This document shows positions 1 through 64,000 of a DNA stretch of 64,000 nt, piece after piece (position 1 is the stretch's first letter; each line of letters begins with the position of its first letter). Both the position numbers and the translations under genes were made by a program. The notes under the pieces were generated by a model that saw nothing but the letters and a program-made list of their open reading frames with translations, made no database searches and was not told where the DNA came from. This stretch comes from an uncultured Acidimicrobiia bacterium (lineage in GTDB: Bacteria; Actinomycetota; Acidimicrobiia; Spongiisociales; JAENVV01), in contig CAWKAG010000034.1 of assembly GCA_963847455.1 (NCBI GenBank), positions 126,604 through 190,603 of the forward strand, in the 5' to 3' direction.

Positions 1-77
1 GGAGGAGTAATCGTCGGGCTTCAGTTTACGATTGCAGCGCTGATCATGGACCATCTCGGTGGACCCCGAGGAGGAGA

Positions 78-1227
78 GTGACCGAAGCGACACCCGTCGA
101 CCGGTCGACGGCCCGGAGCGGAGACACCAAACGCATTGGTGTCCTTGCGCTGCTGGTTGTCTTGTTTGCCGTTTCGGTGGTGGCTGCTTTGCGGGTCAAC
201 GAACAGTTCACACCAGACTCGCGGTATTACTCGCGCGATGGCATTCCACTACTCGGGCATGACCGAGGCGGAGGCCCGAGAGGCAACCGTGGAAGCCAAT
301 GAACTCCAGGGTTGGGAGACCCTGCCGACATCGTATCTCTTCGGGTGGGGTTTGGTTCAGCCACGAGTGATCTACCCCGCATTCTCGGCACCATTCGTCA
401 AACTGTTCGGACTGCCCGGAATGCTGGTCGTGCCGGTCCTGTCGATGCTCTTCCTGGTTGTGGCAGCATTTCGCGTGATCGACCGACATTTCGGTATTGC
501 CGCCGCACTTGGAGTTAGCTTGTTGGTCCTTTCGAGCCACTTCGTGTTCTATTGGGGAACGGCAATGCTGACGGAGGGTCCGGCGGCGGCTGTAGGAACC
601 GGGATTTTCCTCACCTTGCCGATTTGGGGTGAGCCTAGGAAGCGGTGGGATCTCCCCATCTGCGTCATTCTGCTGGCCGCCATGGCGTTCACCCGGCAGG
701 CGGCGTTGATCCCTGGGGCTGCGATCGTCGTAGCTGCGATGGGGTACACGGTGGCGTCTCGAAAACTATGGAATCGGTGGAGTCCATTTGCCCTATGGGC
801 GGTCGGAATGACAGGTGGTACCTATCTGTTGCAGGCGTATATCTGGCCGGGCTTTTCGATACGAACCCACTATTTCGACCGCGTTGCAGAGACGACTGAC
901 TTGGCGGAGGCCATTGCCGCCATTCCATCGGTGGCCTGGACGATCTTCGTGCGAGATATGGATCAGTTCATTTTCCGGGACCAAGCCCTGATGGTTTTGC
1001 TGGTCGTGGCTGCAGCGGCGCTAGTCGTTTCGTGGAAGCGGACCGAGGCGCACCTGCTCGCTGGCGCAGTCGGAGCGACGATGCTACTCAACATCCTCAA
1101 CGGAACACCGACCGCCTTCCGTTATGCGATGCCTGGCTTGATATTCTTCCTGGTCGCCGCTGGTTCTACGATCGGCAGCGCCGTGCGACGCGGTCAGCAG
1201 GGGGGCGGTGTAGATCAACATCCCTAG
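78..1227 (+). CDS. Polytopic integral membrane protein of unknown function, possibly a GT-C-like envelope glycosyltransferase or polymerase; the reading frame changes near nt 235
   Basis: The frame from 78 encodes an N-terminus with a TM helix (IGVLALLVVLFAVSVVAAL). The frame from 136 continues with more than 8 hydrophobic helices. The two frames join at about 235, with no stop codon between them. Confidence 0.4.
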
Positions 1228-1276
1228 GTTTCTTTCAACGGATTCGGACACTGCCTGGCTTAATCCGGCGAAGATT

Positions 1277-2294
1277 GTGGCCATTTGCGCCGTGGTGGCG
1301 ATCCATACCTTCGGGTACAACGCAGTCGTCGAGAACGCACGAGCCACCAAACTCGGGTTGGTCTCAATTGGTATCGATGCTGCCTCAGTGTTCTCGGTCC
1401 CGTTGTTTGTGATGATTAGCGGCGCGCTTCTCCTCGATCCCAAGCGGTTCACAGGAGCGACGAGCCTTTATGGGGAAGCGAACTCTCCGGCTCGTCCCCG
1501 CCCTCGTTTTCTGGCATGCATTCTATTTCTTCTTCCGTAAGTTCTACCTCGGCCAGGCGCTGGAGGTAGACGCGTATCTCGTCCAAACGATTGGCGGTCG
1601 CGCCTTCCAGGGCCTGTATTACTTCTGGCTCATTCTGGGCCTCGTTGCGGTTACCCCCATGTTGGCGCCTTGGGTCGCCCAGGCAAAAAAGCGAGATGTA
1701 GCGCTCGCTGGCTTGGCGATGGCTGCAATGCCGGTTTTGACTCTTGCAACCCACGCCCTCCGAGGAAGATCGGAAATCTGGGTGGAAACTGCCTGGACCT
1801 GGTGGATCTTCTACCTCGGCTTCTACCTTCTTGGCTGGGCTCTCCGGGATCTCGTTCTGTCGCGTGGTGCGACATTGTTGGGGCTGCTGGTAGTTGTCGC
1901 CATTGCGGGGCTTGAGACCTTTGCTTGGCGGAACCCTGCTGCGCCGCCCCAGTTGGTGAGATTGGTATCGGGCTATTACTCGCTGGCGACACTTGTCTAT
2001 ACCGGCCTTATCTTCTTGTTGATCCATTCACTGGCGATGTCGAGGCGACCCTTGCACTGGTCAATTAGCGGACGGACGGCCGGAGTGACCCAGAAGCTGG
2101 CTGGCGTCACGTTGGGTGTCTTCGGTGTGCATACGGCCATCATCCTGGTAGTGATCCGGACTGGAGTCCTCGGTGACGGCAACGCCGCTCCGGCATGGGA
2201 ACTCCTCCTCGCTCGCTACGTTCTGGTCGTGCTCGCGGCGTTCGCAATCTCTCTTTCGGTTCAGAGGATTCCGTTTCTCAACCGCGTCGTTTGA
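1277..2294 (+). pseudogene. Acyltransferase family 3 (OafA/YrhL-like O-acyltransferase), split into two overlapping frames
   Basis: The 5' frame (1277-1540) carries acyltransferase_3 N-terminal motifs VVAIHTFGY and VPLFVMISGALLL. The 3' frame (1470-2294) continues with about 8 further TM helices. The two frames overlap by 70 nt, so one indel near 1480-1540 would rejoin them. Confidence 0.65.
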
Positions 2295-2484
2295 TCGGGT
2301 GCAGTCTGGAGCGAGCTCCCTAGTGACACTGAGCCAAGTGCATTCTGGCGGTCGATCCTCCGCGGAGGCGCTGCTCGAGGGCCAGGATGTATAGTTCTCC
2401 GCGGTACTTACGCAAGGCCGCTCGGAGGTCGGATTACACAATGAGAAGCGCATGGCCTAGCTCCTCCGTGGATCCGTCGAACCG

Positions 2485-3759
2485 TTGAACGCCTACCGGA
2501 GGAGGGCCGTGGTGGGTTTATTTCGGCGTCTGGTTCCATCGGCTCGTGGCGACAAACTCTCGAGCGCCCTTGCTCCGTCGACCGAGGGTGAGGCGACTGG
2601 TACCAAACCGCAGGATGTCGACGCGATGGTGACCGACATGCGTGAGCGGCTCGACGTTTGGGTCGCGGAAGCGCGCCAGGCAACAGGGCGAGATGTGGTC
2701 CTGATGTTTTCAATGGAGCACATCTATGACCCGGCGAACCTCGATCGTCCAGCGCAATTGGCGGGGTCCCTACTCGAAGACGACTGCCCGGTGTTCTTCA
2801 ACTTCGACAAATGCGGTTTAGACGAACTCCCGTCGCATCGTCAGCCAGGGTTGATACAAAGTCACACTGACATAACGGCGCGGATCTTGCCGCAGGTTCT
2901 GGAAGCTGACTTCGGCGAGAAGAAAAAGGTGATGGTGATCGGCTCCCCACACGAACTGATGGTGCGGTACATCTCATATGCCGAGCAGCACGGATGGCGG
3001 ATCGCGTATGACGCCTACCAGGATTCGGAGGAGTCGGCTCGACTCAACGCGAACTTGCCATATCAGCTTGAGTACGAATGGTACATCTCAAGAAACGCCC
3101 ATATGGTCTCGGCCGTGTCCGGAGCGCTTGCCCAGAGGCTCGAAGTGATTTCGGGGCGAGAGGTTGCGGTCATACCGAACGCTCCCAGCCGAGGTCTCCT
3201 TCTGAAACCGCCCGCCAACGAAGCTGCTCAGTTTGTGGTTGGTTTCTTCGCAGGCGAGTCGGAGGACCTTACCGATTGGGAGCTTGTTCGGAGATGTGCT
3301 CGACGCTACCCGAATGTGCGGTTTGAGCTCGTCGGTGTTGGCAAAGCGATGGACCCCGAAGTGGCAAACGTCCGTTTGCTCGGACGTTTATCCAGCGACG
3401 AACAATCAGGGGTTATCTCACGATGGGGCGCCGGGATGGTTCCCTTCATATTCAGTCCGGCTTCCGAATGCGTCGATCCTGTCGCGTTGTATGACCTCGT
3501 CGCTTCGGGTCTGTCTGTTGTTACGTCTTACCTTCCGCAAGTACGCGGCCATCCAGGAGTCAAAGTCGCTGAATCTCCCGAGGAGTTCGTCGATTTGGTC
3601 GGCAGCCTCATCGAACAAGGGAACATTCGGCGGGATCCAGGCTCGGCTTGGATGGCTGCCAACAGTTGGACTAGCAGGCGCGGAATGCTCCGAGGCACGC
3701 TCGATCATGCCCCCCATCCGCGGCCAATGTTGGCATTCCTCACCGGCACCGTCCGATGA
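2485..3759 (+). CDS. Putative GT-B fold glycosyltransferase; the start may be the GTG at about 2508, just after a GGAGGA Shine-Dalgarno sequence
   Basis: The C-terminal half shows a GT1/GT4-like pattern (FVVGFFAG...RFELVGVG...GMVPFIFSPASECVDPVALYDLVASGLSVVTS). The stop codon overlaps the next gene's start (ATGA). Confidence 0.45.
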   Translation: MNAYRRRAVVGLFRRLVPSARGDKLSSALAPSTEGEATGTKPQDVDAMVTDMRERLDVWVAEARQATGRDVVLMFSMEHIYDPANLDRPAQLAGSLLEDDCPVFFNFDKCGLDELPSHRQPGLIQSHTDITARILPQVLEADFGEKKKVMVIGSPHELMVRYISYAEQHGWRIAYDAYQDSEESARLNANLPYQLEYEWYISRNAHMVSAVSGALAQRLEVISGREVAVIPNAPSRGLLLKPPANEAAQFVVGFFAGESEDLTDWELVRRCARRYPNVRFELVGVGKAMDPEVANVRLLGRLSSDEQSGVISRWGAGMVPFIFSPASECVDPVALYDLVASGLSVVTSYLPQVRGHPGVKVAESPEEFVDLVGSLIEQGNIRRDPGSAWMAANSWTSRRGMLRGTLDHAPHPRPMLAFLTGTVR

Positions 3760-4823
3760 AACGGAAGCTGCTCTTCGCGTATCGGTTTGGCGTGCTTGGC
3801 GGCGTGGCCACACAACTACTCAATCGATTTGCACAGTTTGCTGGCCGGTTCGACGTTCGAATCCTGTTTGAGCATGACCACGGCGTCGCAGGTCGTTTCC
3901 CGGCCGGGACGGCTATTGCCATCGGAAACTCGGCTGGTCGGGTCGCCCATATGCGGGAGTATGGAGCCGATATCACGGTGATTATCGACGCACCCAACAT
4001 GATCACGGACTGGCACCGGGCCGGCCGCGTTGGGCAGGCGATCTTGGAAGTCCATACAACCACCTCCAACTTCTCCTACTTGGACGAACTCACTGTCGAG
4101 TCCGGGATCAAGGGAATCATCACCGTCTCTGAATATATGGCCCGGATGGTGACGGCAACGCCAATCGGCGGCGGTGTACCGGTGCGCGTTGTGTCAAACT
4201 GCCTGACTGACGGATGGTTTGGACCTTGGCGACCTCCGGCGGAAACCCGGTCGATTCCGTTGGTCTGGGTTGGGAAACTTGATGGCCACAAGCGTGTTCT
4301 ATCCGCGCTTGACGTTGTGGGGCGAGTCCAGATGAGTTTGGCGGGAAACCCGGCGATCACGCCCGTTGTTATTGGTGGCTATTCGGCCGGCTCAGATCGG
4401 GTTCGCCACGTTCTCAGATCGATCCATGATCGATCGACTTTGCGGGACGTGGAATGGATGCCGCGAGTCGACTATTCGCTAATGCCTACCATTCTCCAGA
4501 ACGCCGGCCGTGCGGGCGGCGTCAGCCTGAGTACGACTCGCAACGAATCGTTTGGCATGTCCGTGGCAGAATCGATCGCATCGGGTTGTCGGGTCGCTGC
4601 ACCCTCGGTAGGCGCGTTGCCCGAGATTGTCCCAACGGAGATGCTGTACCCGGAGAACGACCTTGGTGCAGCCGTTGCGTTAACGTGCGACATGCTTCGT
4701 GACCCGGAGCTTCACAGACGAGAGCTGGCCGAGGCGCGTGACACGTTACGGATAACTATGTCTCCTTCTTCGACCTTGTCCCAGTTCAGTAGCGCGCTCA
4801 CCGCCTTCGGACTGGACCACTAG
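3756..4823 (+). CDS. Glycosyltransferase family 4 (GT1 superfamily)
   Basis: It has the canonical E-x7-E region NESFGMSVAESIASGCRVAAPSVGALPEIV. It is translationally coupled to the upstream GT. Confidence 0.75.
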   Translation: MKRKLLFAYRFGVLGGVATQLLNRFAQFAGRFDVRILFEHDHGVAGRFPAGTAIAIGNSAGRVAHMREYGADITVIIDAPNMITDWHRAGRVGQAILEVHTTTSNFSYLDELTVESGIKGIITVSEYMARMVTATPIGGGVPVRVVSNCLTDGWFGPWRPPAETRSIPLVWVGKLDGHKRVLSALDVVGRVQMSLAGNPAITPVVIGGYSAGSDRVRHVLRSIHDRSTLRDVEWMPRVDYSLMPTILQNAGRAGGVSLSTTRNESFGMSVAESIASGCRVAAPSVGALPEIVPTEMLYPENDLGAAVALTCDMLRDPELHRRELAEARDTLRITMSPSSTLSQFSSALTAFGLDH

Positions 4824-4827
4824 AACG

Positions 4828-5898
4828 ATGGCAGGCACGGTTCACATCGTAGGGGCGAGGCCGAATTTTATGAAGGCCGGACCGGTGATCGCGGCATGTC
4901 GAGAGCGCGGGCTTGAGTCGCACCTGGTCCACACCGGCCAGCATTATGACGTACGGATGTCGCAGATCTTCTTTGATGAGCTTGGCTTGCCTGTGCCCGA
5001 CATGAACCTGGGCGTTGGGTCGGGAAGCCACGCTGAACAAACCGCTGCCCTGTTGACTGGACTCGAAGCGGTCTTTCTCAAACTTGAGCCTGATCGAATT
5101 GTTGTGTATGGCGATATCAACTCGACATTGGCCGGTGCGCTTGTGGCGTCCAAAATGCAAATTCCGATCGGGCACGTAGAGGCTGGTCTGAGAAGCTTCG
5201 ACCGATCTATGCCCGAGGAAGTCAACCGGGTGGTTACAGATGCCCTGTCAGATCTGCATTTTGTGACCAGCGAAGAAGCGGTTGGCAATCTTGCCAGGGA
5301 GGGAATTCAGAGCGAAGGGGTCCACTTCGTCGGGAACCCGATGATCGATTCCTTGCTCAGATTTCGTGATTCGTTCGATACCGACGGAGTGCGAACCAGG
5401 TATGGGATTCCCGAGAGATATGCAGTGGCGACGCTCCATCGTCCGGCCAACGTCGACGATCCGCTGACGGCAGCCCGTCTCGTTGCCGGACTGGTGCGAG
5501 CGGCAGCGATCTTGCCGGTCGTCATGCCGCTCCATCCCCGGGGCCGAGCGGTCCTCGAGGAGCAGGGCCTTGGTGTGGTCCCGAACCTGCAGGTCGTCGA
5601 ACCGCTTGGTTATGTCGATTTCATGTCGCTCGTCGCCGGGGCGAGCGTGGTGTTGACCGACTCGGGTGGTATCCAAGAGGAGACCACGATTCTCCGAGTC
5701 CCGTGTCTCACCATGCGGCCAAATACCGAGCGTCCGATCACTGTAGAGCTCGGAACAAATCGGCTGGTCGGATCTGACCCGGATCTTGTTGAGCAGGGGG
5801 TTCTAGACGCTCTGGAACCATCCCGGCCCGTGGATGTCCCGCCGTTGTGGGATGGTCGCGCCGGGCAGAGAATTGCCGACGTCTTGGCGGCAGTCTGA
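4828..5898 (+). CDS. wecB: UDP-N-acetylglucosamine 2-epimerase (non-hydrolysing)
   Basis: The N-terminus HIVGARPNFMKAGPVIAA, the motifs HTGQHYD and DSGGIQEE, and the length (356 aa) all match the WecB/MnaA family. Confidence 0.9.
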   Translation: MAGTVHIVGARPNFMKAGPVIAACRERGLESHLVHTGQHYDVRMSQIFFDELGLPVPDMNLGVGSGSHAEQTAALLTGLEAVFLKLEPDRIVVYGDINSTLAGALVASKMQIPIGHVEAGLRSFDRSMPEEVNRVVTDALSDLHFVTSEEAVGNLAREGIQSEGVHFVGNPMIDSLLRFRDSFDTDGVRTRYGIPERYAVATLHRPANVDDPLTAARLVAGLVRAAAILPVVMPLHPRGRAVLEEQGLGVVPNLQVVEPLGYVDFMSLVAGASVVLTDSGGIQEETTILRVPCLTMRPNTERPITVELGTNRLVGSDPDLVEQGVLDALEPSRPVDVPPLWDGRAGQRIADVLAAV

Positions 5899-5936
5899 AC
5901 CGGAAACCCCCCGTCGCCGCGAAAGCCGGGCCAGTG

Positions 5937-6678
5937 CCTATTTGTTAGCGGCCTGCTGATAGGCGCCAACAACTTCAGCGGCTGGACCGAGGGCTCGGAT
6001 CTGGCCGTTTTCAAGCCAAAGCGCTCGATCGCAGAACTGGGCCACGCTAGCGAGGCTATGAGACACAAAAACGATGTGCCGGACCGCTCAAGGAGGTCTC
6101 GTCATCGCCTTGCATGCTCTTACCACGGAAGGATTCGTCGCCGACCGACAGGATCTCATCGAGCAACAGGATTTCTGGGTCGAGAGCCATGCCAACCGAG
6201 AAGGCGAGTCGCGAGAACATGCCCGTTGAGTACGTTTTGACGGGCCGCTCTATCGCGTCCTCCAGGCCGGCATAGCTGACGATGTCATCAAAGCGGCTGC
6301 TCGATATCTGCGCTTTTCGCATCCCGCCCGCAAGACCTCCGAGGTACACGTTCCTCCGACCGGACAGCTCTGGGTTGAATCCAACACCGAGCTGCAGCAG
6401 GGTCGACGTTGTGCCGTTCGAGCACCGCCTTACCTTCGTCCGGGCGTAGGGTGCCCGGCCAGTACTCGGAGCAGCGTGCTCTTCCCTGCCCCATTCCGAC
6501 CGATTACGCCGAAGGCCTCACCAGGGTCCACGCGAAACGAGACGTCCGTGAGGGCGAGTACCTCGGCGGTCTCGCGGTGGCGCAGGCGGCCCAGGCTTCG
6601 GCGGACGGTCGGCTTTCGGTCGACATATGGTCGGAAGCGGACGCTGACGTTTTCGACCAAGATGGCCGGACGGCTCAC
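5937..6678 (-). pseudogene. ABC transporter ATP-binding protein of the polysaccharide/teichoic-acid exporter type (Wzt/TagH/KpsT-like); at least 3 frame changes are needed to read it
   Basis: Walker A ([16 protein letters not shown]) is in frame 6430-6678. [12 protein letters not shown] is in a second frame. GFNPELSGRRNVYLGG, the signature YSTGMFSRL and Walker B (LLLDEILSVGD) are in frame 6056-6349. The C-terminus (CDRALWLENGQIRALGPAAEVVGAYQQAANK) is in a further frame ending at 5937. Confidence 0.8.
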
Positions 6679-7499
6679 AGGTGCCTCACAATCCGGCTCT
6701 CGTACTTGATGAACGTCCCAACGCCGACCAACCCGACGATGACAGCAGTTATCGCGGATGTAAGAAACAGGCCGGGCTCAAGGGGATCACCCGAGCAGGG
6801 CCGCTCGGTAGACACCAACGATGCTCCACATCGGGTTCAAGAGCATCACTTTCTGGATCGGTCTCGGACAGGTTCTCCATGAACTCGATCGGCCAGATGA
6901 TCGGGCTGAGATAGAGCCAGAGCCTGTTGATGTAGGGCAGGATGTTGTTGATGTCGCGAAACGGAACGGCCAGCCGTGCGGTGAGCGCACTCAGCCCGAG
7001 GTTGAAGACAAGATGGGCAGGAACGATGAAAAGGATGAGCCAGAAATGGTTGTTCAGGTTCGCCGAACCCTCCCGGAATCGCTACGGCGTAGAGGACGAC
7101 CAACGACGCGAGGAAACCCACGCCTGCTTCGATGAGGTTGGCGATGGGGAGAATCAGGCGGGGGAATTTGATGTTGGCAAGCAGTTTCGAGTTCTGGAGG
7201 ATGCTGTTGGCCCCTCCCGTCATGGCCTGACTGGTGAAATGGAAAACGAACATACCTGAGAGCAAGTAACTCAGGTCCCGATCTGACGCGAAGAGGATGC
7301 CAAAGACCAGGTAGTACACGAGGCCCAGGAGCAGTGGGTTGATCACCCACCAGAGGAGCCCCAACGCCGTTGAGGCGTTCCTTGCCTTCAGGTTGCCCAT
7401 CGCCAGATACCAGGCGAATTCGCGGCGGCTCCATAAGCTGCGAAAATAGGTGCTCGTCCGCGCCAAGCGCGATCGGCTTTGTGTGAGGAGGGCAGACAT
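6675..7499 (-). pseudogene. ABC-2 type polysaccharide exporter permease (Wzm/TagG/KpsM-like); at least 2 frame changes
   Basis: The N-terminal 150 aa match an ABC-2 permease (FRSLWSRREFAWYLAMGNLKARN...WWVINPLLL). The frame then degenerates after VLYAVAIPGG. The conserved C-terminus LLNPMWSIVGVYRAALLG and the final [38 protein letters not shown] lie in two other frames. The stop codon overlaps the ATPase GTG start. Confidence 0.7.
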
Positions 7500-7565
7500 A
7501 GCTTGAGCATTGTAGGAGCACGTACCGCTCGAACGCGAAATCGCTTGGGCGAACTGCCCGGCCCG

Positions 7566-8804
7566 TTAGGCCTGGATTACCCGGAGTACCTCGTCTACTC
7601 GATCTGAATACGTTTGCCCTTCGGCTATCCAGGCCGGGCCGCGCTCGGCGGCAGCATCAAGCACCGTCGGGTCCGACAAACCCTGGCTGATCAGATGGTG
7701 TGCTTCGTTGGCGTTCGAGGCGACCTGTACGAGTCCGTGAGGGACGTAGGTGCCAAGGGCGGCGGAAGGTCCGCTCACCACATATGCACCGCACGCCAGG
7801 AGTTCGAAGATCCGCCTCGAGCACATGGTCGTGCTGGCAGTCACGCTGTTGACGTTTAGGGCCACCTTGTAGCGGCGATACATCTCCACGGTTTCGAGAT
7901 ACGTCAGGCGCCCTCGAACGTGCGGTTGGTACTTGGCGGGCCAGGCGAACCGACTGTCGGTGCCTCCAAACCGGTCGAAGATGTCGAGATCGAAAGCGAG
8001 TGCAGGCGCGATGATCAACTCCATCTGAGCGCGGCGGTCGGGGAGTTTGGCGGCGTAGTAGCCGCCTGCGAAAGCCACGCCTTCGGTGCGCTGACTGAGG
8101 GAAGCCGGGGGGTAGTGGAGGCTGGGTTGGGCAGCGAAGGGAAGCAGGCTGACCGGTATTCCTGGAACATGACGTTCATACCGTTCGAGGCTGTCCAGGT
8201 CCACGGTGAATATGTAGTCGAACAGCCGGGCCGTCTCGATGAATATTTCGAAGTTGCTTGGATCTTCCTTGTTCCAGAACACCGTCGGAATGTTGTGTCG
8301 CTTGCACCACCCGACGACCTCTTGAAGGGTCGCCGAGCTGCTGCCGAACCTGGCAAGTTCCCCGGCCCAGCCACCGCCTGCTCCGCTAAAGGCGCTTTCG
8401 ACAAAGAGCATCTCGGGCTGATGCGCTTCCAGATTTGATAGCCAATTCTCTCGGCTCAGGTTAACCATGGACCATTCCGGCCCGAATGTCTGCTCAGTGA
8501 ATTCGTCGACGATCGCCGCGACGCGAACTGATCGTCTCGGGGGAGCCGTCTCAGCATCATCGGGATCAGCCACGGCCGGGCGGTCGTCAGCCGCCGGCTC
8601 CGCATCAGATTTGCGGAAGCGTGATCGGCGTTCACTCCGAGCTGCCTCCAGCCTGTTGCGCAGCGTTTCTCGGTCTGCTTCCAGTTTGCGGATCCGATCT
8701 CGCTGTGCGGCGTTTTTAGCCGCAAGCGCATCGATGTGACTTTGCAGCTGGGCCAAGTATTCGGCTGCACGCTCGGTGGACATGTCCGAGAGGGGATCGC
8801 TCAT
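7566..8804 (-). CDS. CgeB-family glycosyltransferase (DUF3880 + Glyco_trans_1_2) with an N-terminal coiled-coil
   Basis: The N-terminal 80 aa are a heptad-rich coiled coil. VFWNKEDPSNFEIFIETARLFDYIFTVD and the C-terminal FELLACGAYVVS match the CgeB spore-maturation-protein-like family. It ends with an ATG start at 8804. Confidence 0.6.
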   Translation of the reverse strand: MSDPLSDMSTERAAEYLAQLQSHIDALAAKNAAQRDRIRKLEADRETLRNRLEAARSERRSRFRKSDAEPAADDRPAVADPDDAETAPPRRSVRVAAIVDEFTEQTFGPEWSMVNLSRENWLSNLEAHQPEMLFVESAFSGAGGGWAGELARFGSSSATLQEVVGWCKRHNIPTVFWNKEDPSNFEIFIETARLFDYIFTVDLDSLERYERHVPGIPVSLLPFAAQPSLHYPPASLSQRTEGVAFAGGYYAAKLPDRRAQMELIIAPALAFDLDIFDRFGGTDSRFAWPAKYQPHVRGRLTYLETVEMYRRYKVALNVNSVTASTTMCSRRIFELLACGAYVVSGPSAALGTYVPHGLVQVASNANEAHHLISQGLSDPTVLDAAAERGPAWIAEGQTYSDRVDEVLRVIQA

Positions 8805-8887
8805 GGTTGAACAGTGTAGGAACGGAATCGGCGTCGAACGGACTTCGCCTAGGTCAAGCCTTGTGTCTATTGTGCCGATGGGTATTC

Positions 8888-10057
8888 ATGGACGGACGAA
8901 CCAAACGACCGCACGCGCTGGTCGGCCTGTTTCTTGTCGTGCTGCTCGCCATACCACAGGCGGCGTTTGCGACAGGATCGGCTTATGCGCCTGCTGGACT
9001 CAACGAAGACAATGGCATCTACGAGATGTACTTCCCGGTCATCGGTGATGTGAACTACTCCGACTCGTTCGGAGCTCCCCGCTCGTCAGGTCGTACGCAT
9101 GAAGGCAACGACCTCATGGGCTACAAGATGCAGCCGGTTATTGCGGTCGCAGATGGAACCGTCGGTGGGATCTATCCGGAACCGGGCGGCTGGTTTCAGG
9201 GCGAGGGATCATGCTGCGCCATGACCCTTGAGCATGACGACGGCTGGTCGTCCTGGTACATCCATCTCAACAACGACACCGAAGACACTGACGACGGACT
9301 GGGATGGGGATTCGCCGAGGGCATTGCCCCCGGCGTACACGTGGTCGCTGGACAACTCATCGGGTGGATCGGCGATAGTGGGAACGCTGAAGCCTGTAAC
9401 TGCCCCCACGTGCACTTCGAGCTTCGCACCCCCGACGGAACCGCGATCGATCCGTACCCACACCTCCAGGCTGCCACCGTGCTGACGGAGGCCGGCGGGG
9501 ATCCAGTCGATCATGGGGTCTTTCGAGATGATGATGGATCGGTCCATGAGCTGAACATCAATGCCCTTGCCAACCGGGGGATCACCAAGGGGTGCAACCC
9601 GCCTGACAACGACCGGTTTTGCCCCACCCGCCAGCTGACCCGCGGCGAAATCGCCGCTTTCCTCCGGCGATTCCTAGCGCTTCCGGCCACGGAGGTCGAC
9701 TACTTCGTAGACGATGGAACGTCGATGTTCGAGGGCGACATCAACGCCCTTGCGGAGGCAGGTATCGCGTTCGGGTGTTCGGAGGAGGATTACTGTCCGA
9801 ACGCTCCACTGCGACGCGAAGAGATGGCGGAACTGTTGACCCGAACGTTCGGGTTCGCCGTGCCGGACGGCGCCGACAGCTTCAACGATGACGATGCCAG
9901 CCAGTTTGCGGGTTCTATCGAGGCGATTGCCGCGGTTGGTGTGACCCTGGGCTGCAACCCACCTGAGAATGATCGTTTCTGCCCGCAACGAACCCTGATC
10001 CGGGCTGAAATGGCCTCGTTCATGATGCGGGCCATCAACCTGCAGGAAACCGGTTAG
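8888..10057 (+). CDS. Secreted M23 (LytM-type) metallopeptidase with three C-terminal Cys-containing SLH-like repeats
   Basis: It has a signal peptide (MDGRTKRPHALVGLFLVVLLAIPQAAFA) and M23 motifs (HEGNDL, HVHFEL). It carries three repeats, F-x-DD-x-GS-x-HE-x-I-x-A-x-A-x-x-GI-x-GCNPP-x-NDRFCP-x-x-x-TRGE-AAFL. Confidence 0.8.
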   Translation: MDGRTKRPHALVGLFLVVLLAIPQAAFATGSAYAPAGLNEDNGIYEMYFPVIGDVNYSDSFGAPRSSGRTHEGNDLMGYKMQPVIAVADGTVGGIYPEPGGWFQGEGSCCAMTLEHDDGWSSWYIHLNNDTEDTDDGLGWGFAEGIAPGVHVVAGQLIGWIGDSGNAEACNCPHVHFELRTPDGTAIDPYPHLQAATVLTEAGGDPVDHGVFRDDDGSVHELNINALANRGITKGCNPPDNDRFCPTRQLTRGEIAAFLRRFLALPATEVDYFVDDGTSMFEGDINALAEAGIAFGCSEEDYCPNAPLRREEMAELLTRTFGFAVPDGADSFNDDDASQFAGSIEAIAAVGVTLGCNPPENDRFCPQRTLIRAEMASFMMRAINLQETG

Positions 10058-11476
10058 GTCGAGAGAGCTCTCGTAGAGCTTGATGAGCTTCTGGGACTCG
10101 ACCGTCCAGTTGTACTGACGGGCGGCAACCTTGGTTGCCTCCACGAACTGCTGTTTGTCAGCCAGGATGGTTCTGGCGGCCTCAGCGATGGCGGTCGGGT
10201 CGGCGGGATCGCAAGCGATGCCCACCTCCGTTTCTCGAACGACCCGTCCGATTTCGGGCGAGTCAGAACCGATCACCGGCACGTTGGCCATGATGTACTC
10301 AAAGAGTTTGTTCGGCAGGCAGGTGTAGTAGCTGATCGATGAGTTGATGATATTCGCCATCCCGATGTCGGCGGCGGCAGTCCAGAACAACAGTTCATGA
10401 TTGGGGATTGGCCCGAAAAACTTCACCCGATCGCCAATATTGCGCTTAACCACGTCGGCCTCTAGCGCTGGTCGGTGGTAGCCGTAGCCGACCACTACGA
10501 GAACGGCGTCATCGATCATCAGTGTCGCTTCCAGGGCCTGTTCGATGCCACGGTTCTCCTGGATCGAACCTTGATAAAGCAACAGCGGGACATCACGCGC
10601 GATCCCGAGTTCGGCCCTCAGGTCCCAGACCGGAACATGCTCGTCGTATTCGGGAACGTTTATGAGTTCGATCGAGAGTTCTGGAATCGATCCATAAAGC
10701 TTTTCAACGAATGGAATCCAATACGGGCTAGCCATGATGAGCGCATCAGCCTTGGGTAGTCCGCGCCGCTCATTCCACATCGCCCACTTACGCCACTTGC
10801 TGTCCATCCGGTTACGTTCGGTTGCCAACTCGTGCGAGTCGTAGACGAGCTTGGCTCCGGTGGCTTCGGCGCATTGCCAACCGATATAGAGGGTGTTGAG
10901 ATCGTGGGAGTGAAACACGTCTGGGTCGATCTCTAGTCCGATGGCGATCATCCGTTTGTTGATCGCCCACGTTTTGAGTGCCAGACCCTGACGTCCGAGT
11001 ACGGCTTTGACCGCTCGGAATCCGAAACGAGCGGTGTGCGCAAAGCCGCGCAAGATCGGGGTAGTTATCGCGGCCCATGTCTTGGTGGCGAGCGAGGCTT
11101 TCTCAACTGGGGTGGCGGTCGGACTTGGGGCGGCGGAGCGGTTGGCTCCCGGCGTGGCCGTCGAGGCCGGGACCACCGCGGATAGCTGGGCTTGTTTGGC
11201 GACGTCAACCGGTTCTCCGGTGAGTTTGGCGTGGCGGGTTTCGATGCTTCCTGCGTACCGACCGGCAACTTTGTTCAGGGTGGCCAGCCCAAAGTGCACC
11301 CGCGACACCCGGCGGACATGGATTCCATCCTGGGTGGTTTCCTGCTCGGCCGTTACCCCCGGCACGTGAATGGCGACGACGGTGACGTCGTGACCGGCCT
11401 CAATGAGGGTTCTGGCTTCTTTCGTGACCCTTGCGTCATATTCGAACGAGTTCTTCACGAACATGCAGATCTTCAT
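9674..11476 (-). CDS. Glycosyltransferase family 4 with a low-complexity insertion in the N-domain; the last ~125 codons of the ORF lie antisense within the M23 gene, so the true stop is uncertain
   Basis: The GT-B C-domain is LLLYQGSIQENRGIEQALEA...NKLFEYIMANVPVIGSD. The recognisable domain ends near 10060 (KLIKLYESS). The downstream ORF tail has no GT features and overlaps 8888-10057 on the opposite strand. Confidence 0.7.
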   Translation of the reverse strand: MKICMFVKNSFEYDARVTKEARTLIEAGHDVTVVAIHVPGVTAEQETTQDGIHVRRVSRVHFGLATLNKVAGRYAGSIETRHAKLTGEPVDVAKQAQLSAVVPASTATPGANRSAAPSPTATPVEKASLATKTWAAITTPILRGFAHTARFGFRAVKAVLGRQGLALKTWAINKRMIAIGLEIDPDVFHSHDLNTLYIGWQCAEATGAKLVYDSHELATERNRMDSKWRKWAMWNERRGLPKADALIMASPYWIPFVEKLYGSIPELSIELINVPEYDEHVPVWDLRAELGIARDVPLLLYQGSIQENRGIEQALEATLMIDDAVLVVVGYGYHRPALEADVVKRNIGDRVKFFGPIPNHELLFWTAAADIGMANIINSSISYYTCLPNKLFEYIMANVPVIGSDSPEIGRVVRETEVGIACDPADPTAIAEAARTILADKQQFVEATKVAARQYNWTVESQKLIKLYESSLDLTGFLQVDGPHHERGHFSPDQGSLRAETIILRWVAAQGHTNRGNRLDRTRKLAGIVIVEAVGAVRHGEPERSGQQFRHLFASQWSVRTVILLRTPERDTCLRKGVDVALEHRRSIVYEVVDLRGRKR

Positions 11477-12520
11477 GTCGTCGCCTCCCTGATCGTTTCC
11501 GCTGCCGACTTGAGACGGATCCGGAAGGTGGCGACAGCGTCGTCCATGGAAACAACGGCGGTGTCCTTGGTGGACTCCAGGTGGTTGACCATATCGTAGA
11601 GTCCTCCGAGATCGTTGGTGGCGAGAACGTAGTCCTCCATATTCACACTCTGGGCGAAATCTCGGACTTTCGGCCGGTACTCAAGGCCAATGAAGGGCGT
11701 GCCGGTCGCCGCAGCCAACACGGCGCCATGCAGCCGCTCGGACACAACGAGGCCCGATTCGGCCAGCAGTTGGACCGCCCCACTTTCGTCGGCGTACGCG
11801 GCCACGTACGGCAGTTCGGGATGTCCGGCCGCACGCATGATCTCGAATATCGGCCGGTCGTCGGCGGGGAAACACGACAGGAACCGGACGTCACGTCCAT
11901 CTGCGACAAGTCGACGAGTTAAGTCGGCGAGTGCCGAATACACGGCCTCGTCACTCTCGCCCCACAGCTCGCCGTTCGTCCGTGCCGGGCTGATGGTGAC
12001 CAGTCCCGGTATCTGTGGGCCCCGCATCGTCGGGTCGTTCAACCAGCAACGCTGGATCGCCAACGATTTCGAGATCGGTCTTGAGGCCCCAGTCGGTAAG
12101 GATCTGCGCCGAGGTCGGTCCTCGTACTCCGACGTAGGCGCAGGTCGATAGGAAATCAACCCACTGCTCGGCCGGCTCGGTCAAACCCCAGAAAGACGGG
12201 TTGGCGACCCCGGTGCCGAACACGGCTCGTTCGATCCTCGGGGAGTCTTTGGTCTGTAACCAATCCAGATAGACCTTGCGATTGATGAGGGTTCCACCGC
12301 CGAGCAGGAGCAGGCCGGTCGGATCGCCCGTCGTGGTGAAATCGCCCCAGTCCATCAGGTCGCGTCACCGCGTTGAGCATGATCTCGTCCCCGAAGTTCT
12401 CCTTCCCCACCCATCCGACGTAACGAATTTGGGGTCGGTCGGAATGTTGTGGATCAGGGCGAGTGGCTGTCTTGGGTGGTGTCTGGAATGACGACTTTGT
12501 GAGCCGCGCTTTGGCGAATC
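11473..12520 (-). pseudogene. Polysaccharide pyruvyl transferase (CsaB/PS_pyruv_trans-like) domain; it is read across 3 frames and is probably continuous with the upstream GT2 as a single fusion gene
   Basis: The N-terminal motif IRYVGWVGKENFGDEIML is at the 3' end of frame 12156-13121. LLLLGGGTLI...VGVRGPTSAQIL...GDPALL is in frame 11951-12355. ERLHGAVLAAATGTPFIGLEYRPKVRDF is in frame 11473-12159. The stop overlaps the start of the downstream GT4 (ATGA). Confidence 0.65.
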
Positions 12521-12724
12521 GACCGAGCGTGGGAATCGCCCTTACCGGATGGGCCTGGATCTCCGACACCAGCTTGCTCCGGTCGGATTCGTAGGCGGGA
12601 TAATCGATCGGCAGATCGTCAGCCGGGGCTCCACTCGGTAGAGCCACGAGCGCGTCGTTTAGATGGACGTTGTCGCCCCAACCCCGCACCGCCGTGAAAG
12701 CGCGTGTGGCCGTGTCGGCGCTAC

Positions 12725-14046
12725 TCAGCGCTTTGGCCCATTCTCTTGATCGCACCCAGGTGAAGAGCGGGAGACCAGACGGTGCCCAGGCTGCGTCGAT
12801 GGCTGCGGTGTCCGACTCGTTTTGGTAGGCAAGCGGTCCGTCGGGTCCCGGGACCTGATAGCCAATCGAAGCCGATGCCAAACGCGGTCGGCTATCGAAG
12901 CGCCTAACCAATCTACCCCCGAGCCGGTGGTCGGGGGTGGCCCATCCGTGCAAGGTGGCCACATATTGGCCACGAGCCTTGCCAAGGGCTTCCTCAAGGG
13001 TGCCGCCAGGGTTACTCGCGGGTCGGCTTCGTTGGCAGCCGCGAAACGGTCGAGGGCTTCGGATTCGCCTGCCCAGATGGTCTCGAAGTCGGTGAAGTTC
13101 TGGCGGCGCAGGACGGTCCACAGCGCCTCGATTCTCGCGTCAACCACCGGTGAGATCACCCAGGTGACTTTGGGGCGCACGTACAGGTGTCCCTCGACGG
13201 ATCTCCGATAGAAACGGTGCGGGATCCGGTTGATGATCTGGGCATCGTTTTCTTGTCTTGCCGCGTCGCGCCAGCCGGCTTCGTCATCGATCTGTGTCTG
13301 ATGAAACATGATGGCTTCGTCCTCGGGGACGATGAAGGCACCGGCTTCTGAGAGTCGCCAACCCAACTCTGTGTCTTCGCCACCCCAACGGTTGAATGAC
13401 TCGTCGAAGCCGCCAACTGCCAGGAATAGCTCTTTTGCACCGAGAAGTTGCTCGACACGAGCGCCCGGAAAGCTTCGTCGCCGAACCGCAATCTGGTCGA
13501 CCGTCGGTAGAACTTCAGCCGAAAATCCTCGGAGGCGGCGACGTCGACGCTGAACGGTATGCCGTCTGCGATGAGCGTGTCGACGGTGATCGCTGTCGTA
13601 TCGACATGGTGGCGGGAGCCGATAACCACGAGGTTGCTAGCCCGGTTGTGCCAGATGGCATGCCGGGTCAGGAGGTCGGGCGCCGGCATACAATCGGCGT
13701 CGAGGAAGACCAGAACCGATCCCGATGCGTGTTTGGCTCCCAGGTTTCTTGCCCGACCGGCCCCATACCCTTCGTGCTCCTGTCGAACGACCGTCACCGC
13801 CAGGTCGGTGCGCCCAGCAATCCCGGCCACTGCGACCCCAATGTCTTCATCCGATCCGTCATCGGCGACCACGACATCCCAGTTTCCCCGGTAATCCTGG
13901 TGGGCCAGAGCGGCGAGAGTCCTTTGGAGAAGCTCGGCCCGATTGAAGACGGGGATCACCACGGTGACCACTGGCAGGTCAGCGTCGCTCTCGACATTCA
14001 GGAGAGGGGCGTAGTCGTTCTCGGGACCGGTGAATGGGTGCATCAT
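12725..14046 (-). pseudogene. Glycosyltransferase family 2 domain, frameshifted near 13330; its frame then runs without a stop into the pyruvyltransferase N-terminus
   Basis: VTVVIPVFNRAELLQRTLAALAHQDY...VVADDGSDED and FLDADC are in frame 13156-14046. The GT2 C-terminal motif (GEDTELGWRLSEAGAFIVPEDEAIMFHQ) is in frame 12725-13366. Frame 12156-13121 then links through to the CsaB-like domain. Confidence 0.65.
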
Positions 14047-14341
14047 CAGGTGGCGCGGTAGCTCGCAGCTTTCAGATCGATTCGTATGAGTGTGCCCGAC
14101 TCGGTGATTTCGGCTTGCGGCTGGTGAGCAGCAAGGTAGGCATCAAGGGCTAGTCGGTCGGGCGCATGAGCATAGATGTAGCGCCTCGCCGCCAGGAGAA
14201 TAGCCTCCGGGGGAGTGGTGCCGCGAAACGCCACTGCCTCATAGGAGCCAGGACTTGGCGTCGGCGACGTTGTCCCACACTTCTCGTCCGGGCAGCGTCA
14301 ACGCCGTGCCAGGTGCGGTCAGCACTCGCTGCACCTCGACG

Positions 14342-15770
14342 TCACGGTCGATGAAGGACTGCAAGTGGGTCCTCTGCGGGAAGTCGATCGGCGGGCGGTG
14401 GAACCTTTTCGGCGGCTTTGAGACCGGCCATGAGTTCGTCGACCCGGTGGTCATAGAGGTGGGCGCCGGCCACATGGGACCGTGCTTGGTCGACGATCCG
14501 TTGCATGCGATCTTGATCGGCCAGGAGCGACTGGAACTGGTCGACGAAGTCAGTTTCGAGATGTAGGAAGTGTTCACCGGGCGTCAAGATTTGGTCTAAG
14601 CCAGGGATGGGCTGGGTCACCAACAGCGCTCCTGCCCCGATGGCTTCGAGCACGCGCATCGTTATGGGGAAGTGGCGCGTTCCGCCTTCGTTCGGGATGA
14701 TGCGGGCTTGCTCATAGAGCTCAGCCATGCGAGAAGCCGATACGCCCTCCTCAAAAGCAGTCGAAGGTAGGGCAGCTTCAAGGCTGGTCGTTAGGTGGCC
14801 CCGGAACGCGTAGGGCCCGCCTCCCCGAATGTAGGCGCCCACCATTGCGACGTCGTACCGGCGGGCGGCGATTGGCGTTGATCCATCGAAGAGGTCGGGT
14901 GCCATCCCGAACGGGAAGCGCTGGACCGGCTGGCGAAAGAAATGGGCGAGGTGCCACGAGTGCGCCAGGAGGATCAAGTCGGCCCGATATCGGTCGGCGA
15001 GTCGCAGGTTGGCAGCGAGGTGGTGTTCACCGTGATGCGCCCAGAACCCGATCGGGATGGGTGGCGTTGCGCCGCTTACCTGGATCTCCGGGTAGGGGCC
15101 TTCGACGAAGAGAATCGCGTTGGTGTCAGGCGCCAGGGTGTTGAAGTCGACGGCGTCGGTGTATAGGTCGACTGCGACCCCAGCGCGCTTGAGGGCCGCC
15201 TCAAGATACTTGCCGGGGTTGGAGTCGGTCTTGCGGTAGGCCAGAGCGATCCGGGTCCCCGCGTGGCGCCCGGGGGCGGGCCGGTATGGCTCCGGACTGG
15301 CTCTCGGGGGTGTGAAACGGTAATCCGGTCCGGATCGGTCGGCTCGCCGAGGGGGTTGACGGGGCCATGTCGATGAGATCCAGTGGTCCAGCTGGATTCC
15401 ATTGGGGGGCTCTCGCTACGAAGGCAGATGTCTGAGCTGCCGCTTCGGCAGCCACCTGAACCGCTGCTTCGGTGGTCGGCACAATCAATTCTGGATCGGA
15501 CTCGACCGTCCGCCGAACGAGAGCCGAATCGCGCCGTGAGTTGCGTGATATCTGCGTCTGAAGCTTCCTTAACAAACGATCGCGAAGCGAGGTTCCCGGC
15601 GGCTGGTTTGGGGATACGAGTGCCTCGTCGAAGGGCCGATCCAAGTCACCGTTTTGATGGCCGATTCGGACTAACGTGACGTCGTGTCCTGCGCGCGTCA
15701 GCTGTTCAATAAGGACCCGTGCTCGGGGGTCGTTTTGATAGTCGTTGACCGCAAGAACCGTGATCCGCAT
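14342..15770 (-). pseudogene. Second CgeB-like glycosyltransferase: an N-terminal Rossmann-like domain in one frame and DUF3880/Glyco_trans_1_2 in another
   Basis: The 5' frame (15201-15770) is MRITVLAVNDYQNDPRARVLIEQLTRAGHDVTLV. The 3' frame is open from about 15410 to 14342 (TRIALAYRKTDSNPGKYLEAALKRAGVAVDLY...RVLEAIGAGALLVTQP). It has no ATG/GTG/TTG start before 14977. The frames switch near 15250. Confidence 0.45.
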
Positions 15771-15824
15771 GGAGGAGCATGGTACCCGGGCTGACGAGAG
15801 GAGTCCCCGTCGAGCGATGCGCCG

Positions 15825-16857
15825 CTAGCTGAGTGCCCTGCGCAAGAACGCCGCGATCTGGCCTCTGGTCAGCGTTCCCTCGGGGCAGAAGCGATCGTTG
15901 CTCGGCGGGTTACATCCCTTGGTGATACCGGATACGCCCAGCGCGTTGATGTCCGTCTGATGCACCGAGTTGGTGTCGTCACCGAACTGATCGGCGACGT
16001 TGGTTGACAGGCCGAGGGCCCGCACGAAGAAACTTGCCATTTGCCCACGGGTGAGCGTCTGCTGTTCACAGAAGAAGGTGTTGGCGGGCGGATTACACCC
16101 GAGAGTGATACCGGCCTCAGCGACGGCGTTGATGTTCGCCTCGTGGGGTGATCCGTCGTCGTCGGTGAAGAAATCTGTGCCGGTGCTCGGAAGGTCAAGC
16201 GCCAATGCCATCATGGTCGCCATTTCACCACGGGTAACCGGCCGATTCGGGCAATACGAGCTGGAATCGCAGCCAAGGGCGATGCCACTCGAGACCAGCC
16301 AGGCGATGTCGTCGGCGAAGACGGTGTTGGATGCGTCGTTGGCGGAACTCAGGAGGGAGAGGCTGGTCAGTGGTTCGGCGTCGGCCGCACTGCCCCGGGC
16401 TTTCATGAAGATGACCGTGATGAAGGTCTGTCCGTTGCTCGGCGGTCTTGGTCGAGACCCCGATGTGGGACCAGTCGCCGAGGATGTTGGCCCGATGGCC
16501 CGGCGAGTCCATAAAGGCATTGTGGAGGACCGGGATGTTCGGGCCCATCCCGACGTTTTCGCCAAGGCTCGACCATCCACTGCTTACGATCTTGCTGAGG
16601 TCGGCCGTATGGAAGATGGTTCCCCTGGCGACCTGACGGGCAGTCTGGACCGATGCATCGTCCTCGAGATCCCAGTGACGGGTGAGACCGGGCAGGCCGT
16701 TCGCCGCTCGTTCTCCGTTGATGAGGTCGATCATGTCGCCGTCCTGAATCGGGGATGCGACCGCAGGGAGTGGTGTCGGGATGATCGAAAGCGCGAGGAA
16801 GGCGGTCAGCGCAACCGCCGTCAGGTAGATTCCCCTACGCCCAAAGGAAAACTTCAT
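15825..16857 (-). pseudogene. Secreted CAP/SCP (YkwD-like) domain protein with four C-terminal SLH-like repeats; one frame change near 16430
   Basis: The signal peptide and CAP motifs (HWDLEDDASVQTARQ, GENVGMGPN, SPGHRANIL) are in frame 16225-16857. Four GCNPP/GCDSS-type repeats are in frame 15825-16580. Confidence 0.65.
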
Positions 16858-16933
16858 AGAGTGGTTATCGGTCCGGCGGCCGGAATACTTAAGGCTCAGG
16901 TAGGAACAATCTCACCGATAGTGTTGACCATCA

Positions 16934-18580
16934 TGTTTCGATTTACGACAGGAATCACGACTGCTCTAGCGATCCTTGCCTTGACGGCACTTGTGGCAGG
17001 TGCCGTCCCGCCCGGTGGCACGTTCATCGATGACGACGGCAACGTCCACGAGGCCAACATTGAGGCGCTCGCGTGCTGCTGGCATTACTCGCGGATGTAA
17101 TCCGCCAGTTGGTGATCGTTTCTGTCCCGATGGGACCGTGACCCGGGGCGAAATGGCGGCATTCTTGTCCCGGGCGCTCGGGCTGACCGAGCGAGCGTCT
17201 GATCCGTTCGGCGATGATGACGGTACGTTGTTTGAGGCCGACATCGAACGGATTGCGGCGGCCGGTATCACTCGCGGTTGTAATCCGCCCGCCAACGACC
17301 AGTTTTGTCCGACCCGGCCGGTCACGAGAGCCGAGATGGCAGCGTTTCTGGTGCGCGCCTATGGCTATAGCGACCGGGCCGACGGACGGTTCACGGACGA
17401 CGACGGCTCCATCTTCGAAGCAGATATTGAGCGCCTGGCAGCGGCCGGCGTCACCTTGGGATGTAACCCACCGGTGAACGATCGCTACTGCCCGTCCAAG
17501 CGGGTGAGGCGAGATGAAATGGCTAGCTTCCTCGTCCGGGCCGAAGGCTTGACCCCGATCCCGGTCCCGCCCCGGTTGACGCCAACGTTGGACGCCCTCC
17601 CGTTTTCTTTCGACGCACCGATCCAGGTGACCGGCCCGCCAGGGGACGGTCGGGTTTTTGTGGTCGAACGATCTGGCAAGGTCCGGGTCATCAGCGACGG
17701 CAAACTGCTTACCGACCCTTTGATAGATCTAACGGGCATGGTTATCCAGGGCGGCGAACGGGGACTGCTTGGCCTGGCTTTTCACCCCGACTTCGCTACC
17801 AACGGACTGGTTTACGTCTCGTACTCCGCGGAGACCTCGTCACTCTCGGCCGACCACGCTTCGGTGGTGGAAGAGTTCAAGGTGTCCGGTGACCAGGTCG
17901 GTCCCAGCTCGGGTCGGGTTGTTTTTACGACCTTGCAGCCTTATGCCAATCACAACGGCGGCATGATCATGTTCGGTCCCGACGGGTACCTGTATCTGGG
18001 TCTTGGCGACGGCGGCTCGGCTTTTGATCCCGACCGAAACGGTCAGAACGCCAAGACTGCCCTTGGCTCGATGGTCCGCATCGACACGGTCAACACCACG
18101 TCGAGTAATTGGGCGATCGGCCTGCGCAACCCCTGGCGGTGGTGGATTGATGGATCCGACATGTATATCGCCGATGTCGGACAAGGTTCGCGCGAGGAGA
18201 TCTCGGTGGTCTCGACGACGGATACCGGTTTGAATCTCGGCTGGGTGCGATTCGAGGGCAGCCAGTGCACCGGGCTCGGCAGCTGCAGCACCAGCGGCCT
18301 GACGTTTCCCGTTTTGGAATATACCCACGCTGAGGGTTGCTCCATCACCGGAGGGGTGGTGTACCGGGGTGATCTGACCCAATTGAATGGACACTTCCTC
18401 TACGGCGATTACTGCTCTGGCTGGATTCGCTCGATCCGGGTCGTCGGAGGGTCAGTTGTTGCCGAGGGTGACCTCTCTACGCTCGGGTCAAGCTTTGGAC
18501 TCGTGTCTTTTGGTCAGGACGGTCTTGGGAATACTTACGTCATCCGCGGCGGAACTGTCTACGAACTCGTCGGGCGATGA
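16934..18580 (+). pseudogene. Secreted protein with three SLH-like repeats fused to a glucose/sorbosone-dehydrogenase-like (PQQ-dependent) beta-propeller; one frame change near 17075
   Basis: The signal peptide MFRFTTGITTALAILALTALVAGA and the first half-repeat are in the frame ending at 17100. The remainder is in frame 16991-18580, with GSDH motifs (GDGRVFVVERSGKVRVI, GGERGLLGLAFHPDF, YANHNGGMIMFGPDGYLYLGLGDGGS). Confidence 0.7.
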
Positions 18581-18654
18581 TGCCGACATTCGGATTGATG
18601 GCAATAAGTTTGTACAGTGACTCTGTCCTGGGCGGGCGGAATCCGACCTGAGGA

Positions 18655-20548
18655 GTTGTGTTGAAACACAGAAGGATCCTTCTCCTTTTTGTCATGGTCG
18701 TGAGCACGCTGGTTCCGGCGATTCCTGCGCAAGCTCAGACCTATCACCCCAACGGTGACGTTCACGGGTGGTGGGTACGGGCACGCCATCGGGATGAGTC
18801 AGTACGGCGCCAATGCCATGGCTTCCGAGGGTATGACCACGGCAGACATCATCAACTACTACTACACAAACGTTGCGACCGTGAGCCACACCGCTCTCTA
18901 CGAATCGCCACATCCGCTGAGTTCTGCAAACCCGAACATCTGGGTCGGGCTGGCTCAGGATGTGAACTCGATCACGTTTTCGGTCCCGGCTGACGCCAGG
19001 CGGGCCGGTAGATCTGTGTCAAGCGAACGACGGCGGCTTGCCGTGCCCCCGCGAGGAGGCAATCCCTCAGCCAGGTGATGTGTGGGAGTTGCGACGTGCC
19101 GAAGGGGTGACCAACAAATGTCGAATTCCGTCGGATCAGCCCGACCGCGACAGACGTTTACGACAGGAGACTGCCGAGCCAGCGCCACGCTGGGGTGGGT
19201 CGGGGCAGTGCCGAATACATCAATGTGGACGGTACGGATTACCGGCATGGAACGTTGCGCATGCGTCAGGGGACGTCCAGGTAACAACCGGCCAATTCCA
19301 CGTTTCGCTCGAGCTTCCGATCGAGGAGTACTTGCTCGGATTGCGTGAGGTGCCGTTGAGTTGGCCAAACGCGGCACTGGAGGCCCAGGTTGTCACCGGC
19401 CGCACGTACGCCCTTGAGAAATTCAGCCGTTTCTACGACGCGACTCGACAACCGGGAACTACGACTTCATCAAGAACTTCCGGCGGTCCTATTGCTACTG
19501 CCATGTCCTTGACAGCACCCTTGATCAGAACTACCGAGGCATGGACAACGAGCAACTCAACGGCGACTCGTATCCGTCTTGGGTTCTGGCGATCGCGAGT
19601 ACGTCAGTCCGACGTGATTGCCTATCAAGGCGCGTCTGATCCAGGCGTTCTATTCGTCGTCGACGGGTGGCAACACTGAGGATAGCGAAGACGTCTTTGT
19701 GGCGGCGCTTCCGTACTCCAGGTCGGTTCCCGATCCCTGGTCATTGACCTCGGCGAATCCGAAGGCAGCGTGGACGAACACTGTCACAGCGACGAAAGAT
19801 CGCTTCGGTGTACGGATTCTCTGAGATCAGCAATGTCACGTTGGTGAACCCGGCTCCGAATGCGTATATGACCATCACCGGCACCAAGAACGGATCCCAG
19901 GTCACAGAGAGCGTGAGCATCGCCAAGAAGTACGCACAGTTGGGGCTGTCGGCCCCGTCGGTCTCGGGGTTGTCCTATGACCCTTACGGTGGCGAGAGTC
20001 CGTATGCGTTTACCGATATCAGTAACTCGGTTCATTGGCAGGACATCAACGAGATTGCCGAGCGAGGCATAACGCTCGGATGCAACCCGCCGTCCAACAC
20101 ATTGTTCTGTCCAACCCGTGAGGTGACCAGGGGACAGATGGCCGCGTTCCTGACTCGCACGCTCGGGTTGGTCGAGCGGGCACCAGACCCGTTCACCGAC
20201 GACGACGGCACGTTGTTTGAGGCAGACATCGAACGGATCGCCGCCGCTGGTATAACCCTGGGCTGTAATCCGCCGGCCAACGACCGCTTCTGTCCCGATC
20301 GTTTTGTTACCCGCGCCCAGATGGCGGCGTTTCTCAGCCGGGCGTACGAACTTGTTGAGCGGGCCCCTGATCCGTTCGTCGACGATGACGGCTTGATCTT
20401 CGAAGCGGACATCGAACGGTTGGCCGCCGCCGGTATCACGCTTGGCTGTAATCCTCCCGCCAATGACCGGTTCTGTCCCAACAACATCGTCCTTCGACAA
20501 CAGATGGCGTCATTCCTGATCAGAGCCATCAATTACGAGGGCGGCTAG
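18655..20548 (+). pseudogene. SpoIID/LytB-family domain protein with three C-terminal SLH-like repeats; at least 3 frame changes and an unusual motif order
   Basis: It has a signal peptide (MLKHRRILLLFVMVVSTLVPAIPAQA) followed by GGGYGHAIGMSQYGA...INYYY (18755-18900). EEYLLGLREVPLSWPNAALEAQVVTGRTYAL lies at 19320-19440 and FYSSSTGGNTEDSEDVF...PYSRSVPDPW at 19640-19740. The frame from 19808 carries three GCNPP repeats. Confidence 0.5.
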
Positions 20549-20573
20549 CGACACACCGCTAGCATCCGCCTTC

Positions 20574-21860
20574 GTGGACAACCCTGTTGAGTTTTTTGAA
20601 GGAAATAGTTGGACTTGTGGCGTCGTCGGCCTCGGATACGTTGGTCTGCCGCTAGCTCTGACCGCCGTTTCCAGAGGCCATGCGGCGATAGGCTTCGATA
20701 CGTCAGAAGACCGGGTCCGTCGCCTCGGTGCCGCCTCATCGCCGATCGACGACGTCTCAGATGCGGATCTGGCGGCTGCGTTAGAAGCCGGCCTGTCGGT
20801 AACGGGCGATGCCGCCGATCTCAAGCTTGCCGACGCCATTTTTATCTGTGTGCCTTCGCCGCTCGGCCGGAATCGCCAACCGGACATGTCCTACATTCAA
20901 ACTGCGGCGACCACTGTGGCGAGGATCGCCCGACCCGGGCAGCTGATTTCGCTCGAATCGACCACCTATCCGGGTACCACCGATGACATCCTGGTAACCG
21001 CGCTCGCCGATGTCGGCTTGGAAGTTGATCGGGACGTCTACGTCGCCTTCTCTCCGGAACGAGTGTCGCCAGGCGACGAACTCAAAACTGCCGAGATCCC
21101 CAAGGTCGTCGGCGGAGTCAGCGCTTTGTCGACCGCGGTGGCAACGGCGGCCTACTCCAAGTTGGTGCCCAACGTGCACGCCGTTTCTGACGCCAAGACG
21201 GCGGAGATGGCCAAGCTGCTCGAAAACACCTACCGGGCTGTCAACATCGGCCTGATCAACGAGATGGCCCAGCTCGCTCACGAGATCGACATCGATATCT
21301 GGGAAGTCATCGAGGCGGCCGCGACGAAGCCATTCGGGTTTCAAGCGTTCTTTCCGGGCCCGGGAGTGGGTGGGCACTGTATCCCGCTCGACCCTCAGTT
21401 CCTGGCCTGGCGCGCCAAGGAAGCGAACTTCACCACCCGTTTCATCGATACGGCCGAGCAAGTCAACGAAGGCATGCCGGCTTGGACCGCCCGACGAGTC
21501 GGGTCGATGCTGAACAAACGTGGGTTGCCGATTTTTGGGACCCGCATCCTCGGTGTGGGGATTTCCTACAAGCCGGACATCGCCGACGATCGTGAATCGG
21601 CGTCAGCCCGGGTCCTGGTTGAGTTGAGGAATCAGGGCGCCGAAATCGAGGTGTACGATCCGCTGGTGCCACCGGACCGGATTCGTCGGCACGGGTTTGA
21701 ACCGTCCACATCCTTCGACGGCTACTCGGCCGCCTTGATCTTGACCGACCACCAGGGCATCGATTACAACGCCATCTCGGCTTCGGTGCCGGTCGTCTTT
21801 GACACCCGGAATGCCTATCGGCGGCGCGGTATCGAGGTCGACAACGTAGAAGTGCTGTGA
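20574..21860 (+). CDS. Nucleotide-sugar dehydrogenase (UDP-glucose/GDP-mannose dehydrogenase family); a UDP-ManNAc or UDP-GlcNAc 6-dehydrogenase is plausible
   Basis: The Rossmann motif VVGLGYVGLP, the catalytic region GFQAFFPGPGVGGHCIPLDP and the length (428 aa) fit the family. It lies in a WecB-containing cluster. Confidence 0.85.
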   Translation: MDNPVEFFEGNSWTCGVVGLGYVGLPLALTAVSRGHAAIGFDTSEDRVRRLGAASSPIDDVSDADLAAALEAGLSVTGDAADLKLADAIFICVPSPLGRNRQPDMSYIQTAATTVARIARPGQLISLESTTYPGTTDDILVTALADVGLEVDRDVYVAFSPERVSPGDELKTAEIPKVVGGVSALSTAVATAAYSKLVPNVHAVSDAKTAEMAKLLENTYRAVNIGLINEMAQLAHEIDIDIWEVIEAAATKPFGFQAFFPGPGVGGHCIPLDPQFLAWRAKEANFTTRFIDTAEQVNEGMPAWTARRVGSMLNKRGLPIFGTRILGVGISYKPDIADDRESASARVLVELRNQGAEIEVYDPLVPPDRIRRHGFEPSTSFDGYSAALILTDHQGIDYNAISASVPVVFDTRNAYRRRGIEVDNVEVL

Positions 21861-22913
21861 TCGCCGGGGTCTTCTCGGTGGTGCATCATGCCGACGATGC
21901 CCGAATTCGCGAAAAGCTGATCCCTACGCTGGCTACCGATTTCTCCGTCGAATATCATGCCAGAACTCCGGCTCCGGATCAGATCGAGGGCTTCACCTGG
22001 TATCCATTTCGAGGACCACGGATCATCAGGAATCTGTCGCTCCTGCGCCGGCTACTGAGTCGGAAACTTGACGTGGCTGTGCTGGTCGACCCGGAAACGT
22101 TTTTGGCCGGCATCCTGGCGAGTCGTCGCACCAGGGTCGTGTTTGATATTCACGAGAACGTTCCTGCCCAGATCGCCACGAAGAACGTTCCGTTCAAAAA
22201 GATCCTTCGCCGGGTGGCGGCTTCGATCCTGCGGGCGGCGGAACGGGCCGGGACGGTGGTTCTCGCAGAGCCGGGCTATGCCGAGCTCTTCAGCCAGTCC
22301 CACCCGGTGTTCGAGAATTTTCCCCGATGGGAAGCGATGCCGTCCATGGCGCCAAGTGATGGCTCGGTCATCTACGTCGGCGACATCACCGAGCAACGAG
22401 GGGCCCTCCATCTCGCCGAGGCAGTCGCCGGCACGGGCAAGCATCTCGTAATGGTGGGCCGTTGTTCTCCCGAGTTGGCGACCCGGATCGAATCAGTCGT
22501 GCGCAATGGCGGGGCGACGGTGGAGCTGACCGGGCGCCTGCCCTGGGCGAGCAGCGATGGTTCGCCTCGCTTCTGCTGCGGTCGCCGTTTCACCGTTGAC
22601 CGACACGCCCAATTATCGACACTCCCTGCCAACCAAGGTTCTGGAATACCTCGGTCTGGGCATTCCGGTCGTGGCGACCAATCTGCCAGGAACGACCGAG
22701 GTGCTGACCGGCCGCCCGGGAGTCACCCTGGTCGAGTCAGGCGATGTCCCAGCGCTCCGCCAGGCGATTATTGCTGCCAGCCATGCCGAGGTTCGCGAAT
22801 CGGCCCAGCGTTCGTCGAATATCGTCCGATCCGAGTTCGAGTGGCCGACGGATCGAGTGAGGAGCTTCTATTTGGCGTTGGTTGGCGACCCCGGTCTCAG
22901 TCCTGACAGGTAA
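21857..22913 (+). pseudogene. Glycosyltransferase family 4; one frame change near 22560
   Basis: The N-domain is in frame 21857-22560. The GT1 C-terminal motif (LPTKVLEYLGLGIPVVATNLPGTTEVL) is in frame 22557-22913. Confidence 0.7.
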
Positions 22914-23842
22914 CCCAGGCCCCAGCTGATATGCATAACAGCGATGGCCACCGGCATCATCAGCGCAGAGGCTTTTGGCGATTTGCCGAAAGTAACGGCC
23001 GTCGTGGTCCCGAGGGCCACCAGATAAGCGACCGGGATCACGAGTGCTGATCGCCACCAGTTGCTGAACGCAAGCCCAACGGAGATCATCAGCCCGAGCA
23101 CAAAGAGGGGCGCGACTAGTTGACGGAGACGGATGGATTCGGGATGGCGCCGGTGAACGATCCGCTTCCAGGCTCCGTATTGAAAGTACTGCTTGGCGAG
23201 ACCTCCCAGGGAAGCGCGCGGTCGGTACTCGACGGCCAGGCGGGGGTCAAAGTACACCAGACCGCCGTTCTGGCGGAGGCGGATGTTGAGTTCGTAGTCC
23301 TGGTTCCGGATCAGTGTTTCGTCGAACAGTCCGGCGTCGACCAAGGCCTGCCTGTCGAATACACCCAGATAGACGGTATCGGCCGGTCCCGCCTCACCGC
23401 CGTAATGGAACTTGGCGTCACCAACTCCGAGGCGACTGGTCATCGCCATGGCGATGGCGGTCTGTAATAGCCCCGTGCCGGTGGCCCGCTGAATCCCACC
23501 GACGTTGACCGCTCTGGTGTCGGCCATGATCTGTTCGGAGATCGCTACGTAGTCGGGGGGAAGCACCGAGTGGGCATCGCAGCGCACGACAATGTCACCG
23601 CCGGCCGCTCTGATAGCGGCGTTCAGTGCCGCCGGGGTGGTGGTGGCCGGGTTATCGACGATCCGGATTCGGTCATCGTCGAATTCTTCGATGGACCGGC
23701 GGGTCCCGTCGGTACTCATCCCGTCGGCCACAATGATTTCGGTGATATTCGGATAGGTTTGGTCCAAGACCGACGCGATGGCGTGGCGAATCGCCTCTTG
23801 TTCGTTCCGGACTGGAATGATCACCGTCACTGTGGGCTGCAT
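22868..23842 (-). CDS. Glycosyltransferase family 2 with C-terminal TM helices (polyprenyl-phosphate sugar synthase / GtrB-like)
   Basis: It has TVIIPVRNEQEAI...DQTY...IIVADGMSTDGT and a DAH motif. There are two C-terminal hydrophobic helices. The 3' end overlaps the GT4 gene by 45 nt, convergently. Confidence 0.8.
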   Translation of the reverse strand: MQPTVTVIIPVRNEQEAIRHAIASVLDQTYPNITEIIVADGMSTDGTRRSIEEFDDDRIRIVDNPATTTPAALNAAIRAAGGDIVVRCDAHSVLPPDYVAISEQIMADTRAVNVGGIQRATGTGLLQTAIAMAMTSRLGVGDAKFHYGGEAGPADTVYLGVFDRQALVDAGLFDETLIRNQDYELNIRLRQNGGLVYFDPRLAVEYRPRASLGGLAKQYFQYGAWKRIVHRRHPESIRLRQLVAPLFVLGLMISVGLAFSNWWRSALVIPVAYLVALGTTTAVTFGKSPKASALMMPVAIAVMHISWGLGYLSGLRPGSPTNAK

Positions 23843-23941
23843 CGGGCCATTATGCCTGGATCGATTGGCCGGGCACCCGTATGTCAGACTGCCTAGACCA
23901 ACCGGCCGCGGTCAAAGTCGAGATGCCTATCATTTGAAGCC

Positions 23942-24643
23942 GTGTTTGCTGACCTTGTACTAACTCCTGGCTTGATTCTGGCAATGTGGGCCGGTGGTAT
24001 GGCAGTCGGGATCGCCCTGGTGGCGAAATGGAAGATTGTTGGACCCGGCTTCTTCTGGGTGGCCGGGGCAACGGTCCTGCTCATCGGGGCGTGGACGGTT
24101 CCAAACGGAGGGGCTGGAGCCTGGCTCGGATTGATCGGCACCGTCATTGGTTCGTTGTCGGCCAGGCGACCGACCGTGGCATCCGTCGCTTTCGGTCTGG
24201 GCGGAATCGGGTTCATTTTCGAAGCAGCCAGCTACGGAAACGTGTTGTTGGCGATCTCGGGCGCGATTGCGCTCGGAGGTGTCACGGACGAAATGCTCCT
24301 CGGGCATTGGTACCTGGTCGATCCCAAGCTGCCTCGTTGGGCGCTCAAACGGCTCGACCTCGTAGCCGGGGTAGCGCTGGTGGCTGATACGGCCCTGTTG
24401 ATGCTGGCCGGGGCGACGGTCGGATCGGTGGTTGGGTGGGCGTTCATCGCTCTTGCGGCAATGAGCACCCTGCTCATGGTGGGCGTCTGGTTCTCCCTGA
24501 AGGAGCCGGCCTATGCCGGAGTTATGGCCGCGACTGGTTTGTCCTACCTGGCGGTGCTCACGGCGCTGGGTGCCACAGTGGCCGGTCGGTCGATGATCGG
24601 CGATGCAGCCAATCAGCTGGCGGCGAGTATTCTGCGCGGATGA
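23942..24643 (+). CDS. Integral membrane protein (6-7 TM), function unknown
   Basis: It is hydrophobic throughout. Its stop overlaps the next start (ATGA). Confidence 0.4.
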   Translation: MFADLVLTPGLILAMWAGGMAVGIALVAKWKIVGPGFFWVAGATVLLIGAWTVPNGGAGAWLGLIGTVIGSLSARRPTVASVAFGLGGIGFIFEAASYGNVLLAISGAIALGGVTDEMLLGHWYLVDPKLPRWALKRLDLVAGVALVADTALLMLAGATVGSVVGWAFIALAAMSTLLMVGVWFSLKEPAYAGVMAATGLSYLAVLTALGATVAGRSMIGDAANQLAASILRG

Positions 24644-25188
24644 AGGTTTATACGAGAACAGGCGACGATGGGACGACCGGCCTCTTCTACGGGGGTCGCG
24701 TGTCGAAGGCCGGACTGGGTCCGGAAGCCTATGGCACGGTCGATGAAGCGGTTTCGACGCTGGGACTGGCGAGAGCGTACGCGGTAGGCGACCTCAACGA
24801 TGAGATCTTGTCGCTGCAACGTCAGCTGTTCGTGGTGGCCGCCGAACTTGCCACCGACCCAGCGAACCGGCACAAACTTGTTCCAACGGTGAGCCTCACC
24901 ACCGAGCAAATGATCCTCGACCTGGAGGCGTCGCTCGATCGGTTGATCGCCGACGTTGGAGCGCCCGACGGTTTTATGGTCCCGGGCGAATCGCCGCTAT
25001 CGGCGCACCTTGATCTCGCAAGAGCCGTGGTCCGGCGGGCGGAGCGCCGCTGTGTGGCCTACGCCGACGCCGGGCAGCTCGAAGGATCATTTGTCGTCCC
25101 CTTTCTCAACCGACTCGCCGACTATGTGTTCATGCTCGTGCGTGCTTCAGAGACGAACTGGCAACCATCAAAACAGGAGAAAACGTGA
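24640..25188 (+). CDS. PduO-type ATP:cob(I)alamin adenosyltransferase
   Basis: MKVYTRTGDDGTTGLFYGGRVSKAGLGPEAYGTVDEAVSTLG matches the PduO/MMAB N-terminus. The protein is about 182 aa. Confidence 0.8.
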   Translation: MKVYTRTGDDGTTGLFYGGRVSKAGLGPEAYGTVDEAVSTLGLARAYAVGDLNDEILSLQRQLFVVAAELATDPANRHKLVPTVSLTTEQMILDLEASLDRLIADVGAPDGFMVPGESPLSAHLDLARAVVRRAERRCVAYADAGQLEGSFVVPFLNRLADYVFMLVRASETNWQPSKQEKT

Positions 25189-26603
25189 CGTCCACGATTG
25201 CTGCGACGAGTGAACCAGGAGCGGTTCACGCCTTCGGTGTGTACGAAGGGAGGGAGGCGTCGACAGATCCAGATATCTACGACCGTTTTGGTCCGAGCCA
25301 ACTTGCGCTCCTCGAGGCTGCCGGGTTCACCGGGAAACTCTCGCAAGTCGTGGCGGTGTCCGCTGGGGACCAACTTCTCTATCTCGTCGGACTCGGTTCT
25401 GAACTGGACACCGAGCGGCTTCGCCAGGCGGCGGGATGGCTCGGCAGGTCGGTTGACCGGGTACCGGAACTCACGACGAGCCTGCATAACGTCGGCCTCG
25501 ATGGAGCCGGCCAAGCCGTAGCCGAAGGCTTTCTGCTCGGCCAGTACCAATTCAGCGAATATCACGATTCTGACACCCCGGGTACGACCACCCTGCGACT
25601 GGTTGGAGACGTAGATCCTGGAGAGCTTGGCAAGGCCGGTGCCATGGCCGGTGCGGTCAATTGGGCTCGCGATCTTGTGAATCGGCCACCTCGCGACAAA
25701 TCTCCCCAGACGATTGTCGAAGCATTCGAAGCGCTGGCCGCCGACCTACCCATCGATATCACCGTGTGGGATGTCGACGACCTGGAGCGAGAGCGATGTG
25801 GCGGATTGCTCGGCGTCAACGCCGGGTCAACTGCACCCGCCCGGATGGTCATCGCCGAATACCACCCGGAGGGTGCGACCAAGACGTTGGCGGTCGTGGG
25901 TAAGGGGATCGTCTTCGACTCGGGCGGTCTGAATATCAAGAGCTTTGAGTTCATGAAGACCATGAAGTCGGACATGGCCGGGGCGGCGGCAACGCTGGCT
26001 GGTTTGGTGGCTATTGCCAAAACTGAGATTCAAACGCGGGTCATTGTTTATGTCCCGTTGACCGAGAACATGCCGGGTGGGGCGGCGAACCGCCCGGGCG
26101 ATGTGCTCACGGCTCGTAATGGCAAGACCATGGAAGTGCTCAATACCGATGCCGAAGGCCGATTGGTTCTGGCTGATGGGTTGTCGCTGGCAGCTGAAGG
26201 AGATCCAGATCTGATAGTCGACCTTGCCACCCTCACCGGGGCGTCGCACGTTGCCCTTGGTCACTCGTATGCCGGGCTATGGACGAATACCGAAGCTGCC
26301 GGAGAACTGGTCGAAGCGGCCGCGAGTCAGGCGGGTGAAAGGGTCTGGACGATGCCGCTCCCGGCTGACTACCGCAAGGCCATCGATTCGGACGTCGCCG
26401 ACATGAAGAACACCGGCGAGCGATATGGCGGAGCGATTCACGCGGCGCTTTTCCTTGCCGAATTTGCCGGGGACGGTCCGTGGGTTCACCTCGATATCGC
26501 GGGTCCCGCCTGGGGCCATGAGAAGGGCGGCTACCTGCCGACCGGTGGTACCGGCTTCGGAGTACGCACGCTTGTGGCGCTTGCTTCGCTCATGGTGGAT
26601 TAG
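25185..26603 (+). CDS. pepA: Leucyl aminopeptidase (M17)
   Basis: It has NTDAEGRLVLADGL and M17 metal-binding residues (VGKGIVFDSGG). It is 472 aa. Confidence 0.9.
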   Translation: MTSTIAATSEPGAVHAFGVYEGREASTDPDIYDRFGPSQLALLEAAGFTGKLSQVVAVSAGDQLLYLVGLGSELDTERLRQAAGWLGRSVDRVPELTTSLHNVGLDGAGQAVAEGFLLGQYQFSEYHDSDTPGTTTLRLVGDVDPGELGKAGAMAGAVNWARDLVNRPPRDKSPQTIVEAFEALAADLPIDITVWDVDDLERERCGGLLGVNAGSTAPARMVIAEYHPEGATKTLAVVGKGIVFDSGGLNIKSFEFMKTMKSDMAGAAATLAGLVAIAKTEIQTRVIVYVPLTENMPGGAANRPGDVLTARNGKTMEVLNTDAEGRLVLADGLSLAAEGDPDLIVDLATLTGASHVALGHSYAGLWTNTEAAGELVEAAASQAGERVWTMPLPADYRKAIDSDVADMKNTGERYGGAIHAALFLAEFAGDGPWVHLDIAGPAWGHEKGGYLPTGGTGFGVRTLVALASLMVD

Positions 26604-26640
26604 GCGCCAGGATCCCGTTTGATCGGTAGGATGTAACCCC

Positions 26641-27924
26641 ATGCGTAGGAGATTTCTTCTCTCCACGGCCGCAGCCGACCTTTCTGCGCTTCTGCTCGCC
26701 CTGGTTGCCGCTTCGTACGTGACCTTTCGGGTGCCGCCATGGCAAGTGCAGCTGAGTGGTGGGCGTTCGATCATGCCGCTCGCCGGGTTCTTCGTCGTCG
26801 GATCCCTGGTCGGCTCGCTTATTTCGGCCAGGATGTGGGCAGGTGGGGCGCCCCGCCCGAGTTACGGCCGCGGCGTCGCGATCGTCGTCTTCGGCGTGGC
26901 CTTCACCGCGCTGGCGGTGATTGGAAGCGCTACCTACCTGTCGCGGACGTTCTTTGCCGTTACGGCGGTCACATGGCTGATTGGCGGAATCGCCCAGCGA
27001 GTGGTTCGCCGTCGCCGTCCGTGGATGGAGTCGATGATCGTCATCACCAACGAAAAGGGCCTTATCGACGACTTACGAGACGCCGAACATACCGAGGTCC
27101 TGGCGCTCATGGATCCGGCGGCCTCCGGCGAGCTTGAACCTCCGGCTTCGGGTGCGACGGTGGTGGTTGACCTTCGGGCGGTCCTATCCGACCGGATGGC
27201 CCAGTATGTGTCATCGGCTGCTCTGGCTGGTATTCCGGTTAGGGCCCTGAGCTCGGTCTACGAAGAGCACACCGGACGGATGCCGTTGGTGCACCTTGCT
27301 GAGGGCTGGGAGCTGTCTACGCCAGTTACCAAAACCGCCCCGATCATGGGGGGGAAGTTCATTTTCGATGTTTTGGCTGTGATTGTTTCAGCCCCACTGG
27401 CCATACCGCTCGGACTGCTGATTGCTCTCGCGATTCGGCTTGATTCTCCCGGCCCGGTGATTTTCCGCCAGGTCCGCACCGGGCGCCACGGGGTTCCGTT
27501 CACCTTGTACAAGTTCCGAACCATGGTCGTCGATGCCGAGGCGAGCGGACCAAGGTTCGCTTCGAAAGAAGACCCGCGCCTGACCCGAGTCGGGCGCTTG
27601 CTCCGCCGGATCCGGGTCGACGAGTTGCCCCAGCTATTCAATGTGCTTAAGGGGGACTTATCGCTGGTAGGTCCGCGGCCCGAGCAGGTGCCGTTCACCG
27701 AGCACTTCGGTCGGGAGATTCCGTTCTATGAGCAGCGCCATCTCGTCCGACCGGGCGTTACCGGTTGGGCACAGGTGAATTACGGATACGCCGATGATCA
27801 AGCCGAAGCCGTCGACAAGCTCACCTACGACTTGTACTACGTGAAGCACATGTCACCGTGGCTCGATCTCCACGTCCTTGGCAGGAGCATCTGGACCGTT
27901 CTATCCGGGTTTGGCGCTCGTTGA
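26641..27924 (+). CDS. Polyprenyl glycosylphosphotransferase (WbaP/CpsE-type bacterial sugar transferase); candidate priming enzyme for the glycan cluster
   Basis: It has VIFRQVRTGRHGVPFTLYKFRTM and DELPQLFNVLKGDLSLVGPRPE. It has N-terminal TM helices. Confidence 0.85.
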   Translation: MRRRFLLSTAAADLSALLLALVAASYVTFRVPPWQVQLSGGRSIMPLAGFFVVGSLVGSLISARMWAGGAPRPSYGRGVAIVVFGVAFTALAVIGSATYLSRTFFAVTAVTWLIGGIAQRVVRRRRPWMESMIVITNEKGLIDDLRDAEHTEVLALMDPAASGELEPPASGATVVVDLRAVLSDRMAQYVSSAALAGIPVRALSSVYEEHTGRMPLVHLAEGWELSTPVTKTAPIMGGKFIFDVLAVIVSAPLAIPLGLLIALAIRLDSPGPVIFRQVRTGRHGVPFTLYKFRTMVVDAEASGPRFASKEDPRLTRVGRLLRRIRVDELPQLFNVLKGDLSLVGPRPEQVPFTEHFGREIPFYEQRHLVRPGVTGWAQVNYGYADDQAEAVDKLTYDLYYVKHMSPWLDLHVLGRSIWTVLSGFGAR

Positions 27925-27942
27925 TCCGGTAGGGCTCTCGGG

Positions 27943-29073
27943 CTATCGAACCAGGCAGCTCTCGTCGTAGTCGACGATTGTTGGAGGTGTTGACCCGCAC
28001 GATGGGCAGTTCGGGTCCTTGGCGATCCGCAGTTGGTAAGTCTCCTGGGTGAGCGCGTCGTAGGTAAGCAACCGGCCGCGCAGGGGAGTGCCGATACCGA
28101 GGATCAGTTTGATGGCCTCAGTAGCTTGAAGGCTTCCGATCACCCCTGGTAACACTCCCAGAACCCCGGCCTCCTGACAGTTCGGCGAGAGTTCCGGCGG
28201 TGGCGGATGGGGAAACAGACAGCGGTAGCACGGACCGTCATGGGGATCGAAGACTGCTACCTGTCCTTCGAAGCGGAAGATCGAGCCGTGAACGACCGGG
28301 ATACCGAGGCGTTGGGATACGTCATTGATGAGGTACCGGGTGGGGAAATTGTCGGCCCCGTCGATGATGAGGTCGAAACCTGCGAGGACTTCCAGGGCGT
28401 TTGAGGCGACGACATTGACGGCATGCGCCTGGACGGCCACGTCCGGGTTCAGGTTGGCGATGGTCCGTTCGGCGGAGTCCGACTTTGACTGGCCGATCCG
28501 ATCGGTTCCATGGAGAATCTGCCGTTGCAGGTTGGAAACATCAACTCGATCGGCGTCAAAGATGGCGAGTGTGCCAACTCCGGCCGCGGCGAGATACAGG
28601 GCGGTCGGCGAACCCAGACCTCCCGCTCCGATGATCGCCACGCGGGCATCCAGGAGCTTTTGCTGACCGGCGACTCCCACCTCCGGGAGGGCAATGTGGC
28701 GGCTATACCTCGCAGAGCTCGCAACCGACAAGGTCGGCGGTATCTCCCAGGGTTGGCCCGCGGCCTGCCAGGCGACGAAGCCACCGGCCAGGCTCTCGAC
28801 GTTTGTGAAGCCCATCTCCTGAAGGGTCACCCCTGCCAGGAGCGACCGTTCGCCTACCGCGCAAAACGCGACGATTGGTTGGTCGTGTGACAAGTGATCA
28901 ACCGAGGTCTCGAGCAACCCGCGCGGGATCTTCTCGGCGCCAGGAATACTTCCCAACGCTACTTCGTGCGGTTCGCGCACATCGATCAGGGTCCGGTTTG
29001 CCGTGACAAGCCCGGCCGGCGTGACCTCCGGGACGGTTTGCCTTGCAGCCGCAAGCATTTCGATCAGATTCAC
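27943..29073 (-). CDS. MoeB/ThiF-family adenylyltransferase with an N-terminal rhodanese domain (MoeZ-like, reversed domain order)
   Basis: The N-terminal rhodanese has LIDVREPHE and the active Cys in FCAVGERS. The ThiF Rossmann is AIIGAGGLGS. The zinc site is CYRC...NCPSC. Confidence 0.8.
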   Translation of the reverse strand: MNLIEMLAAARQTVPEVTPAGLVTANRTLIDVREPHEVALGSIPGAEKIPRGLLETSVDHLSHDQPIVAFCAVGERSLLAGVTLQEMGFTNVESLAGGFVAWQAAGQPWEIPPTLSVASSARYSRHIALPEVGVAGQQKLLDARVAIIGAGGLGSPTALYLAAAGVGTLAIFDADRVDVSNLQRQILHGTDRIGQSKSDSAERTIANLNPDVAVQAHAVNVVASNALEVLAGFDLIIDGADNFPTRYLINDVSQRLGIPVVHGSIFRFEGQVAVFDPHDGPCYRCLFPHPPPPELSPNCQEAGVLGVLPGVIGSLQATEAIKLILGIGTPLRGRLLTYDALTQETYQLRIAKDPNCPSCGSTPPTIVDYDESCLVR

Positions 29074-29168
29074 AACTCCATGCTAGGCAAGCATCGAAGG
29101 CTCCGCTGATTGACGGTTCGCTCCACGGCGAGAGCAGGCATAGAACGTGGGGCATCTAGAGTTGCCAT

Positions 29169-29609
29169 ATGGTTGTCCCTGGTCTCACACCCTCAATCGA
29201 GTTTGCGCTACTTGCTGACGCTGTACAGGCAGTGGGCGGCAAGCTTTTTGTCCTGGGCGGCGGTTGGGACACGATTTGGGTGAGATCCTTCCCGGCTCGG
29301 CACCACACCATGGCCATCGGCACCAGAATCAGGATCCCATGGTCGTCGGAGACGCAGACGTTCGAACTAACCGTCCAGTTGGTCGACGAAGACGGCCAAC
29401 CGATCTTTGACACGATTCGTCACTCGCTAACCGTTGCTCCGCCGAAGGGCGTTCCTGACGGGTTCGAGCACGGAGTGGTCCGAGCTTTCACCTTCAACAA
29501 CGTCCCCTTTCAAAAACCCGGGGAGTACTCCTTCGTGATGACGGTTGACGAAGTGGAAACCGGGCGCCTACGGTTCTCGGTGCGGGAGCGTCGCCAGGAG
29601 ACAACCTGA
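29169..29609 (+). CDS. Hypothetical protein
   Basis: It is a 146-aa ORF with good coding character and no recognisable motif. Confidence 0.3.
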   Translation: MVVPGLTPSIEFALLADAVQAVGGKLFVLGGGWDTIWVRSFPARHHTMAIGTRIRIPWSSETQTFELTVQLVDEDGQPIFDTIRHSLTVAPPKGVPDGFEHGVVRAFTFNNVPFQKPGEYSFVMTVDEVETGRLRFSVRERRQETT

Positions 29610-30225
29610 TGGAATCGATGAGGATGTTCCCGCTTGGGAGTCCCCTCATCCCGTTTTCAATGGTCACGTTGAGGATATTCGAACCTCGATATCTGCAGAT
29701 GATCGGCGAATGCGTGGAACAAGCGGCGCCGTTCGGAGTAGTGCTCATCGAACGGGGATTCGAAGTCGGTGGCGGTGACCAGCGCTCTGTGATAGGTACT
29801 GTCGCTCAGCTCGTGGATGTTTCGGACCTTCCGGATGGAGAACTGGCAGTCGTCGCCGTTGGCGTCGAACGGATCCGGGTCCTTGAGTGGCTGCCGGACG
29901 ATCCGTACCCGATCGCGCCGGTAGAACGGTTGGGCGAAGATCGCCTCGCCGACCGCCGGCGGCCCGCGTCGATCAGATCGACAACCAGCTTCGCCTGGTT
30001 CTGGCGTTGGTGTCGGAAGCGGGCATCGACGTCGGCCCTCTCGAATACGAGTTATCCACCCAACCGGAGGTAGCCGCCCATCAGCTGTGTGCGATGGCGC
30101 CGGTAGGCGCGTACGATGCTCAACGGCTGCTGGGGGCGCCGTCGGTCGATGAGCGCCTGGAACTGCTGTCGGCCATACTCGAAGAAGAAACCGACTTCCT
30201 TCGATCGCAGTTGGGCGGGAGCTGA
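29609..30225 (+). pseudogene. LON N-terminal (substrate-binding) domain protein; one frame change around 29930-30070
   Basis: FPLGSPLIPFSMVTLRIFEPRYLQMIGEC is in the first frame. The C-terminal helical part (ERLELLSAILEEETDFL) is in the overlapping second frame. Confidence 0.55.
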
Positions 30226-30231
30226 CCCGCT

Positions 30232-31731
30232 CTAGTTCGATCCCCATGCGTAAAAGAAGCCGTCGCGCGATCCGACGTAGATGTAGCCGTTGAATACCGT
30301 CGGGGTTGATTCTATGCAGCCGGACCCCAGAGGTTGCTCCCAAAGTCGTTGCGGAGCGAACGGTTGTGTGACGTCGTAGGCTCGAAGTGCGCCTCCAGCA
30401 TCACAATTCACTGCCACCAGCAGAGTTTGATCGATGAGAATCGGAGACGACCAGGCATGCCAACCGATTGGTTCCTGCCACATGATCTCACCAGTGTCGG
30501 TGTCGATGGCCAGGAGGTTGCCAGGGTGGGTACTGGCGTACAGCACGCCATTACCGAGCGCCGGCGTCGACCACAATCCTCCATCACCTCCATCGATGCC
30601 CGGAACCGACACCGACCACTCGATCGGATTGCCGTCAGTGAACGGGTTGAGCTTGACGATCTGTCCAACTTCGGCCGATCGTGGCAGGAATCGTTCCAAC
30701 TCGACGCTGATGTACACGAATCCTTCGTCATCGATTACGGGCGTGGCGTCGATGTCATCACCAGCCCAGAAGTCAAAAACGACTGGTGCTTCGCCTTGCC
30801 GGATGTTGCTGATGTCGAGTCCGACTACCCGACCTGCCGAGTTCGTAAAGTAGGCCCGTTGGTTGTGGATTGCGATGGAACTCTCAATCGATGCGTTGGA
30901 GTCACCGACCGCGTTAATCAGCTCCTGGTTCCAGCCGGCGACTTTGGCCAGGATTATCGGATCGACGGTCACGCGGCCAGCTTCGAGGGTTCGGTTGAGT
31001 TCGATCGCGAAGAAGAAGCCGTTTTCTCCGCCCTCATACAGGATGCCGTCCACGACCGAGGGGTTGGAATCCCAGTCGTTGTTCCAGATTCCGGGATGGT
31101 CTGCTGAGTCAAGACTCCAAATCTCGTACGGCACCTCCGTGTCGAGGCCGAGAATCCGCAGTTTGTTGTCTCGACTCCCAAAGTAGAGAAGCGGGAAACC
31201 GTCTGGATCGAGTGTCACTGAACCTTTGATGAGATCCCCGGTGACAAACGGAGGCCGGGTGTCGAGACCGGTCTCGGCGTCGACGAAATGAACGGCCCGG
31301 TCATAGGCGCCGAAAATGATTTCGGTGATACCGTCCGGGCGCACCCAGACGACCGGCTGGCCGGTCCACCCGGTCCCGCACCACTGGCGGGTCTCTTCGC
31401 CCACCGACGAACTCGAACACATGGCGCTGTCGGGATATCGCCAGACCACTTCGGGCCGATCGGGTATGGGACCCGAACCGTAATAGTTGCGTTGAGGATT
31501 GCCGCGGAACTGCAGGACCCCGTTGACGGTTCCCCACGGCCGACCGACTGACCCCGGTGGCTGCACGGTGGTGGTGGTGATTGTCGTCGGTGGTGGCCGG
31601 AAGACAGAAGTGGTGGGGGCGCCAGCCTGCTCCAGCGTGGTGGTCGTCGTCGACCGGTCCGGGTACGGATCGCCGAGAAAGTCGCAGGCTCCGACAGTGA
31701 GCAGGATCAGAGAGATCCAAATCAATCGCAT
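30232..31731 (-). CDS. PQQ-repeat beta-propeller lipoprotein
   Basis: The lipobox is LLTVGAC. It has a Thr/Pro-rich linker. It carries repeated PQQ-like blades (VYVGSRDGFFYAW, GVLYAST..GNLLAID). Confidence 0.7.
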   Translation of the reverse strand: MRLIWISLILLTVGACDFLGDPYPDRSTTTTTLEQAGAPTTSVFRPPPTTITTTTVQPPGSVGRPWGTVNGVLQFRGNPQRNYYGSGPIPDRPEVVWRYPDSAMCSSSSVGEETRQWCGTGWTGQPVVWVRPDGITEIIFGAYDRAVHFVDAETGLDTRPPFVTGDLIKGSVTLDPDGFPLLYFGSRDNKLRILGLDTEVPYEIWSLDSADHPGIWNNDWDSNPSVVDGILYEGGENGFFFAIELNRTLEAGRVTVDPIILAKVAGWNQELINAVGDSNASIESSIAIHNQRAYFTNSAGRVVGLDISNIRQGEAPVVFDFWAGDDIDATPVIDDEGFVYISVELERFLPRSAEVGQIVKLNPFTDGNPIEWSVSVPGIDGGDGGLWSTPALGNGVLYASTHPGNLLAIDTDTGEIMWQEPIGWHAWSSPILIDQTLLVAVNCDAGGALRAYDVTQPFAPQRLWEQPLGSGCIESTPTVFNGYIYVGSRDGFFYAWGSN

Positions 31732-31787
31732 CGTGGCAAGTTAGCGGGGGTTGTTTGATTTTTGACGTTCTCGCCTAACCTGCTCGG

Positions 31788-32675
31788 ATGGTTGGAACGC
31801 TACGAAGCCGGGTGGACTCGTCCGTGCCGGTTCGGTTCTTCCGCCGCCTCGGGGCTGCCGGTCCGTCCGTATTGGCGGCGGCCATCGCCTATAACCTGTT
31901 CTTCGCTCTGGTGCCTGCTCTGGCGTCGGTGGTTGTGGCCGCTTCGGTCTTTGGTCGTTCCGACGAGGTGCTCGAGGAGAGCCTGGCAACCCTCAGTCGG
32001 GTGGCCCCGTCCGACACGGTGCTGTTCATAGGCAGGGTGCTCGAAGATGTCGCGACATCGGTCAATCGGGCTCAGGACATTGTGATCGCCGTCACCGGAA
32101 TCGTGGCGTTGTGGCTGGGTTCGCGGGGAATTCATACCATTCAAGAGGTGTTGGCGAGAATCGCCGAACTGGAGGAGCGACGTCCCTGGATCATCGCCAA
32201 GCTGGTGTCGGTCTTACTGACGGCTGGTATCGCCGTAACCCTTGTGGTGTCGTCGCTGTTGGTAGTCGCCGGGGCGACAGTGGCAGAACGGCTCGATGTA
32301 TTCGTTGGCGGTAGCTGGCCGGTCGAAGCCTGGAACCTTGCTTCGGTGCCTGTGGCTGCCTTCTGTTTCTATCTATTCCTGGCCGCCCTCTACCGATGGG
32401 GACCGCCGGCGCGGTTTCCCCGGATGTGGCTTGCCTCGCTGCTTTCGACCATTGGAATCGTGGTCGCCTCACTCGGATTTCGTTTCTATCTGGATCGGGC
32501 GGGCGCTTCCGGGGCCACCACACTCGCCATTTTTGGTGCCGTGGCCGTCATGTTGTTGTGGCTGTACGTGATCGCTTACGTGATCATCGTTTCCGGTTCG
32601 ATCGCCGCCGGGGTAGCCCGTAGGGCTGCCCACCGGCAAGAGACCCGCGCAGAAGCGGAGCCGGCAATTGGTTGA
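31788..32675 (+). CDS. YihY/BrkB family membrane protein
   Basis: It has AAIAYNLFFALVPALA and 6 TM helices. The family signature is present. Confidence 0.75.
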   Translation: MVGTLRSRVDSSVPVRFFRRLGAAGPSVLAAAIAYNLFFALVPALASVVVAASVFGRSDEVLEESLATLSRVAPSDTVLFIGRVLEDVATSVNRAQDIVIAVTGIVALWLGSRGIHTIQEVLARIAELEERRPWIIAKLVSVLLTAGIAVTLVVSSLLVVAGATVAERLDVFVGGSWPVEAWNLASVPVAAFCFYLFLAALYRWGPPARFPRMWLASLLSTIGIVVASLGFRFYLDRAGASGATTLAIFGAVAVMLLWLYVIAYVIIVSGSIAAGVARRAAHRQETRAEAEPAIG

Positions 32676-34404
32676 CCCTGGCACGCGTCGCGGCATCCGA
32701 CTGCTGTTCTCGCTGTTGGCGAGCTACCGACGAGAGGCCATCTTGTCGACGTTGTCGGCATTGGTGTGGATGGTGATGGTGATTATCGGCCCCTACCTCA
32801 CCAAGGTCGTTATCGACCGCGCCATTGAAGGTGAACGCCGCGATCTCCTCCTGCCCTTGGTCGGTGCCGTTCTGGCGGCCGGTGTCATCAAAGCCCTGGG
32901 CGTAGGGGGGCGGCGCTACTTCGCCTTCCTTCTCTCATACCGTGCAGAAACCGATCTTCGTAACCGAATCTTCGAACACATTCAGCGTCTCGAGTTCAAT
33001 TATCACGACGAGGTTGCGACTGGGGAGCTGATGTCGCGTTCGTCGAGCGACCTATCGCAGGTGCGACTGGTATATGCGATGCTCCCGATCACCATTGCCA
33101 ACGTGGCGATGTTCGCGGTGGTTATAGCCGTCATGGTCTCGATAGACGCCACGCTTGGCGCTCTCGTGTCGCTGGCTGTGCCGATGCTGCTCTATATCGC
33201 CAACACCTACGCCAGGCGTGTCATTCACATCGCCACGGACGTCCAACAGAAGCTTGCGGACAATACGGCAGTTATCGCCGAAGCAATCGGTGGTATCCGG
33301 GTCGTCAAGTCGTATGGCCAGGAGGCCCAGGAGACCGAAAAGATCCATATGGCGGCGATTGGAATCTACGAGCGATCGATGGAGCTCATCAAGAACCGGG
33401 CGATCTTCATCCCGCTCTTTGAGCTGGTGGCGCCGATCGCAACTGCGGTGATTCTCGGGATGGGGGGTCTTCGGGTTATCGACGGCACCCTGACCCCGGG
33501 TGAGTTCTATCAGTTCGCTGAATACATGGTCATCCTAAACTTCCCGCTCCGTCTCACCGGATGGTTCTTTGCAGAGATTCCCCGAGCGTCGGCCGCTGGC
33601 GGTCGGGTGCTCGATCTCCTGAAAACGGCTCCCGAGATTGCGGACCCGGCGCACCCCGTCGACCTTCCGCCCGGGCCCGGAGATGTGCGATTCTCCAATG
33701 TTGCGTTCCGATATCCGGATGGCCCACCAGTGCTTGACGGGTTCGACCTGCACGTACCTGGGGGGCGTTCGGTAGCCCTGGTCGGGGCGACCGGATCGGG
33801 CAAGTCGACCGTGGCGTATTTGCTGGCCCGGTTCTACGACGTAACCGAGGGGACCGTGTCCTTGGACGGCGTGGATGTGCGGTCGGTTCGCCTGGAGGAA
33901 CTGCGCAACGAGGTGGCGGTCGTATTTGAGGAGACTTTTCTGTTCTCGGCTTCGATTCGCGACAACATCTCGTTCGGCAACCCGGAGGCAACCGATGAAC
34001 AGGTCCGCCTGGCTGCCCGCCTGGCTCAGGCTCATGGGTTCATCGCGGATACGGCCGATGGTTATGAGTCGATCATCGGCGAACGGGGGTATTCACTCTC
34101 CGGTGGGCAACGGCAACGGATCGCCCTCGCCCGCGCCGTGTTGCGCGACCCCCGGGTACTCATCCTCGATGACGCCACCTCGTCGGTCGACGCGGTCACC
34201 GAAGACGAGATTCGTGATGCGTTGAAAACCGTGATGGCCGGTCGGACGACCATCATTATCGCTCACCGGCCGTCGACGCTGGCGCTGGCTGACGAGGTTA
34301 TCTTCATCGACGAAGGCAAAGTGGTTGCGTCTGGCACCCACACCGACCTGCTGGAACGGGTTCCCCGGTACTCGGCAATTCTGGCTAACTCGGAGGTTGG
34401 CTGA
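32668..34404 (+). CDS. ABC transporter permease/ATP-binding protein (type I exporter half-transporter)
   Basis: It has a 6-TM domain, Walker A GATGSGKST, the signature LSGGQRQRIALARA and Walker B ILILDDATS. Confidence 0.9.
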   Translation: MVDPGTRRGIRLLFSLLASYRREAILSTLSALVWMVMVIIGPYLTKVVIDRAIEGERRDLLLPLVGAVLAAGVIKALGVGGRRYFAFLLSYRAETDLRNRIFEHIQRLEFNYHDEVATGELMSRSSSDLSQVRLVYAMLPITIANVAMFAVVIAVMVSIDATLGALVSLAVPMLLYIANTYARRVIHIATDVQQKLADNTAVIAEAIGGIRVVKSYGQEAQETEKIHMAAIGIYERSMELIKNRAIFIPLFELVAPIATAVILGMGGLRVIDGTLTPGEFYQFAEYMVILNFPLRLTGWFFAEIPRASAAGGRVLDLLKTAPEIADPAHPVDLPPGPGDVRFSNVAFRYPDGPPVLDGFDLHVPGGRSVALVGATGSGKSTVAYLLARFYDVTEGTVSLDGVDVRSVRLEELRNEVAVVFEETFLFSASIRDNISFGNPEATDEQVRLAARLAQAHGFIADTADGYESIIGERGYSLSGGQRQRIALARAVLRDPRVLILDDATSSVDAVTEDEIRDALKTVMAGRTTIIIAHRPSTLALADEVIFIDEGKVVASGTHTDLLERVPRYSAILANSEVG

Positions 34405-36179
34405 TGTACGCTCGTTTCGGCTCGGGCGAAGGACGTACCGAAGGTACCTGGGAGCTGCTGCGCAAGGCTGCATCGTATGGAAAAGGCCTTGGCTGGGTGG
34501 CCACCGGGGCCCTGTTCGCCACGATTCTTGCCACGGTCGCCCGCCTGGCAGGACCCGCCTACGTTCGGCAGGGTCTCGACGCAGTCGACGTAGCGGACCG
34601 CCAGGCCCTGTTCCAGGCGGTTTGGTGGTTCGTAGGAGCGCTGGTGTTGCAGTACATCAGCCAGGCGATCTCGCAGTACTGGGTCTCGGGGGTGGGCGAG
34701 CGATACCTCGCCGACCTTCGGGTCCGCGCCTTTCGACACCTGATCGATCTCGACGTCGACTTTTTCTCACGATCGAAGGCCGGCGTACTGGTTAGTCGCC
34801 TGACGTCTGACATAGAGGCTCTGACGCAGTTTGTGAAAGAAGGTGCCATCAACGTGGTCACGTCGGTGCTCACCGTGATTGGCGTAACGATCGCCATGTT
34901 CCTCATCGACACATCGATGGCCCTAGCGGTGTTGGCCCTCATGCCGATTCTTCTGGCGGTTTCAGTGGTGTTTCGGATCTATGCCGACCGGGCCTACGAG
35001 CAGGTTCGCGAGCACATCGGGCGGGTGCTTGGGGCCATCCAGGAAGGCATCTCGGGAGTGCGGGTGGTGCAGGCATACACCCAGGAACACCGTCAGAAGA
35101 TGGAATTCGGGAGAGTCAACGAGCGGTACTTTGACGCGAACATCGCCGCTGCCAAAGCCATCTCCGCCTACTTCCCGGCTGTCGACTTTCTCCGTACGTC
35201 AGGTTTGGCGCTCATTCTGGTAGTTGGTGGCAACCGGGTACTTGACGGTGAGATGAGCTTCGGTGCACTCGTGGCGTTCCTTCTGTACTTGAACTGGTTC
35301 TTCGAGCCGATCGTGCAGATCTCCAATCTTTACAACCTGCTTCAGGCTGCCCTGGCTGCTCTGTCCAAGTTGCTGGGAATCCTCGATCGTGAGCCGGCCG
35401 TGCCGGAAGCAACCGAGCCGGTGCGGCTACCAGAGATCCTTGGCAAGCTCACCTTCGATTCCGTCACGTTCGCCTACGACCCGGCCGTGCCGATTCTGCA
35501 CGGCATCGACCTGGAGATCGAAGCCGGGGAACGTATCGCCATCGTGGGCGAGACCGGTTCCGGAAAATCAACGCTCGCCAAGCTAGCGGTGCGCTTTTAT
35601 GACCCCGTGGGAGGAGCGATCCGTCTCGACGATGTTGACCTACTCTCGATAGGCTTCGAGGACTTGCGGCGGGGCGTATCGCTCGTGCCCCAGGAAGGGT
35701 TTCTCTTCGCCGGGACGCTGCGGGACAACATCCGGTACGCCAGACCTCATGCGACTGACGAGGAAATCTGGAAGGTGTGCTCCACGCTCGGCATCGCCGA
35801 ATGGGTGGGGATCCTTCCCGATCAACTGGATACTGAGGTTCGCGAGCGCGGGTCCCGCTTCTCGTCCGGTGAGCGCCAGTTGGTTGCCCTGGCCCGGGCT
35901 CTCCTGGCGGGTCCCAGCGTGATCGTGATGGACGAAGCAACGTCGAATCTCGACCCGGAGACCGAAGGGATCGTCGAGGCAGCTTTGGCAACGCTGCTGG
36001 AAGGACGCACGGCCATCGTCATTGCCCACCGGCTTGCCACCGCCGAACGTGCCGACCGGGTGGTCGTCATGGACGATGGTCGGATCGTTGAAGTCGGCCA
36101 TCACTCCGAACTAGTCGCGGCGGCTGGACCCTACGCCAGACTGAGCGAGGTCTGGCAAGCCGCCCAGACCAGCGACTGA
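34404..36179 (+). CDS. ABC transporter permease/ATP-binding protein, heterodimer partner
   Basis: It has GETGSGKST, FSSGERQLVALARA and VIVMDEATS. Its start overlaps the upstream stop. Confidence 0.9.
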   Translation: MYARFGSGEGRTEGTWELLRKAASYGKGLGWVATGALFATILATVARLAGPAYVRQGLDAVDVADRQALFQAVWWFVGALVLQYISQAISQYWVSGVGERYLADLRVRAFRHLIDLDVDFFSRSKAGVLVSRLTSDIEALTQFVKEGAINVVTSVLTVIGVTIAMFLIDTSMALAVLALMPILLAVSVVFRIYADRAYEQVREHIGRVLGAIQEGISGVRVVQAYTQEHRQKMEFGRVNERYFDANIAAAKAISAYFPAVDFLRTSGLALILVVGGNRVLDGEMSFGALVAFLLYLNWFFEPIVQISNLYNLLQAALAALSKLLGILDREPAVPEATEPVRLPEILGKLTFDSVTFAYDPAVPILHGIDLEIEAGERIAIVGETGSGKSTLAKLAVRFYDPVGGAIRLDDVDLLSIGFEDLRRGVSLVPQEGFLFAGTLRDNIRYARPHATDEEIWKVCSTLGIAEWVGILPDQLDTEVRERGSRFSSGERQLVALARALLAGPSVIVMDEATSNLDPETEGIVEAALATLLEGRTAIVIAHRLATAERADRVVVMDDGRIVEVGHHSELVAAAGPYARLSEVWQAAQTSD

Positions 36180-36300
36180 TTCAAGATTTCCCGCCCCGGG
36201 TCCGATAAAACCACTGTTAGTGAATTTATGCTGGGTTTCGGTGTAACACGTCGGGAGCTGGTGCTACTTAACCGGTGGACACCAAAAGGGAGTAACAGCG

Positions 36301-36894
36301 ATGCCAAAGAAGTTTTTGATGGCGGTTGTCGCCATGTCGGTTGCGATGGCTGGCGCGCTGCCGGCGGTCGCCGACGAGCACGAGCCAATCAAGGTTTATG
36401 ACGAAGAGCAGCACATCCTGATGTTCGCCGTGGATGGCGAGTGCATGCTCGACGCCGAGATGGACATTACCTTTATGGTTGACGACGAGACCGGCGAGAT
36501 CACGCCCAAGGTAGAGGAAGCAATCGTCGAGGACGCTACTGATCTCGAACCAGTCGTACCTGACGAGGAAGCTATGGACCCGCTCGAAGGCTGCTACCCG
36601 TTCTCGGTCGAAGGACCGAACGGTCAGGTGAACCACGGCACGTTTGTCTCCAACCTGATGCACGCTCTCAAGGAGATGGGTATCAAGGGCTCTGACAAGA
36701 AAGAGTTCAAAGCGGCGCTCAAGGGCTATGGCAAGGGCGATATGCAGGTCAAGGTCAAGGACGTCGATGACGAAACGACCCTCGAAGACGGCGAGTCGTT
36801 GGATTCCGAGAAGGTCAAGCCTGCGAAAGCGGAGAAATCCAACAAGGGCCAGATGAAAAAAGCGAATAAGGCGAACAAAGGTCAAAACAAGTAG
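36301..36894 (+). CDS. Secreted highly acidic protein with a lysine-rich C-terminal tail, function unknown
   Basis: It has a signal peptide (MPKKFLMAVVAMSVAMAGALPAVA), a D/E-rich body and a tail KVKPAKAEKSNKGQMKKANKANKGQNK. The upstream region is AT-richer. Confidence 0.55.
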   Translation: MPKKFLMAVVAMSVAMAGALPAVADEHEPIKVYDEEQHILMFAVDGECMLDAEMDITFMVDDETGEITPKVEEAIVEDATDLEPVVPDEEAMDPLEGCYPFSVEGPNGQVNHGTFVSNLMHALKEMGIKGSDKKEFKAALKGYGKGDMQVKVKDVDDETTLEDGESLDSEKVKPAKAEKSNKGQMKKANKANKGQNK

Positions 36895-36928
36895 CGATTA
36901 CGCAGAGTGATATCGGGTACATGACAAC

Positions 36929-36968
36929 GGAAGGGGTAGCCTGCGGGCTATCCCTTCCCGTTTTCTTT
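36929..36968 (+). terminator. Rho-independent terminator
   Basis: A 13-bp stem GGAAGGGGTAGCC/GGCTATCCCTTCC (one G·U pair) with loop TGCG is followed by CGTTTTCTTT. Confidence 0.6.
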
Positions 36969-37006
36969 ACGGGACGTGGGTTTCAGGGTAATGTCGAGGA
37001 TCGTGC

Positions 37007-37567
37007 ATGGATAGGTGGGGAAAGCTTTTGACACCGTTAGTGGTGGCGGTCGCCCTTCTGGGCGGCCTTATCGCGCCGAACGTGGCGTTGGCCCTCGCCT
37101 TGCCAGGTGACGAATTTGTGCTCACGTTTCCACAGTTGGATCCGGATACGAGGTTCTTGTCGGAGTATGGCGTCAGCAAACCCGACGGCCGCACCCATCG
37201 CGGAGTGGATTTGTTCGCCAGTCGTGGGTCCGAAGTGGTTGCTGGCGCCGATGGCTTTGTGCAGAAGATCCAGCGGGGGAGTCGAGCTGGTCTCTACGTC
37301 GTCCTGACCCATGCCGATGGCTATGAGACGTGGTACTTGCACCTTGGCTCGTTCGCCGATGGGATTGAAGTTGGCGACCCGGTCGCCGCCGGAGATGTGG
37401 TTGGCTACGTCGGCTCGACGGGCAACGCCGCCGGTACGTCACCCCACACCCACTTTGAGATTCACAAGAATGGCCGCCCGATTGATCCGTACCCGTTTTT
37501 GAGGGCTTCGTTCGAGCGGTGGGTCTTGAGCCGGCAGATCGAGGCAGGCGAGACACCGTTCAGGTAG
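37007..37567 (+). CDS. M23 family metallopeptidase
   Basis: It has a signal peptide, HRGVDL and TGNAAGTSPHTHFEI. Confidence 0.85.
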   Translation: MDRWGKLLTPLVVAVALLGGLIAPNVALALALPGDEFVLTFPQLDPDTRFLSEYGVSKPDGRTHRGVDLFASRGSEVVAGADGFVQKIQRGSRAGLYVVLTHADGYETWYLHLGSFADGIEVGDPVAAGDVVGYVGSTGNAAGTSPHTHFEIHKNGRPIDPYPFLRASFERWVLSRQIEAGETPFR

Positions 37568-37578
37568 GGGTCGGCCCG

Positions 37579-38049
37579 TTACAGGGCCGTGTCGAGGTCC
37601 GAGACTTCGTCAAGAGCAACGACCCGGTCTGCGATGTCGCGGTTGCTCAGTCCGGCGCCCGTTATCACGGCGATTTCGTTGGCGGAGATCCGGGACCCTG
37701 AACCGGTGGTGTCGGCATCCTCGACCCAGATGATTCGCCGGGCACCTGCCATGGTGATCGCTTCCTGCCACTGCTCGAACACCTGAGCTGGAGTGGAACA
37801 GAATGCGCGCTCGTGGGTATCGGTCGCCGCGGCGCAAATGAACACGATGGAAAAACAATTGAGACCGGCGGCGCCTACGTGGGACCCATCCGAAACGTCC
37901 CCGAGCGCAACTTTGGCCGGACGGGACCGCAGGTCGGCGGCCACTTCCACGTCGGTGACAAAACAGCGAAGCTCTCCCTCACGGTTGGTCAAAGCATCCA
38001 CAACGGACGCCCCGACCGGGGTATCGGCTCCTACGACAAGTACAGGCAC
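37579..38049 (-). CDS. Small NAD(P)-binding (NmrA/atypical SDR-like) domain protein
   Basis: The N-terminus has a VLVVGADTPVG Rossmann-like motif. It is only 156 aa. Confidence 0.35.
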   Translation of the reverse strand: MPVLVVGADTPVGASVVDALTNREGELRCFVTDVEVAADLRSRPAKVALGDVSDGSHVGAAGLNCFSIVFICAAATDTHERAFCSTPAQVFEQWQEAITMAGARRIIWVEDADTTGSGSRISANEIAVITGAGLSNRDIADRVVALDEVSDLDTAL

Positions 38050-38083
38050 CCGGGAAGTGTACCTGACCGGAGTATGCGCATAG

Positions 38084-41000
38084 GTGAGTAGTATGCATCT
38101 CGTGAAAGCCCGATTTGATAGCTTCTTGTCCGCCCGGGCTCCGTTTGCTGACCTGCCGTTGCATGATCCTCATGCACACCGGGACGCATGCGGGGTCGGG
38201 TTTATCGCGGCACGTGACGGACAATCCACTCACCGGATGCTACGCCTGGCCGTCGACTGTTTGAAGCGGCTCGACCATCGGGGTGCCCGGGCAGCCGATG
38301 GCACAGGGGACGGTGCCGGGATGCTCACAGAAATACCGTTCGAGATTTTTCGCAGGGAGTTACGGCTGAGAGGCATCGAAGCCCCGGCTCGCGACAGGTT
38401 CGGCGTTGTCATGGTTTTTCTGACGCCAGGCCGTGAGGAGGAAAGCCGCTCGCTGGTCGAAGGGGCGCTCGATTACGAAGGCATTACCGTGCTCGGGTGG
38501 CGAACCGTACCCGTCGATAGGGCCAGCCTGGGCAGGCAGGCGGCTGAATCCATGCCAGTCATCATGCAGGTTATGGTCCAGGCCCCTGATGGTGTGGTCG
38601 ACCAGGACGATTTTGAACGCCGCCTGTTCCTGTCGCGGAAGTACTGCGAGCGCCAGGCCGAACCCCGCCGGCTTCCCGGGTTCTCGATTGCGTCGGCCTC
38701 AACGAGAACGGTCGTATATAAGGGGCTATTCGCGGCCGAATACGTGGCCGACTTCTACTGGGATCTTCAAGACCCTTCGTTCACCACGTCGTTCGCAATC
38801 TTTCACCAGCGCTACAGCACCAACACCGTTCCTGCCTGGGAGTTCGCTCAGCCGCTGCGGGCGCTGGCACACAACGGTGAAATCAACACGGTCATGTCGA
38901 ATCGGGCATGGATGCAGGCCAGGGAAGTCAACGTCACCTCTCCGGTGTTCGGCGAGCGGGCCCGGGACCTCCGACCGTTCCTTGAACCAAGGCAGTCAGA
39001 CTCCGGCAGCCTCGACAATGCGTTCGAGCTGCTCGTTCGATCGGGGCGGAGCCTGCCGCATGTCAAAGAGATGCTTATGCCGGCCGCATGGGAGAACGTC
39101 GCCGATCTCGACCCATCATTGCGGGCCTTCTATGAATATCACGCTTTCCTGACGGAGCCGTGGGACGGGCCGGCGGCGATCGCCGCTACCAACGGCACGG
39201 CCTTGATTGCGGGAATGGACCGCAATGGTCTCAGGCCAGCCCGTTGGACGCTGACGGCGAACGTGTTCCTGGTCGCTTCAGAGGCCGGGGTCTGTCCCGA
39301 AGAGGAGGCAGAAGCGTTGCGATCCGGTCAGCTTGGACCGGGACAGTTTGCCTATTTTGATCCGGCGAGCGACACGCTCGAGTTCTCCGCTGATGTCCTT
39401 CCCCGACTGGCCGGTCAGCGACCGTACGGCGAGTGGATCAACACGTCGACGTTCTATGTGCAGGATCCATTCGACCCGCTCCAGGATGATCGGTTCGATG
39501 CTGAGCGGTTCGGTCGGGTGTTTGACTACACCCCCGAGGAACGTCGCATGATCCTCGAACCGATGGCCGAGGGTAAAACGCCCACCGGTTCGATGGGTTC
39601 GGACACCCCGGTCGCCGTTCTTTCCGAGAGCCCTCGCCGGTTGTCCCACTACTTCCATCAGCTGTTTGCCCAGGTCACCAACCCGCCGATGGACCCAATC
39701 CGTGAAAAGCTAGTCATGTCTTTGCGCACCTATTTGGGCAAGCGCGGTTCGTTGCTCGAGGAAACGTCTCAACAGGCTTCACTTATTGAGCTGGCTTCGC
39801 CGATTCTTTCCGACGCTGAACTGGAGCACATCGTTCGACTCGACGATCCGAGGTTTTTCTCGTACTGGATCGCGTCGGTCTTCCATGCCGCCAGCGGACC
39901 CGACCGTCTGGCCGAGCGCCTTGCAGAGATATGCGACGAAGCCGTCGAGGCAGTGCGAGGGGGAGCCACGATTGTGGTGCTCTCGGACCGGGAGGTTGAC
40001 GAGGAGCACGCCGCCCTCCCGATGCCACTGGTGGTTTCGGCCTTGCATCATCGGTTGATCACTGAAGGCATCCGCTTGGACGCATCGATTGTGTGTGTGT
40101 CGGGTGAGACCCGAACCGACCATGACCTTGCGGTGTTGTTGGGCTTCGGTGCGTCAGCCGTGAATCCGTACCTGGCGATTGAGCAGGTGCGAGAGTTGGC
40201 AGCATCTGATGCGGTGGCAGTGGATCCGGTGGTCGCCCAGGAGAACTACCGGATGGCTTTGCGCAATGGGCTGCTCAAGATCTTCTCAAAGATGGGTATC
40301 TGCACGATTAGTGCCTATCGGGGCTCCGAGCTCTTCGAGGTGATCGGGCTCGGAGACGACGTATGTGCTTTGGCCTTCAAGAATGCCCCTCGTCGGCTCG
40401 GGGGGATTTCGCTGGCGGACCTTGGGAGACAAGCCCTTGCACAGCATGGTCGCTACGAATCCGGCGCTGACAATGTTGGAGGGTTCTACAAGTACCGCAG
40501 AGGTGGGGCGGTGCACGTCACGAGTCCGTCGGTCGTCCTTCAGCTGCAGAAAGCAGTCCGCTCCGGGAAGATGGACAGTTGGGCATCGTACGTGTCGACC
40601 ATAGAGGATCGGCCACCTTCGCAGATCCGCGACCTGCTGACGTTTGTTTCGCGGCGACCCGTACCGGTCGAGGAGGTCGAGCCCGCTGAAAGGATCATGC
40701 GGAGGTTTGTCACCGCGGCCATGTCACTGGGGGCGTTGTCGCGCGAAGCGCACGAGGCATTAGCGCAGGCGATGGCCACGATCGGTGGACTGTCCAATTC
40801 GGGTGAAGGAGGAGAGGACGCGGCCCGCTATGACAATTCGCGTAACTCGGTCATCAAGCAGATCGCTTCGGGAAGGTTCGGGGTCACACCGGCCTATCTG
40901 GCGTCCGCCGAGGAGTTCCAGATCAAAATGGCGCAAGGCTCCAAGCCGGGGGAGGGAGGCCAACTTCCCGGACATAAAGTGACCGAGGAGATTGCCCGGC

Positions 41001-42538
41001 TGCGACATACCGAACCGGGCGTAAGCCTGATCTCCCCGCCTCCTCACCACGACATCTACTCGATTGAGGATCTCGCCCAGTTGATCTACGACTTGAAAGC
41101 TTTCAAGTCGAACGCCCGGGTGTCGGTGAAACTCGTGTCGGAACCGGGGGTGGGAACGATTGCGGTTGGCGTTGCCAAGGCTCAGGCCGACGCCATCACC
41201 ATTTCAGGAAACGACGGTGGGACCGGCGCCTCGCCGCTCTCGTCTATCAAGCATGCCGGGTCGCCGTGGGAGATTGGCATTGCGGAAGCCCACCAGGTTC
41301 TCATCGCCAACGGACTACGGTCCCGGGTTGCGCTCGAGACCGACGGGGGTATGCGGACCGGGCGTGATGTGGTCATCGCTGCCCTGCTGGGCGCCGAGCG
41401 CTATGGCTTCGGTACGCTGCCACTGCTCGCGCTTGGCTGCAAGATGGTCCGGCAATGTCACGAGAACACCTGCCCGGTCGGTATCGCGACCCAGCGAGAA
41501 GACCTGCGCGCCAAGTTTCCTGGAGCACCTGAGCAGGTGATCGCCCTTTTCCGGATGCTCGCTGAGGAAATGCGCCAGCACCTCGCCGGGTTGGGGGCAC
41601 GCTCCGTGGAAGAGATCATCGGTCGGGCAGATCTCCTGACGGTCCGCGATCCGGATCATTCAATGGCTGCCTCGCTGACGCCGCTGCTGGTCCGGGCCGA
41701 AGGCCGACGTCGCCACCCTGGTTTCATAAAGATCGAACGGACACGACTTGACCACGCCATCCTGGACGACTGCCATCCGGCCGTAGTCAGTGGCACTCCT
41801 GTGGAGCTTTCTTATCCGATCACCAACCGGGATCGCACGATCGGTGCGTCGCTGTCTGGCTTGATCGCGGCCCATCACGGAGATGTCGGTCTCCCCGATC
41901 GGACGATCGTGATCCGGTTGGCGGGCACGGCCGGTCAAAGCCTCGGAGCTTTCCTGTCGGCAGGCGTCGAGATACGGGTTGATGGGACTGCCAACGATTT
42001 TGTTGGAAAGGGGCTCGGCGGTGGCACCGTGGTGGTGGTCCCGTCCCGCCCGGACGGCGCGCGAGCGCCCCATGCCGGAGGTAATGCCGTTCTTTACGGG
42101 GCGACGGCCGGGAAGTTGTACCTGGCCGGAACGGTCGGCCAGCGTTTCGCGGTGCGAAACTCGGGAGCTGATGCGGTAGTTGAAGGCGTTTCGGATCATG
42201 GCTGCGAATATATGACCGGGGGAACTGTGGTCGTCCTCGGCCCGGTCGGTCGCAACTTTGCGGCCGGGATGACGGGCGGAAAGGCGTTCGTTTGGGATCC
42301 GGAACTGCGGCTCAACGCACTGCTGTCCGACTCCGCGCCTTCGATGAGGCGACCGTCTGAGGTTGATGCCGAGGAGCTTGCGGACCTCGTAGCTGGTTTC
42401 CACGCTGCTACCGGCAGCCCGGTGGCGGAGTGGATTCTGAGCGACTGGGAACGGCACGTTGCCAGGTTCTGGATACTGTCGGCAGGAAACAGCCGATCCA
42501 ATCGAGTGCTGACCACGTTGGCTGTCGCCAGTTCGTGA
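38084..42538 (+). CDS. gltB: Glutamate synthase large subunit
   Basis: It has the Ntn amidotransferase Cys (HRDACGVGF), an FMN/Fe-S central domain and the GXGXG C-terminal domain. It is 1484 aa. Confidence 0.95.
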   Translation: MSSMHLVKARFDSFLSARAPFADLPLHDPHAHRDACGVGFIAARDGQSTHRMLRLAVDCLKRLDHRGARAADGTGDGAGMLTEIPFEIFRRELRLRGIEAPARDRFGVVMVFLTPGREEESRSLVEGALDYEGITVLGWRTVPVDRASLGRQAAESMPVIMQVMVQAPDGVVDQDDFERRLFLSRKYCERQAEPRRLPGFSIASASTRTVVYKGLFAAEYVADFYWDLQDPSFTTSFAIFHQRYSTNTVPAWEFAQPLRALAHNGEINTVMSNRAWMQAREVNVTSPVFGERARDLRPFLEPRQSDSGSLDNAFELLVRSGRSLPHVKEMLMPAAWENVADLDPSLRAFYEYHAFLTEPWDGPAAIAATNGTALIAGMDRNGLRPARWTLTANVFLVASEAGVCPEEEAEALRSGQLGPGQFAYFDPASDTLEFSADVLPRLAGQRPYGEWINTSTFYVQDPFDPLQDDRFDAERFGRVFDYTPEERRMILEPMAEGKTPTGSMGSDTPVAVLSESPRRLSHYFHQLFAQVTNPPMDPIREKLVMSLRTYLGKRGSLLEETSQQASLIELASPILSDAELEHIVRLDDPRFFSYWIASVFHAASGPDRLAERLAEICDEAVEAVRGGATIVVLSDREVDEEHAALPMPLVVSALHHRLITEGIRLDASIVCVSGETRTDHDLAVLLGFGASAVNPYLAIEQVRELAASDAVAVDPVVAQENYRMALRNGLLKIFSKMGICTISAYRGSELFEVIGLGDDVCALAFKNAPRRLGGISLADLGRQALAQHGRYESGADNVGGFYKYRRGGAVHVTSPSVVLQLQKAVRSGKMDSWASYVSTIEDRPPSQIRDLLTFVSRRPVPVEEVEPAERIMRRFVTAAMSLGALSREAHEALAQAMATIGGLSNSGEGGEDAARYDNSRNSVIKQIASGRFGVTPAYLASAEEFQIKMAQGSKPGEGGQLPGHKVTEEIARLRHTEPGVSLISPPPHHDIYSIEDLAQLIYDLKAFKSNARVSVKLVSEPGVGTIAVGVAKAQADAITISGNDGGTGASPLSSIKHAGSPWEIGIAEAHQVLIANGLRSRVALETDGGMRTGRDVVIAALLGAERYGFGTLPLLALGCKMVRQCHENTCPVGIATQREDLRAKFPGAPEQVIALFRMLAEEMRQHLAGLGARSVEEIIGRADLLTVRDPDHSMAASLTPLLVRAEGRRRHPGFIKIERTRLDHAILDDCHPAVVSGTPVELSYPITNRDRTIGASLSGLIAAHHGDVGLPDRTIVIRLAGTAGQSLGAFLSAGVEIRVDGTANDFVGKGLGGGTVVVVPSRPDGARAPHAGGNAVLYGATAGKLYLAGTVGQRFAVRNSGADAVVEGVSDHGCEYMTGGTVVVLGPVGRNFAAGMTGGKAFVWDPELRLNALLSDSAPSMRRPSEVDAEELADLVAGFHAATGSPVAEWILSDWERHVARFWILSAGNSRSNRVLTTLAVASS

Positions 42539-42610
42539 TCGGCCGACAGCCGCCGCCAAACCCCGACAGCCAACCCGGTGTCTCGTCGGCGAAACTCAGT
42601 ATTCCTGCTA

Positions 42611-42641
42611 TTGACAGGCCCTGGTAACCTACGGGTATAAC
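42611..42641 (+). promoter_or_regulatory. Candidate sigma-70-type promoter upstream of sufB
   Basis: TTGACA is followed 17-19 nt later by GGTATAAC. This is the AT-richest spot in the intergenic region. The call rests on sequence pattern only. Confidence 0.25.
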
Positions 42642-42648
42642 GATCGAG

Positions 42649-44070
42649 GTGAAGTTCATGGCCACAGTCGACATTGATCTTGGCGCATACAAACTAGGTT
42701 GGCACGACTCTGAGGACGATTACGTTTTCAAGCCCCAAAAAGGCCTCAACGAGGAGATCCTCCGGCAAATGTCGGAGATGAAGGGCGAACCTCAGTGGAT
42801 GCTCGACTTCCGCCTTAAGGCCTACAAGCGCTTCCTACGCAAGCCGATGCCGCAATGGGGCGGCGGTGGAGCGCTCAACGACATCGACTTCGACGATATC
42901 TACTACTACGTGAAGCCGACTGCTGGCCAGGCCAAGGACTGGGACATGGTCCCGGACGAGATCAAAGAGACATACGAAAAACTGGGTATCCCCGAGGCCG
43001 AGCGCAAGTATCTCGCCGGCGTCACCGCTCAGTATGAGTCCGAGGTTGTCTATCACCGCAATCGAGACGACCTTGAGGCACTCGGGGTTTTGTTCTGCGA
43101 CATGGACACGGCGGTGCGCGATTACCCGGAACTCGTCCAGGAGTATTTCGGCACCGTTATCCCTCCCAACGACAATAAGTTCGCCGCGCTGAACTCATCG
43201 GTGTGGTCGGGTGGCTCGTTCATTTACGTCCCACCAGGCGTGCATGTTGATCAGCCACTTCAAGCCTATTTCCGGATCAACTCTCAAAACATGGGCCAGT
43301 TCGAAAGGACGCTCATCATCGTGGACGAGGGTGCCTACGTTCATTACGTTGAAGGCTGCTCGGCCCCGGTGTGGTCGTCTGATTCGCTGCACTCGGCAGT
43401 GGTCGAGATCGTCGTCAAGAAAGGCGGCCGATGCCGCTATTCGACAATTCAGAACTGGTCGAACAACGTCTATAACCTGGTCACGAAGCGGGCCGCAGTT
43501 TATGCCAACGGCACGATGGAGTGGATCGATGGGAACCTCGGTTCCAAGTTGACCATGAAGTACCCTGCGGTTTGGATGCTTGAACCGGGTGCCCACGGTG
43601 AGGTGCTATCTATCGCGTTCGCGGGCGAAGGGCAGCATCAGGATGCCGGTGCCAAGATGGTTCATGCTGCTTCTGACACGACCTCAACGATCATCTCTAA
43701 GTCCATCTCGAAGGGCGGCGGCCGGGCCGGATACCGGGGATTGGTCCGGGTCGAACCTGGCGCCAAGAACGTAAAATCGTTCGTGCGGTGCGATGCCCTC
43801 ATTCTCGATGATGCTTCGCGCTCGGATACGTACCCGTCGATGGAAATCGAGGAGAATGACGCTGAGATCGGTCACGAGGCTTCGGTTTCGAAGGTCGGCG
43901 AGGAGCAGTTGTTTTATCTGATGTCGCGGGGGCTCACCGAAGAGCAGGCGACGTCGATGGTGGTAGCCGGTTTCATCGAGCCGATCATCAAGGAACTCCC
44001 GATGGAATATGCGGTCGAGATGAATCGTCTCATCGAGCTGAACATGATGGAAGCCGGCGCCGTCGGTTAG
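42649..44070 (+). CDS. sufB: Fe-S cluster assembly protein SufB; the start is probably the ATG at 42658, preceded by GAGGTG
   Basis: SufB family motifs are present throughout. It is 470 aa. Confidence 0.95.
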
Positions 44071-44125
44071 TCATGTTGGGGGCGCCGCCCTTTGGCAGCC
44101 GGATGGGGTCTAAACCGGGTATCGG

Positions 44126-44398
44126 TTAGCCGCTGGAGCGCGTGATGACGTACGCCGCGAACAACCCGCCACCGGCCGCCCAAAGCAAGGGAAACCCTCC
44201 GACTTGGAAGGCATCTGGCGCGCCAAGCCAGGCTGCAATGATGGAGATGATCGTGCCAAACACGGAGCCGATGATGACTGAGGTGGCGGCCGAAGCGTTC
44301 CGGCCGGCGAGAATCCCACCCATCAGGCCGCCTGCAGCTCCAAGGATGAAGACATAGATGAACGATGGGTCGTTGAAAAACTCAGCTACGAGATCCAT
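44126..44398 (-). CDS. GlsB/YeaQ/YmgE family small membrane protein
   Basis: It is 90 aa with Gly-zipper TM helices typical of the family. Confidence 0.65.
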   Translation of the reverse strand: MDLVAEFFNDPSFIYVFILGAAGGLMGGILAGRNASAATSVIIGSVFGTIISIIAAWLGAPDAFQVGGFPLLWAAGGGLFAAYVITRSSG

Positions 44399-45331
44399 TT
44401 AGAGCAATGACTCCAGATCGACGAGAGATGACGGGTGTCGTAGCTTAGCGAGCGCCCGCCCTTCGATCTGTCGAACCCGTTCTCGCGTGAGGTTGAATAC
44501 CTTCCCGACGTCGCTGAGGGTGCGCGACTCTCCACCGTCGAGTCCGAATCGCAGGTACAGGATCTTCTGCTCAACCGGTTCGAGTACATCGAGCGCCTCG
44601 ATGAGATGACGCCGTCGCATGACCTCGGCAGCGTGGCTGAAAGGATCGGGCATCCGGTCGTCTTCGATGAAGTCTTGGAGAGCGGCATCGCCTTCATCTC
44701 CGACCGGTCTGTCCAGCGAGACCGTATCCGAGGGGGCGGCGAGGGCTGCGTTGACCCGTTCGAGGTCGAGGCCAGACGACTCGGCAATCTCCGCCCGGGT
44801 TGGTGGCCGACGAAGCTCTTCGGTCAACAACTGCTCGGTCTCTTGAACCGTCCTGACGACATCGACCATATGAACCGGGAGTCGAATGGTTCTGGCCTGG
44901 TTCCCCAGCCCGCGCGTGATGGCTTGTCGGATCCACCAGGTGGCGTAGGTCGAGAACTTGAATCCCTTGCGCCAGTCAAACTTCTCCACGGCCCGGATCA
45001 GGCCGAGGTTGCCCTCCTGGATCAGGTCGAGGAGGTCCAGGCCCCGTCCTGCGTACCGCTTGGCGATGGAGATCACCAAACGAAGGTTTGAGCGGATGAA
45101 GACCATTTTGGCTTCTTCGCCATTGTGGACGAGGCGGTACAACTTGGCTCGGTCCGCGGGAGCGAACTTCTCGCCTGTGTCGAGCTTGGCCTGGGCTTTA
45201 CGGCCAGCTTCCATAGCCCTGGCCAGGGCGACTTCGTCTTCGGCCGTCAACAGTTGGTGACCGGAGACGCGCTCCAGGTACATTCCGACGGTGTCAGACA
45301 CCGAAATCGAGTCTCGGTTCCGTGATGCCAA
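44399..45331 (-). CDS. RNA polymerase sigma-70 family factor (group 1/2-like, regions 1.2-4)
   Basis: Region 2 has DLIQEGNLGLIRAVEKFD. Region 4 has LRFGLDGGESRTLSDVGKVFNLTRERVRQIE. Confidence 0.9.
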   Translation of the reverse strand: MASRNRDSISVSDTVGMYLERVSGHQLLTAEDEVALARAMEAGRKAQAKLDTGEKFAPADRAKLYRLVHNGEEAKMVFIRSNLRLVISIAKRYAGRGLDLLDLIQEGNLGLIRAVEKFDWRKGFKFSTYATWWIRQAITRGLGNQARTIRLPVHMVDVVRTVQETEQLLTEELRRPPTRAEIAESSGLDLERVNAALAAPSDTVSLDRPVGDEGDAALQDFIEDDRMPDPFSHAAEVMRRRHLIEALDVLEPVEQKILYLRFGLDGGESRTLSDVGKVFNLTRERVRQIEGRALAKLRHPSSLVDLESLL

Positions 45332-45426
45332 CCTATATCCCCTTATTTTCCTACCCGCCTGATCACGCTATCAGGGCCGACGGGCGAGCGCAATGGAATT
45401 TCGACCCTTTCGGTAGTGTGCATCTG

Positions 45427-46098
45427 ATGAATTGCGGGAATTTGTCGGACTGCCGTCGGTGTGAGCGCCTGGTTGAGTGGCGCGAAACGGTGCCTAAACG
45501 AGCGGCTTTTCGCGATGAGGCGTACTGGCGGAAACCGGTCGGAGGGATGGGAGATCCCCGCTCGGCGCTGCATGTAGTCGGGTTGGCGCCGGCCGCCCAT
45601 GGCGCCAACCGTACCGGCCGGATGTTTACGGGGGATCGTTCGGGCGATTGGCTGCTCAGAGCGATGTATACGACGGGGTTTTGCACCCAGGCGACGTCGA
45701 AAGAGATCGGTGACGGCCTGGAAATGATCGACGCCTACGTGACATCGATCGTTAAATGTGCGCCGCCCCAAAATCGACCGACCGGTGAGGAACGAGCCAA
45801 CTGTCGAGGCTGGCTTGACGAAGAGCTGTCTTTTCGGCCGCCCGTCATCGTGACGCTGGGCGGCATGGCATTCGCAGAAACGCTCCGGGCTCTCGGCGAC
45901 GGCGGGGAAACGATCCCGGTGCCTCGTCCGTCGTTCGGCCATGGCGAGACGCTGTCGTTGGAGCGAACGACGGTCCTGGCTTGCTACCACCCGTCGCAAC
46001 TGAACACATCTACCGGACGGCTGACGGAGCCGATGTTGCTGGGGGTGTTCTCGCAGGCGCGCCGCCTGGTGGACGACCTCGAATATCGGGGGCGATAG
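45427..46098 (+). CDS. Uracil-DNA glycosylase superfamily protein (family 4/5-like)
   Basis: It has C-x2-C (CRRCERL), and GLAPAAHGANRTGRMFTGD matches the UDG motif A region. The start was chosen to avoid overlap with the divergent sigma factor gene. Confidence 0.65.
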   Translation: MNCGNLSDCRRCERLVEWRETVPKRAAFRDEAYWRKPVGGMGDPRSALHVVGLAPAAHGANRTGRMFTGDRSGDWLLRAMYTTGFCTQATSKEIGDGLEMIDAYVTSIVKCAPPQNRPTGEERANCRGWLDEELSFRPPVIVTLGGMAFAETLRALGDGGETIPVPRPSFGHGETLSLERTTVLACYHPSQLNTSTGRLTEPMLLGVFSQARRLVDDLEYRGR

Positions 46099-46132
46099 CT
46101 GCCTCCGGCGACACGAGGCGGTTTCGCAGAGC

Positions 46133-47437
46133 ATGGGCAGGTGCCCTACGATATGGCTTTCCGATACGACCTCCAGGAGTTCTGTGCTCGACCGATCTAT
46201 TGCCGAACAGCGCCTCACGCGCGAGCCGCCCGTTTTGGCGGAGAGGCGCCGCAGGGGCCTCGCCGTGTTTGAAGACGCCGTCATGCCGACCGCGGCAGAC
46301 GAGCATTGGAAGTACGTCGACCTCGACTTCACGATGGAAACCCAGAGCCTTCCCGCGCAGATGGGAGTAACGATGGCGCCTCCGACCGGGGTCAGTCGGG
46401 TTTCGGCGAGCGTGGTGGACGGATTTGTGGCCATCGAGCAAGAACTTCCCGATGGCGTAGTGATCGCCAGCTTCGAGGAGATAGCCGAGCGGGACCCAGA
46501 ACTGTTCAGTTCGGTGGTCGCCAGTCGATCCGACGACATATTTCTGGCCGGCAACGCCGCCTTCGCCGGGGATGGCCTGTTCGTCCACGTTCCCCGCAGC
46601 ACGGCCGTGGCGGCACCGATTGTGATTGACATCCAGTCGGTCAGCGCCGGCACGATCTCATTTCCCCATATCGCCATCTCCCTCGGCGAAAACTCGGAGG
46701 CATCGGTCGTTCTGATCTTTCGGTCATCGGAAGAAGAACTGGTCGTCGCCCCCGTCGTCGAATCGACGCTCGGCAACGCCGCTCGACTCTCGATGACGTC
46801 GGTACAAACGTGGGGTCGCAAGACGAGAGGGCTTGGATATCAGCGGGTCCGTTTGGGTCGGGACAGCGCCATGAAGATGGGGGAAGTGGGCCTCGGTGGT
46901 GCGTTGGGTCGGCTCGACCTCTCGGTGGATCTCGATGGTGATGGCAGTTCCTACATCCTGAACGGTCTTTCGTTCGGTGATGGGGATCAGGTCCTCGATT
47001 ATCGAATGGTGCTCAATCATCGCGGTCGTAACACTTCGTCGGATGTGCTCTTGAAGGGGGCGGTAGAGGACCAAGCCGAGTCGATCTTCACTGGCTTGCT
47101 TCGAATCGAGGAGCACGCCACCAACACCTCCGCGTTCGAGAACAACCGGAACCTCGTATTGTCGGCGGGAGCCAAGGCGCAGTCCGTGCCCAACCTGGAA
47201 ATCCTCTGCGACGACGTCGTTTGTGGCCACGGTTCGACAGTCGGGCCCCTCGAAGAGGAGCATCTCTATTACCTGGCGAGTCGCGGCATCGGGCGAGAAC
47301 GTGCTGAGCGAGTCCTCGTGAAGGGCTTCTTCGATGAGGTTATCGACAAACTCCCATCGCAAGCTGTCGCCGCTCCGGTGCGGAACGAGGTTGAGCGCAA
47401 ATTCGTTGCTGCTCAGGCCGCCGGGAGGCTGGGATGA
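46133..47437 (+). CDS. sufD: Fe-S cluster assembly protein SufD
   Basis: The C-terminal beta-helix region has NLEILCDDVVCGHGSTVGPLEEEHLYYLASRGI. Confidence 0.9.
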   Translation: MGRCPTIWLSDTTSRSSVLDRSIAEQRLTREPPVLAERRRRGLAVFEDAVMPTAADEHWKYVDLDFTMETQSLPAQMGVTMAPPTGVSRVSASVVDGFVAIEQELPDGVVIASFEEIAERDPELFSSVVASRSDDIFLAGNAAFAGDGLFVHVPRSTAVAAPIVIDIQSVSAGTISFPHIAISLGENSEASVVLIFRSSEEELVVAPVVESTLGNAARLSMTSVQTWGRKTRGLGYQRVRLGRDSAMKMGEVGLGGALGRLDLSVDLDGDGSSYILNGLSFGDGDQVLDYRMVLNHRGRNTSSDVLLKGAVEDQAESIFTGLLRIEEHATNTSAFENNRNLVLSAGAKAQSVPNLEILCDDVVCGHGSTVGPLEEEHLYYLASRGIGRERAERVLVKGFFDEVIDKLPSQAVAAPVRNEVERKFVAAQAAGRLG

Positions 47438-47754
47438 ACGAATGGTGTGTGTTGGGTCCGTTGGCGGATCTGAAACAAGATGCAGGTAAACGCTACGACA
47501 TCGGCGAGGAGCGGGTCGCCGTCTTCCTCATCGGGGACGACGTTTATGCGATCGGCGACCGATGCTCGCATGCGGAGGCATCGCTCGCCGAGGGAGAACT
47601 GTTCGACACCGAGGTGGAATGTCCGCGCCACGGATCATCCTTTGACATCACAACCGGAATTCCGCATTCCCTCCCGGCAACCATGCCCGTACCGACCTAT
47701 GAGGTGCGCGTCACCGATGGCGTTATGGAAGCTCGAATGAAGGACCCAGAATGA
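47434..47754 (+). CDS. Rieske [2Fe-2S] ferredoxin-like protein
   Basis: It has the motifs CSHAEASL and CPRHGSSF. It is coupled to both sufD and sufC by overlapping stop/start codons. Confidence 0.85.
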   Translation: MNEWCVLGPLADLKQDAGKRYDIGEERVAVFLIGDDVYAIGDRCSHAEASLAEGELFDTEVECPRHGSSFDITTGIPHSLPATMPVPTYEVRVTDGVMEARMKDPE

Positions 47755-48482
47755 CCCTGGCCCTCGACATAACCGACTTGCGCGCCTCGGTAGGAGATAT
47801 CGAGATTCTCAAAGGGCTGTCCCTGCAAGTTCCGTTCGGTGAGATTCACGCCATCATGGGTCCTAACGGCTCCGGTAAGTCCACGTTGTGCCATGTTCTC
47901 GCCGGCAAGGCCGCTTATACCGTCACGGGCGGCGCCCGACTCGACGGGGAGGACCTCCTCGGAGAACCGACGGATGTACGCGCCCGGATGGGACTCATGC
48001 AGGGATTTCAGTATCCGGTTGAAATCCGAGGCGTCAAGTTGATCGACTTCCTCAGAGAAGCGGCCGACGAGGCCGGCATCGACCCCGATGAAGTCGCCCG
48101 GCGCATCGCGGCATCAGGAGAACAGTTCGACATGACCCGGTTCTTGACTCGGTCGGTCAACCAGGACTTGTCGGGGGGCGAGAAGAAGCGGTCCGAGATC
48201 TTCCAGATGGCAGTGCTAAAGCCGAAGGTCGTGATCCTCGACGAGATTGATTCCGGTCTGGACATCGACGCGGTTCGAGAGGTTGCGGAGGCCGTAGAAG
48301 TGATGCGGAGTCCGGAGGTCGGAATCGTCCTCATTACCCATTACAGTCGGATCTTGCGGTACCTTTCCGCTGATCGGATCCACGTCATGATGGACGGACA
48401 TATCATCGAGAGTGGGGGACCGGAGTTGGCCACGCAACTCGAAGCTGGCGGCTACGAGGCCTTCCGCGCCCGACTCACCTAG
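47751..48482 (+). CDS. sufC: Fe-S cluster assembly ATPase SufC (copy 1)
   Basis: It has GPNGSGKST, LSGGEKKRSEIFQMA and ILDEIDSGLDID. Confidence 0.9.
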   Translation: MTLALDITDLRASVGDIEILKGLSLQVPFGEIHAIMGPNGSGKSTLCHVLAGKAAYTVTGGARLDGEDLLGEPTDVRARMGLMQGFQYPVEIRGVKLIDFLREAADEAGIDPDEVARRIAASGEQFDMTRFLTRSVNQDLSGGEKKRSEIFQMAVLKPKVVILDEIDSGLDIDAVREVAEAVEVMRSPEVGIVLITHYSRILRYLSADRIHVMMDGHIIESGGPELATQLEAGGYEAFRARLT

Positions 48483-48486
48483 CGCC

Positions 48487-49215
48487 ATGGTAGATCTGGC
48501 CGTCCGCACTTACGGAGACAACGGTCGGAAGCTCTTGTTACTCCACGGGCTCGGTTCAAATGCTCAGGGCTGGTGGCGGGTGGGGCCGGCGTTGGCCGAG
48601 GCAGGTTTTCACGTCGTCGCCCCTGACCTTCGTGGGCACGGCGGGAGCGAGCATCCCGAAGACTTCTCGCTGACAGCCTACGCGGACGATGTGCGCGGTC
48701 TTGACTCTGACTGGGACGTTGTCGTCGGTCACTCGATCGGCGGATCGATCGCCCTCACACTCTTTGAGCGAGATCCACATTTCGCAGAGCGGCTCGTCCT
48801 TCTCGATCCGGCGCTAATTTTGCCTTCGGCAGAGGTTGCGATCGACGCGATGATGGCTCCGTATGACGCGCCACTGACCGCAGGCCGGGTAAGTGCCGAT
48901 AATCCGACCTGGCATCCTGAGGACGCCCGGATTAAGGCACAAGCTTTGAAAGAGTCGTCTGCTTCGGTGACGTCGCTAACGATCCGCCATAATCCAGACT
49001 GGAATCTCGTTGGCGAAGCGTCCCGGCTAACGGTCCCGACGCTATTGGTCGGCGCCGATCCTGCCCTGGTCGCACTGGTGCCGCCCGATCTCGGCTCGGG
49101 GTTAGCCGAACTCAACCCACACATCCGGTTTGTGTCCATTCCCGGCAGCAGCCATTCGATTCATCGCGACGAGTTTCTCCCACTCATGGCCGCTATCCTG
49201 GAGTTCCTGACGTGA
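48487..49215 (+). CDS. Alpha/beta hydrolase
   Basis: It has LLLLHGLGSN and the nucleophile elbow GHSIGG. Confidence 0.75.
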   Translation: MVDLAVRTYGDNGRKLLLLHGLGSNAQGWWRVGPALAEAGFHVVAPDLRGHGGSEHPEDFSLTAYADDVRGLDSDWDVVVGHSIGGSIALTLFERDPHFAERLVLLDPALILPSAEVAIDAMMAPYDAPLTAGRVSADNPTWHPEDARIKAQALKESSASVTSLTIRHNPDWNLVGEASRLTVPTLLVGADPALVALVPPDLGSGLAELNPHIRFVSIPGSSHSIHRDEFLPLMAAILEFLT

Positions 49216-50315
49216 TCGGCTGGCTCGAGCAACTGACCGCCCTCCCATCGGTGGCCGGAAACGAGGAGGCCGTGATCACCTGGGTTCGCCGGTGGGTGGC
49301 TAGGCGTGACGATCTGCGCTTGGTATCTGACCCGGGTGGCAACCTGGTCATCACGCAGAAACGTCGGTCGCGTCGCCCTCCAGTGTGGATCACCGCTCAT
49401 ATGGATCATCCTGGCTTCGTCCTCAAAGACGATCTGGGCCGCGGACGGTTTGCCTATGAGTTCCGTGGGGGCGTGATGGATGCCTACTTTGTCGGCAGTC
49501 GTGTGCATCTGTTCGGCAAAGACGGACGGCGGGCCGGGAGGGTCGAATCACTGGAACGATCGGGACGATATCGGCATGGGGTACTGCATCTGGCTCGATC
49601 AGGTGCGGCGGTGCAGCCAGGTGACATCGGTCGCTGGGGCTTTCCGGAAGCGCAACTCGGGATCCGTTCAGGTCGGCTTCACGCACCGGCCTGCGACGAT
49701 CTGGCCGGTGTGGCCGCCGCCCTGACTGCGTTGGACCGGCTCCGCAACGTCGAAGGGGCCGGGCATGCGGGCGTGCTACTCACGAGGGCTGAAGAGGTCG
49801 GGTTTATCGGCGCGATCGCCGCAGCAACCGACGGCACCATTGCCCCTGAGACCCGGCTCATCTGTGTGGAAATGTCACGCAGCTTCGCGGAATCACCGAT
49901 TGGTGGGGGTCCGATCGTACGAGTGGGGGACGCCAGCTCGGTGTTTAGTCCGTGGTTGACCGGGGTAATGGAGCAGGCTGGTCGAGATCTCGCGAACCGC
50001 TCCAGCACCTTCAAGTTTCAGCGCAAACTCATGGCAGGGGGATCCTGTGAGGCGACTGCCTTCTCCGCTTACGGGTACGAGTCGACCTGTTTGTGTCTTG
50101 CCCTCGGCAACTATCACAACATGGGTGACCTCTCCGGCGTCGAAGCTGGGACGAGTCCGGCCAAAGTTGCTCCCGAAGTCATTTCCATTGACGACTATCG
50201 CGGACTTGTCAAGCTCCTGGTGCGGTCAGTCGGGCTCGTAGAACCGGGTAAGAATGTCTTGCGTTCCGATCTTCAGGCACACTATCTGAGCCTTAGGGAG
50301 ATACTCAGTCCCTGA
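49212..50315 (+). CDS. M42/M20-like metallopeptidase (FrvX/deblocking aminopeptidase family)
   Basis: It has ITAHMDHPGF and ACDDLAGVAAALTALDRL. Confidence 0.55.
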   Translation: MIGWLEQLTALPSVAGNEEAVITWVRRWVARRDDLRLVSDPGGNLVITQKRRSRRPPVWITAHMDHPGFVLKDDLGRGRFAYEFRGGVMDAYFVGSRVHLFGKDGRRAGRVESLERSGRYRHGVLHLARSGAAVQPGDIGRWGFPEAQLGIRSGRLHAPACDDLAGVAAALTALDRLRNVEGAGHAGVLLTRAEEVGFIGAIAAATDGTIAPETRLICVEMSRSFAESPIGGGPIVRVGDASSVFSPWLTGVMEQAGRDLANRSSTFKFQRKLMAGGSCEATAFSAYGYESTCLCLALGNYHNMGDLSGVEAGTSPAKVAPEVISIDDYRGLVKLLVRSVGLVEPGKNVLRSDLQAHYLSLREILSP

Positions 50316-51435
50316 GCGTCCAATTTGTGCCGTCGGGTTCATCGTGGACTTCGACCCCCGACGCGGTCAACGTGTCGCGGATCCGGTCTGCTTCCTCGAA
50401 GTCACCACGATCACGAGCCCGGTCCCTGGTGTCGATCAACTGATCGACAAAGGGCCGGATCTGGTCAGCAGGGTCGAGTGGTCCGGTTGTTACCGTCTCC
50501 GCCAACTCGACGATCATCCGGCGGGCTTCACCAGCAAGGTCGTCGTCGAGGTGGCTGAGGATAAGATCCGCAGCCGCTAGCCCGTCGCCTTGTGCGAGGG
50601 TGGTTTGGAGGTCGATGGTCTCGAGGAGATTCTTCGTCGGCGTCGCTTCAAGGGGTCGTAAGGCGAACAGGTCGCCCGACTCAACCTGGCTTCCTTCAGC
50701 GACGGTCTCTTCGGTACGTCCTGATAGGACAGTCAGCGACCCTCGTCCGGTCACGGTCAGCCAGCCATCCTGGAACGTGGCTGCCGTGTGTTCGTCAATC
50801 CCGATGATCGGGAGCCCGGCGGGAAGCTGTTCGATGAGTTCGTCTAGGCGGCGGCGGCCGATGTAGCAGTGTCCGGTGTCATGGTGCTCACCGTCGCGGT
50901 TGTCCCAATGCGGGACGACTATCGCGTCAATCCCCGCGACTTTCGACAACAGATCGATACCGTCCAACCAGTAGGGCCGGGCGCCGACTTTGTAGATCTC
51001 ATAGACGGGGATGGCCAGGCGGCCGGCAGTGACGGCGGCCGCCGAGGCGAATGTGATGGCCGCCCCGGTCGCCGATGCCTGCACCAGGGAGGCGACTGCG
51101 TCGACCGAGTGCCATTGGGTCAAGGCGTATGACGGGCTTCCTGGCCCGGCGAAAACGTAGTCGGCGCCTTCGATCGCCAATCGGAATGCCTCGACGGTCG
51201 CAGGTGAAGCGAGGGACGCATCCAGCAGTGACGCGACCTCGACGGCCTGATTGAGCGAAGTTTTGAAATACTCCTGGACCTTGGTCGTGATCAATGCGGC
51301 GTTTTCCTGGAACCCGTGAGGCGTGTCGATATAGACGACCCGCGGATCGGGTGGCAGCTTTGAAATGATCTCGCGATGGACTTTGACCATTCCCGGGCTC
51401 GTCTCGGCTGAGCCGATAAGGATCAGCGGTCCCAT
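50305..51435 (-). CDS. Hypothetical two-domain protein: an S51/class-I-GATase-like N-domain and a CysRS-type C-terminal helical tail
   Basis: The C-terminal ARDRGDFEEADRIRDTLTASGVEVHDEPDGTNWTL resembles the CysRS/MshC terminal region. The N-domain assignment is weak. Confidence 0.3.
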   Translation of the reverse strand: MGPLILIGSAETSPGMVKVHREIISKLPPDPRVVYIDTPHGFQENAALITTKVQEYFKTSLNQAVEVASLLDASLASPATVEAFRLAIEGADYVFAGPGSPSYALTQWHSVDAVASLVQASATGAAITFASAAAVTAGRLAIPVYEIYKVGARPYWLDGIDLLSKVAGIDAIVVPHWDNRDGEHHDTGHCYIGRRRLDELIEQLPAGLPIIGIDEHTAATFQDGWLTVTGRGSLTVLSGRTEETVAEGSQVESGDLFALRPLEATPTKNLLETIDLQTTLAQGDGLAAADLILSHLDDDLAGEARRMIVELAETVTTGPLDPADQIRPFVDQLIDTRDRARDRGDFEEADRIRDTLTASGVEVHDEPDGTNWTLRD

Positions 51436-52259
51436 GGCGCGGCCTCCCGGATGAGTTTCGCGATGGTTTCTGGCTGCTGGAGGTGCAAGTCGTGATCACC
51501 TTCCACAACAGTGATTTCATCGAAACCGAGTAGCTCTACCTCTTCTTCGGTGACCAGTCCGGGGCGGGCGAGGACGACCTGGGTGGGGGCGTTGATGGTG
51601 GGCAGAATTGCCAGGGGGTCATGTTCCCATAGCGATCGCAGGATCTGCATGTGGTCGTCGAATCTCAGATACGGCAGCACGAGACCGCCAGGTTGATCCT
51701 CAAAGTTTCCGAGAGCGCCGTGGATTGCCTGATCAGTCCAGCCCGGATGAGCGGTTCGCATGTAGCCCTCCACAGCCTGGCGGGTGGCGCCTTCAAAACG
51801 GGGCGGGGCGAGTTGGGAAGCGCACGCATCCCAACTTTCGAATCGGCTTCCTAGCCGGATAAAGCCGCCGTCGATTCCCATCGTTGCCAGGGTGCGGTAG
51901 CTCGCTGCGTGATCGATCACTACGTTGCCTCCCCACGACTGGCCGACGGTTACGGGGGGCTCCGAGGTCACATCACGAACAACTGCTTCCAGATCGGCTG
52001 AGTAGGTAGGGAAGTCGAAGCCGTCGTCGACACGCTCTGACCGACCATGGGATCGCTGATCGTAAGCGATGACTTGTGCGCCGGATTGGTGCAATAGGTC
52101 CGCAACGGCAATCCAGGTCCGTGCGTTCGAGGCAAGACCATGGACAAGCACGATGGTCCGGGTGGCGTCGCCACGCCATAAGAGTCCGGCGAGTCGGGAA
52201 CCGGTGCTCGACACGAAGCTGGTTTCTTCCATAACGGACCACGGTACACGACCTTCCAT
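51423..52259 (-). CDS. Alpha/beta hydrolase
   Basis: It has VLVHGLASNARTW and GQSWGG. Confidence 0.75.
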   Translation of the reverse strand: MEGRVPWSVMEETSFVSSTGSRLAGLLWRGDATRTIVLVHGLASNARTWIAVADLLHQSGAQVIAYDQRSHGRSERVDDGFDFPTYSADLEAVVRDVTSEPPVTVGQSWGGNVVIDHAASYRTLATMGIDGGFIRLGSRFESWDACASQLAPPRFEGATRQAVEGYMRTAHPGWTDQAIHGALGNFEDQPGGLVLPYLRFDDHMQILRSLWEHDPLAILPTINAPTQVVLARPGLVTEEEVELLGFDEITVVEGDHDLHLQQPETIAKLIREAAPWDR

Positions 52260-52334
52260 ATATCGTTAGCCGGCCCGTTCGAGAGTCGCCGGCGGCGGCC
52301 TAGGCTTGGGACTTCAGTTCCTTAAGGAGATAGT

Positions 52335-53726
52335 GTGGATTACCGGATCGAGCGAGATTCCATGGGAGAGGTTCGTGTGCCAGCAGATGCGTTGTACGGT
52401 GCGTCGACGCAGCGGGCCTTTGAGAACTTTCCCATATCTGGACGACGTTTTGGGCGACGTTTCATCTGGGCGCTGGGACTTGTGAAAGCCTCCGCGGCCG
52501 CGGTGAGTGGCAAGGAAGGGTACGTAGACGCCGACCGGGCTGCGGCCATCGTCAAGGCGGCCGAGGAAGTGATCGAGGGGGCGCTCGACGACCAGTTCGT
52601 CCTGGATGTATTTCAAACCGGTTCTGGTACCTCGACCAATACAAACGCCAACGAAGTGATTGCGCACCGGGCGGTGGCGTTGACCACCGACGCGGCCGCC
52701 GGCTGGATTCATCCCAACGACCACGTCAACTTTGGCCAGTCCTCAAATGACGTTATCCCGACCGCTATCTATGTGTCGGCGGCCGCCGCAATTCATGAGG
52801 ATCTCTTGCCCGCTCTGGTGGGGTTGCAGGAGTCTCTTGCCGCCAAGGCTGAAGAGTTTGCAGATGTGGTGAAGTCGGGGCGGACTCATCTGATGGACGC
52901 CACGCCAGTGACCCTCGGTCAGGAGTTCTCCGGGTATGCATCCCAGGTTGAACATGGGGTGGCCCGACTCAGCCATGCCGTGCATGAGGTTGAAGAACTG
53001 GCCCTCGGCGGCACGGCTGTTGGAACGGGACTCAACGCCCCTGACGGCTTTGCGGCGGCAACGATTGCCGAGATCGCCCGGCGAACCGGGATCCCGTTTC
53101 GTGAAGCTTCGAATCACTTCGAGGCCCAATCCGCCAAGGATGGCGCAGTAGCTGTGTCAGGAACGCTCAAGACCGTTGCGGTTTCCTTGTTCAAGATCGC
53201 CAACGATCTGCGGTGGCTCTCGTCGGGACCCCGCACGGCCATCTCGGAAATCCGGCTCCCTTCGCTGCAGCCGGGGTCGTCGATCATGCCCGGGAAGGTC
53301 AATCCGGTGATGCCCGAGATGATGATGCAAGTTGCTGCCCAGATCTTTGGCAACGACGCGGCCATCACCTGGGCTGGGGCCAATGGCAACTTTGAACTCA
53401 ACGTGATGATGCCCGTGATGTCGTCGAACCTGGACGAGTCGATCGCGATCCTGTCGGCGGCTGCCAAGACGCTTCGGGAACGCTGCGTCGATGGCATCGA
53501 AGCCAACGCCGACCGGGCCCGCGAACTTGTCGAGAAGAACATCATCGTGATCACGTCGCTCAATCCTCACATCGGATATGACAAGGGCGCCGAGATCGCC
53601 AAGGAAGCCTTCGCATCCGGTCGAAACGTTCGAGACGTGGCCCTCGAGCGTGGCGTCATGACTGCCGATGAGCTTGATGCGGCTCTCGATCTCAAGAAGA
53701 TGACCGAAGGTGGGATCATCGGATAA
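52335..53726 (+). CDS. fumC: Class II fumarate hydratase / aspartate ammonia-lyase family enzyme (FumC more likely)
   Basis: It has the signature [11 protein letters not shown]. It is 463 aa, with a GTG start behind an AAGGAGA Shine-Dalgarno sequence. Confidence 0.65.
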
Positions 53727-53761
53727 AACGCGGTTGCTTTTAGCACTAAAAATGCTAGAGT

Positions 53762-54103
53762 GTGTGTATGGAGACATCCCACGACACTTTCGACACACGC
53801 GACAACTTGGATGAGTTGCCCTGGCGAGAGCTTGCCGCGTGCCGAACTCATGACTCAGATCTCTTCTTCCCGGCGGGAGAAACCGGGGGCGCCGCTCTAA
53901 CTATTCGCCTGGCCAAGCGCATCTGCGCAGAATGCCCGGTCGGTCTCGACTGCCTGTATTACGCCGTTTCGACGGGTCAACGGTTTGGGATCTGGGGTGG
54001 CACTGATGAGAACGACCGCCGGCGGCTGCGGCGGCGCTGGGTTGCGGCACGAGGGAATGTCGGCGAAGTTGACCTGATCGGGTGGCTGAGCAAGGCGAGC
54101 TGA
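53762..54103 (+). CDS. WhiB-family (Wbl) Fe-S transcriptional regulator
   Basis: It has four Cys in WhiB spacing (AACRTHDSDLFFP, CAECPVGLDC) and the GIWGG turn. An AT-rich inverted repeat lies upstream. Confidence 0.85.
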   Translation: MCMETSHDTFDTRDNLDELPWRELAACRTHDSDLFFPAGETGGAALTIRLAKRICAECPVGLDCLYYAVSTGQRFGIWGGTDENDRRRLRRRWVAARGNVGEVDLIGWLSKAS

Positions 54104-54112
54104 ACTTGTGCG

Positions 54113-54583
54113 TTAGTCGGTGGTTACCTGATCGGCTGTCCCGGAAATGGCCACGTCCAGCGTTGCCCACGGAAGGCTGGCGCACTTGATCCGAACCGGA
54201 AAGGCTTTGACGCCTGCAAGGGCTTCGAGTTCGCCCAGTATTGCTCCAGGCTGCTCTGGGTCGACGATGGGGTCCTCGCTGGTCATCATGGTTGTGAAGA
54301 GCTGGCGCAACCGGGCAATCTCTTCGAAGGTCTTGCCCTTGATGGCCTCCGACATGAGCGAGGCTGAGGCTTGGGAGATCGAGCAACCTTGCCCTTTGAT
54401 GGCAATCTGTGAGACGGTGTCACCGTCCAGGACCAGGTCGACTGCCACCTTGTCGCCGCACAGCGGATTATTGCCGTCGGCATGGCGATCCACGTCGATG
54501 AGCTCGGCACGATTGCGCGGGTTGCGGTAGTGATCCAGGATGACTTCTTTGTAAAGATTGTCGAGTCCCACAACCACCAACAC
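54113..54583 (-). CDS. sufU: SUF system NifU-like scaffold SufU
   Basis: It has LCGDKVAVD and GCSISQAS. Confidence 0.85.
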   Translation of the reverse strand: MLVVVGLDNLYKEVILDHYRNPRNRAELIDVDRHADGNNPLCGDKVAVDLVLDGDTVSQIAIKGQGCSISQASASLMSEAIKGKTFEEIARLRQLFTTMMTSEDPIVDPEQPGAILGELEALAGVKAFPVRIKCASLPWATLDVAISGTADQVTTD

Positions 54584-55782
54584 TAGTTCCGGATATCAAA
54601 TAGTTTGGCGGCGACTTCCAGCCCGTCAATAAGCCGGTCGACTTCGTCGGCGGACGAATATACGGAGAACGACGCCCGGGCCGTGGCTGGAATACCGAGA
54701 TGATCCATGAGCGGCCGGGCACAATGATGTCCCGCCCGCACCGCGATGCCGTTCTCGTCCAGGATCGTTGAAAGGTCGTGGGGGTGAACGTCGCCGAGCG
54801 TGAATGAGATTGCCCCGCCCCGGATCTCCAGATCAGCCGGCCCGTAGACAGTCACCGCCGGCATGGTCGCCAGTCGCTCAAGCGCGTAGCCGGTCAACGC
54901 GACGTCGTGTTTCCTGACGGCATCCATGCCGAGGTCGGTCAGATAATCGACTGCGGCACCCAGGCCGATGGCTTCGACGATCGGTGGAGTACCTGCTTCG
55001 AACTTGTGGGGAACCGGCGCCCAGGTCGACTCGTACAGTCCAACCTCGTCAATCATCTCGCCGCCGCCCTCGAAGGGTTCCATCTCCTCAAGGAGCGCCC
55101 GTTTACCCCAAAGGACTCCTATCCCGGTTGGGCCGAGCATTTTGTGGGCCGAGAAGGCCAGGAAATCGGCGCCGAGATCGGTGACGTCCACGGGTAGATG
55201 TGGCACGAGTTGGGCCCCATCGACGATCACCGTCGCTCCCACCCGGTTGGCGATCTCTCGAATGCGGTCCACGGGGGTGATCGTCCCGAGCACATTCGAC
55301 ATGCCGGTGATGGAGACGATCCTGGTGCGTTCGTCCACGAGTTGGGTGAGGCTTTCCAGGTCGAGGGCGAAGTCGTCGGTCAGTCGGGCGAATCGAAGCT
55401 CGACCCCTTTGAGGAACTGCCAGGGAACCAGGTTGGCATGATGTTCCATGACCGACAACACGATGTTGTCGCCGGCGACCAGGCGGTCGGCGCCCCATTT
55501 GGCCGCCAGCATGTTCATGGACGTTGTGGTGCCCCGGGTAAAGATCACCTCGGCTGGTGAGGCGGCCCCTATGAATCTGGCGACCTTGGCCCTGGCGGCC
55601 TCGTAGGCGTCCGTCGCTTCGGCAGACAAGCGATACGCACCCCGGTGGACGTTGGCGTACCCGGAACGGAGCATGGTGTCCATCGCTTGGATGACCACCT
55701 CCGGCTTCTGTGAACTGGCGGCAGAGTCGAGAAATGCCAGGTCGTTGCCGGCCAGGATCGGGAAGTCCTTACGAACATCCAT
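54583..55782 (-). CDS. sufS: Cysteine desulfurase SufS
   Basis: It has class V aminotransferase fold motifs, a SAHKMLGPTG PLP-Lys region and the catalytic Cys in GHHCA. Confidence 0.9.
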   Translation of the reverse strand: MDVRKDFPILAGNDLAFLDSAASSQKPEVVIQAMDTMLRSGYANVHRGAYRLSAEATDAYEAARAKVARFIGAASPAEVIFTRGTTTSMNMLAAKWGADRLVAGDNIVLSVMEHHANLVPWQFLKGVELRFARLTDDFALDLESLTQLVDERTRIVSITGMSNVLGTITPVDRIREIANRVGATVIVDGAQLVPHLPVDVTDLGADFLAFSAHKMLGPTGIGVLWGKRALLEEMEPFEGGGEMIDEVGLYESTWAPVPHKFEAGTPPIVEAIGLGAAVDYLTDLGMDAVRKHDVALTGYALERLATMPAVTVYGPADLEIRGGAISFTLGDVHPHDLSTILDENGIAVRAGHHCARPLMDHLGIPATARASFSVYSSADEVDRLIDGLEVAAKLFDIRN

Positions 55783-56531
55783 CAGCTCGGACGGAACGAC
55801 TCGTAACCATCTGCTTCGAGACGTTCGGCCAACTCAGATCCGCCGGATAAAAGGATGGCACCATCCACGAATACGTGCACATGATGTGGTTTGACGAAGT
55901 CGAGAAGGCGTTGATAGTGGGTGATAATGAGGAAGCCGCGCTCATCGCTGGTTAGACGGTTCACCCCGTCGGCGACTGTCTGGAGTGCGTCAATGTCGAG
56001 GCCGGAGTCTGTTTCGTCGAGTACGGCAACCTCAGGTTCGAGGATTGCCATCTGCAAAATCTCGTTCCGTTTCCTTTCTCCGCCAGAGAAACCCTCGTTC
56101 AGGTACCGATCTGCGAAGCTGGCGTCCATGCCCAGCTCGCGCATGGCATCCATGACTTTCAGGCGCAGTTCGAGAACCGTGTAGTCGATGCCGGTGCGAT
56201 TGGTGAGCGCCTGGCGAAGGAATTGAACAACCGAAACGCCGGGGATCGCCTCGGGGTGTTGGAACGCCATGAACATGCCGAGGTTCGCCCGGTCGTTCGG
56301 GGAGAGTTCCGTTACGTTCGTGCCCTTGAACAGAATCTTGCCGTCAGTGACCTTGTACGACGGGTGTCCCATCAAGACCTTTGACAACGTGGACTTGCCG
56401 GATCCGTTGGGACCCATCAAAGCGTGAACTTCGCCCGCTCGGACGGTGAGATTCACTCCCTTGAGAATCGGGGTTTCGTCGACGGACGTGTGCAAGTTTT
56501 CGATAGTGAGGAGGTCGGACATGGGTAGCAA
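55782..56531 (-). CDS. sufC: Fe-S cluster assembly ATPase SufC (copy 2)
   Basis: It has GPNGSGKST, FSGGERKRNEILQMA and VLDETDSGLDID. Confidence 0.9.
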   Translation of the reverse strand: MLPMSDLLTIENLHTSVDETPILKGVNLTVRAGEVHALMGPNGSGKSTLSKVLMGHPSYKVTDGKILFKGTNVTELSPNDRANLGMFMAFQHPEAIPGVSVVQFLRQALTNRTGIDYTVLELRLKVMDAMRELGMDASFADRYLNEGFSGGERKRNEILQMAILEPEVAVLDETDSGLDIDALQTVADGVNRLTSDERGFLIITHYQRLLDFVKPHHVHVFVDGAILLSGGSELAERLEADGYESFRPS

Positions 56532-56558
56532 TGGTAGTCGCTGTGGGAGCTTGCTCGT

Positions 56559-57482
56559 TCAGCGAGGGATTGCTGCGAAGGCCTCATCGAGGACCGCGGG
56601 GCCCGGGACCCCGACGAACTGGACGTAGTACCGGCTGACGCCGACTGCTGCATAGGCGGCCAACGTTTCGGCAACCTGCTCAGGAGTTCCAACCGGTACA
56701 AAGGCCTTCCGCCACCGATCTTCGAGTTCGGCCACGTCCATGTTTCGATCGCGGGAGCGCTCGTTCAGGACTGCATGGTATTCAGCCGTGGTCGCCCGGG
56801 CGGTGATCGGTCCCATCACGGACACACGAATGCTGTCCGGGTCGCGACCCGCCCGCTCAGCCGAGGCACGGACGATTTCGACGCGGGCTCCAATCGAGGC
56901 TGGATCCGACACGAATACGTTGTACTCGTCGGCATACCTACCGGCGAGTTCCGGGGTCTTCTTGGGTCCTGAACCGCCGATGATGATGGGCAATCGACCG
57001 GTCTTTTTGGGTTCCACGTCGGCATCCAGGTGGTAGTAGGTGCCCTGGAATTTCCCTTCACCAAAGCAAGCTTGCAAGTAGCCAAGGCCCTCTTCGAGGC
57101 GAGCGAACCGCTCTGCCCACGGGGGAAATGGCAATCCGAACGCCGTATGCTCCTCTTCGTTCCAGCCGGTACCCACCCCGAGGGCCAGGCGTCCGCCCGA
57201 CATTTCATCGATCGTGGTGGCGTTCTTTGCGACAACGGCGGGGTGCCGAAAAGTGAACGGAGCCACCAGCACCGTTAGCTCGATTGATTCGGTCTCTCGC
57301 GCCAGCCCCGCCAGGGTGGCGAAGGCGTCCGTGGCCGCAGGCTTGGGGTCGCGGCTCCAACCGTAGTAGTGGTCCGATCGAGCGAAAGCCACCAGACCCG
57401 ACCGTTCGGCCCAGCGGGCTGCCGAGAGGATGTCCTCGTAGGTTCCGCCGACCTGCGGCTCGGTCATCAGGGCGAATTCCAT
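56559..57482 (-). CDS. LLM-class (luciferase-like) flavin/F420-dependent oxidoreductase
   Basis: It has the TIM-barrel LLM pattern (RLALGVGTGWNEEEH, IIIGGSGPKKTPELAGRYADEY). The start was chosen at MEFALM, directly after the ACAD stop. Confidence 0.7.
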   Translation of the reverse strand: MEFALMTEPQVGGTYEDILSAARWAERSGLVAFARSDHYYGWSRDPKPAATDAFATLAGLARETESIELTVLVAPFTFRHPAVVAKNATTIDEMSGGRLALGVGTGWNEEEHTAFGLPFPPWAERFARLEEGLGYLQACFGEGKFQGTYYHLDADVEPKKTGRLPIIIGGSGPKKTPELAGRYADEYNVFVSDPASIGARVEIVRASAERAGRDPDSIRVSVMGPITARATTAEYHAVLNERSRDRNMDVAELEDRWRKAFVPVGTPEQVAETLAAYAAVGVSRYYVQFVGVPGPAVLDEAFAAIPR

Positions 57483-57484
57483 CG

Positions 57485-58699
57485 CTATCGAGGCTCCTTG
57501 GGTAGGCCGAGGATCATCTCCCCGGCGATGTTTCGTTGGATTTCTGAGGTCCCCGCATAGATGGTTCCAGCTCGTGCGTTGAGGAAGACGTTCTGCCATG
57601 AGGCAGTCGAGTTGGCCGCCCCGGGGTCGTCCGTGGCGAACGCGCTCGCCGGGGCTCTGCCGACCGGGACCAGGCCGGGAGTCCCCATGATGTCCATGGC
57701 TAGCTCGGTGACTTCCCGGTGATACTCCGACCAGAAGATCTTGGTGAGGGCCGCATCCGGGCCGGGTGGGATGTTGTTTTCGAAATTGGTCAGCGCCCGG
57801 TACCCGGAAAAGCGCATGATTTCGACTTTCGAGTAGCAGGAGGCGAGACGGTCCCGGATGAGTGGATCTGACAGTCTGCCGAGTTCCTTGGCGTAGCTCA
57901 GGAGCCTGTTCAGTTCGTCTCGGAAGGCAATAGGGGCTACGGCGGCCGCCTTTCCTCGCTCAAATCCGAGCAGCGCCATGGCAACCCGCCAGCCGTCGTT
58001 GGGTGCGCCGACGACATGGTCGCGCGGGACCCGGGCGTCGGAGAAGAAGACCTCGTTGAATTCAGACGCACCCGAGATCATGTCGATCGGTCGGACTTCG
58101 ACTCCGGCTTGGTCCATCGGACAGAGGATGAACGTGATGCCCCGGTGTTTAGGGGCTTGCGGGTCCGTCCTACAGAGCACGAATATCCAGTTGGCTACGT
58201 GCCCGGCCGAGGTCCAGATTTTCTGCCCGTTGAGAATCCACTCATCGCCGTCCAGGGTCGCCCTGGTGCTGACCGCGCTTAGGTCCGATCCGGCGTTCGG
58301 CTCCGAGTAGCCCTGACACCAGCGGTCTTCGCCAGACAAGATGCGGGGAAGAAAATGCTCCCTTTGTTCTTCGGTTCCCAATCGCAGGAGGGTGTTGCCG
58401 AGCATACCGATCCCGAAGGTGTCGGTCGGGCCCCCGGTGGGGACGCCGGCGCGCGCAAACTCCTCGGCGACCACGACCTCATCCATCTCGCTCAACCCGG
58501 CGCCGCCGTACTTTTCCGGCCAGGTAACCGCCAGCCAGCCATGTTTTGAAAGGATGGCCCGCCAGTCTTCGACGAAGGCTTCGTAGGCGGAGCCATCCAG
58601 TGCCCCGGATCCCTTCCAGTCGGATGGCAGTTGGTCTGCCAGGAAATCGCGCACCCGCCGGCGAGTGTCTTCGGTATGAGCTGGGTAAGTAAAGTCCAC
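57485..58699 (-). CDS. Acyl-CoA dehydrogenase
   Basis: The ACAD fold is seen throughout (GYSEPNAGSDLSAV, C-terminal EIQRNIAG). Confidence 0.9.
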   Translation of the reverse strand: MDFTYPAHTEDTRRRVRDFLADQLPSDWKGSGALDGSAYEAFVEDWRAILSKHGWLAVTWPEKYGGAGLSEMDEVVVAEEFARAGVPTGGPTDTFGIGMLGNTLLRLGTEEQREHFLPRILSGEDRWCQGYSEPNAGSDLSAVSTRATLDGDEWILNGQKIWTSAGHVANWIFVLCRTDPQAPKHRGITFILCPMDQAGVEVRPIDMISGASEFNEVFFSDARVPRDHVVGAPNDGWRVAMALLGFERGKAAAVAPIAFRDELNRLLSYAKELGRLSDPLIRDRLASCYSKVEIMRFSGYRALTNFENNIPPGPDAALTKIFWSEYHREVTELAMDIMGTPGLVPVGRAPASAFATDDPGAANSTASWQNVFLNARAGTIYAGTSEIQRNIAGEMILGLPKEPR

Positions 58700-58738
58700 G
58701 GCTTCCTCCTGGTGGCTTAGGCTAGCGACCAGCCGAAG

Positions 58739-59521
58739 GTGTCTGGAGGGGCTGTGGAACCGCTATTCGAAGTGCGTGGCAAACGAGTGCTCATTACCGG
58801 AGGGTCGCGGGGGATCGGCCTCATGATGGCAACCGGATTCGTTGAGGCGGGAGCGTCCGTGCTTATCGCCAGCCGCAAGGCGTCCGTCTGTCATGAAGTT
58901 GCCGACCGGCTCTCAGCACAGGGCGACTGCACGGGTGTCGGTGTCGACTTGTCGGCTGAGACGGGCGTACAGGTGCTCTCGGACAAGGTCGAGGAAATGT
59001 GGGACGGGCACCTCGATGTGCTCGTGAACAACGCCGGGGCGGTATGGGCCGAACCGCTCGAAACGTTCTCTGAGGCAGGGTGGGACAAAGTACTCGACAT
59101 CAATGTGAAGAGTCTGTTTTTCTTGACCCAGCGAACCATCCCGTTCCTTCGAGCGGCGGCGACGCAGGCGGATCCCGCCCGGGTAATCAACATCGCGTCG
59201 GTCGACGGGATCCGGCCGCCGCAGGTAGAAACGTATTCGTATTCGGCGAGTAAAGCCGCCGTGATCCACCTGACGAGACATCTTGCGAAGCGGCTCGTTG
59301 GTGACTTCATCAACGTCAATGCGATCGCACCAGGACTGTTCCCTTCAAAGATGACCGAGTCGCTATTGGGCGATGACGCAGTACTCGGAACCATTCCTCA
59401 GCGGCGCGCCGGAACGGCCGAGGACATGGCGGGAACGGCGATCTTTCTGGCGTCCCGGGCCTCGCGCTATGTCACAGGCCAGGTCGTCGCCGTCGATGGG
59501 GGAATAACCGGACTCGGCTAA
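58739..59521 (+). CDS. SDR family oxidoreductase
   Basis: It has TGGSRGIG and YSASKAAV. Confidence 0.85.
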
Positions 59522-59865
59522 GCAGGCGACGTCGGGGTCCGTGGGCCAACCCGCACCGCCGTCCCTGAGGCGGTCACCATGAGCATGGAACCATTGGCTC
59601 CGATCGTCTCGTAGTCGAGGTCGACGCCGACGATGGCATTGGCCCCTTTGGATGCTGCCTCGCTGGACATTTCATCGATCGCCAGGTCTTTAGCCCGGAT
59701 AAGTTCACGTTCGTAGTTGGCAGACCGACCCCCGATAACGTCCGTGATACCGGCAAAGAAGTCCTTAAAAACATTCGCACCCAGGATCGCCGCACCGGTG
59801 ACGAGCCCCAGATATTCCTCGATCTGATGCGTCTCGACGTTGGGGGTTGTGGTGATGATCAATCG
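59518..59865 (-). CDS. YbjQ/UPF0145 family protein (probable TTG start)
   Basis: [37 protein letters not shown]... is typical of YbjQ. The upstream ORF extension is low-complexity. Confidence 0.55.
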
Positions 59866-60109
59866 GATGTGCCGATCGAAACATGGTTGCACGTCGAGCA
59901 GACACGGCGGACCATCACCCCGCTCGAACTCACCTCGTAATCGTGGACATGTTCGGCGCGCGATTGGCGCACTCGTTCGAGGATCCGCAGACCACCTTTG
60001 GCATCTGATTTGGCGGCGTGGGCAGGATGATGGCCGTTGGTTACCGGTGCTACCGTGCGCCTTGGCTGCCTTCTTTGCGTCATCGGCGGCCCGTAGGTCG
60101 ATAACGAGT

Positions 60110-60814
60110 TCACCGTTGGTTGGAGCAGTCGGGGGGGTGGCCGCGGTGGTTGGTGCGGGGAACGGATCGCCAGATTCGGCGGGTTCTGGCACGCCAGTTT
60201 TCTTTTGGCGTCGTTGGCGCTGCGGCAGGAACGGATGGGGTCGGGGTTGACGCAGCCGGATCCGTCGCCACCGGAGTCGCTCTTATGATCTCGGGAACTA
60301 ACTCGGCCGCCTGTGAATCGGCTGGCTGCGGTGCAGGCGCCGCCACCCTGGCGGTTACTGGTTTTTTGGCTGCGGGTTTCTCTGCCTTCACCTTGGCAAC
60401 CTTGGGAGGCTTGACCTTGATCGGCCGCTCGGCAGCTGCGGGAGCCGGGGGTTCAGCGACGGGCGACGCGATCCCGGTGGTCCGTCCTGCGCTGCCGCTT
60501 GAGTCCTTGGTGGCTTTCTTCGTCTTGCGGCGGGCCCGGAAACCTTTGGTTGCGGCCTCTTGCGCCTTGGCTAGACCGGGTACGGCCCCGTAGGCGAAGT
60601 CGAGACGGCTATCGGGGACGAATCGTACGCTGTCGCCGTTCAGGCCGAACTCGTACTCGTTGACGCCGATTTCTGAAAGCGTGATGAGCGAAACATGCCA
60701 TCCCGCCCATTCGTCACCGGCCACTTCAAGCGAGAAGCGGTCCTCGTCAAGCACAAACACGGCGATTATCCCGTCCGCATTGTCCGGTGCGAAAAGCGTT
60801 CCCCGATGTCTCAT
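60110..60814 (-). CDS. Protein with a conserved ~85-aa N-terminal domain and an Ala/Pro/Lys-rich tail (paralog of the upstream gene)
   Basis: The N-domain is [62 protein letters not shown]. It is followed by [20 protein letters not shown]. Its ATG overlaps the upstream stop. Confidence 0.4.
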
Positions 60815-62004
60815 TCCTGGTCCTCGATTACGTCGTCGCCCAACCTGCCGCCGTCATCAAGCTTATCGGCGACGGAGAATAAAGCCTTAGCGCCGCCCCC
60901 CGATACTTCCACGGCCAGGCACATAGCGCGGACGACTTCGGCGATTGCCCGACCGCGATCGGGTTCCATTCGCCCTTCCTGGAGGTCGTGGATGGCCGAG
61001 TCGAGCCTTGCCAGCAGCCCGGCGAGGTCGGGTATGGCGGGTACGTCCGGCCGTTCGTGGCGCAGCCGTGGTTTGGCTGGCTCCGATTGCGCCAGCACGC
61101 TGATCCTCCCGGGGTTGGTCTCCACAGCAGGCGGCTGGGTGGTCGGAGGTTGGATATCGATCGGGATCGGCGCAGGATGGGCTGGCTCGGTCGCGGTCAT
61201 CTCGATCGTCGGGCGATCGATCGGCTGCGGCCCGCGAGGTGGTGCAGGTGGGTTCATTGCGGGTCGCTCGGCGGGTGCCGCGAGGTTGGTCGCCAGCGGT
61301 CCGCGAACGGGCTCCTGACGGTCAAGCTGAGCAGTGGCATCGGGCAGATCGGCGCGGGGCGGTTCATGTTTGAGGGCGCCGGACTGAGCCATTGCCATCG
61401 GCCCGGAAGCCGTAGGTTGATGGACAACCGGTGGTGCGACGCTAGCTGGCGGTGCGGGGGAGGGAGCGAAGGCGTAATCGGGTGACTGCTCTGCTCCTTC
61501 TGTCGGATTCGTATACCGCGGCTCGTCCGGTCGCTCAGGCGCATCCCGCTGTGAAGACGCGGCTGCTTCGAGGGGACCGACCGGTCGGTCGGGCTGACTC
61601 TCCGAACTCGGCGCGGTTGGTGTCATTCCGAGTTGGGTCGCGAAGTCCGTTGGTTTCAGACCCCATTTCTTGATCTTGGAGAGCAGGCCGGCCGGTTCGA
61701 TCGATAGCTCTGGTTCGTCGAAATACGGCAGGCCCCGCGAGGCGAAGAGGGGGCCATTCTCGGGTGTAAAGATGAGCGTTTCATTGCCAAGCGTCAGGTC
61801 GTACTTCCCCCGGGAGATCTCGACTGCCTTGGCTTCCGGACGGTTCCAGGTGCCGAGCTTCTCGTCGCCGGTGGCCAATGACAACGAGTCTGGTTCCATG
61901 GTTAGGGTCACGACGAGACGCGACTCAGGGTCGCTCGATAGCTCTAGTTCACCATGAAACAGCACCCCGACATCCCCCTCCGGTTCTCCGCTGTGGGTGG
62001 CCAT
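60811..62004 (-). CDS. Pro-rich protein with a related N-terminal domain and a C-terminal helical domain
   Basis: The N-domain is VGVLFHGELELSSDPESRLVVTLTMEPDSLSLATGDEKLGTWNRPEAKAVEISRGKYDLTLGNETLIFTPENGPLF. It has a ~230-aa P/A/T-rich linker. Confidence 0.4.
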   Translation of the reverse strand: MATHSGEPEGDVGVLFHGELELSSDPESRLVVTLTMEPDSLSLATGDEKLGTWNRPEAKAVEISRGKYDLTLGNETLIFTPENGPLFASRGLPYFDEPELSIEPAGLLSKIKKWGLKPTDFATQLGMTPTAPSSESQPDRPVGPLEAAASSQRDAPERPDEPRYTNPTEGAEQSPDYAFAPSPAPPASVAPPVVHQPTASGPMAMAQSGALKHEPPRADLPDATAQLDRQEPVRGPLATNLAAPAERPAMNPPAPPRGPQPIDRPTIEMTATEPAHPAPIPIDIQPPTTQPPAVETNPGRISVLAQSEPAKPRLRHERPDVPAIPDLAGLLARLDSAIHDLQEGRMEPDRGRAIAEVVRAMCLAVEVSGGGAKALFSVADKLDDGGRLGDDVIEDQE

Positions 62005-62038
62005 AATCTCGCGCCACCCCTCTCTTTGTCAAGCAGAG

Positions 62039-64000
62039 TTACCCAACGATGCGCAGGTGAGTCGGCCCATGCGTCATGGTACCGCCGGTCAGGTTGTCAC
62101 CTAAGAGTTCTTCGACGTCATCGCCCGACAGCGGTGGCGACAGGAGATAACCCTGTCCCTTGGCGCATCCAAGCTGCTGGAGGCGGCGCAGTTGGTGGGC
62201 AGTTTCGATGCCCTCAACCACCGTGTCGATCCCCAGCGTGTCGCCCAACTGGAGCACGGTTCGCACCAGGGGTGATTCCTCGTCGGGATTGAGTCGGTCT
62301 GTGAAGCTCTTGTCGATCTTGATGATGTCGATCGGAAGCCGATCAAGGTAGGCAAGCGACGAGTATCCGGTGCCAAAGTCGTCGATGGCCAGTCGGACGC
62401 CGAGGTCGCGAATGTCATCGAGAAGACTGACGGTGGTCTGCATGACAACGTTCTCGGTGATCTCGATGATGAGTCGGCGCGGTTCGAGGCCGTGCTTGGT
62501 GATCGTGTCGCGGATGAGTGCCGCCATGTCGACTTCGGCTAGCTGACGAGGGGAGAGGTTGACCGCCATGGTGAGAAACTGCTTTGGGCGGGCCTTTTGC
62601 CATTCGACAGCCTTGATGACGGCCTGCTCGAGCACAAAGGCACCGATGGCCACGATCAAGCCGCTCTCCTCGGCGAACGGGATGAATTGGGCAGGCGGCA
62701 CGATCCCGCGGGTCGGATGTTGCCATCGCACCAGGGCTTCGACGCCGGTCACGGTACCGGTGGCGAGGTCGACGATCGGCTGGTAACGCAACACGAGTTC
62801 GTCACGAGCGACCGCTTCGGTAAGGTCGGCTTTGAGTTCGAGACGGCGAATCATCTCGGCGTGCATGGCATCTTCGAATACTCGGTAGGTACCTTTGCGG
62901 GTCTGCTTGGCGGCGTACATCGCCGCGTCCGCGTTCCGCATGATCTGGTCTGGACGGTCGCTGCCATCCCCGAACGCGATTCCGATCGAGGTGTGGACCT
63001 TGAGTTCCTTCCCTTCCAGATTGAAGGGGATCGTCATACCCGCCATAATCCGCTCAGCCACGTCCGTTGCGCCGGTTGGAGTTGCCAGATCCTCCAACAG
63101 GATCGCGAACTCATCGCCTCCCAACCGGGCCACAACGTCTTCGGGCCGGGTGAACGAGCGAAGTCGGTTGGCCACCTGGACCAGCAGATCGTCACCGGCT
63201 GCGTGACCGAGTGAGTCATTGACCGTTTTGAAGTCATCGAGGTCGAGGAACATGACGGCAATAAACCGGTCGTCTTTGGCGCATCGATCCAGGGCTGAGT
63301 CGACGCGCTCTGAGAAGAGCGTCCGGTTGGCGAGTTTGGTAAGCGAATCGTGGAGTGCCTGGTGGCGGAGCTCTTCTTTGAGGTCGGTAAGTTGGGCAAG
63401 TGAGTCTTCGAGTCGGCCGTTCTCAAGGGAGACTGAAACCTGGCTGGCAAAAGTCTCCAGCAGCCGAACGTCGCTTTCCTCGAATTGAGAAACGTCATTA
63501 AGACGGTTGGCCACGATGATCACCCCGAAGGTGCCGTGGTCGCCCGAGAGGGGTGCGGCGACGCCATCTTCCATTTGCCACCCATCACGTACGAACGCGG
63601 TTGGATCCTTGATCAACATGGCCCCAGGGTTGTCGGCTATCGAGTGAAAGTGCGATTCCTCGGAACCGAGATCGAACGGCTCCATAACGACCCGCCGGTC
63701 ATCGGGGCCGACTGCCGTGAGGTAGGCGGACTTTCCTTCCTCTGGTAGCAAAATAATCTCAACGACTTCGGCCTCAAACATATCCTGGGCATAGAGAGCG
63801 GCCGATTCGAGGGCTGACTCGATCTGTGGTGACTCGTGGAGAACCCGGGTTGCTTGATACAGCGATTCGAGTCGCGAACGCTCAAGGCGCTGCGAGATGT
63901 ACGCCCGGTAGGCGAAGAAGAGGACGACGGGTGGCACCATGGCAAGCCAGGCTGCGTTCGAACCGCCGCTCCAGAAGATGGTGATACCCACCAGTGCCAA
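62039..64000 (-). CDS. GAF-GGDEF-EAL signalling protein (c-di-GMP turnover); the 5' end lies beyond the window
   Basis: It has GGDEF (RLGGDEFAIL), EAL (EALVRWQHP) and DDFGTGYSS. The ORF is open to the window edge. Confidence 0.85.
   Translation of the reverse strand: MALVGITIFWSGGSNAAWLAMVPPVVLFFAYRAYISQRLERSRLESLYQATRVLHESPQIESALESAALYAQDMFEAEVVEIILLPEEGKSAYLTAVGPDDRRVVMEPFDLGSEESHFHSIADNPGAMLIKDPTAFVRDGWQMEDGVAAPLSGDHGTFGVIIVANRLNDVSQFEESDVRLLETFASQVSVSLENGRLEDSLAQLTDLKEELRHQALHDSLTKLANRTLFSERVDSALDRCAKDDRFIAVMFLDLDDFKTVNDSLGHAAGDDLLVQVANRLRSFTRPEDVVARLGGDEFAILLEDLATPTGATDVAERIMAGMTIPFNLEGKELKVHTSIGIAFGDGSDRPDQIMRNADAAMYAAKQTRKGTYRVFEDAMHAEMIRRLELKADLTEAVARDELVLRYQPIVDLATGTVTGVEALVRWQHPTRGIVPPAQFIPFAEESGLIVAIGAFVLEQAVIKAVEWQKARPKQFLTMAVNLSPRQLAEVDMAALIRDTITKHGLEPRRLIIEITENVVMQTTVSLLDDIRDLGVRLAIDDFGTGYSSLAYLDRLPIDIIKIDKSFTDRLNPDEESPLVRTVLQLGDTLGIDTVVEGIETAHQLRRLQQLGCAKGQGYLLSPPLSGDDVEELLGDNLTGGTMTHGPTHLRIVG

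Follow-up and report, generated by a model that had tools for sequence, protein, structure and literature searches.

Clustered frame breaks in a cell-envelope glycan island of an Acidimicrobiia contig are very probably consensus errors

Numerous frame breaks interrupt the genes of a glycan island in this metagenome-assembled Acidimicrobiia contig, and we consider them very probably to be consensus errors of assembly or polishing, made under thin or mixed read support. They are almost certainly not a real biological feature of the organism. The window, that is, the whole stretch of DNA analysed, comprises 64,000 nt, with the island of 18 genes at positions 1–23,900 and a remainder of 40.1 kb. 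Indels were detected by frameshift-aware alignment to intact relatives and are given in window coordinates, with + denoting one or more extra bases in the window. These alignments reveal 31 frame-breaking indels in the island, hitting 11 of its 18 genes, and four in two genes of the remainder. A codon-usage Viterbi analysis trained on the housekeeping genes places same-strand frame switches at nearly all positions named in the first-pass annotation, and homology evidence for the island genes proves that one protein runs on across each switch. The aberrant products are found among the public proteins of one 255,991-bp contig deposited in NCBI and ENA, as proteins of 154 aa (29609–30073) and 189 aa (15201–15770) and a 600-aa read-through (9674–11476), so the frameshifts are present in the deposited assembly.

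The closest relative (L170, L171, and L172; sample ERZ25039508, with Flye-style names of the form 'contig_N') shares 90–93% nucleotide identity with the window. At the left end of the island, a membrane protein of ~383 aa with no Pfam match (78..1227, plus strand) is broken by +1 at 233; the extra base is absent from L170 (92.8% identical), and after correction the two proteins are 97% identical. The neighbouring Acyl_transf_3 acyltransferase (1292..2294, plus strand; 333 aa in the relative) carries +1 at 1461, and its Pfam match begins at profile position 66 in ORF 1416–2294. The gene of L170 (10001–11002) is intact, and the corrected gene is 96.7% identical at the amino acid level with a dN/dS of 0.10. 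Four events (6456 +1, 6422 +1, 6102 +2, and 6073 −1) lie in a Wzt/TagH-like ABC-transporter ATPase (5941..6678, minus strand, 244 aa) that is intact in L081; after correction it is 89–90% identical in amino acids, with a dN/dS of 0.05 and no stops. The Wzm/TagG-like ABC-2 permease (6678..7499, minus strand, 273 aa) has three (7073 +1, 6862 +1, and 6792 +1), and correction again gives a stop-free protein, 91% identical with a dN/dS of 0.06.

Further into the island, a GT4 glycosyltransferase (10057..11476, minus strand, 473 aa) has +1 at 10069, a few codons ahead of its stop. This single base produces the read-through ORF at 9674–11476, antisense into the adjacent M23-SLH gene, so that the protein has 600 aa in the window versus 473 aa in relatives that are at least 90% identical. 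A fusion of GT2 and polysaccharide pyruvyl transferase (11476..14046, minus strand, 854 aa) is hit four times (13438 −1, 13006 −1, 12363 +1, and 12004 +1), and its PS_pyruv_trans match is divided between two ORFs. The 120 matches listed for this protein span about 720–930 aa, most of them 850–880 aa, and none is fragmented. A CgeB-like glycosyltransferase of ~570 aa (14049..15770, minus strand; dN/dS 0.10) has three events (15293 +1, 14361 +1, and 14259 +1), called with two guides, L082 and L083.

A CAP-domain protein with three SLH-like repeats (15834..16857, minus strand, ~341 aa) has its CAP match and its SLH matches to Pfam on two ORFs that overlap but use different frames; the responsible +1 at 16437 is upheld by frameshift-aware alignment to L086. 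An SLH protein resembling glucose/sorbosone dehydrogenases (16934..18580, plus strand, 548 aa) has +1 at 17073 and, once corrected, is 91% identical in amino acids to L165 with a dN/dS of 0.06. The most heavily affected gene encodes a SpoIID/LytB-SLH protein of ~626 aa (18655..20548, plus strand), with 11 frameshifts: 18745 +1, 18998 +1, 19122 +1, 19147 +1, 19190 +1, 19209 +1, 19268 −1, 19450 +2, 19604 +1, 19632 +1, and 19795 +1. The SLH repeats are spared: every event falls within the variable catalytic half. Three guides (L086, L165, and P0303) return the identical 11 events with no internal stops, and the best ~50 homologues are full-length, at about 620–680 aa, apart from a few partial entries. 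Finally, a GT1 glycosyltransferase of 344–351 aa (21857..22910, plus strand) has +1 at 22545.

The other seven island genes, among them an SLH protein and an epimerase, have no frame breaks. A 424-aa protein, a GT1 (3756–4823), and a UDP-GlcNAc 2-epimerase (4828–5898) with a full-length Pfam match form an intact plus-strand region at 2485..5898, for which the broken copy is that of L170 (window-equivalent positions 3641, 4309, and 5386). A second CgeB-like glycosyltransferase (7566–8804, minus strand) and an M23 peptidase with SLH repeats (8807–10057, plus strand) are free of indels relative to L081, L082, and L169. The UDP-glucose/GDP-mannose dehydrogenase (20574..21860, plus strand) is also intact in the window; contig_48456 of the relative begins here and has two frameshifts of its own.

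Outside the island, a LON_substr_bdg-domain protein of 204 aa (29609..30225, plus strand), intact at this length in four relatives, has +1 at 29937 and at 29956. The first-pass annotation took this to be the only gene affected elsewhere, which is not fully accurate: a 312-aa protein with a Pro/Thr/Ala-rich linker (59862..60814, minus strand) is broken by +1 at 60057 and about 60226. Candidate frameshifts at 23882 and 29077 were rejected, as the shorter gene starts also occur in L172. The same annotation had listed 19 frame-change positions, about 16–17 of which lie within ~100 nt of a verified event. Two others have no such counterpart: 6690 is an ordinary overlap between the stop of the ABC permease and the start of the ABC ATPase, and frameshift-aware alignment to relatives shows no indel at 12450. 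That list lacked the events at 10069, 12004, 14259, and 14361, along with the majority of the 11 that hit the SpoIID gene.

Similarly broken orthologs were looked for among the relatives; each of the short-read ones (L081, L082, L083, L086, and L165–L169) has intact orthologs. The closest relative, L170–L172, has frameshifts of its own, at window-equivalent positions 816, 3641, 4309, 5386, 20890, and 21038 in the island and 51066 and 54940 outside it. All differ in position from those of the window, and seven of the eight are +1 insertions. The genes hit are SufS (a cysteine desulfurase, split at 54940), a 376-aa gene, UDP-glucose dehydrogenase, a GT1, and an epimerase; the insertion at 816 falls in the membrane protein at 78..1227. 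These errors are enriched in the island (six in 9.3 kb versus two in 35 kb, p = 0.0016), and the background outside it is about 0.1 frameshift per kb in both assemblies. That a second, related assembly has its own +1 errors with the same island enrichment supports the reading of the breaks as artefacts.

The island is also a place where assemblies end. One contig of L170–L172 stops at window-equivalent 5989 and the next starts at 20571, flanking the dense zone of the window (6073–19795), which contains 28 of the 31 island events. Contig ends within the island were verified for at least four other relatives (L081, L082, L085/L166, and L169), and the contigs of three more probably end there too. 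Gene content is mosaic: L081 has a methyltransferase and a GT4 in place of the window's epimerase, and L082 and L169 have a GT2 and rml genes in place of the CgeB-like glycosyltransferase and ABC genes. Such differences in content are seen between relatives of 82–93% nucleotide identity, the points of divergence of L081, L082, and L169 from the window being 5.9 kb and 8.8 kb, and the flanks are syntenic. Most island genes are nevertheless common to the relatives that cover them, with identity similar to that of housekeeping genes. The earlier suggestion of an artefact at a variable surface locus thus gains indirect support, from the similar errors in the relative, the contig breaks, and the mosaic gene content.

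The best-surviving alternative, itself improbable, is genuine pseudogenisation, in which the frameshifts are real and the lineage is losing a system of secondary-cell-wall polymer and SLH anchoring. The disruptions are indeed gathered in one functional island with housekeeping genes spared, intact orthologs in all relatives would make the broken state derived, and surface-glycan loci are often lost or replaced. The corrected genes argue otherwise. The 11 broken genes together have 4,832 codons after correction, none of them nonsense; with ~3% of random substitutions creating a stop and 5–10 substitutions per indel, decay accompanying 31 neutral indels predicts roughly 5–10 nonsense codons, and the probability of observing none is below 0.01. 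The dN/dS against relatives, a check proposed for pseudogenisation, was run on the corrected genes and gives 0.05–0.16, in the same range as the 0.03–0.18 of intact genes. Replacements unique to the window occur at two of 289 invariant sites in the GT2-pyruvyl transferase, no more than in intact homologues, and at four of 277 in the SpoIID gene, the fewest in its alignment in spite of 11 frameshifts. The absence of nonsense codons, the low dN/dS, and the lack of excess replacements at invariant sites make the breaks unlike gene decay.

Further features oppose pseudogenisation. The spectrum, with 27 insertions versus four deletions, nearly all of one base and none larger than two, is strongly biased toward insertions, the reverse of the deletional bias that Mira, Ochman and Moran reportedly described for bacterial pseudogenes in 2001. 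In addition, seven island genes are untouched, and similar single-base insertions break SufS, UDP-glucose dehydrogenase, and an epimerase in the relative's assembly. When surface-structure loci decay, as in host-restricted pathogens, the resulting pseudogene clusters resemble the island in that adjacent genes of one class are frameshifted while orthologs are intact, but the nonsense mutations, relaxed dN/dS, deletion bias, larger deletions, and IS elements of such clusters are missing here; no IS element or larger deletion accompanies the broken genes. The loss of an S-layer-like envelope, one of two explanations between which the first-pass annotation did not choose, is therefore not supported, in view of unrelaxed constraint, zero nonsense codons, the absence of excess replacements at invariant sites, the insertion bias, and the untouched genes. 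For the six single-hit genes, a genuine recent frameshift may be present, judged on sequence alone.

It is also very unlikely that the insertions are real but very recent, as an island-confined burst of single-base events that also took place in the sister population, with substitutions yet to follow or an unknown correction step in operation. If true, such a burst in a natural Acidimicrobiia population could reflect either a mutational process that favours insertions and acts locally, or inactivation across the whole population driven by phages.

Equally doubtful is uniform random sequencing error along the contig, with the clustering due to chance or to easier recognition of island genes. 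Similar frameshifts are also seen beyond the island, at a density of about 0.1 per kb, but the counts refute a uniform rate: 31 events in 23.9 kb versus four in 40.1 kb give a rate ratio of 13 (binomial p = 4.8e-10). The positions from 24 to 60.3 kb were compared base by base with relatives, in addition to full-length Pfam matches, so ascertainment is unbiased. The concentration reported by the first-pass annotation is thus real, although its counts of about 18 and about 1 were too low, and its judgement that uniform random error is unlikely to be the sole cause is borne out (p = 5e-10). It was also correct that long housekeeping genes are uninterrupted: gltB, both ABC exporters, sufB/D/C/S, pepA, and others have full-length Pfam matches and no frameshifts relative to relatives. 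Within the island the events are clumped, with a variance-to-mean ratio of 3.9 in 1-kb bins that none of 20,000 permutations reaches (computed on an earlier list of 33 sites). The hot patches are at 6–7 kb and 19–20 kb, and indel-free stretches of 2.5–4.6 kb lie inside the island, giving a patchiness at the scale of single genes.

The local sequence around the indels bears on two remaining explanations, to which we give next to no credence. In phase variation, slipped-strand mispairing at simple repeats would turn contingency loci on and off, in the manner of Campylobacter or Neisseria glycan loci, which would fit the surface-glycan targets and the mostly one-base changes. However, the longest homopolymer within 3 nt of any indel site has at most three bases, short tandem repeats are absent from the sites, homopolymers of seven or more bases do not occur anywhere in the island, and the indel sites, if anything, skew to shorter runs than the background. 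Furthermore, up to 11 events per gene are beyond repair by one switch. Recoding would let the genes be expressed despite the frameshifts in the DNA, whether by programmed ribosomal frameshifting, by slippage during transcription, or by RNA editing that takes out the extra bases, in keeping with coding signal and conservation fully retained on either side of every shift and with the return to the original frame in four of the five multi-hit island genes; counting all seven multi-hit genes, the pattern is non-significant (4/7, P about 0.17), no slippery motif is common to the sites (the top k-mer, CGAGC, occurs at eight versus 1.65 expected and fails correction for 511 tests), relatives encode the same proteins without a shift, and a single conserved shift site would be expected rather than up to 11 per gene. 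No bacterial system is known to correct 31 scattered sites.

The indel spectrum is technical, not mutational. Indel-fragmented gene calls are a familiar problem of long-read isolate genomes and MAGs; the IDEEL score quantifies it, and proovframe is among the tools that address it. The island resembles such fragmentation in Nanopore/Flye/Medaka assemblies in that single-base indels split conserved genes, essential genes are hit too, and assemblies of related populations break at different positions. From soil and sediment samples, MAGs built from Nanopore reads alone with Flye and Medaka, and bearing 'contig_N' names, have been described (PMC12313526). Fragmentation in the known system depends on coverage: about 40-fold is needed for such assemblies to be near-finished, and at lower coverage indels fragment gene calls (PMC9262707). 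We infer a long-read (Flye/Medaka-type) assembly as the source and low or mixed coverage in the island as the proximate cause of the errors. The error mode departs from the textbook one, as residual Nanopore errors are classically homopolymer deletions (PMC9262707), whereas here insertions occur outside homopolymers; this weakens the assignment of a platform, not the reading as artefact. Long-read fragmentation is also not generally described as concentrating 13-fold in a single genomic island.

The consensus-error reading would operate as follows. Single extra bases, and sometimes a missing one, would have been called where reads were few or came from diverged strains. The target is a flexible cell-envelope glycan island of glycosyltransferases, a Wzm/Wzt-type exporter, the GT2-pyruvyl transferase, and SLH-anchored wall proteins, whose gene content varies among close relatives and where other assemblies break. 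The island shares with known metagenomic, or flexible, genomic islands a cluster of glycosyltransferase, exporter, and wall-protein genes, variable gene content, and relatives' contigs that end inside. Such islands recruit few metagenomic reads (PMC10872708), for which the contig ends of the relatives serve as a proxy here. Unlike them, this island consists mostly of genes common to the covering relatives at housekeeping-like identity. Plain low coverage across the whole island fails to predict the gene-scale patchiness, for which we found no reason. In the organism itself, the island genes beneath these breaks are most likely whole and functional.

The window, from an uncultured Acidimicrobiia (Actinomycetota) genome, has a GC content of about 60% and contains no N. 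A GC3 filter on open reading frames discriminated poorly at this composition and was replaced by a seven-state Viterbi model, with codon usage trained on the housekeeping genes. The model placed same-strand frame switches without an intergenic gap at nearly all positions listed in the first-pass annotation; no event was found at 6690, a normal gene overlap, or at 12450. In blastx comparisons with the ORFs of 80 related loci, individual homologues span consecutive segments of the window in different frames. Since homology extends across them, these switches are true frameshifts within single genes. Closer relatives recovered beyond these are L081 (82% nucleotide identity, window 5.9–8.9 kb), L082 (82%, 8.8–15.6 kb), L169 (83%), L086 (73%), L085/L166 (84%) and L165, L167 and L168 (83–85%, 16.7–38 kb). 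Among GTDB representative genomes, the best match reached no more than 66% aa identity. The closest relative, ENA assembly ERZ25039508, is represented by L170, L171 and L172 (90–93%, 1–6.0 kb and 20.6–60.3 kb), and its contigs, contig_62336 and contig_48456, are named in the style of Flye.

Base-level alignments, together with a purpose-written frameshift-aware protein-to-DNA alignment, yielded 31 frame-breaking indels in the glycan island (1–23,900), affecting 11 of its 18 genes. The SpoIID-SLH gene alone carries 11 events, and the identical 11 were recovered with three different guide proteins. Outside the island we found four events in two genes, LON_substr_bdg (29937 and 29956) and the gene of a 312-aa protein (60057 and ~60226). 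The island is thus enriched 13-fold (binomial p = 4.8e-10), which confirms the concentration of frame disruption reported earlier; the counts of that report, about 18 and about 1, give the right kind of picture but are too low for the island and slightly too low for the remainder. The events are clumped within the island (variance/mean ratio 3.9), with hot patches at 6–7 kb and 18.7–19.8 kb, and error-free stretches of 2.5–4.6 kb adjoin 1-kb patches with 1% indels. L165 suggested two further frameshifts, at 23882 and 29077; these candidates were rejected, as the closer L172 shares the shorter genes of the window. The pair 6299/6313 (+1/+2) was scored, on the protein-level alignment, as a single in-frame codon insertion.

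The genes of the island are devoted to cell-envelope glycan synthesis and wall-anchored proteins. They encode an acyltransferase, several GT1, GT2, GT4 and CgeB-like glycosyltransferases, a UDP-GlcNAc 2-epimerase, a UDP-glucose dehydrogenase and a Wzm/Wzt-type ABC exporter. The remaining 40 kb carry housekeeping genes, among them pepA, thiF, two ABC exporters, gltB, sufBDCSU and fumC; an Rfam scan and a tRNA scan returned no RNA genes in the window. Four wall-associated proteins contain triple SLH-like repeats: an M23 peptidase (8807–10057), a CAP protein (15834–16857), a glucose/sorbosone dehydrogenase-like (GSDH) protein (16934–18580) and a SpoIID/LytB protein (18655–20548). Each has three copies of a repeat of ~60 aa, with a consensus of roughly DDDGxxFExDIExxAAAGITxGCNPPxNDxFCPxxxVTRxxMAAFLxRA, a conserved Cys pair and a weak Pfam match to SLH. 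Between genes, the copies are 70–75% identical at the DNA level (e.g., 17.0–17.5 kb against 20.0–20.5 kb). On the minus strand, 11476–14046 encodes an 854-aa fusion protein in which a middle region lies between a GT2 glycosyltransferase and a polysaccharide pyruvyl transferase. This architecture is widespread and length-conserved, with at least 120 homologues, most of ~850–880 aa among the matches listed; those listed come chiefly from Acidimicrobiia and Actinomycetota metagenomes, and few have a functional name. Taken together, the repeats and the fusion suggest that Acidimicrobiia anchor proteins through SLH to a wall polymer that is pyruvylated. A 366-aa ORF at 16000–17100 on the plus strand, antisense to the CAP-SLH gene and with no Pfam match, is almost certainly spurious, as is typical of antisense frames at high GC; it overlaps the genuine beginning of the GSDH-SLH gene, upstream of the frameshift at 17073, over no more than its last ~170 nt.

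The closest relative has frameshifts of its own. In L170 these lie at window-equivalent positions 816, 3641, 4309 and 5386; as a result a membrane protein is broken, a 424-aa gene is fused to the gene after it, and a GT1 and the epimerase are cut short. The same genes are intact in the window, except that of the membrane protein, which has its own frameshift at 233. L172 has two events in the UDP-glucose dehydrogenase (20890 and 21038), and L171 has two at 51066 and 54940, the latter splitting SufS, the cysteine desulfurase of the Fe-S assembly operon. Since a broken SufS is not credible as biology, changes of this kind must, in one of the two assemblies or in both, have arisen as assembly errors. 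The signature of the window recurs here, +1 insertions making up seven of the eight events. Six fall within 9.3 kb of island and two within 35 kb outside (p = 0.0016), so that across the two related assemblies the island is enriched 11–13-fold over a background of ~0.1 per kb common to both. Furthermore, one contig of the relative ends at window-equivalent 5989 and the other resumes at 20571, a gap that almost exactly encloses the dense zone of the window (6073–19795), where 28 of the 31 events are located.

In its behavior the locus is a flexible island that varies between strains. Its gene content differs from one relative to another: in L081 a methyltransferase and a GT4 take the place of the epimerase of the window, and in L082 and L169 a GT2 and rml genes take that of the CgeB-like glycosyltransferase and the ABC exporter. 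SpoIID is hypervariable in its catalytic half, for which the closest database match is 81% identical versus 96% for the neighboring dehydrogenase. Gene divergence shows no trend with frameshift density except in this half, where it is clear. Contigs end inside the island in L081, L082, L169 and L085/L166, and probably also in L086, L165 and L167.

Flexible islands recruit few metagenomic reads (PMC10872708). Nanopore-only genomes assembled with Flye and Medaka are documented from soils and sediments (PMC12313526), and such assemblies are near-finished only at ~40-fold coverage, with indels fragmenting gene calls below this (PMC9262707). Reads that were few in number or of mixed origin would have bridged the island in this contig, and single-base errors would have stayed in the consensus there. 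This is the most economical reading, and the frame breaks are very probably an assembly artefact localized to the strain-variable glycan island. A consensus artefact was the second of two explanations offered in the first-pass annotation, and it agrees with this reading. The window and the closest relative have the signature, the background rate and the island enrichment in common. Our confidence stops short of certainty because the insertion-rich, non-homopolymer spectrum differs from classical Nanopore residual error, because the patchiness is on the scale of genes, because some genes have a single hit, and because the argument is drawn from assembled sequence rather than from reads or coverage. 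In the six genes with a single hit, the sequence is also compatible with a real, recent frameshift.

The other explanation offered, genuine pseudogenization, would have the broken genes decaying; by every test they are not dying genes. Once the indels are removed, the 11 genes contain no nonsense codon in 4,832 codons. Here a random substitution has a chance of about 3% of creating a stop; had 31 neutral indels come with substitutions in the usual several-fold excess, 5–10 stops would be expected. Measured against relatives, broken genes have dN/dS values of 0.05–0.16 and intact genes of 0.03–0.18, and so this comparison, proposed earlier as a check, gives no sign of decay. The ABC-exporter gene pair has seven frameshifts in 1.5 kb, yet its dN/dS is 0.05–0.06, lower than that of the intact glycosyltransferase beside it (0.13). 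The corrected GT2-pyruvyl transferase has unique replacements at only 2 of 289 positions invariant in all other homologues, and corrected SpoIID at 4 of 277, the lowest in its alignment. Every relative assembled from short reads has unbroken orthologs, and the GT2-pyruvyl transferase and SpoIID families have dozens of full-length homologues. Finally, insertions outnumber deletions by 27 to 4, nearly all of one base, whereas bacterial pseudogenes typically have the opposite, deletional bias. Real indels would represent a very unusual mutational pattern, and the evidence is strongly against them; the loss of an S-layer-like envelope system is accordingly unsupported, every decay test being negative.

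Natural length variation has a different form. In the gene of a 189–197-aa protein (36301–36891) and in the N-terminal region of a PQQ-like beta-propeller protein (31570–31650), several in-frame indels of 6–27 nt separate the window from its relatives, which shows that variation here comes in multiples of three, unlike the single bases in the island. Frame restoration appears to be chance: the net shift is a multiple of three in four of five multi-hit island genes (P ~0.045), and in four of seven when the two outside genes are included (P ~0.17). A methylation-type systematic error motif was also sought. CGAG occurs at 14 sites versus 6 expected, and in window 1–30000, 8 of the 34 indel sites have CGAGC/GCTCG no more than 7 nt away, where 1.65 would be expected (uncorrected p = 1.8e-4). 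With 511 k-mers tested, neither excess remains significant once corrected, and the error sites of the closest relative do not have the pattern. Several insertions lie directly 5' of CTCG. An apparent excess of CCGG is absent from the enriched k-mers.

Slipped-strand phase variation is ruled out, as there is no association with homopolymers and no indel site lies within a run of more than three bases. The intact proteins of the window each occur once in the public collection, all on one contig deposited in NCBI and ENA. Artificially planted frameshifts are ruled out by three aberrant products, two fragments of 154 and 189 aa and a read-through GT4 of 600 aa, which are public proteins of that same contig; the frameshifts therefore belong to the deposited sequence.

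The main value of these observations is as an annotation warning. The 11 affected genes will be called in at least 25 pieces, or will appear as ORFs that are fused or too long. For example, a +1 at 10069, only a few codons short of the GT4 stop, creates the 600-aa ORF (9674–11476, minus strand), which overlaps the M23-SLH gene in antisense by ~380 nt; because the extended product is a public protein, this error has spread into databases. In metagenome assemblies, frameshift errors can be unevenly spread, and counts of pseudogenes as well as pangenome or 'gene loss' analyses would then be skewed toward the very loci of biological interest. The finding bears on any such analysis of this genome, where a pseudogene-based inference that the lineage has lost an S-layer-type envelope would be wrong.

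Follow-up and report, generated by a model that had tools for sequence, protein, structure and literature searches.

The anchored genes and their surroundings

The window, that is, the whole 64-kb stretch of DNA analysed, derives from an uncultured actinobacterium of the class Acidimicrobiia; the preliminary description had called it a high-GC actinobacterium, and while the assignment stands, a GC content of ~60% is only moderately rich. Four of its genes encode proteins with a signal-peptide-like N-terminus and a module of tandem SLH repeats:

8888..10057, + strand: M23 metallopeptidase with a C-terminal SLH triplet (Pfam M23 and SLH); triplet at 9518..10054, repeats at 9518-9694, 9698-9859 (short C-x5-C loop) and 9875-10054
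15825..16857, - strand: CAP/YkwD-like secreted protein with a C-terminal SLH triplet (Pfam CAP and SLH, TIGR02909); triplet at 15831..16340, repeats at 16179-16340 (short C-x5-C loop), 15999-16175 and 15831-15992
16933..18580, + strand: signal peptide, SLH triplet and glucose/sorbosone-dehydrogenase-type (GSDH) beta-propeller (Pfam GSDH and SLH); triplet at 17020..17557 (repeat HMM), repeats at 17020-17073 plus 17075-17197 (split by a frameshift), 17201-17380 and 17387-17557
18655..20548, + strand: SpoIID/LytB-family protein with a C-terminal SLH triplet (Pfam SpoIID and SLH); triplet at 20006..20539 (repeat HMM), repeats at 20006-20182, 20186-20365 and 20369-20539

The M23 gene, the only one of the four that is intact in this sequence, encodes the signal peptide MDGRTKRPHALVGLFLVVLLAIPQAAFA; its product scores 48 bits against Pfam M23 (gathering score 28.7), and orthologues with 88% and 81% identity are present in the syntenic loci L083 and L081. 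An alternative TTG start for this gene lies at 8807. The CAP protein is recognized by Pfam CAP (31.4 bits; gathering score 21.1) and by the YkwD model TIGR02909 (E 1.6e-10), and has an intact orthologue of 333 aa in L081. The propeller protein, whose ATG is at 16933 and not at 16934 as first given, reaches 109.3 bits against GSDH (gathering score 25), with intact orthologues in L048 (587 aa) and L081. The SpoIID match is partial, at 31.6 bits (gathering score 23), as a consequence of the frameshifts in the gene. All four had initially been described as cell-wall enzymes, which is apt for M23 and SpoIID, both peptidoglycan-active enzyme families; to our knowledge, neither CAP/YkwD proteins nor GSDH propellers are wall enzymes.

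The anchored genes are accompanied by genes for glycan synthesis and export:

4828..5898, + strand: non-hydrolysing UDP-GlcNAc 2-epimerase, WecB/MnaA type (PF02350 350 bits; TIGR00236 321 bits against a cut-off of 210)
5900..7500, - strand: polysaccharide ABC exporter, ATPase plus ABC-2 permease of the Wzt/Wzm or TagH/TagG type (Walker A and signature motifs in ORF fragments)
7566..8804, - strand: glycosyltransferase (Glyco_trans_1_2), with a syntenic 417-aa gene in L083
10058..11476, - strand: GT4 glycosyltransferase (PF00534 and PF13439), with syntenic 472-474-aa genes in L081 and L083
11485..14046, - strand: GT2 glycosyltransferase fused to a polysaccharide pyruvyltransferase, CsaB-like (PF00535, PF04230)
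14055..15776, - strand: glycosyltransferase (Glyco_trans_1_2), frameshifted, with a syntenic 564-aa gene in L081
20574..21860, + strand: nucleotide-sugar dehydrogenase (TIGR03026 367 bits)

The related metagenome-assembled genomes (MAGs) L048, L081 and L083 keep the same gene order with the genes intact. The fusion, situated between anchored genes, is a single gene of ~855 aa with four frameshifts in this sequence; its intact orthologues in these three loci measure 856-875 aa. The exporter genes are likewise frameshifted here, and L083 holds an intact syntenic ABC_tran and ABC2_membrane pair.

Origin of the frameshifts

Three of the four anchored genes are interrupted: the CAP gene by one frameshift between ~16340 and 16428, the GSDH gene by a single extra T near 17074, and the SpoIID gene by eight, its frame map comprising nine segments. 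Judged from the sequence, these breaks are most likely assembly errors. The alternative that the locus is decaying, with these three genes and the pyruvyltransferase reduced to pseudogenes and the system non-functional here, could draw on the uneven distribution of the breaks, with about 17 of them in the segment from 5.9 to 23 kb and about 6 in the remaining 47 kb, and on the intact state of the 4.4-kb gltB gene. Nevertheless, we regard it as improbable, given that the SpoIID segments are mostly still 75-93% identical to the intact 639-aa orthologue P0135 (a few short stretches reach 46-64%; the SLH module, 78%), with neither in-frame stops nor a drop in conservation near the breaks, and that the relatives have the genes intact and in the same order. 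Eight indels in 1.9 kb with no other sign of decay look like errors of the consensus in a metagenomic region with strain variation.

The repeats are SLH domains

An HMM built from the repeats and run over the window matches exactly the repeat sites of the four genes (per-repeat E 1e-19 to 1e-32; 6e-30, 1e-22 and 5e-30 for repeats 1-3 of the M23 protein, and 2e-20, 2e-30 and 3e-28 for those of the CAP protein). The location and consensus of the tandem repeats originally reported are borne out. Their arithmetic differs: there are 12 repeats rather than 14, exactly three per protein rather than three to four, and the period is ~60 aa (183 nt) instead of ~50 aa. The module had been placed at the end of all four proteins, as is the case for M23, CAP and SpoIID, but in the GSDH protein it is N-terminal and follows straight after the signal peptide.

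Pfam SLH (PF00395), which the preliminary description had suggested running on the single repeats, exceeds its gathering cut-off of 20.8 bits in all four proteins when they are scored whole (M23, 31.8; CAP, 39.4; GSDH, 26.0; SpoIID, 39.9 bits) and matches 84 of 90 homologous ORFs at E<=1e-5. By phmmer, the three-repeat module can be aligned over its full length with the SLH trimer of Sap (3PYW/6BT4; E 5e-7), and the family profile matches the SLH domains of Sap, SbsB, SpaA and OmpM, down to E 1e-14. An AF2 model of the SpoIID triplet (pLDDT 97, pTM 0.91) retrieved only SLH trimers among its top 15 Foldseek matches in the PDB; this predicted structure superposes on 3PYW with a TM of 0.85 and an rmsd of 2.4 A, and on SpaA with a TM of 0.70-0.75. 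No non-SLH fold scored better than E 0.2 in that search. Exactly three repeats are also the rule among relatives (129 of 154 matched ORFs; 116 of 132 representatives). By Pfam score, match to solved trimers and predicted fold, the repeats, proposed at first to be SLH-like, are bona fide SLH domains.

A new wall-anchor family that merely resembles SLH was also considered. Canonical SLH domains have neither the loop motif GCNPPxNDRFCP nor the DDDG turn, Pfam matches to single repeats are weak ("faint" or missing in precomputed annotation), and neither Pfam nor NCBIfam has a model devoted to these repeats. This candidate is refuted by the whole-protein PF00395 scores, the trimer alignment and the predicted fold, together with the conservation of Gly29 and Arg43 (see below) and the SLH label that databases give to the homologues, and we assign it next to no probability.

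Binding residues and the cysteine pair

It has been established that Gly29 and Arg43 are both required for binding of 4,6-Pyr-ManNAc (Blackler et al. 2018; PMC6081394). Both residues are kept in all 12 repeats, Gly29 immediately before the first cysteine and Arg43 within [TRIL]-R-x-[EQ]. Contrary to what had been thought, the classic core is not replaced; it is the loop from SLH position 30 to 36 that changes, gaining two cysteines and usually a three-residue insertion, and the binding residues are retained. Cys1 occupies position 30, next to the flipping Gly29, and Cys2 position 36, inside F-C-P. Position Trp13 is less conserved: Phe or His is aligned there, or one residue off in some repeats, and Trp itself is found only in SpoIID repeat 1.

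As first noticed, each repeat carries two cysteines. The pair is present in all 12 repeats of the window, spaced C-x8-C (CNPPxNDRFC) in ten and C-x5-C in two, and is a near-invariant, lineage-specific addition, both residues being found in 283 of 284 repeats in one set and 404 of 420 in another. It is retained in loops of length 5, 7 and 8, and in one repeat of L055 both cysteines are lost together. Exported proteins of Actinobacteria use disulfides, while Firmicutes exclude cysteine from theirs (PMC2823432), and it is for the latter reason that textbook SLH domains are devoid of it. Taken together, these patterns suggest that the pair probably forms an intra-repeat disulfide. That it would instead serve as a metal site or redox switch seems very doubtful: the pair does have a conserved His or Phe and the acidic DDDG turn in its vicinity, but two thiols by themselves make a poor metal site, persistence across three loop lengths is what a staple would predict, and the proteins are exported in a disulfide-using phylum.

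A candidate pyruvylated ligand

As had been suggested, the adjacent cluster, which contains a PF04230 pyruvyltransferase, could plausibly make the ligand of the repeats. The fusion scores 89.9 bits against PF00535, and against PF04230 37.4 and 35.0 bits in two fragments (gathering score 25.3); its L048 orthologue reaches 60.9 bits over profile positions 1-278 of 280. The best NCBIfam match is TIGR03609 CsaB, although the equivalog cut-off of 213.1 bits is missed both by the window fragments (52.8 and 18.4 bits) and by the intact L048 orthologue (79.5 bits). From its sequence, the fusion is the probable maker of a pyruvylated ligand. The 2-epimerase is predicted to supply UDP-ManNAc. For the nucleotide-sugar dehydrogenase, which lies directly downstream of an SLH module also in L006, L020, L046 and L048, the closest equivalog models are UDP-ManNAc dehydrogenases, with scores below their cut-offs; such a gene suggests ManNAcA, a sugar unable to carry a 4,6-ketal.

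We consider it likely that this bacterium employs non-covalent wall anchoring by a canonical three-repeat SLH module with a pyruvylated glycan ligand, complemented by a cysteine staple. According to this model, the four secreted proteins would be held on the cell wall non-covalently, each through its module, whose repeats would fold jointly into a three-pronged spindle as in Sap of B. anthracis and SpaA of P. alvei. A pyruvylated secondary cell-wall glycan would be bound in the inter-repeat grooves, which Gly29 and the TRxE/Q Arg line; its synthesis and export are probably the work of the surrounding genes, namely the 2-epimerase, several glycosyltransferases, the GT2–pyruvyltransferase fusion and the ABC exporter. 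Beside each groove, a Cys30–Cys36 intra-repeat disulfide would most likely staple the loop. SLH homology, fold, conserved binding residues, the adjoining pyruvyltransferase, synteny and cysteine co-conservation are what the data show; that the cysteines are bonded, which glycan is the ligand and that the proteins indeed attach to the wall are inferences.

It has also been contemplated that the module recognizes another ligand, either peptidoglycan as such or a glycan lacking pyruvate or not built on ManNAc, in which case the change of Trp13 to Phe or His, the three-residue insertion and the staple beside Gly29 would reflect altered specificity. The lack of Trp13 conservation, the distance of the GT2-fused pyruvyltransferase from a CsaB equivalog and the ManNAc-dehydrogenase-like gene are in line with this view, and there is precedent in the OmpM SLH of Negativicutes, which uses cadaverinated peptidoglycan (bioRxiv 10.1101/2021.05.31.446380), peptidoglycan binding by SLH domains being still debated (PMC5817068). 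We nonetheless hold it to be unlikely, since the Gly29 amide and Arg43, which keep the pyruvate carboxylate in place, are invariant and synteny between SLH genes and a PF04230 enzyme recurs in four independent genomes. A further reading, conceivable but speculative, is that the cysteine-stapled SLH forms a distinct subfamily largely confined to Acidimicrobiia, in which the disulfide-locked, lengthened loop beside Gly29 and the change of Trp13 to Phe or His confer a specificity other than 4,6-Pyr-ManNAc, the ligand is a glycan produced by the dedicated GT2–pyruvyltransferase fusion, and the module is the main, possibly redox-sensitive, protein-display system of the class. If true, it would direct M23, M15 and SpoIID wall hydrolases to their polymer in an abundant uncultured class.

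Relation to known systems and distribution

The closest known counterparts of the module are the SLH trimers of Sap (3PYW, 6BT4) and SpaA (6CWC, 7SV3), with which it shares three tandem repeats of ~55-60 aa in one (here predicted) three-pronged spindle, the G-x-x-x-G (Gly29) and TRxE/Q (Arg43) motifs, fusion to unrelated passengers and a nearby pyruvyltransferase gene. On the other hand, sequence identity is 18-24%, the host belongs to Acidimicrobiia and not to Firmicutes, all repeats carry Cys at 30 and 36, most with a three-residue (NPP) loop insertion, each begins with an acidic DDDG turn, and Phe or His takes the place of the Trp13 that stacks on ManNAc in SpaA. Similarly, the cluster resembles the MnaA-TagA-CsaB route to pyruvylated SCWP in B. 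anthracis and P. alvei in having, amid SLH-protein genes, a PF04230 enzyme closest to CsaB and an MnaA/WecB-type epimerase. It departs from that route in that its pyruvyltransferase forms the C-terminal domain of a GT2 fusion protein (856-875 aa) scoring below the equivalog cut-off, the ORFs scanned showed neither a TagA-type (GT26) ManNAc transferase nor TagO, and export is probably through an ABC transporter.

The module had been put forward as an undescribed anchor family. These proteins are already captured by PF00395, many homologues are named "SLH domain-containing protein" by NCBI, and both SLH domains in Actinobacteria and their co-occurrence with CsaB there have been published (PMC5817068; bioRxiv 10.1101/2021.05.31.446380). 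The system is thus a well-known anchor in a lineage-specific variant rather than an anchor of a new kind; the cysteine pair in SLH appears to be undescribed, which would make it a modest new variant. It occurs in at least 564 loci of Acidimicrobiia MAGs and in ~2,000 clusters at 50% identity. As in the SLH-anchored exoenzymes of Firmicutes, such as the cellulosome anchors of Clostridium thermocellum and SlhA of P. alvei, SLH serves as a general enzyme display tag beyond S-layer proteins; unlike those, the passengers here are wall-remodelling and other domains, namely M23, SpoIID, M15, CAP, GSDH propellers, cadherin-like and Ig-like.

Tandem repeats of the anchored proteins

Exactly 12 copies of the repeat are present in the 64-kb window, as counted by a six-frame motif scan and by an HMM built from the repeats (E-values from 1e-19 to 1e-32 per repeat), and they are distributed as three per protein with a period of ~61 aa. 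The preliminary description had arrived at 14, with three to four in each protein. Both the repeat HMM and the motif scan place the four modules as follows:

9518-10054, forward strand: repeat module of the M23 protein
15831-16340, reverse strand: repeat module of the CAP protein
17020-17557, forward strand: repeat module of the GSDH propeller
20006-20539, forward strand: repeat module of the SpoIID protein

The module was expected at the protein ends, and is indeed C-terminal in the M23, CAP and SpoIID proteins; in the GSDH propeller it is N-terminal, straight after the signal peptide. Signal-peptide-like N-termini are found on all four proteins. The passenger domains (M23, CAP, GSDH and SpoIID) score above the Pfam cut-offs, with the CAP protein additionally matching the YkwD model. 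Peptidoglycan-related families are represented by M23 and SpoIID alone; the designation of all four as cell-wall enzymes holds for these two, neither CAP/YkwD nor the GSDH propeller being a known enzyme of the wall. Pairwise identity between repeats ranges from 29 to 80%. At the DNA level the modules share 67-83% identity over short stretches only, so they are not recent copies of one another, and gene conversion between them was rejected as well.

Identity of the repeats as SLH domains

Pfam SLH (PF00395) is matched in four of four proteins with 26-40 bits (gathering score 20.8), and in NCBIfam the repeats match a single model, at the SLH triplet that closes a Bacillus NEAT protein. The alignment of a three-repeat module to the B. 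anthracis Sap SLH trimer (3PYW, 6BT4; E 5e-7) spans the entire module, and a profile of 105 homologues matches the SLH domains of Sap, SbsB, SpaA and OmpM and nothing else (best E 1e-14). An AlphaFold2 model of the SpoIID module, computed from the 105-homologue alignment, displays two helices per repeat (pLDDT 97, pTM 0.91) and superimposes on 3PYW with a TM score of 0.85 and an rmsd of 2.4 Å in Foldseek. Against the PDB, all 15 significant Foldseek matches are SLH trimers, the next fold appearing at E 0.2; searches with the module and with the 105-homologue profile returned no solved structure of a Cys-containing SLH variant. A fibronectin or PKD fold, the alternative named in the preliminary description, gave no Foldseek match, each significant match being SLH. 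Taken together, the Pfam scores, the Sap alignment, the profile and the predicted fold show that the repeats are SLH domains, in agreement with their initial assignment as SLH-type. The further proposal of an undescribed anchor family has to be withdrawn, as many homologues already bear the NCBI name SLH domain-containing protein; with such corrections, the original observation was largely right.

Each of the 12 repeats opens with an acidic F-x-D-D-D-G turn (e.g., window 20186-20215) that is missing from canonical SLH domains and that, as a motif, may be partly likened to the DxDxDG calcium-binding loop.

The cysteine pair and the ligand-binding positions

Two Cys are found in 12 of 12 window repeats, confirming the invariance noted initially. 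Their spacing is C-x8-C (CNPPxNDRFC) in ten repeats and C-x5-C in two, namely M23 repeat 2 (CSEEDYC) and CAP repeat 1 (CDSSSYC). The C-x5-C loops are as long as the corresponding loop of canonical SLH domains, and the common C-x8-C loops contain a three-residue insertion. Cys1 occupies SLH position 30, immediately past the flipping Gly, and Cys2 position 36, flanked by a conserved Phe/Tyr and Pro.

The pair is also a stable property of the homologues, where it is kept at loop lengths of 5, 7 and 8. Both Cys are present in 283 of 284 repeats of the 120 best database homologues, and exactly three Cys loops in 116 of 132 additional representatives of 50%-identity clusters. Across 80 genomic loci plus the window, the G-C...C counting motif is matched by 404 of 420 repeat hits, the other 16 being mostly fragments or close variants that still carry both Cys. 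Rare Cys-free SLH repeats lie at L055:286-3036 and L078:1890-2222, two homologous loci of related genomes: one repeat of L055 (GNNPPDNDEFGP) lacks both Cys, which were lost together, and a canonical GYxxGxFxP repeat (GYNNGNFGP) was found once in the surveyed genomes. These repeats constitute useful natural controls on the role of the pair.

It has been established that exported proteins of Actinobacteria use disulfides, while Firmicutes exclude Cys (Daniels et al. 2010, PMC2823432), which is why textbook SLH domains have none. Given this both-or-neither pattern and export in a disulfide-using phylum, the Cys pair most likely forms an intra-repeat disulfide. It would represent a clean case in which a domain family acquired disulfides within a phylum that folds its exported proteins oxidatively.

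In SpaA, 4,6-pyruvyl-ManNAc is held in the grooves between SLH repeats (Blackler et al. 2018, PMC6081394). Among the ligand-binding positions, Gly29 (the G preceding Cys1 in G-I-T-x-G-C) and Arg43 are kept in 12 of 12 window repeats, and Trp13 gives way to Phe or His, with a one-residue alignment offset in some repeats. His is usual in repeat 1 and Phe in repeats 2 and 3; in three of the four modules the aromatic residue at or next to position 13 is His in repeat 1 and Phe in the others. This pattern suggests that the three grooves of a module may be non-equivalent.

A probable ligand-synthesis locus with a GT2–pyruvyltransferase fusion

One long gene, located between those for M23 and CAP, codes for a fusion of a GT2 glycosyltransferase with a polysaccharide pyruvyltransferase (PF04230). 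Intact orthologues of 856-875 aa occur in three homologous loci of related genomes (L048, L081 and L083):

11485-14046, reverse strand: GT2–pyruvyltransferase fusion gene of the window
L048:7164-9791: intact orthologue
L081:12642-15224: intact orthologue
L083:6563-9133: intact orthologue

In all four loci, the GT2 domain is N-terminal and the pyruvyltransferase C-terminal, separated by a central region with no Pfam match. The L048 protein (875 aa) matches the full PF04230 profile with 60.9 bits; its pyruvyltransferase half finds CsaB as best NCBIfam match at 79.5 bits, which is under the 213-bit equivalog cut-off. Unlike CsaB, which is a stand-alone enzyme, the pyruvyltransferase of these four loci is joined to an N-terminal GT2.

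The cluster also includes a UDP-GlcNAc 2-epimerase of the WecB/MnaA type, which exceeds the equivalog cut-off, a nucleotide-sugar dehydrogenase that comes closest to UDP-ManNAc dehydrogenases, five further glycosyltransferases and an ABC-2 exporter, with a polyprenyl glycosylphosphotransferase further on. The block formed by M23-SLH, GT4, GT2–pyruvyltransferase and a glycosyltransferase is present in L083 and L081, and mostly in L048. In addition to the block, L083 has an ABC exporter and another glycosyltransferase upstream of M23; in L081 the block is followed by CAP-SLH and SLH-GSDH; and L048 carries an extra M15-SLH, SpoIID-SLH followed by the dehydrogenase, and SLH-GSDH. These results point to a conserved locus in which genes for making the ligand would be combined with those for the anchored enzymes.

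The flanks vary: in L081 this position is taken by genes for rhamnose and for a sulfotransferase, which fits a variable glycan, and the glycan backbone probably differs between relatives. Upstream of the conserved core, L081:194-9907 encodes a sulfotransferase, a 1,525-aa multi-glycosyltransferase protein and dTDP-rhamnose genes, in place of which the same flank of the window (1-8800) has an acyltransferase, WecB and the ABC exporter.

Interrupted genes in the envelope locus

Three of the four anchored genes are interrupted in the window sequence: the CAP gene by one frameshift, the GSDH gene by one (a single extra T near 17074, outside a homopolymer) and the SpoIID gene by eight in 1.9 kb. 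The GT2–pyruvyltransferase gene has four frameshifts, the next glycosyltransferase gene is split into four frame segments (at least three frameshifts) and the ABC exporter has several. Overall, ~17 frameshifts fall within the 17 kb of 5900-23000, versus ~6 in the remaining 47 kb, where the 4.4-kb gltB (38084-42538) is intact. The SpoIID frame segments are mostly 75-93% identical to the intact 639-aa orthologue P0135, conservation at the protein level is no lower beside the breaks than elsewhere, and related genomes have intact genes in unchanged order. The sites checked have no obvious association with homopolymers, and the DNA alignment with L083 (74% identity, 66 gap openings) is too diverged for placing single indels. 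We read the breaks as assembly indel errors concentrated in a strain-variable surface-glycan locus, real recent pseudogenes being the less likely reading.

The GT4 ORF (9674-11476, reverse strand) continues ~128 codons beyond the stop of its 472-474-aa orthologues and thereby runs antisense to the SLH-coding portion of the M23 gene; the extension probably reflects a further indel or the loss of a stop codon near 10058.

Distribution and significance of the Cys-SLH module

Soil, freshwater and marine samples are rich in Acidimicrobiia, almost all of which are uncultured; to our knowledge, there are practically no studies of their cell envelope. The SLH/pyruvylated-polymer system is known chiefly from Firmicutes and diderm Terrabacteria. 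At least 564 loci of GTDB species representatives carry the module, nearly all from uncultured Acidimicrobiia and often in several copies per genome, and in a representative library of 1.84 billion proteins it has 25,072 matches at E<=1e-3, 9,658 at 1e-10 and 1,978 at 1e-30. Among the passengers of 90 related ORFs are GSDH (7), M15 (5), Ig-like/cadherin-like (5), PD40/DPPIV (4), SpoIID (3) and CAP (2) domains, as well as subtilase and polysaccharide deacetylase; the module is a general display tag. The sequences indicate that Acidimicrobiia may use the SLH/pyruvylated-polymer system for displaying a wide range of exoproteins, peptidoglycan hydrolases among them.

SLH anchoring via CsaB-dependent pyruvylation is textbook knowledge, as presented in PMC5817068 (citing Mesnage 2000) and PMC6030368, and the known mechanism is unchanged by these results. 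SLH domains in some Actinobacteria are mentioned in a review (PMC5817068), and SLH/CsaB retention has been reported for "a few examples within Actinobacteria" (Witwinowski et al., bioRxiv 10.1101/2021.05.31.446380). In the open-access literature searched, we found no publications on SLH domains in Acidimicrobiia, nor on Cys-containing SLH domains or SLH disulfides in Actinobacteria. The new part is a lineage-specific SLH variant, probably disulfide-stapled, together with a conserved locus, probably for ligand synthesis, built around the GT2–pyruvyltransferase fusion. Annotation pipelines miss part of the SLH domains in Cys-variant proteins, so that several homologues go by "hypothetical protein" or "M23 family metallopeptidase" alone; a subfamily HMM would be the remedy.

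The named relatives of GltB and of the M23 protein are all Acidimicrobiia or Actinomycetota MAGs. GltB is 100% identical to the database entry P0253, the 90% cluster of which bears the name Acidimicrobiia bacterium, and the best match of M23-SLH (8888-10057) reaches 88%; divergence in the envelope locus seems to be far more rapid than in housekeeping genes, unless the locus is exchanged from strain to strain. At 37037-37513 on the forward strand lies another M23-peptidase paralogue, which shares 34% identity with the M23 domain of L048 and appears to have no SLH module.

Follow-up and report, generated by a model that had tools for sequence, protein, structure and literature searches.

The window, a 64-kb stretch of DNA from an uncultured Acidimicrobiia bacterium, carries on its minus strand, between positions 11473 and 14046, five overlapping open reading frames (ORFs) in three frames (13156-14046, 12725-13366, 12156-13121, 11951-12355, and 11473-12159). 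Pfam searches placed a Glycos_transf_2 domain in the first of these, 13156-14046 (E = 2e-25), and a PS_pyruv_trans domain split over the last two (E = 2e-8 and 4e-9, covering profile positions 65-165 and 181-278, respectively). Joining of the pieces yielded a protein of 857 amino acids that scores 90.6 bits against PF00535 and 75.3 bits against PF04230, above both Pfam cut-offs (23.3 and 25.3 bits, respectively). These minus-strand matches bear out the original prediction of a GT2 domain and a PS_pyruv_trans domain running through successive frames, and all of the peptide strings it quoted were found in the ORF translations; the frame changes are indeed present and, more exactly, DNA alignment resolved them into four discrete 1-nt indels, correction of which gives a gene of approximately 857 codons. 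The stop codon TAA of a glycosyltransferase gene upstream overlaps the ATG of the fusion gene by one base at 14046, and the predicted ATGA coupling to a GT4 gene downstream was confirmed, positions 11473-11476 being common to both ORFs.

The upstream gene (14046-15770, minus strand) encodes a GT-B glycosyltransferase (Glyco_trans_1_2) that is at least 529 amino acids long in the relative L001, with indels in the window copy near 15292, 14380, and 14260. The downstream GT4 glycosyltransferase (10052-11476, minus strand) has 474 amino acids in L001; its ORF in the window runs on to 9674 (9674-11476) through a convergent gene because a +1 indel near 10069 removes the stop. Around these lie four genes for the proteins that had been described as SLH-like, a designation supported by scores of 26-40 bits against the Pfam SLH cut-off of 20.8: an intact M23 peptidase (8807-10057, plus strand), a CAP-domain protein (15825-16857, minus strand; frameshift near 16440), a protein with a signal peptide and a GSDH beta-propeller (16861-18580, plus strand; frameshift near 17070), and a SpoIID-like protein (18558-20548, plus strand; approximately 660 amino acids in relatives, with several frameshifts at 18.6-19.8 kb). 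Each carries three SLH repeats with a TR[GA][EQ]-type motif, and the strict repeat pattern (GC..FCP..TR[GA][EQ]) matches only at 9.5-20.3 kb of the window. The nucleotide-sugar dehydrogenase anticipated for this island is present (20574-21860, plus strand; TIGR03026, 367 bits), its best named match being UDP-ManNAc dehydrogenase, below cut-off, and it occurs in 38 of 79 loci. WecB, the non-hydrolysing UDP-GlcNAc 2-epimerase, proved to be a true equivalog (4828-5898, plus strand; intact; 321 bits against a cut-off of 210). The proposed Wzm/Wzt exporter was recovered as remnants of a Wzm-like permease and a Wzt-like ATPase (5950-7499, minus strand), both frameshifted (approximately 7050, 6430, and 6090).

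The location of the two domains in different ORFs of the raw window would be expected if stop codons divided the GT2 and pyruvyltransferase into two genes and the apparent fusion were an artefact of reading. However, the family yielded 391 matches, more than 100 of them full-length with 40-88% identity and all with both PF00535 and PF04230, and over 100 intact, single-ORF proteins of 830-930 amino acids, including those of L001 and L002, match the joined 857-residue protein from one end to the other. Moreover, 76 of 79 loci have no frame switch in the fusion gene. The separate-gene reading is therefore extremely improbable and was rejected, as the intact orthologues already refute it. Given this end-to-end alignment and the confirmation of the family in 244 stretches of GTDB species-representative genomes, the predicted fusion is real and has a large intact family in related genomes. 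Of the 78 loci inspected, almost all come from Acidimicrobiia metagenome-assembled genomes (MAGs), and the relatives with a name are all Acidimicrobiia or Actinomycetota MAGs.

The four indels were placed by DNA alignment to the intact relatives L001 and L002, which are 82-85% identical to the window copy in DNA (L002 is cut at its 5' end). On the minus strand, the window sequence is one base short of L001 at 13436 (GTGCCAAAAG versus GTGC-AAAAG; approximate to a few bases, at a blastx junction supported by approximately 80 homologues) and one base short of both relatives at 13003/13004, and it has one base more than both at 12363 (GTCAC-CGACC versus GTGACGCGACC) and at 12004 (CCGGG-CTCG versus CCGGGACTGG). 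They are part of a series of approximately 20 indels between 1.3 and 22.5 kb, all of them +/-1, and their distribution would suit a true pseudogene and a recent inactivation, by real frameshift mutations, of the entire island of SLH and wall-glycan genes (approximately 1.3-22.5 kb) in an organism that is losing this envelope system: the frameshifts fall in the majority of the genes of a single island with a coherent function, they do not lie in long homopolymers, and the housekeeping genes at 23-64 kb, including those for GltB (1484 amino acids), SufB/C/D, sigma-70, fumarase, and ABC exporters, are, one possible exception aside, complete as judged by Pfam coverage. A density of approximately 20 indels in 21 kb of the envelope island versus approximately one in 41 kb elsewhere is not predicted by a uniform error process, and it would fit such an inactivation as well. 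Against this, only +/-1 indels were seen, with no nonsense codons or larger deletions and no premature stop in the window fusion, and one probable frameshift lies outside the island, in a LON_substr_bdg gene near 29.95 kb. The window copy retains 101 of 101 invariant and 79 of 80 near-invariant columns, and a Tajima relative-rate test gave 25 versus 30 lineage-specific changes, and thus no acceleration of the amino-acid rate; its dN/dS against L001 (0.082) is the same as that of the intact M23-SLH gene (0.085). With the usual indel-to-substitution ratio of approximately 1:10 assumed, four indels predict approximately 30 substitutions, approximately five of them at conserved positions, and none were seen. 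Finally, across 79 related public loci, frameshifts in these genes are confined to long-read MAGs (7 of 15 "MFD" long-read contigs versus 0 of 64 others). Assembly error is hence more likely than decay of the gene, which we regard as unlikely, and there is good reason to think that the four breaks are errors of the assembly consensus; the organism therefore probably has an intact gene.

The protein encoded by this single gene is predicted to be a cytoplasmic enzyme of three modules, the first two of which, its N-terminal two thirds, resemble the E. coli K4 chondroitin polymerase (K4CP). Module 1 (residues 1-290; 13178-14046 by tblastn mapping, minus strand; containing the first indel) comprises the catalytic GT-A (GT2) domain. 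It retains DDGS, DxD (D116-A-D118), and RWGGEDTELGWR, scores 34 bits against PF02709, and forms most of a 214-bit match of residues 26-367 to K4CP (PDB 2z86, 2z87) that extends through domain A1 to the beginning of A2 and pairs DCD with DAD. Its motifs predict an active inverting glycosyltransferase most like A1 of K4CP, the HexNAc (GalNAc)-adding domain. Module 2 (residues 291-535; 12444-13177, minus strand; containing the second indel) had been taken for a linker of approximately 200 residues. The K4CP match, an AF2 model (pLDDT 88), and Foldseek, which returned K4CP as its top hit (503 aligned columns, TM 0.66), indicate instead a folded, degenerate second GT-A domain, homologous to the start of K4CP A2, followed by a helical linker (helices at 489-517). 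DDGS and DxD are both absent from it, with LHGWA at the DxD position; having lost the nucleotide-sugar and metal motifs, module 2 most likely acts as a scaffold or a body that binds the acceptor.

Module 3 (residues 535-857; 11476-12446, minus strand; containing the third and fourth indels) is the PS_pyruv_trans domain, with a GT-B-like fold modelled by AF2 at a pLDDT of 94.6. Its family-invariant residues include YxGWxGxxNxGDE, LGGGTLINR, VGxRGPxS, ERLH, and EYxPK. In CsaB of P. alvei, phosphoenolpyruvate (PEP) is bound by R148, R306/H308, and K328 (PMC10435577), and these are matched by the invariant R642, R771-L772-H773, and K793 of module 3, the H-to-K spacing being 20 in both; the RLH also aligns directly to that of Pvg1p (5ax7). 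Module 3 is accordingly predicted to be a PEP-dependent ketal-pyruvyltransferase of the PS_pyruv_trans family. The original prediction called it CsaB-like, and CsaB is the best curated model (TIGR03609), but at 85 bits against an equivalog cut-off of 213 the domain does not qualify as a true CsaB; consequently, its target sugar need not be ManNAc. Motif alignment suggests a lack of conservation at the positions of Y14 and F16, the acceptor residues of CsaB, which leaves ManNAc unproven as the pyruvylated sugar. The WcaK model gave no match to the window protein and approximately 20 bits in two relatives, and a fold search with the C-terminal domain returned generic GT-B matches, Pvg1p ranking only 27th. 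The nearest stand-alone relatives of module 3 score 66-85 bits with TIGR03609, also below cut-off, and the two that bear a taxon name come from MAGs of Longimicrobiales and Nitrospirota, both groups being assigned to the Gracilicutes. A survey reports CsaB/SLH to be practically absent from Gracilicutes (bioRxiv 10.1101/2021.05.31.446380).

Gene order was compared among 28 fully flanked loci, i.e., those with at least 8 kb of flank on both sides. Of the 28, 27 encode several SLH-domain proteins no more than 10 kb from the fusion, the M23-SLH peptidase likewise (27/28), and in 25 the upstream glycosyltransferase gene directly precedes the fusion; neither the window nor any of the flanks contains a second pyruvyltransferase. 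This synteny supports a part for the fusion in the synthesis of a pyruvylated wall glycan to which SLH domains bind. SLH triplets with a TRAE-type arginine have bound pyruvylated polymers in every case studied (PMC6801904, PMC6030368). The original prediction went further and saw here the complete logic of pyruvylation of a secondary cell wall polymer (SCWP) and SLH anchoring. The linkage of fusion and SLH genes stands; the CsaB assignment does not, the window showed no ManNAc transferase of the TagA/WecG type, and only 3 of 79 loci have WecB, and only 3-4 Wzm/Wzt, within 10 kb of the fusion.

The best overall explanation, to which we assign a probability of roughly 0.6, is that the glycosyltransferase-pyruvyltransferase fusion makes the pyruvylated wall glycan that serves as the SLH ligand; the analysis shows which domains the protein contains, that the family is intact, which catalytic motifs are kept, and that synteny with SLH genes is conserved, whereas the donor and acceptor sugars, the pyruvylation, and the SLH binding are what we infer. 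Translationally coupled to the upstream GT-B and downstream GT4 enzymes, the fusion would act jointly with them to elongate a wall glycan carried on polyprenyl diphosphate. Module 1 would add a beta-linked sugar, probably a HexNAc, and module 3 would pyruvylate the same sugar while still lipid-linked, as CsaB of P. alvei acts on a lipid-linked repeat (PMC6030368). The acidic, pyruvylated polymer would then be exported and attached to the wall, where the enzymes encoded nearby would bind it as a ligand through their triple-SLH modules. Alternatively, a functional fusion might make a pyruvylated exopolysaccharide (EPS), capsule, or teichuronic-acid-like polymer unrelated to SLH anchoring, the SLH genes being adjacent through a general envelope gene neighbourhood. 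The sub-threshold CsaB scores of both module 3 and its nearest stand-alone relatives, the two named ones from Longimicrobiales and Nitrospirota, are compatible with this, as are the resemblance of the glycosyltransferase domain to glycosaminoglycan and EPS enzymes (K4CP; EpsD, 138 bits), the conservation in the cluster of a uronic-acid-forming dehydrogenase, and the EPS-type polyprenyl glycosylphosphotransferase (TIGR03025) that is the priming enzyme of the window. However, SLH linkage in 27 of 28 loci, among relatives only 40-50% identical and with varied gene orders, exceeds a chance neighbourhood, and together with the lack of another pyruvyltransferase in the cluster and the consistent binding behaviour of TRAE-type triplets, it renders this alternative rather doubtful.

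Compared with known enzymes, the fusion shares with K4CP (KfoC), a bifunctional glycosaminoglycan polymerase of two GT-A domains, a predicted structure that superposes over approximately 500 residues and the DxD and WGGED-type motifs of the first domain. Unlike K4CP, it has an extra C-terminal pyruvyltransferase and a second GT-A domain devoid of DDGS and DxD, and so a two-site polymerase is ruled out; over the whole structure, the identity is no higher than 22-23%. With CsaB, which ketal-pyruvylates secondary cell wall polymers in Bacillus anthracis, Paenibacillus alvei, and Thermus thermophilus, module 3 has in common the PF04230 family, the PEP-site Arg, R-L-H, and Lys, the N-terminal GxxGxxNxGDE motif, and genes for triple-SLH-repeat proteins alongside. 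In contrast to these stand-alone enzymes of approximately 370-400 amino acids, it is the C-terminal part of a larger protein, aligns well only at profile positions 124-293, appears to lack the Y14 and F16 equivalents, has no TagA/TagO adjoining, and falls in a separate clade, whose stand-alone members with a taxon name belong to Longimicrobiales and Nitrospirota MAGs. The GT-B-like two-lobed fold is shared with Pvg1p, the yeast galactose pyruvyltransferase, and with the stand-alone bacterial enzymes WcaK, WcfO, GumL, and ExoV, but similarity to Pvg1p and WcaK is very low (22 bits to Pvg1p), and all of these enzymes serve EPS, capsule, or N-glycan pathways without a fused glycosyltransferase.

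At the level of the system, the closest parallel is the SLH/CsaB surface display of Firmicutes and diderm Terrabacteria, in which a PF04230 enzyme likewise co-occurs with several triple-SLH proteins, here tightly clustered, and a UDP-GlcNAc 2-epimerase is likewise present in the window. A few Actinobacteria had already been noted to possess SLH/CsaB systems (survey, bioRxiv 10.1101/2021.05.31.446380). The present system differs in its host, a member of the Actinomycetota (class Acidimicrobiia), in the variant SLH repeats with a Cys pair (GCNPP.ND.FCP), in an SLH cargo of enzymes (M23, CAP, GSDH, SpoIID) with no obvious S-layer protein or OmpM, and in the fusion of glycosyltransferase and pyruvyltransferase, and it is a variant of that known system.

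On the minus strand between 14046 and 11473, the window holds five overlapping open reading frames (ORFs) in three frames, and three-frame translation gives a protein-like reading that is continuous across the interval while hopping from frame to frame. In Pfam searches the first ORF matches Glycos_transf_2 (E 2e-25), and PS_pyruv_trans is split between the fourth and fifth (E 2e-8 and 4e-9; fragments of 35 and 37 bits). When joined, the five pieces form a protein of 857 aa that scores 90.6 bits against PF00535 (gathering score 23.3) over residues 28-149, with further matches to PF10111 and PF13641, and 75.3 bits against PF04230 (gathering score 25.3) over residues 580-790, equivalent to profile positions 64-278 of 280; Glyco_transf_7C adds 34 bits. 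The original prediction of a GT2 and a PS_pyruv_trans domain on this stretch is therefore borne out by the ORFs, the translation and the Pfam matches, with both profiles that it had named for a check exceeding their cut-offs. Its ATGA coupling to the next GT4 gene also holds, bases 11473-11476 being common to the fusion stop and the GT4 start, and at the other end the TAA of the upstream glycosyltransferase overlaps the fusion ATG at 14046.

Searches in other genomes show that the fusion is genuine and that proteins of this type are widespread. The joined protein has 391 relatives; the best 120 of these are almost all full length (830-930 aa), and the full-length proteins among them are 40-88% identical to it at 95-100% coverage, with both domains in all. 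An alignment of 35 sequences contains 101 invariant columns spread across an N-terminal GT-A module (module 1, residues 1-290), a central module (module 2, 291-535) and a C-terminal pyruvyltransferase module (module 3, 535-857). When genomes representing the GTDB species were scanned, one per species, 244 stretches were confirmed to encode a relative; of the 78 loci kept, nearly all come from Acidimicrobiia MAGs, and a few bins carry other labels. The genome of the window itself was absent from the 80 best contig hits of that scan, and look-ups of two window proteins by exact sequence gave no record for either. Databases annotate members of the family only in general terms, as 'glycosyltransferase' or as 'GT2 family glycosyltransferase/polysaccharide pyruvyl transferase WcaK-like'. 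The closest relative, P0001 (88% identical), lies on an ENA contig, L001, which is syntenic with window 15633-8788 at a DNA identity of 82.5% and encodes, all intact and in this order, the upstream glycosyltransferase (at least 529 aa), the fusion (854 aa), the GT4 (474 aa) and a convergent M23-SLH peptidase (389 aa). Programmed frameshifting was considered and rejected because the protein is encoded in one frame in 76 of 79 relatives.

Alignment with L001 resolves the breaks in the window fusion into four uncompensated 1-nt indels, -1 near 13436, -1 near 13004, +1 near 12363 and +1 near 12004, the last three of which were confirmed at the same positions with L002, an 85% identical locus from a different study. 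The upstream glycosyltransferase has indels near 15292, 14380 and 14260, and in the GT4 that follows the fusion a +1 near 10069 abolishes the stop codon, which yields a run-on ORF of 600 aa. This indel is the sole cause of an overlap of about 380 nt (9674-10057) between the GT4 ORF and the convergent M23-SLH gene; on L001 the 474-aa GT4 overlaps that gene by 4 nt. Codon-usage frame segmentation of the window was too noisy at 60% GC for frameshift calls, and hence the junctions were mapped by homology, using blastx against the ORFs of the 78 related loci together with the Pfam coverage of fragments. About 20 frameshifts were located in this manner between 1270 and 22540, affecting most genes of this cell-envelope island: four in the fusion, three in the upstream glycosyltransferase, two in Wzt, several in SpoIID-SLH, and others in the acyltransferase, Wzm, the CAP-SLH and SLH-GSDH proteins, the GT4 that follows the fusion and a second GT4. 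All of the island lesions are +/-1 indels, with zero nonsense codons. At 23-64 kb, by contrast, the large genes cover their Pfam profiles in full (GltB of 1484 aa, SufB/D/C, SufS, sigma-70, fumarase, two ABC exporters, M17 peptidase and ThiF). The sole candidate outside the island is a probable frameshift near 29950 in a LON_substr_bdg gene at 29609-30225 (+), where ORF 29609-30073 covers positions 2-122 of 200 in PF02190 and the remainder falls in ORF 29887-30225. The housekeeping two thirds (23000-64000) thus carry at most one frameshift vs about 20 in 1270-22540, so the density of error or mutation shifts sharply along one contig. Within this housekeeping part, the Suf genes are split, with SufB followed by sigma-70 and UDG genes and then SufD and SufC at 42649-48482, and 6 kb beyond these, at 54583-56531, come a second ABC ATPase and a SufS-like class-V aminotransferase. 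An ORF of 492 aa at 45343-46821 (-), without a Pfam match and antisense to UDG (45322-46098) and SufD (46133-47437), is most likely spurious, a long ORF of the kind that arises in GC-rich DNA.

Such clustering of lesions in the island, together with the absence of long homopolymers at the indel sites, is what would favour a recent and genuine inactivation of the island that left the window copy a pseudogene. Beyond its indels, however, the window fusion shows no decay: it retains 101 of 101 invariant positions and 79 of the 80 that are nearly invariant, the remaining one being altered in P0001 as well, and a Tajima relative-rate test against P0001 with a related protein, P0002, as outgroup counted 25 vs 30 lineage-specific changes. 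The dN/dS values relative to L001 are 0.082 for the fusion, 0.098 and 0.082 for two other frameshifted genes and 0.085 for the intact M23-SLH gene. Counts of in-frame stops by blastx against stop-to-stop ORFs were swamped by antisense and out-of-frame matches and were consequently replaced by codon projection on the L001 alignment, which revealed no premature stop codons in the four genes. With the usual mutation spectrum, four real indels imply some tens of substitutions, several of them expected at conserved positions and with an occasional nonsense codon; no such accompanying changes were found in the window fusion. Furthermore, among the 79 related loci, non-repeat genes of the cluster are frameshifted in 7 of the 15 contigs that belong to the 'MFD' series of MAGs (L058, L059, L075, L013, L025, L030 and L067) vs none of 64 others. 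We take this series to be Nanopore assemblies, with contig names of Flye style, and the confinement of cluster frameshifts in public data to its contigs indicates indel errors specific to an assembly type. Given the lack of decay, the lack of accompanying substitutions and the MFD-only distribution, the indels in the window are probably local consensus errors of the assembly, and a pseudogene is unlikely. An unpolished or low-coverage stretch would fit as the cause of the concentration of these errors in the island, and in practical terms the disrupted frames are best taken as a local fault in assembly quality and not as biology.

The region between the two recognized domains, described originally as a linker of about 200 aa, did not prove to be one. 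A family profile matches the Escherichia coli K4 chondroitin polymerase, K4CP (2z86/2z87), with 214 bits over residues 26-367, spanning the first GT-A domain (DDGS, DCD aligned to DAD, and the WGGED motif) and extending into the start of the second, and an AlphaFold model of the fusion (mean pLDDT 88.1) superposes on K4CP over about 500 columns with a TM of 0.66. On the basis of this profile match and superposition, the region is read as a second GT-A domain, at residues about 291-470 in the model, followed by two helices (489-517). In module 1, D62-D63-G64-S65 and D116-x-D118 are invariant in the 35 sequences and align to the DDGS and DCD of K4CP. The second GT-A domain has the fold without a DDGS or DxD of its own, these being replaced by aGES... 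and LHGWA in the window and by VHGAA, LNGHG and similar sequences in other members, replacements that are unconserved across the family. Lacking both motifs, this domain is not a second catalytic site, and a two-site polymerase of the K4CP type is thereby ruled out. At L069 and L070 there are paralogues, 35-37% identical, of the body formed by the two N-terminal GT-A domains; no pyruvyltransferase domain follows them, though each contig is long enough for one, and the K4CP-like body thus exists unfused too in Acidimicrobiia.

The C-terminal 320 residues are modelled with a pLDDT of 94.6 as a two-lobed, Rossmann-like (GT-B-like) domain. A Foldseek search of the PDB with this domain returned generic GT-B enzymes, with yeast Pvg1p at rank 27 (E 8e-6, TM 0.53), a result that is consistent with a pyruvyltransferase and does not discriminate. 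By phmmer, a single C-terminal sequence had no matches in the PDB, and a 16-sequence profile was needed to reach Pvg1p; the invariant ERLH of the family then aligns directly on the RLH of Pvg1p. Mutagenesis of Paenibacillus alvei CsaB established R148, H308 and K328 as PEP-binding and docking implicated R306, the four being equivalent to R217, H339, K361 and R337 of Pvg1p, respectively (PMC10435577). The fusion family has invariant residues to correspond with each, namely R642 (in VGVRGP), R771-L772-H773 and K793, with a His-to-Lys spacing of 20 as in CsaB; RLH is the part aligned directly, to Pvg1p, R642 and K793 being equated to the CsaB residues by motif and spacing.

The proposed CsaB-like identity fared less well. 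The best NCBIfam pyruvyltransferase model is indeed that of CsaB (TIGR03609), but the fusion reaches 85.4 bits, mainly at profile positions 124-293, vs a curated cut-off of 213.1, and is therefore not a CsaB equivalog. Scores of 80-91 bits were obtained with three intact orthologues and of 66-85 bits with the ten nearest relatives tested (eight stand-alone proteins of 340-408 aa and two of 682 and 730 aa), while the WcaK model had no match to the window protein or P0001 and gave about 20 bits in two further orthologues. In an exhaustive search, a profile of the domain matched 644 cluster representatives at E 1e-30 or better; ranking below the fusions are many stand-alone proteins of 340-410 aa that match the whole domain (within the range P0154-P0263), those with names coming from MAGs of Longimicrobiales and Nitrospirota and being called 'polysaccharide pyruvyl transferase family protein'. 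With all tested fusions and relatives under the CsaB cut-off, the domain is assigned by sequence to an uncharacterised PF04230 clade of its own, which is akin to CsaB and lies outside it. Other multi-domain architectures also include the domain, both at about 700 aa (P0155, P0157, P0164, P0172, P0218 and P0229; 677-730 aa) and at 1521 aa (P0131). With respect to the acceptor, the N-terminus of P. alvei CsaB, read from a primer (PMC6030368), is MASKATRIVLSGYYGF, and its Y14 and F16, which concern the beta-ManNAc-GlcNAc-PP-lipid acceptor, line up by the GxxNxGDE motif only with V/T/L/S and K/R/H/Y in the family. The equivalents of these residues thus appear not to be conserved, which cautions against assuming a ManNAc acceptor.

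The neighbours of the fusion had been called SLH-like, and four window proteins do exceed the Pfam SLH threshold (PF00395, 20.8 bits): an M23 peptidase-SLH at 8807-10057 (31.8 bits), a CAP-linked SLH protein at 15825-16580 (39.4 bits), a GSDH propeller-SLH at 16991-18580 (26.0 bits) and an SLH protein at 19808-20548 (39.9 bits), each with three repeats in translation that carry TRGE, TRGQ, TRAE or TRAQ. The SLH variant includes two conserved cysteines, GI[TA]xGC(NPPxND)xFCP....TR[GA][EQ][MI]A, three per protein, with motif starts at 9578, 15929, 17081, 17264, 20066 and 20249, and may represent an Acidimicrobiia-typical subtype stabilised by a disulfide. As cargo these proteins carry enzyme domains (M23, CAP, GSDH propeller and SpoIID), none of them being an evident S-layer protein. 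In the 28 related loci with at least 8 kb of flank on both sides, the upstream glycosyltransferase directly precedes the fusion in 25, and 27 have, within 10 kb, the M23-SLH peptidase, several SLH proteins and in many cases SpoIID; a nucleotide-sugar dehydrogenase, GT4 and GT2 are also common nearby, and gene orders vary between subgroups. No second pyruvyltransferase was found in any flank of the related loci or in the window. The WecB claimed for the window is a true equivalog (WecB/MnaA, TIGR00236, 4828-5898; 321.4 vs 210.15 bits); among the 79 loci, just 3 have WecB close to the fusion and just 3-4 have Wzm/Wzt there. The frameshifted Wzt-like gene yields ABC_tran fragments at profile positions 1-37 and 81-135 in two frames, and the permease-like ORF at 6846-7499, from a frameshifted gene, has no Pfam-level match at E 0.01 or better and matches ORFs adjoining Wzt in L014, L045 and L066.

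Both the family and its gene cluster are well supported, and the architecture suggests that pyruvylation is physically coupled to the glycosyl transfer that creates its substrate. At a probability that we place at roughly 45%, the family would be a bifunctional 'add-and-cap' enzyme of a kind not yet described, a K4CP-derived glycosyltransferase with one active site joined to a non-CsaB pyruvyltransferase, making the pyruvylated ligand for Cys-SLH domains throughout Acidimicrobiia. In the simplest model, module 1 would add a beta-linked sugar to a lipid-linked wall glycan, probably a HexNAc by analogy with the A1 domain of K4CP, a GalNAc-transferase domain; module 3 would at once place a PEP-derived pyruvate ketal on that sugar, flanking GT-B enzymes would make the rest of the glycan, and the exported polymer would serve as ligand of the cluster's SLH triplets. 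If the add-and-cap reading is true, a different pyruvyltransferase lineage was independently recruited into SLH anchoring, with an acceptor that is possibly not ManNAc.

To our knowledge, Firmicutes, Thermus and cyanobacteria are the only groups in which the anchoring of SLH proteins to pyruvylated wall polymers has been elucidated. Acidimicrobiia are abundant in soil, freshwater and marine samples, and this whole class carries a conserved cluster, set among four to six SLH-tagged wall enzymes, whose only pyruvyltransferase is fused to a glycosyltransferase. For the Actinomycetota there has so far been just the remark in a survey, which used PF04230 as its marker of CsaB, that SLH/CsaB is kept in 'a few examples within Actinobacteria' (bioRxiv 10.1101/2021.05.31.446380). 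The similarity network in a review of pyruvylation took in proteins of 250-600 aa only (PMC6801904), and the fusions would hence have been missed. A literature search found no paper on a glycosyltransferase-pyruvyltransferase fusion (including under PF04230 and PS_pyruv_trans) or on SLH or S-layer homology in Acidimicrobiia. The fusion is a concrete, clonable candidate for the ligand-forming step. Judged from sequence, with its function predicted, it represents a known type of system, SLH and a pyruvylated polymer, in a new form, that of a fused enzyme. CsaB of P. alvei acts on the lipid-linked disaccharide that TagA makes, adding pyruvate to it (PMC6030368). In the fusion the pyruvyltransferase is joined to a predicted glycosyltransferase, and DDGS and DxD occur in module 1 only.
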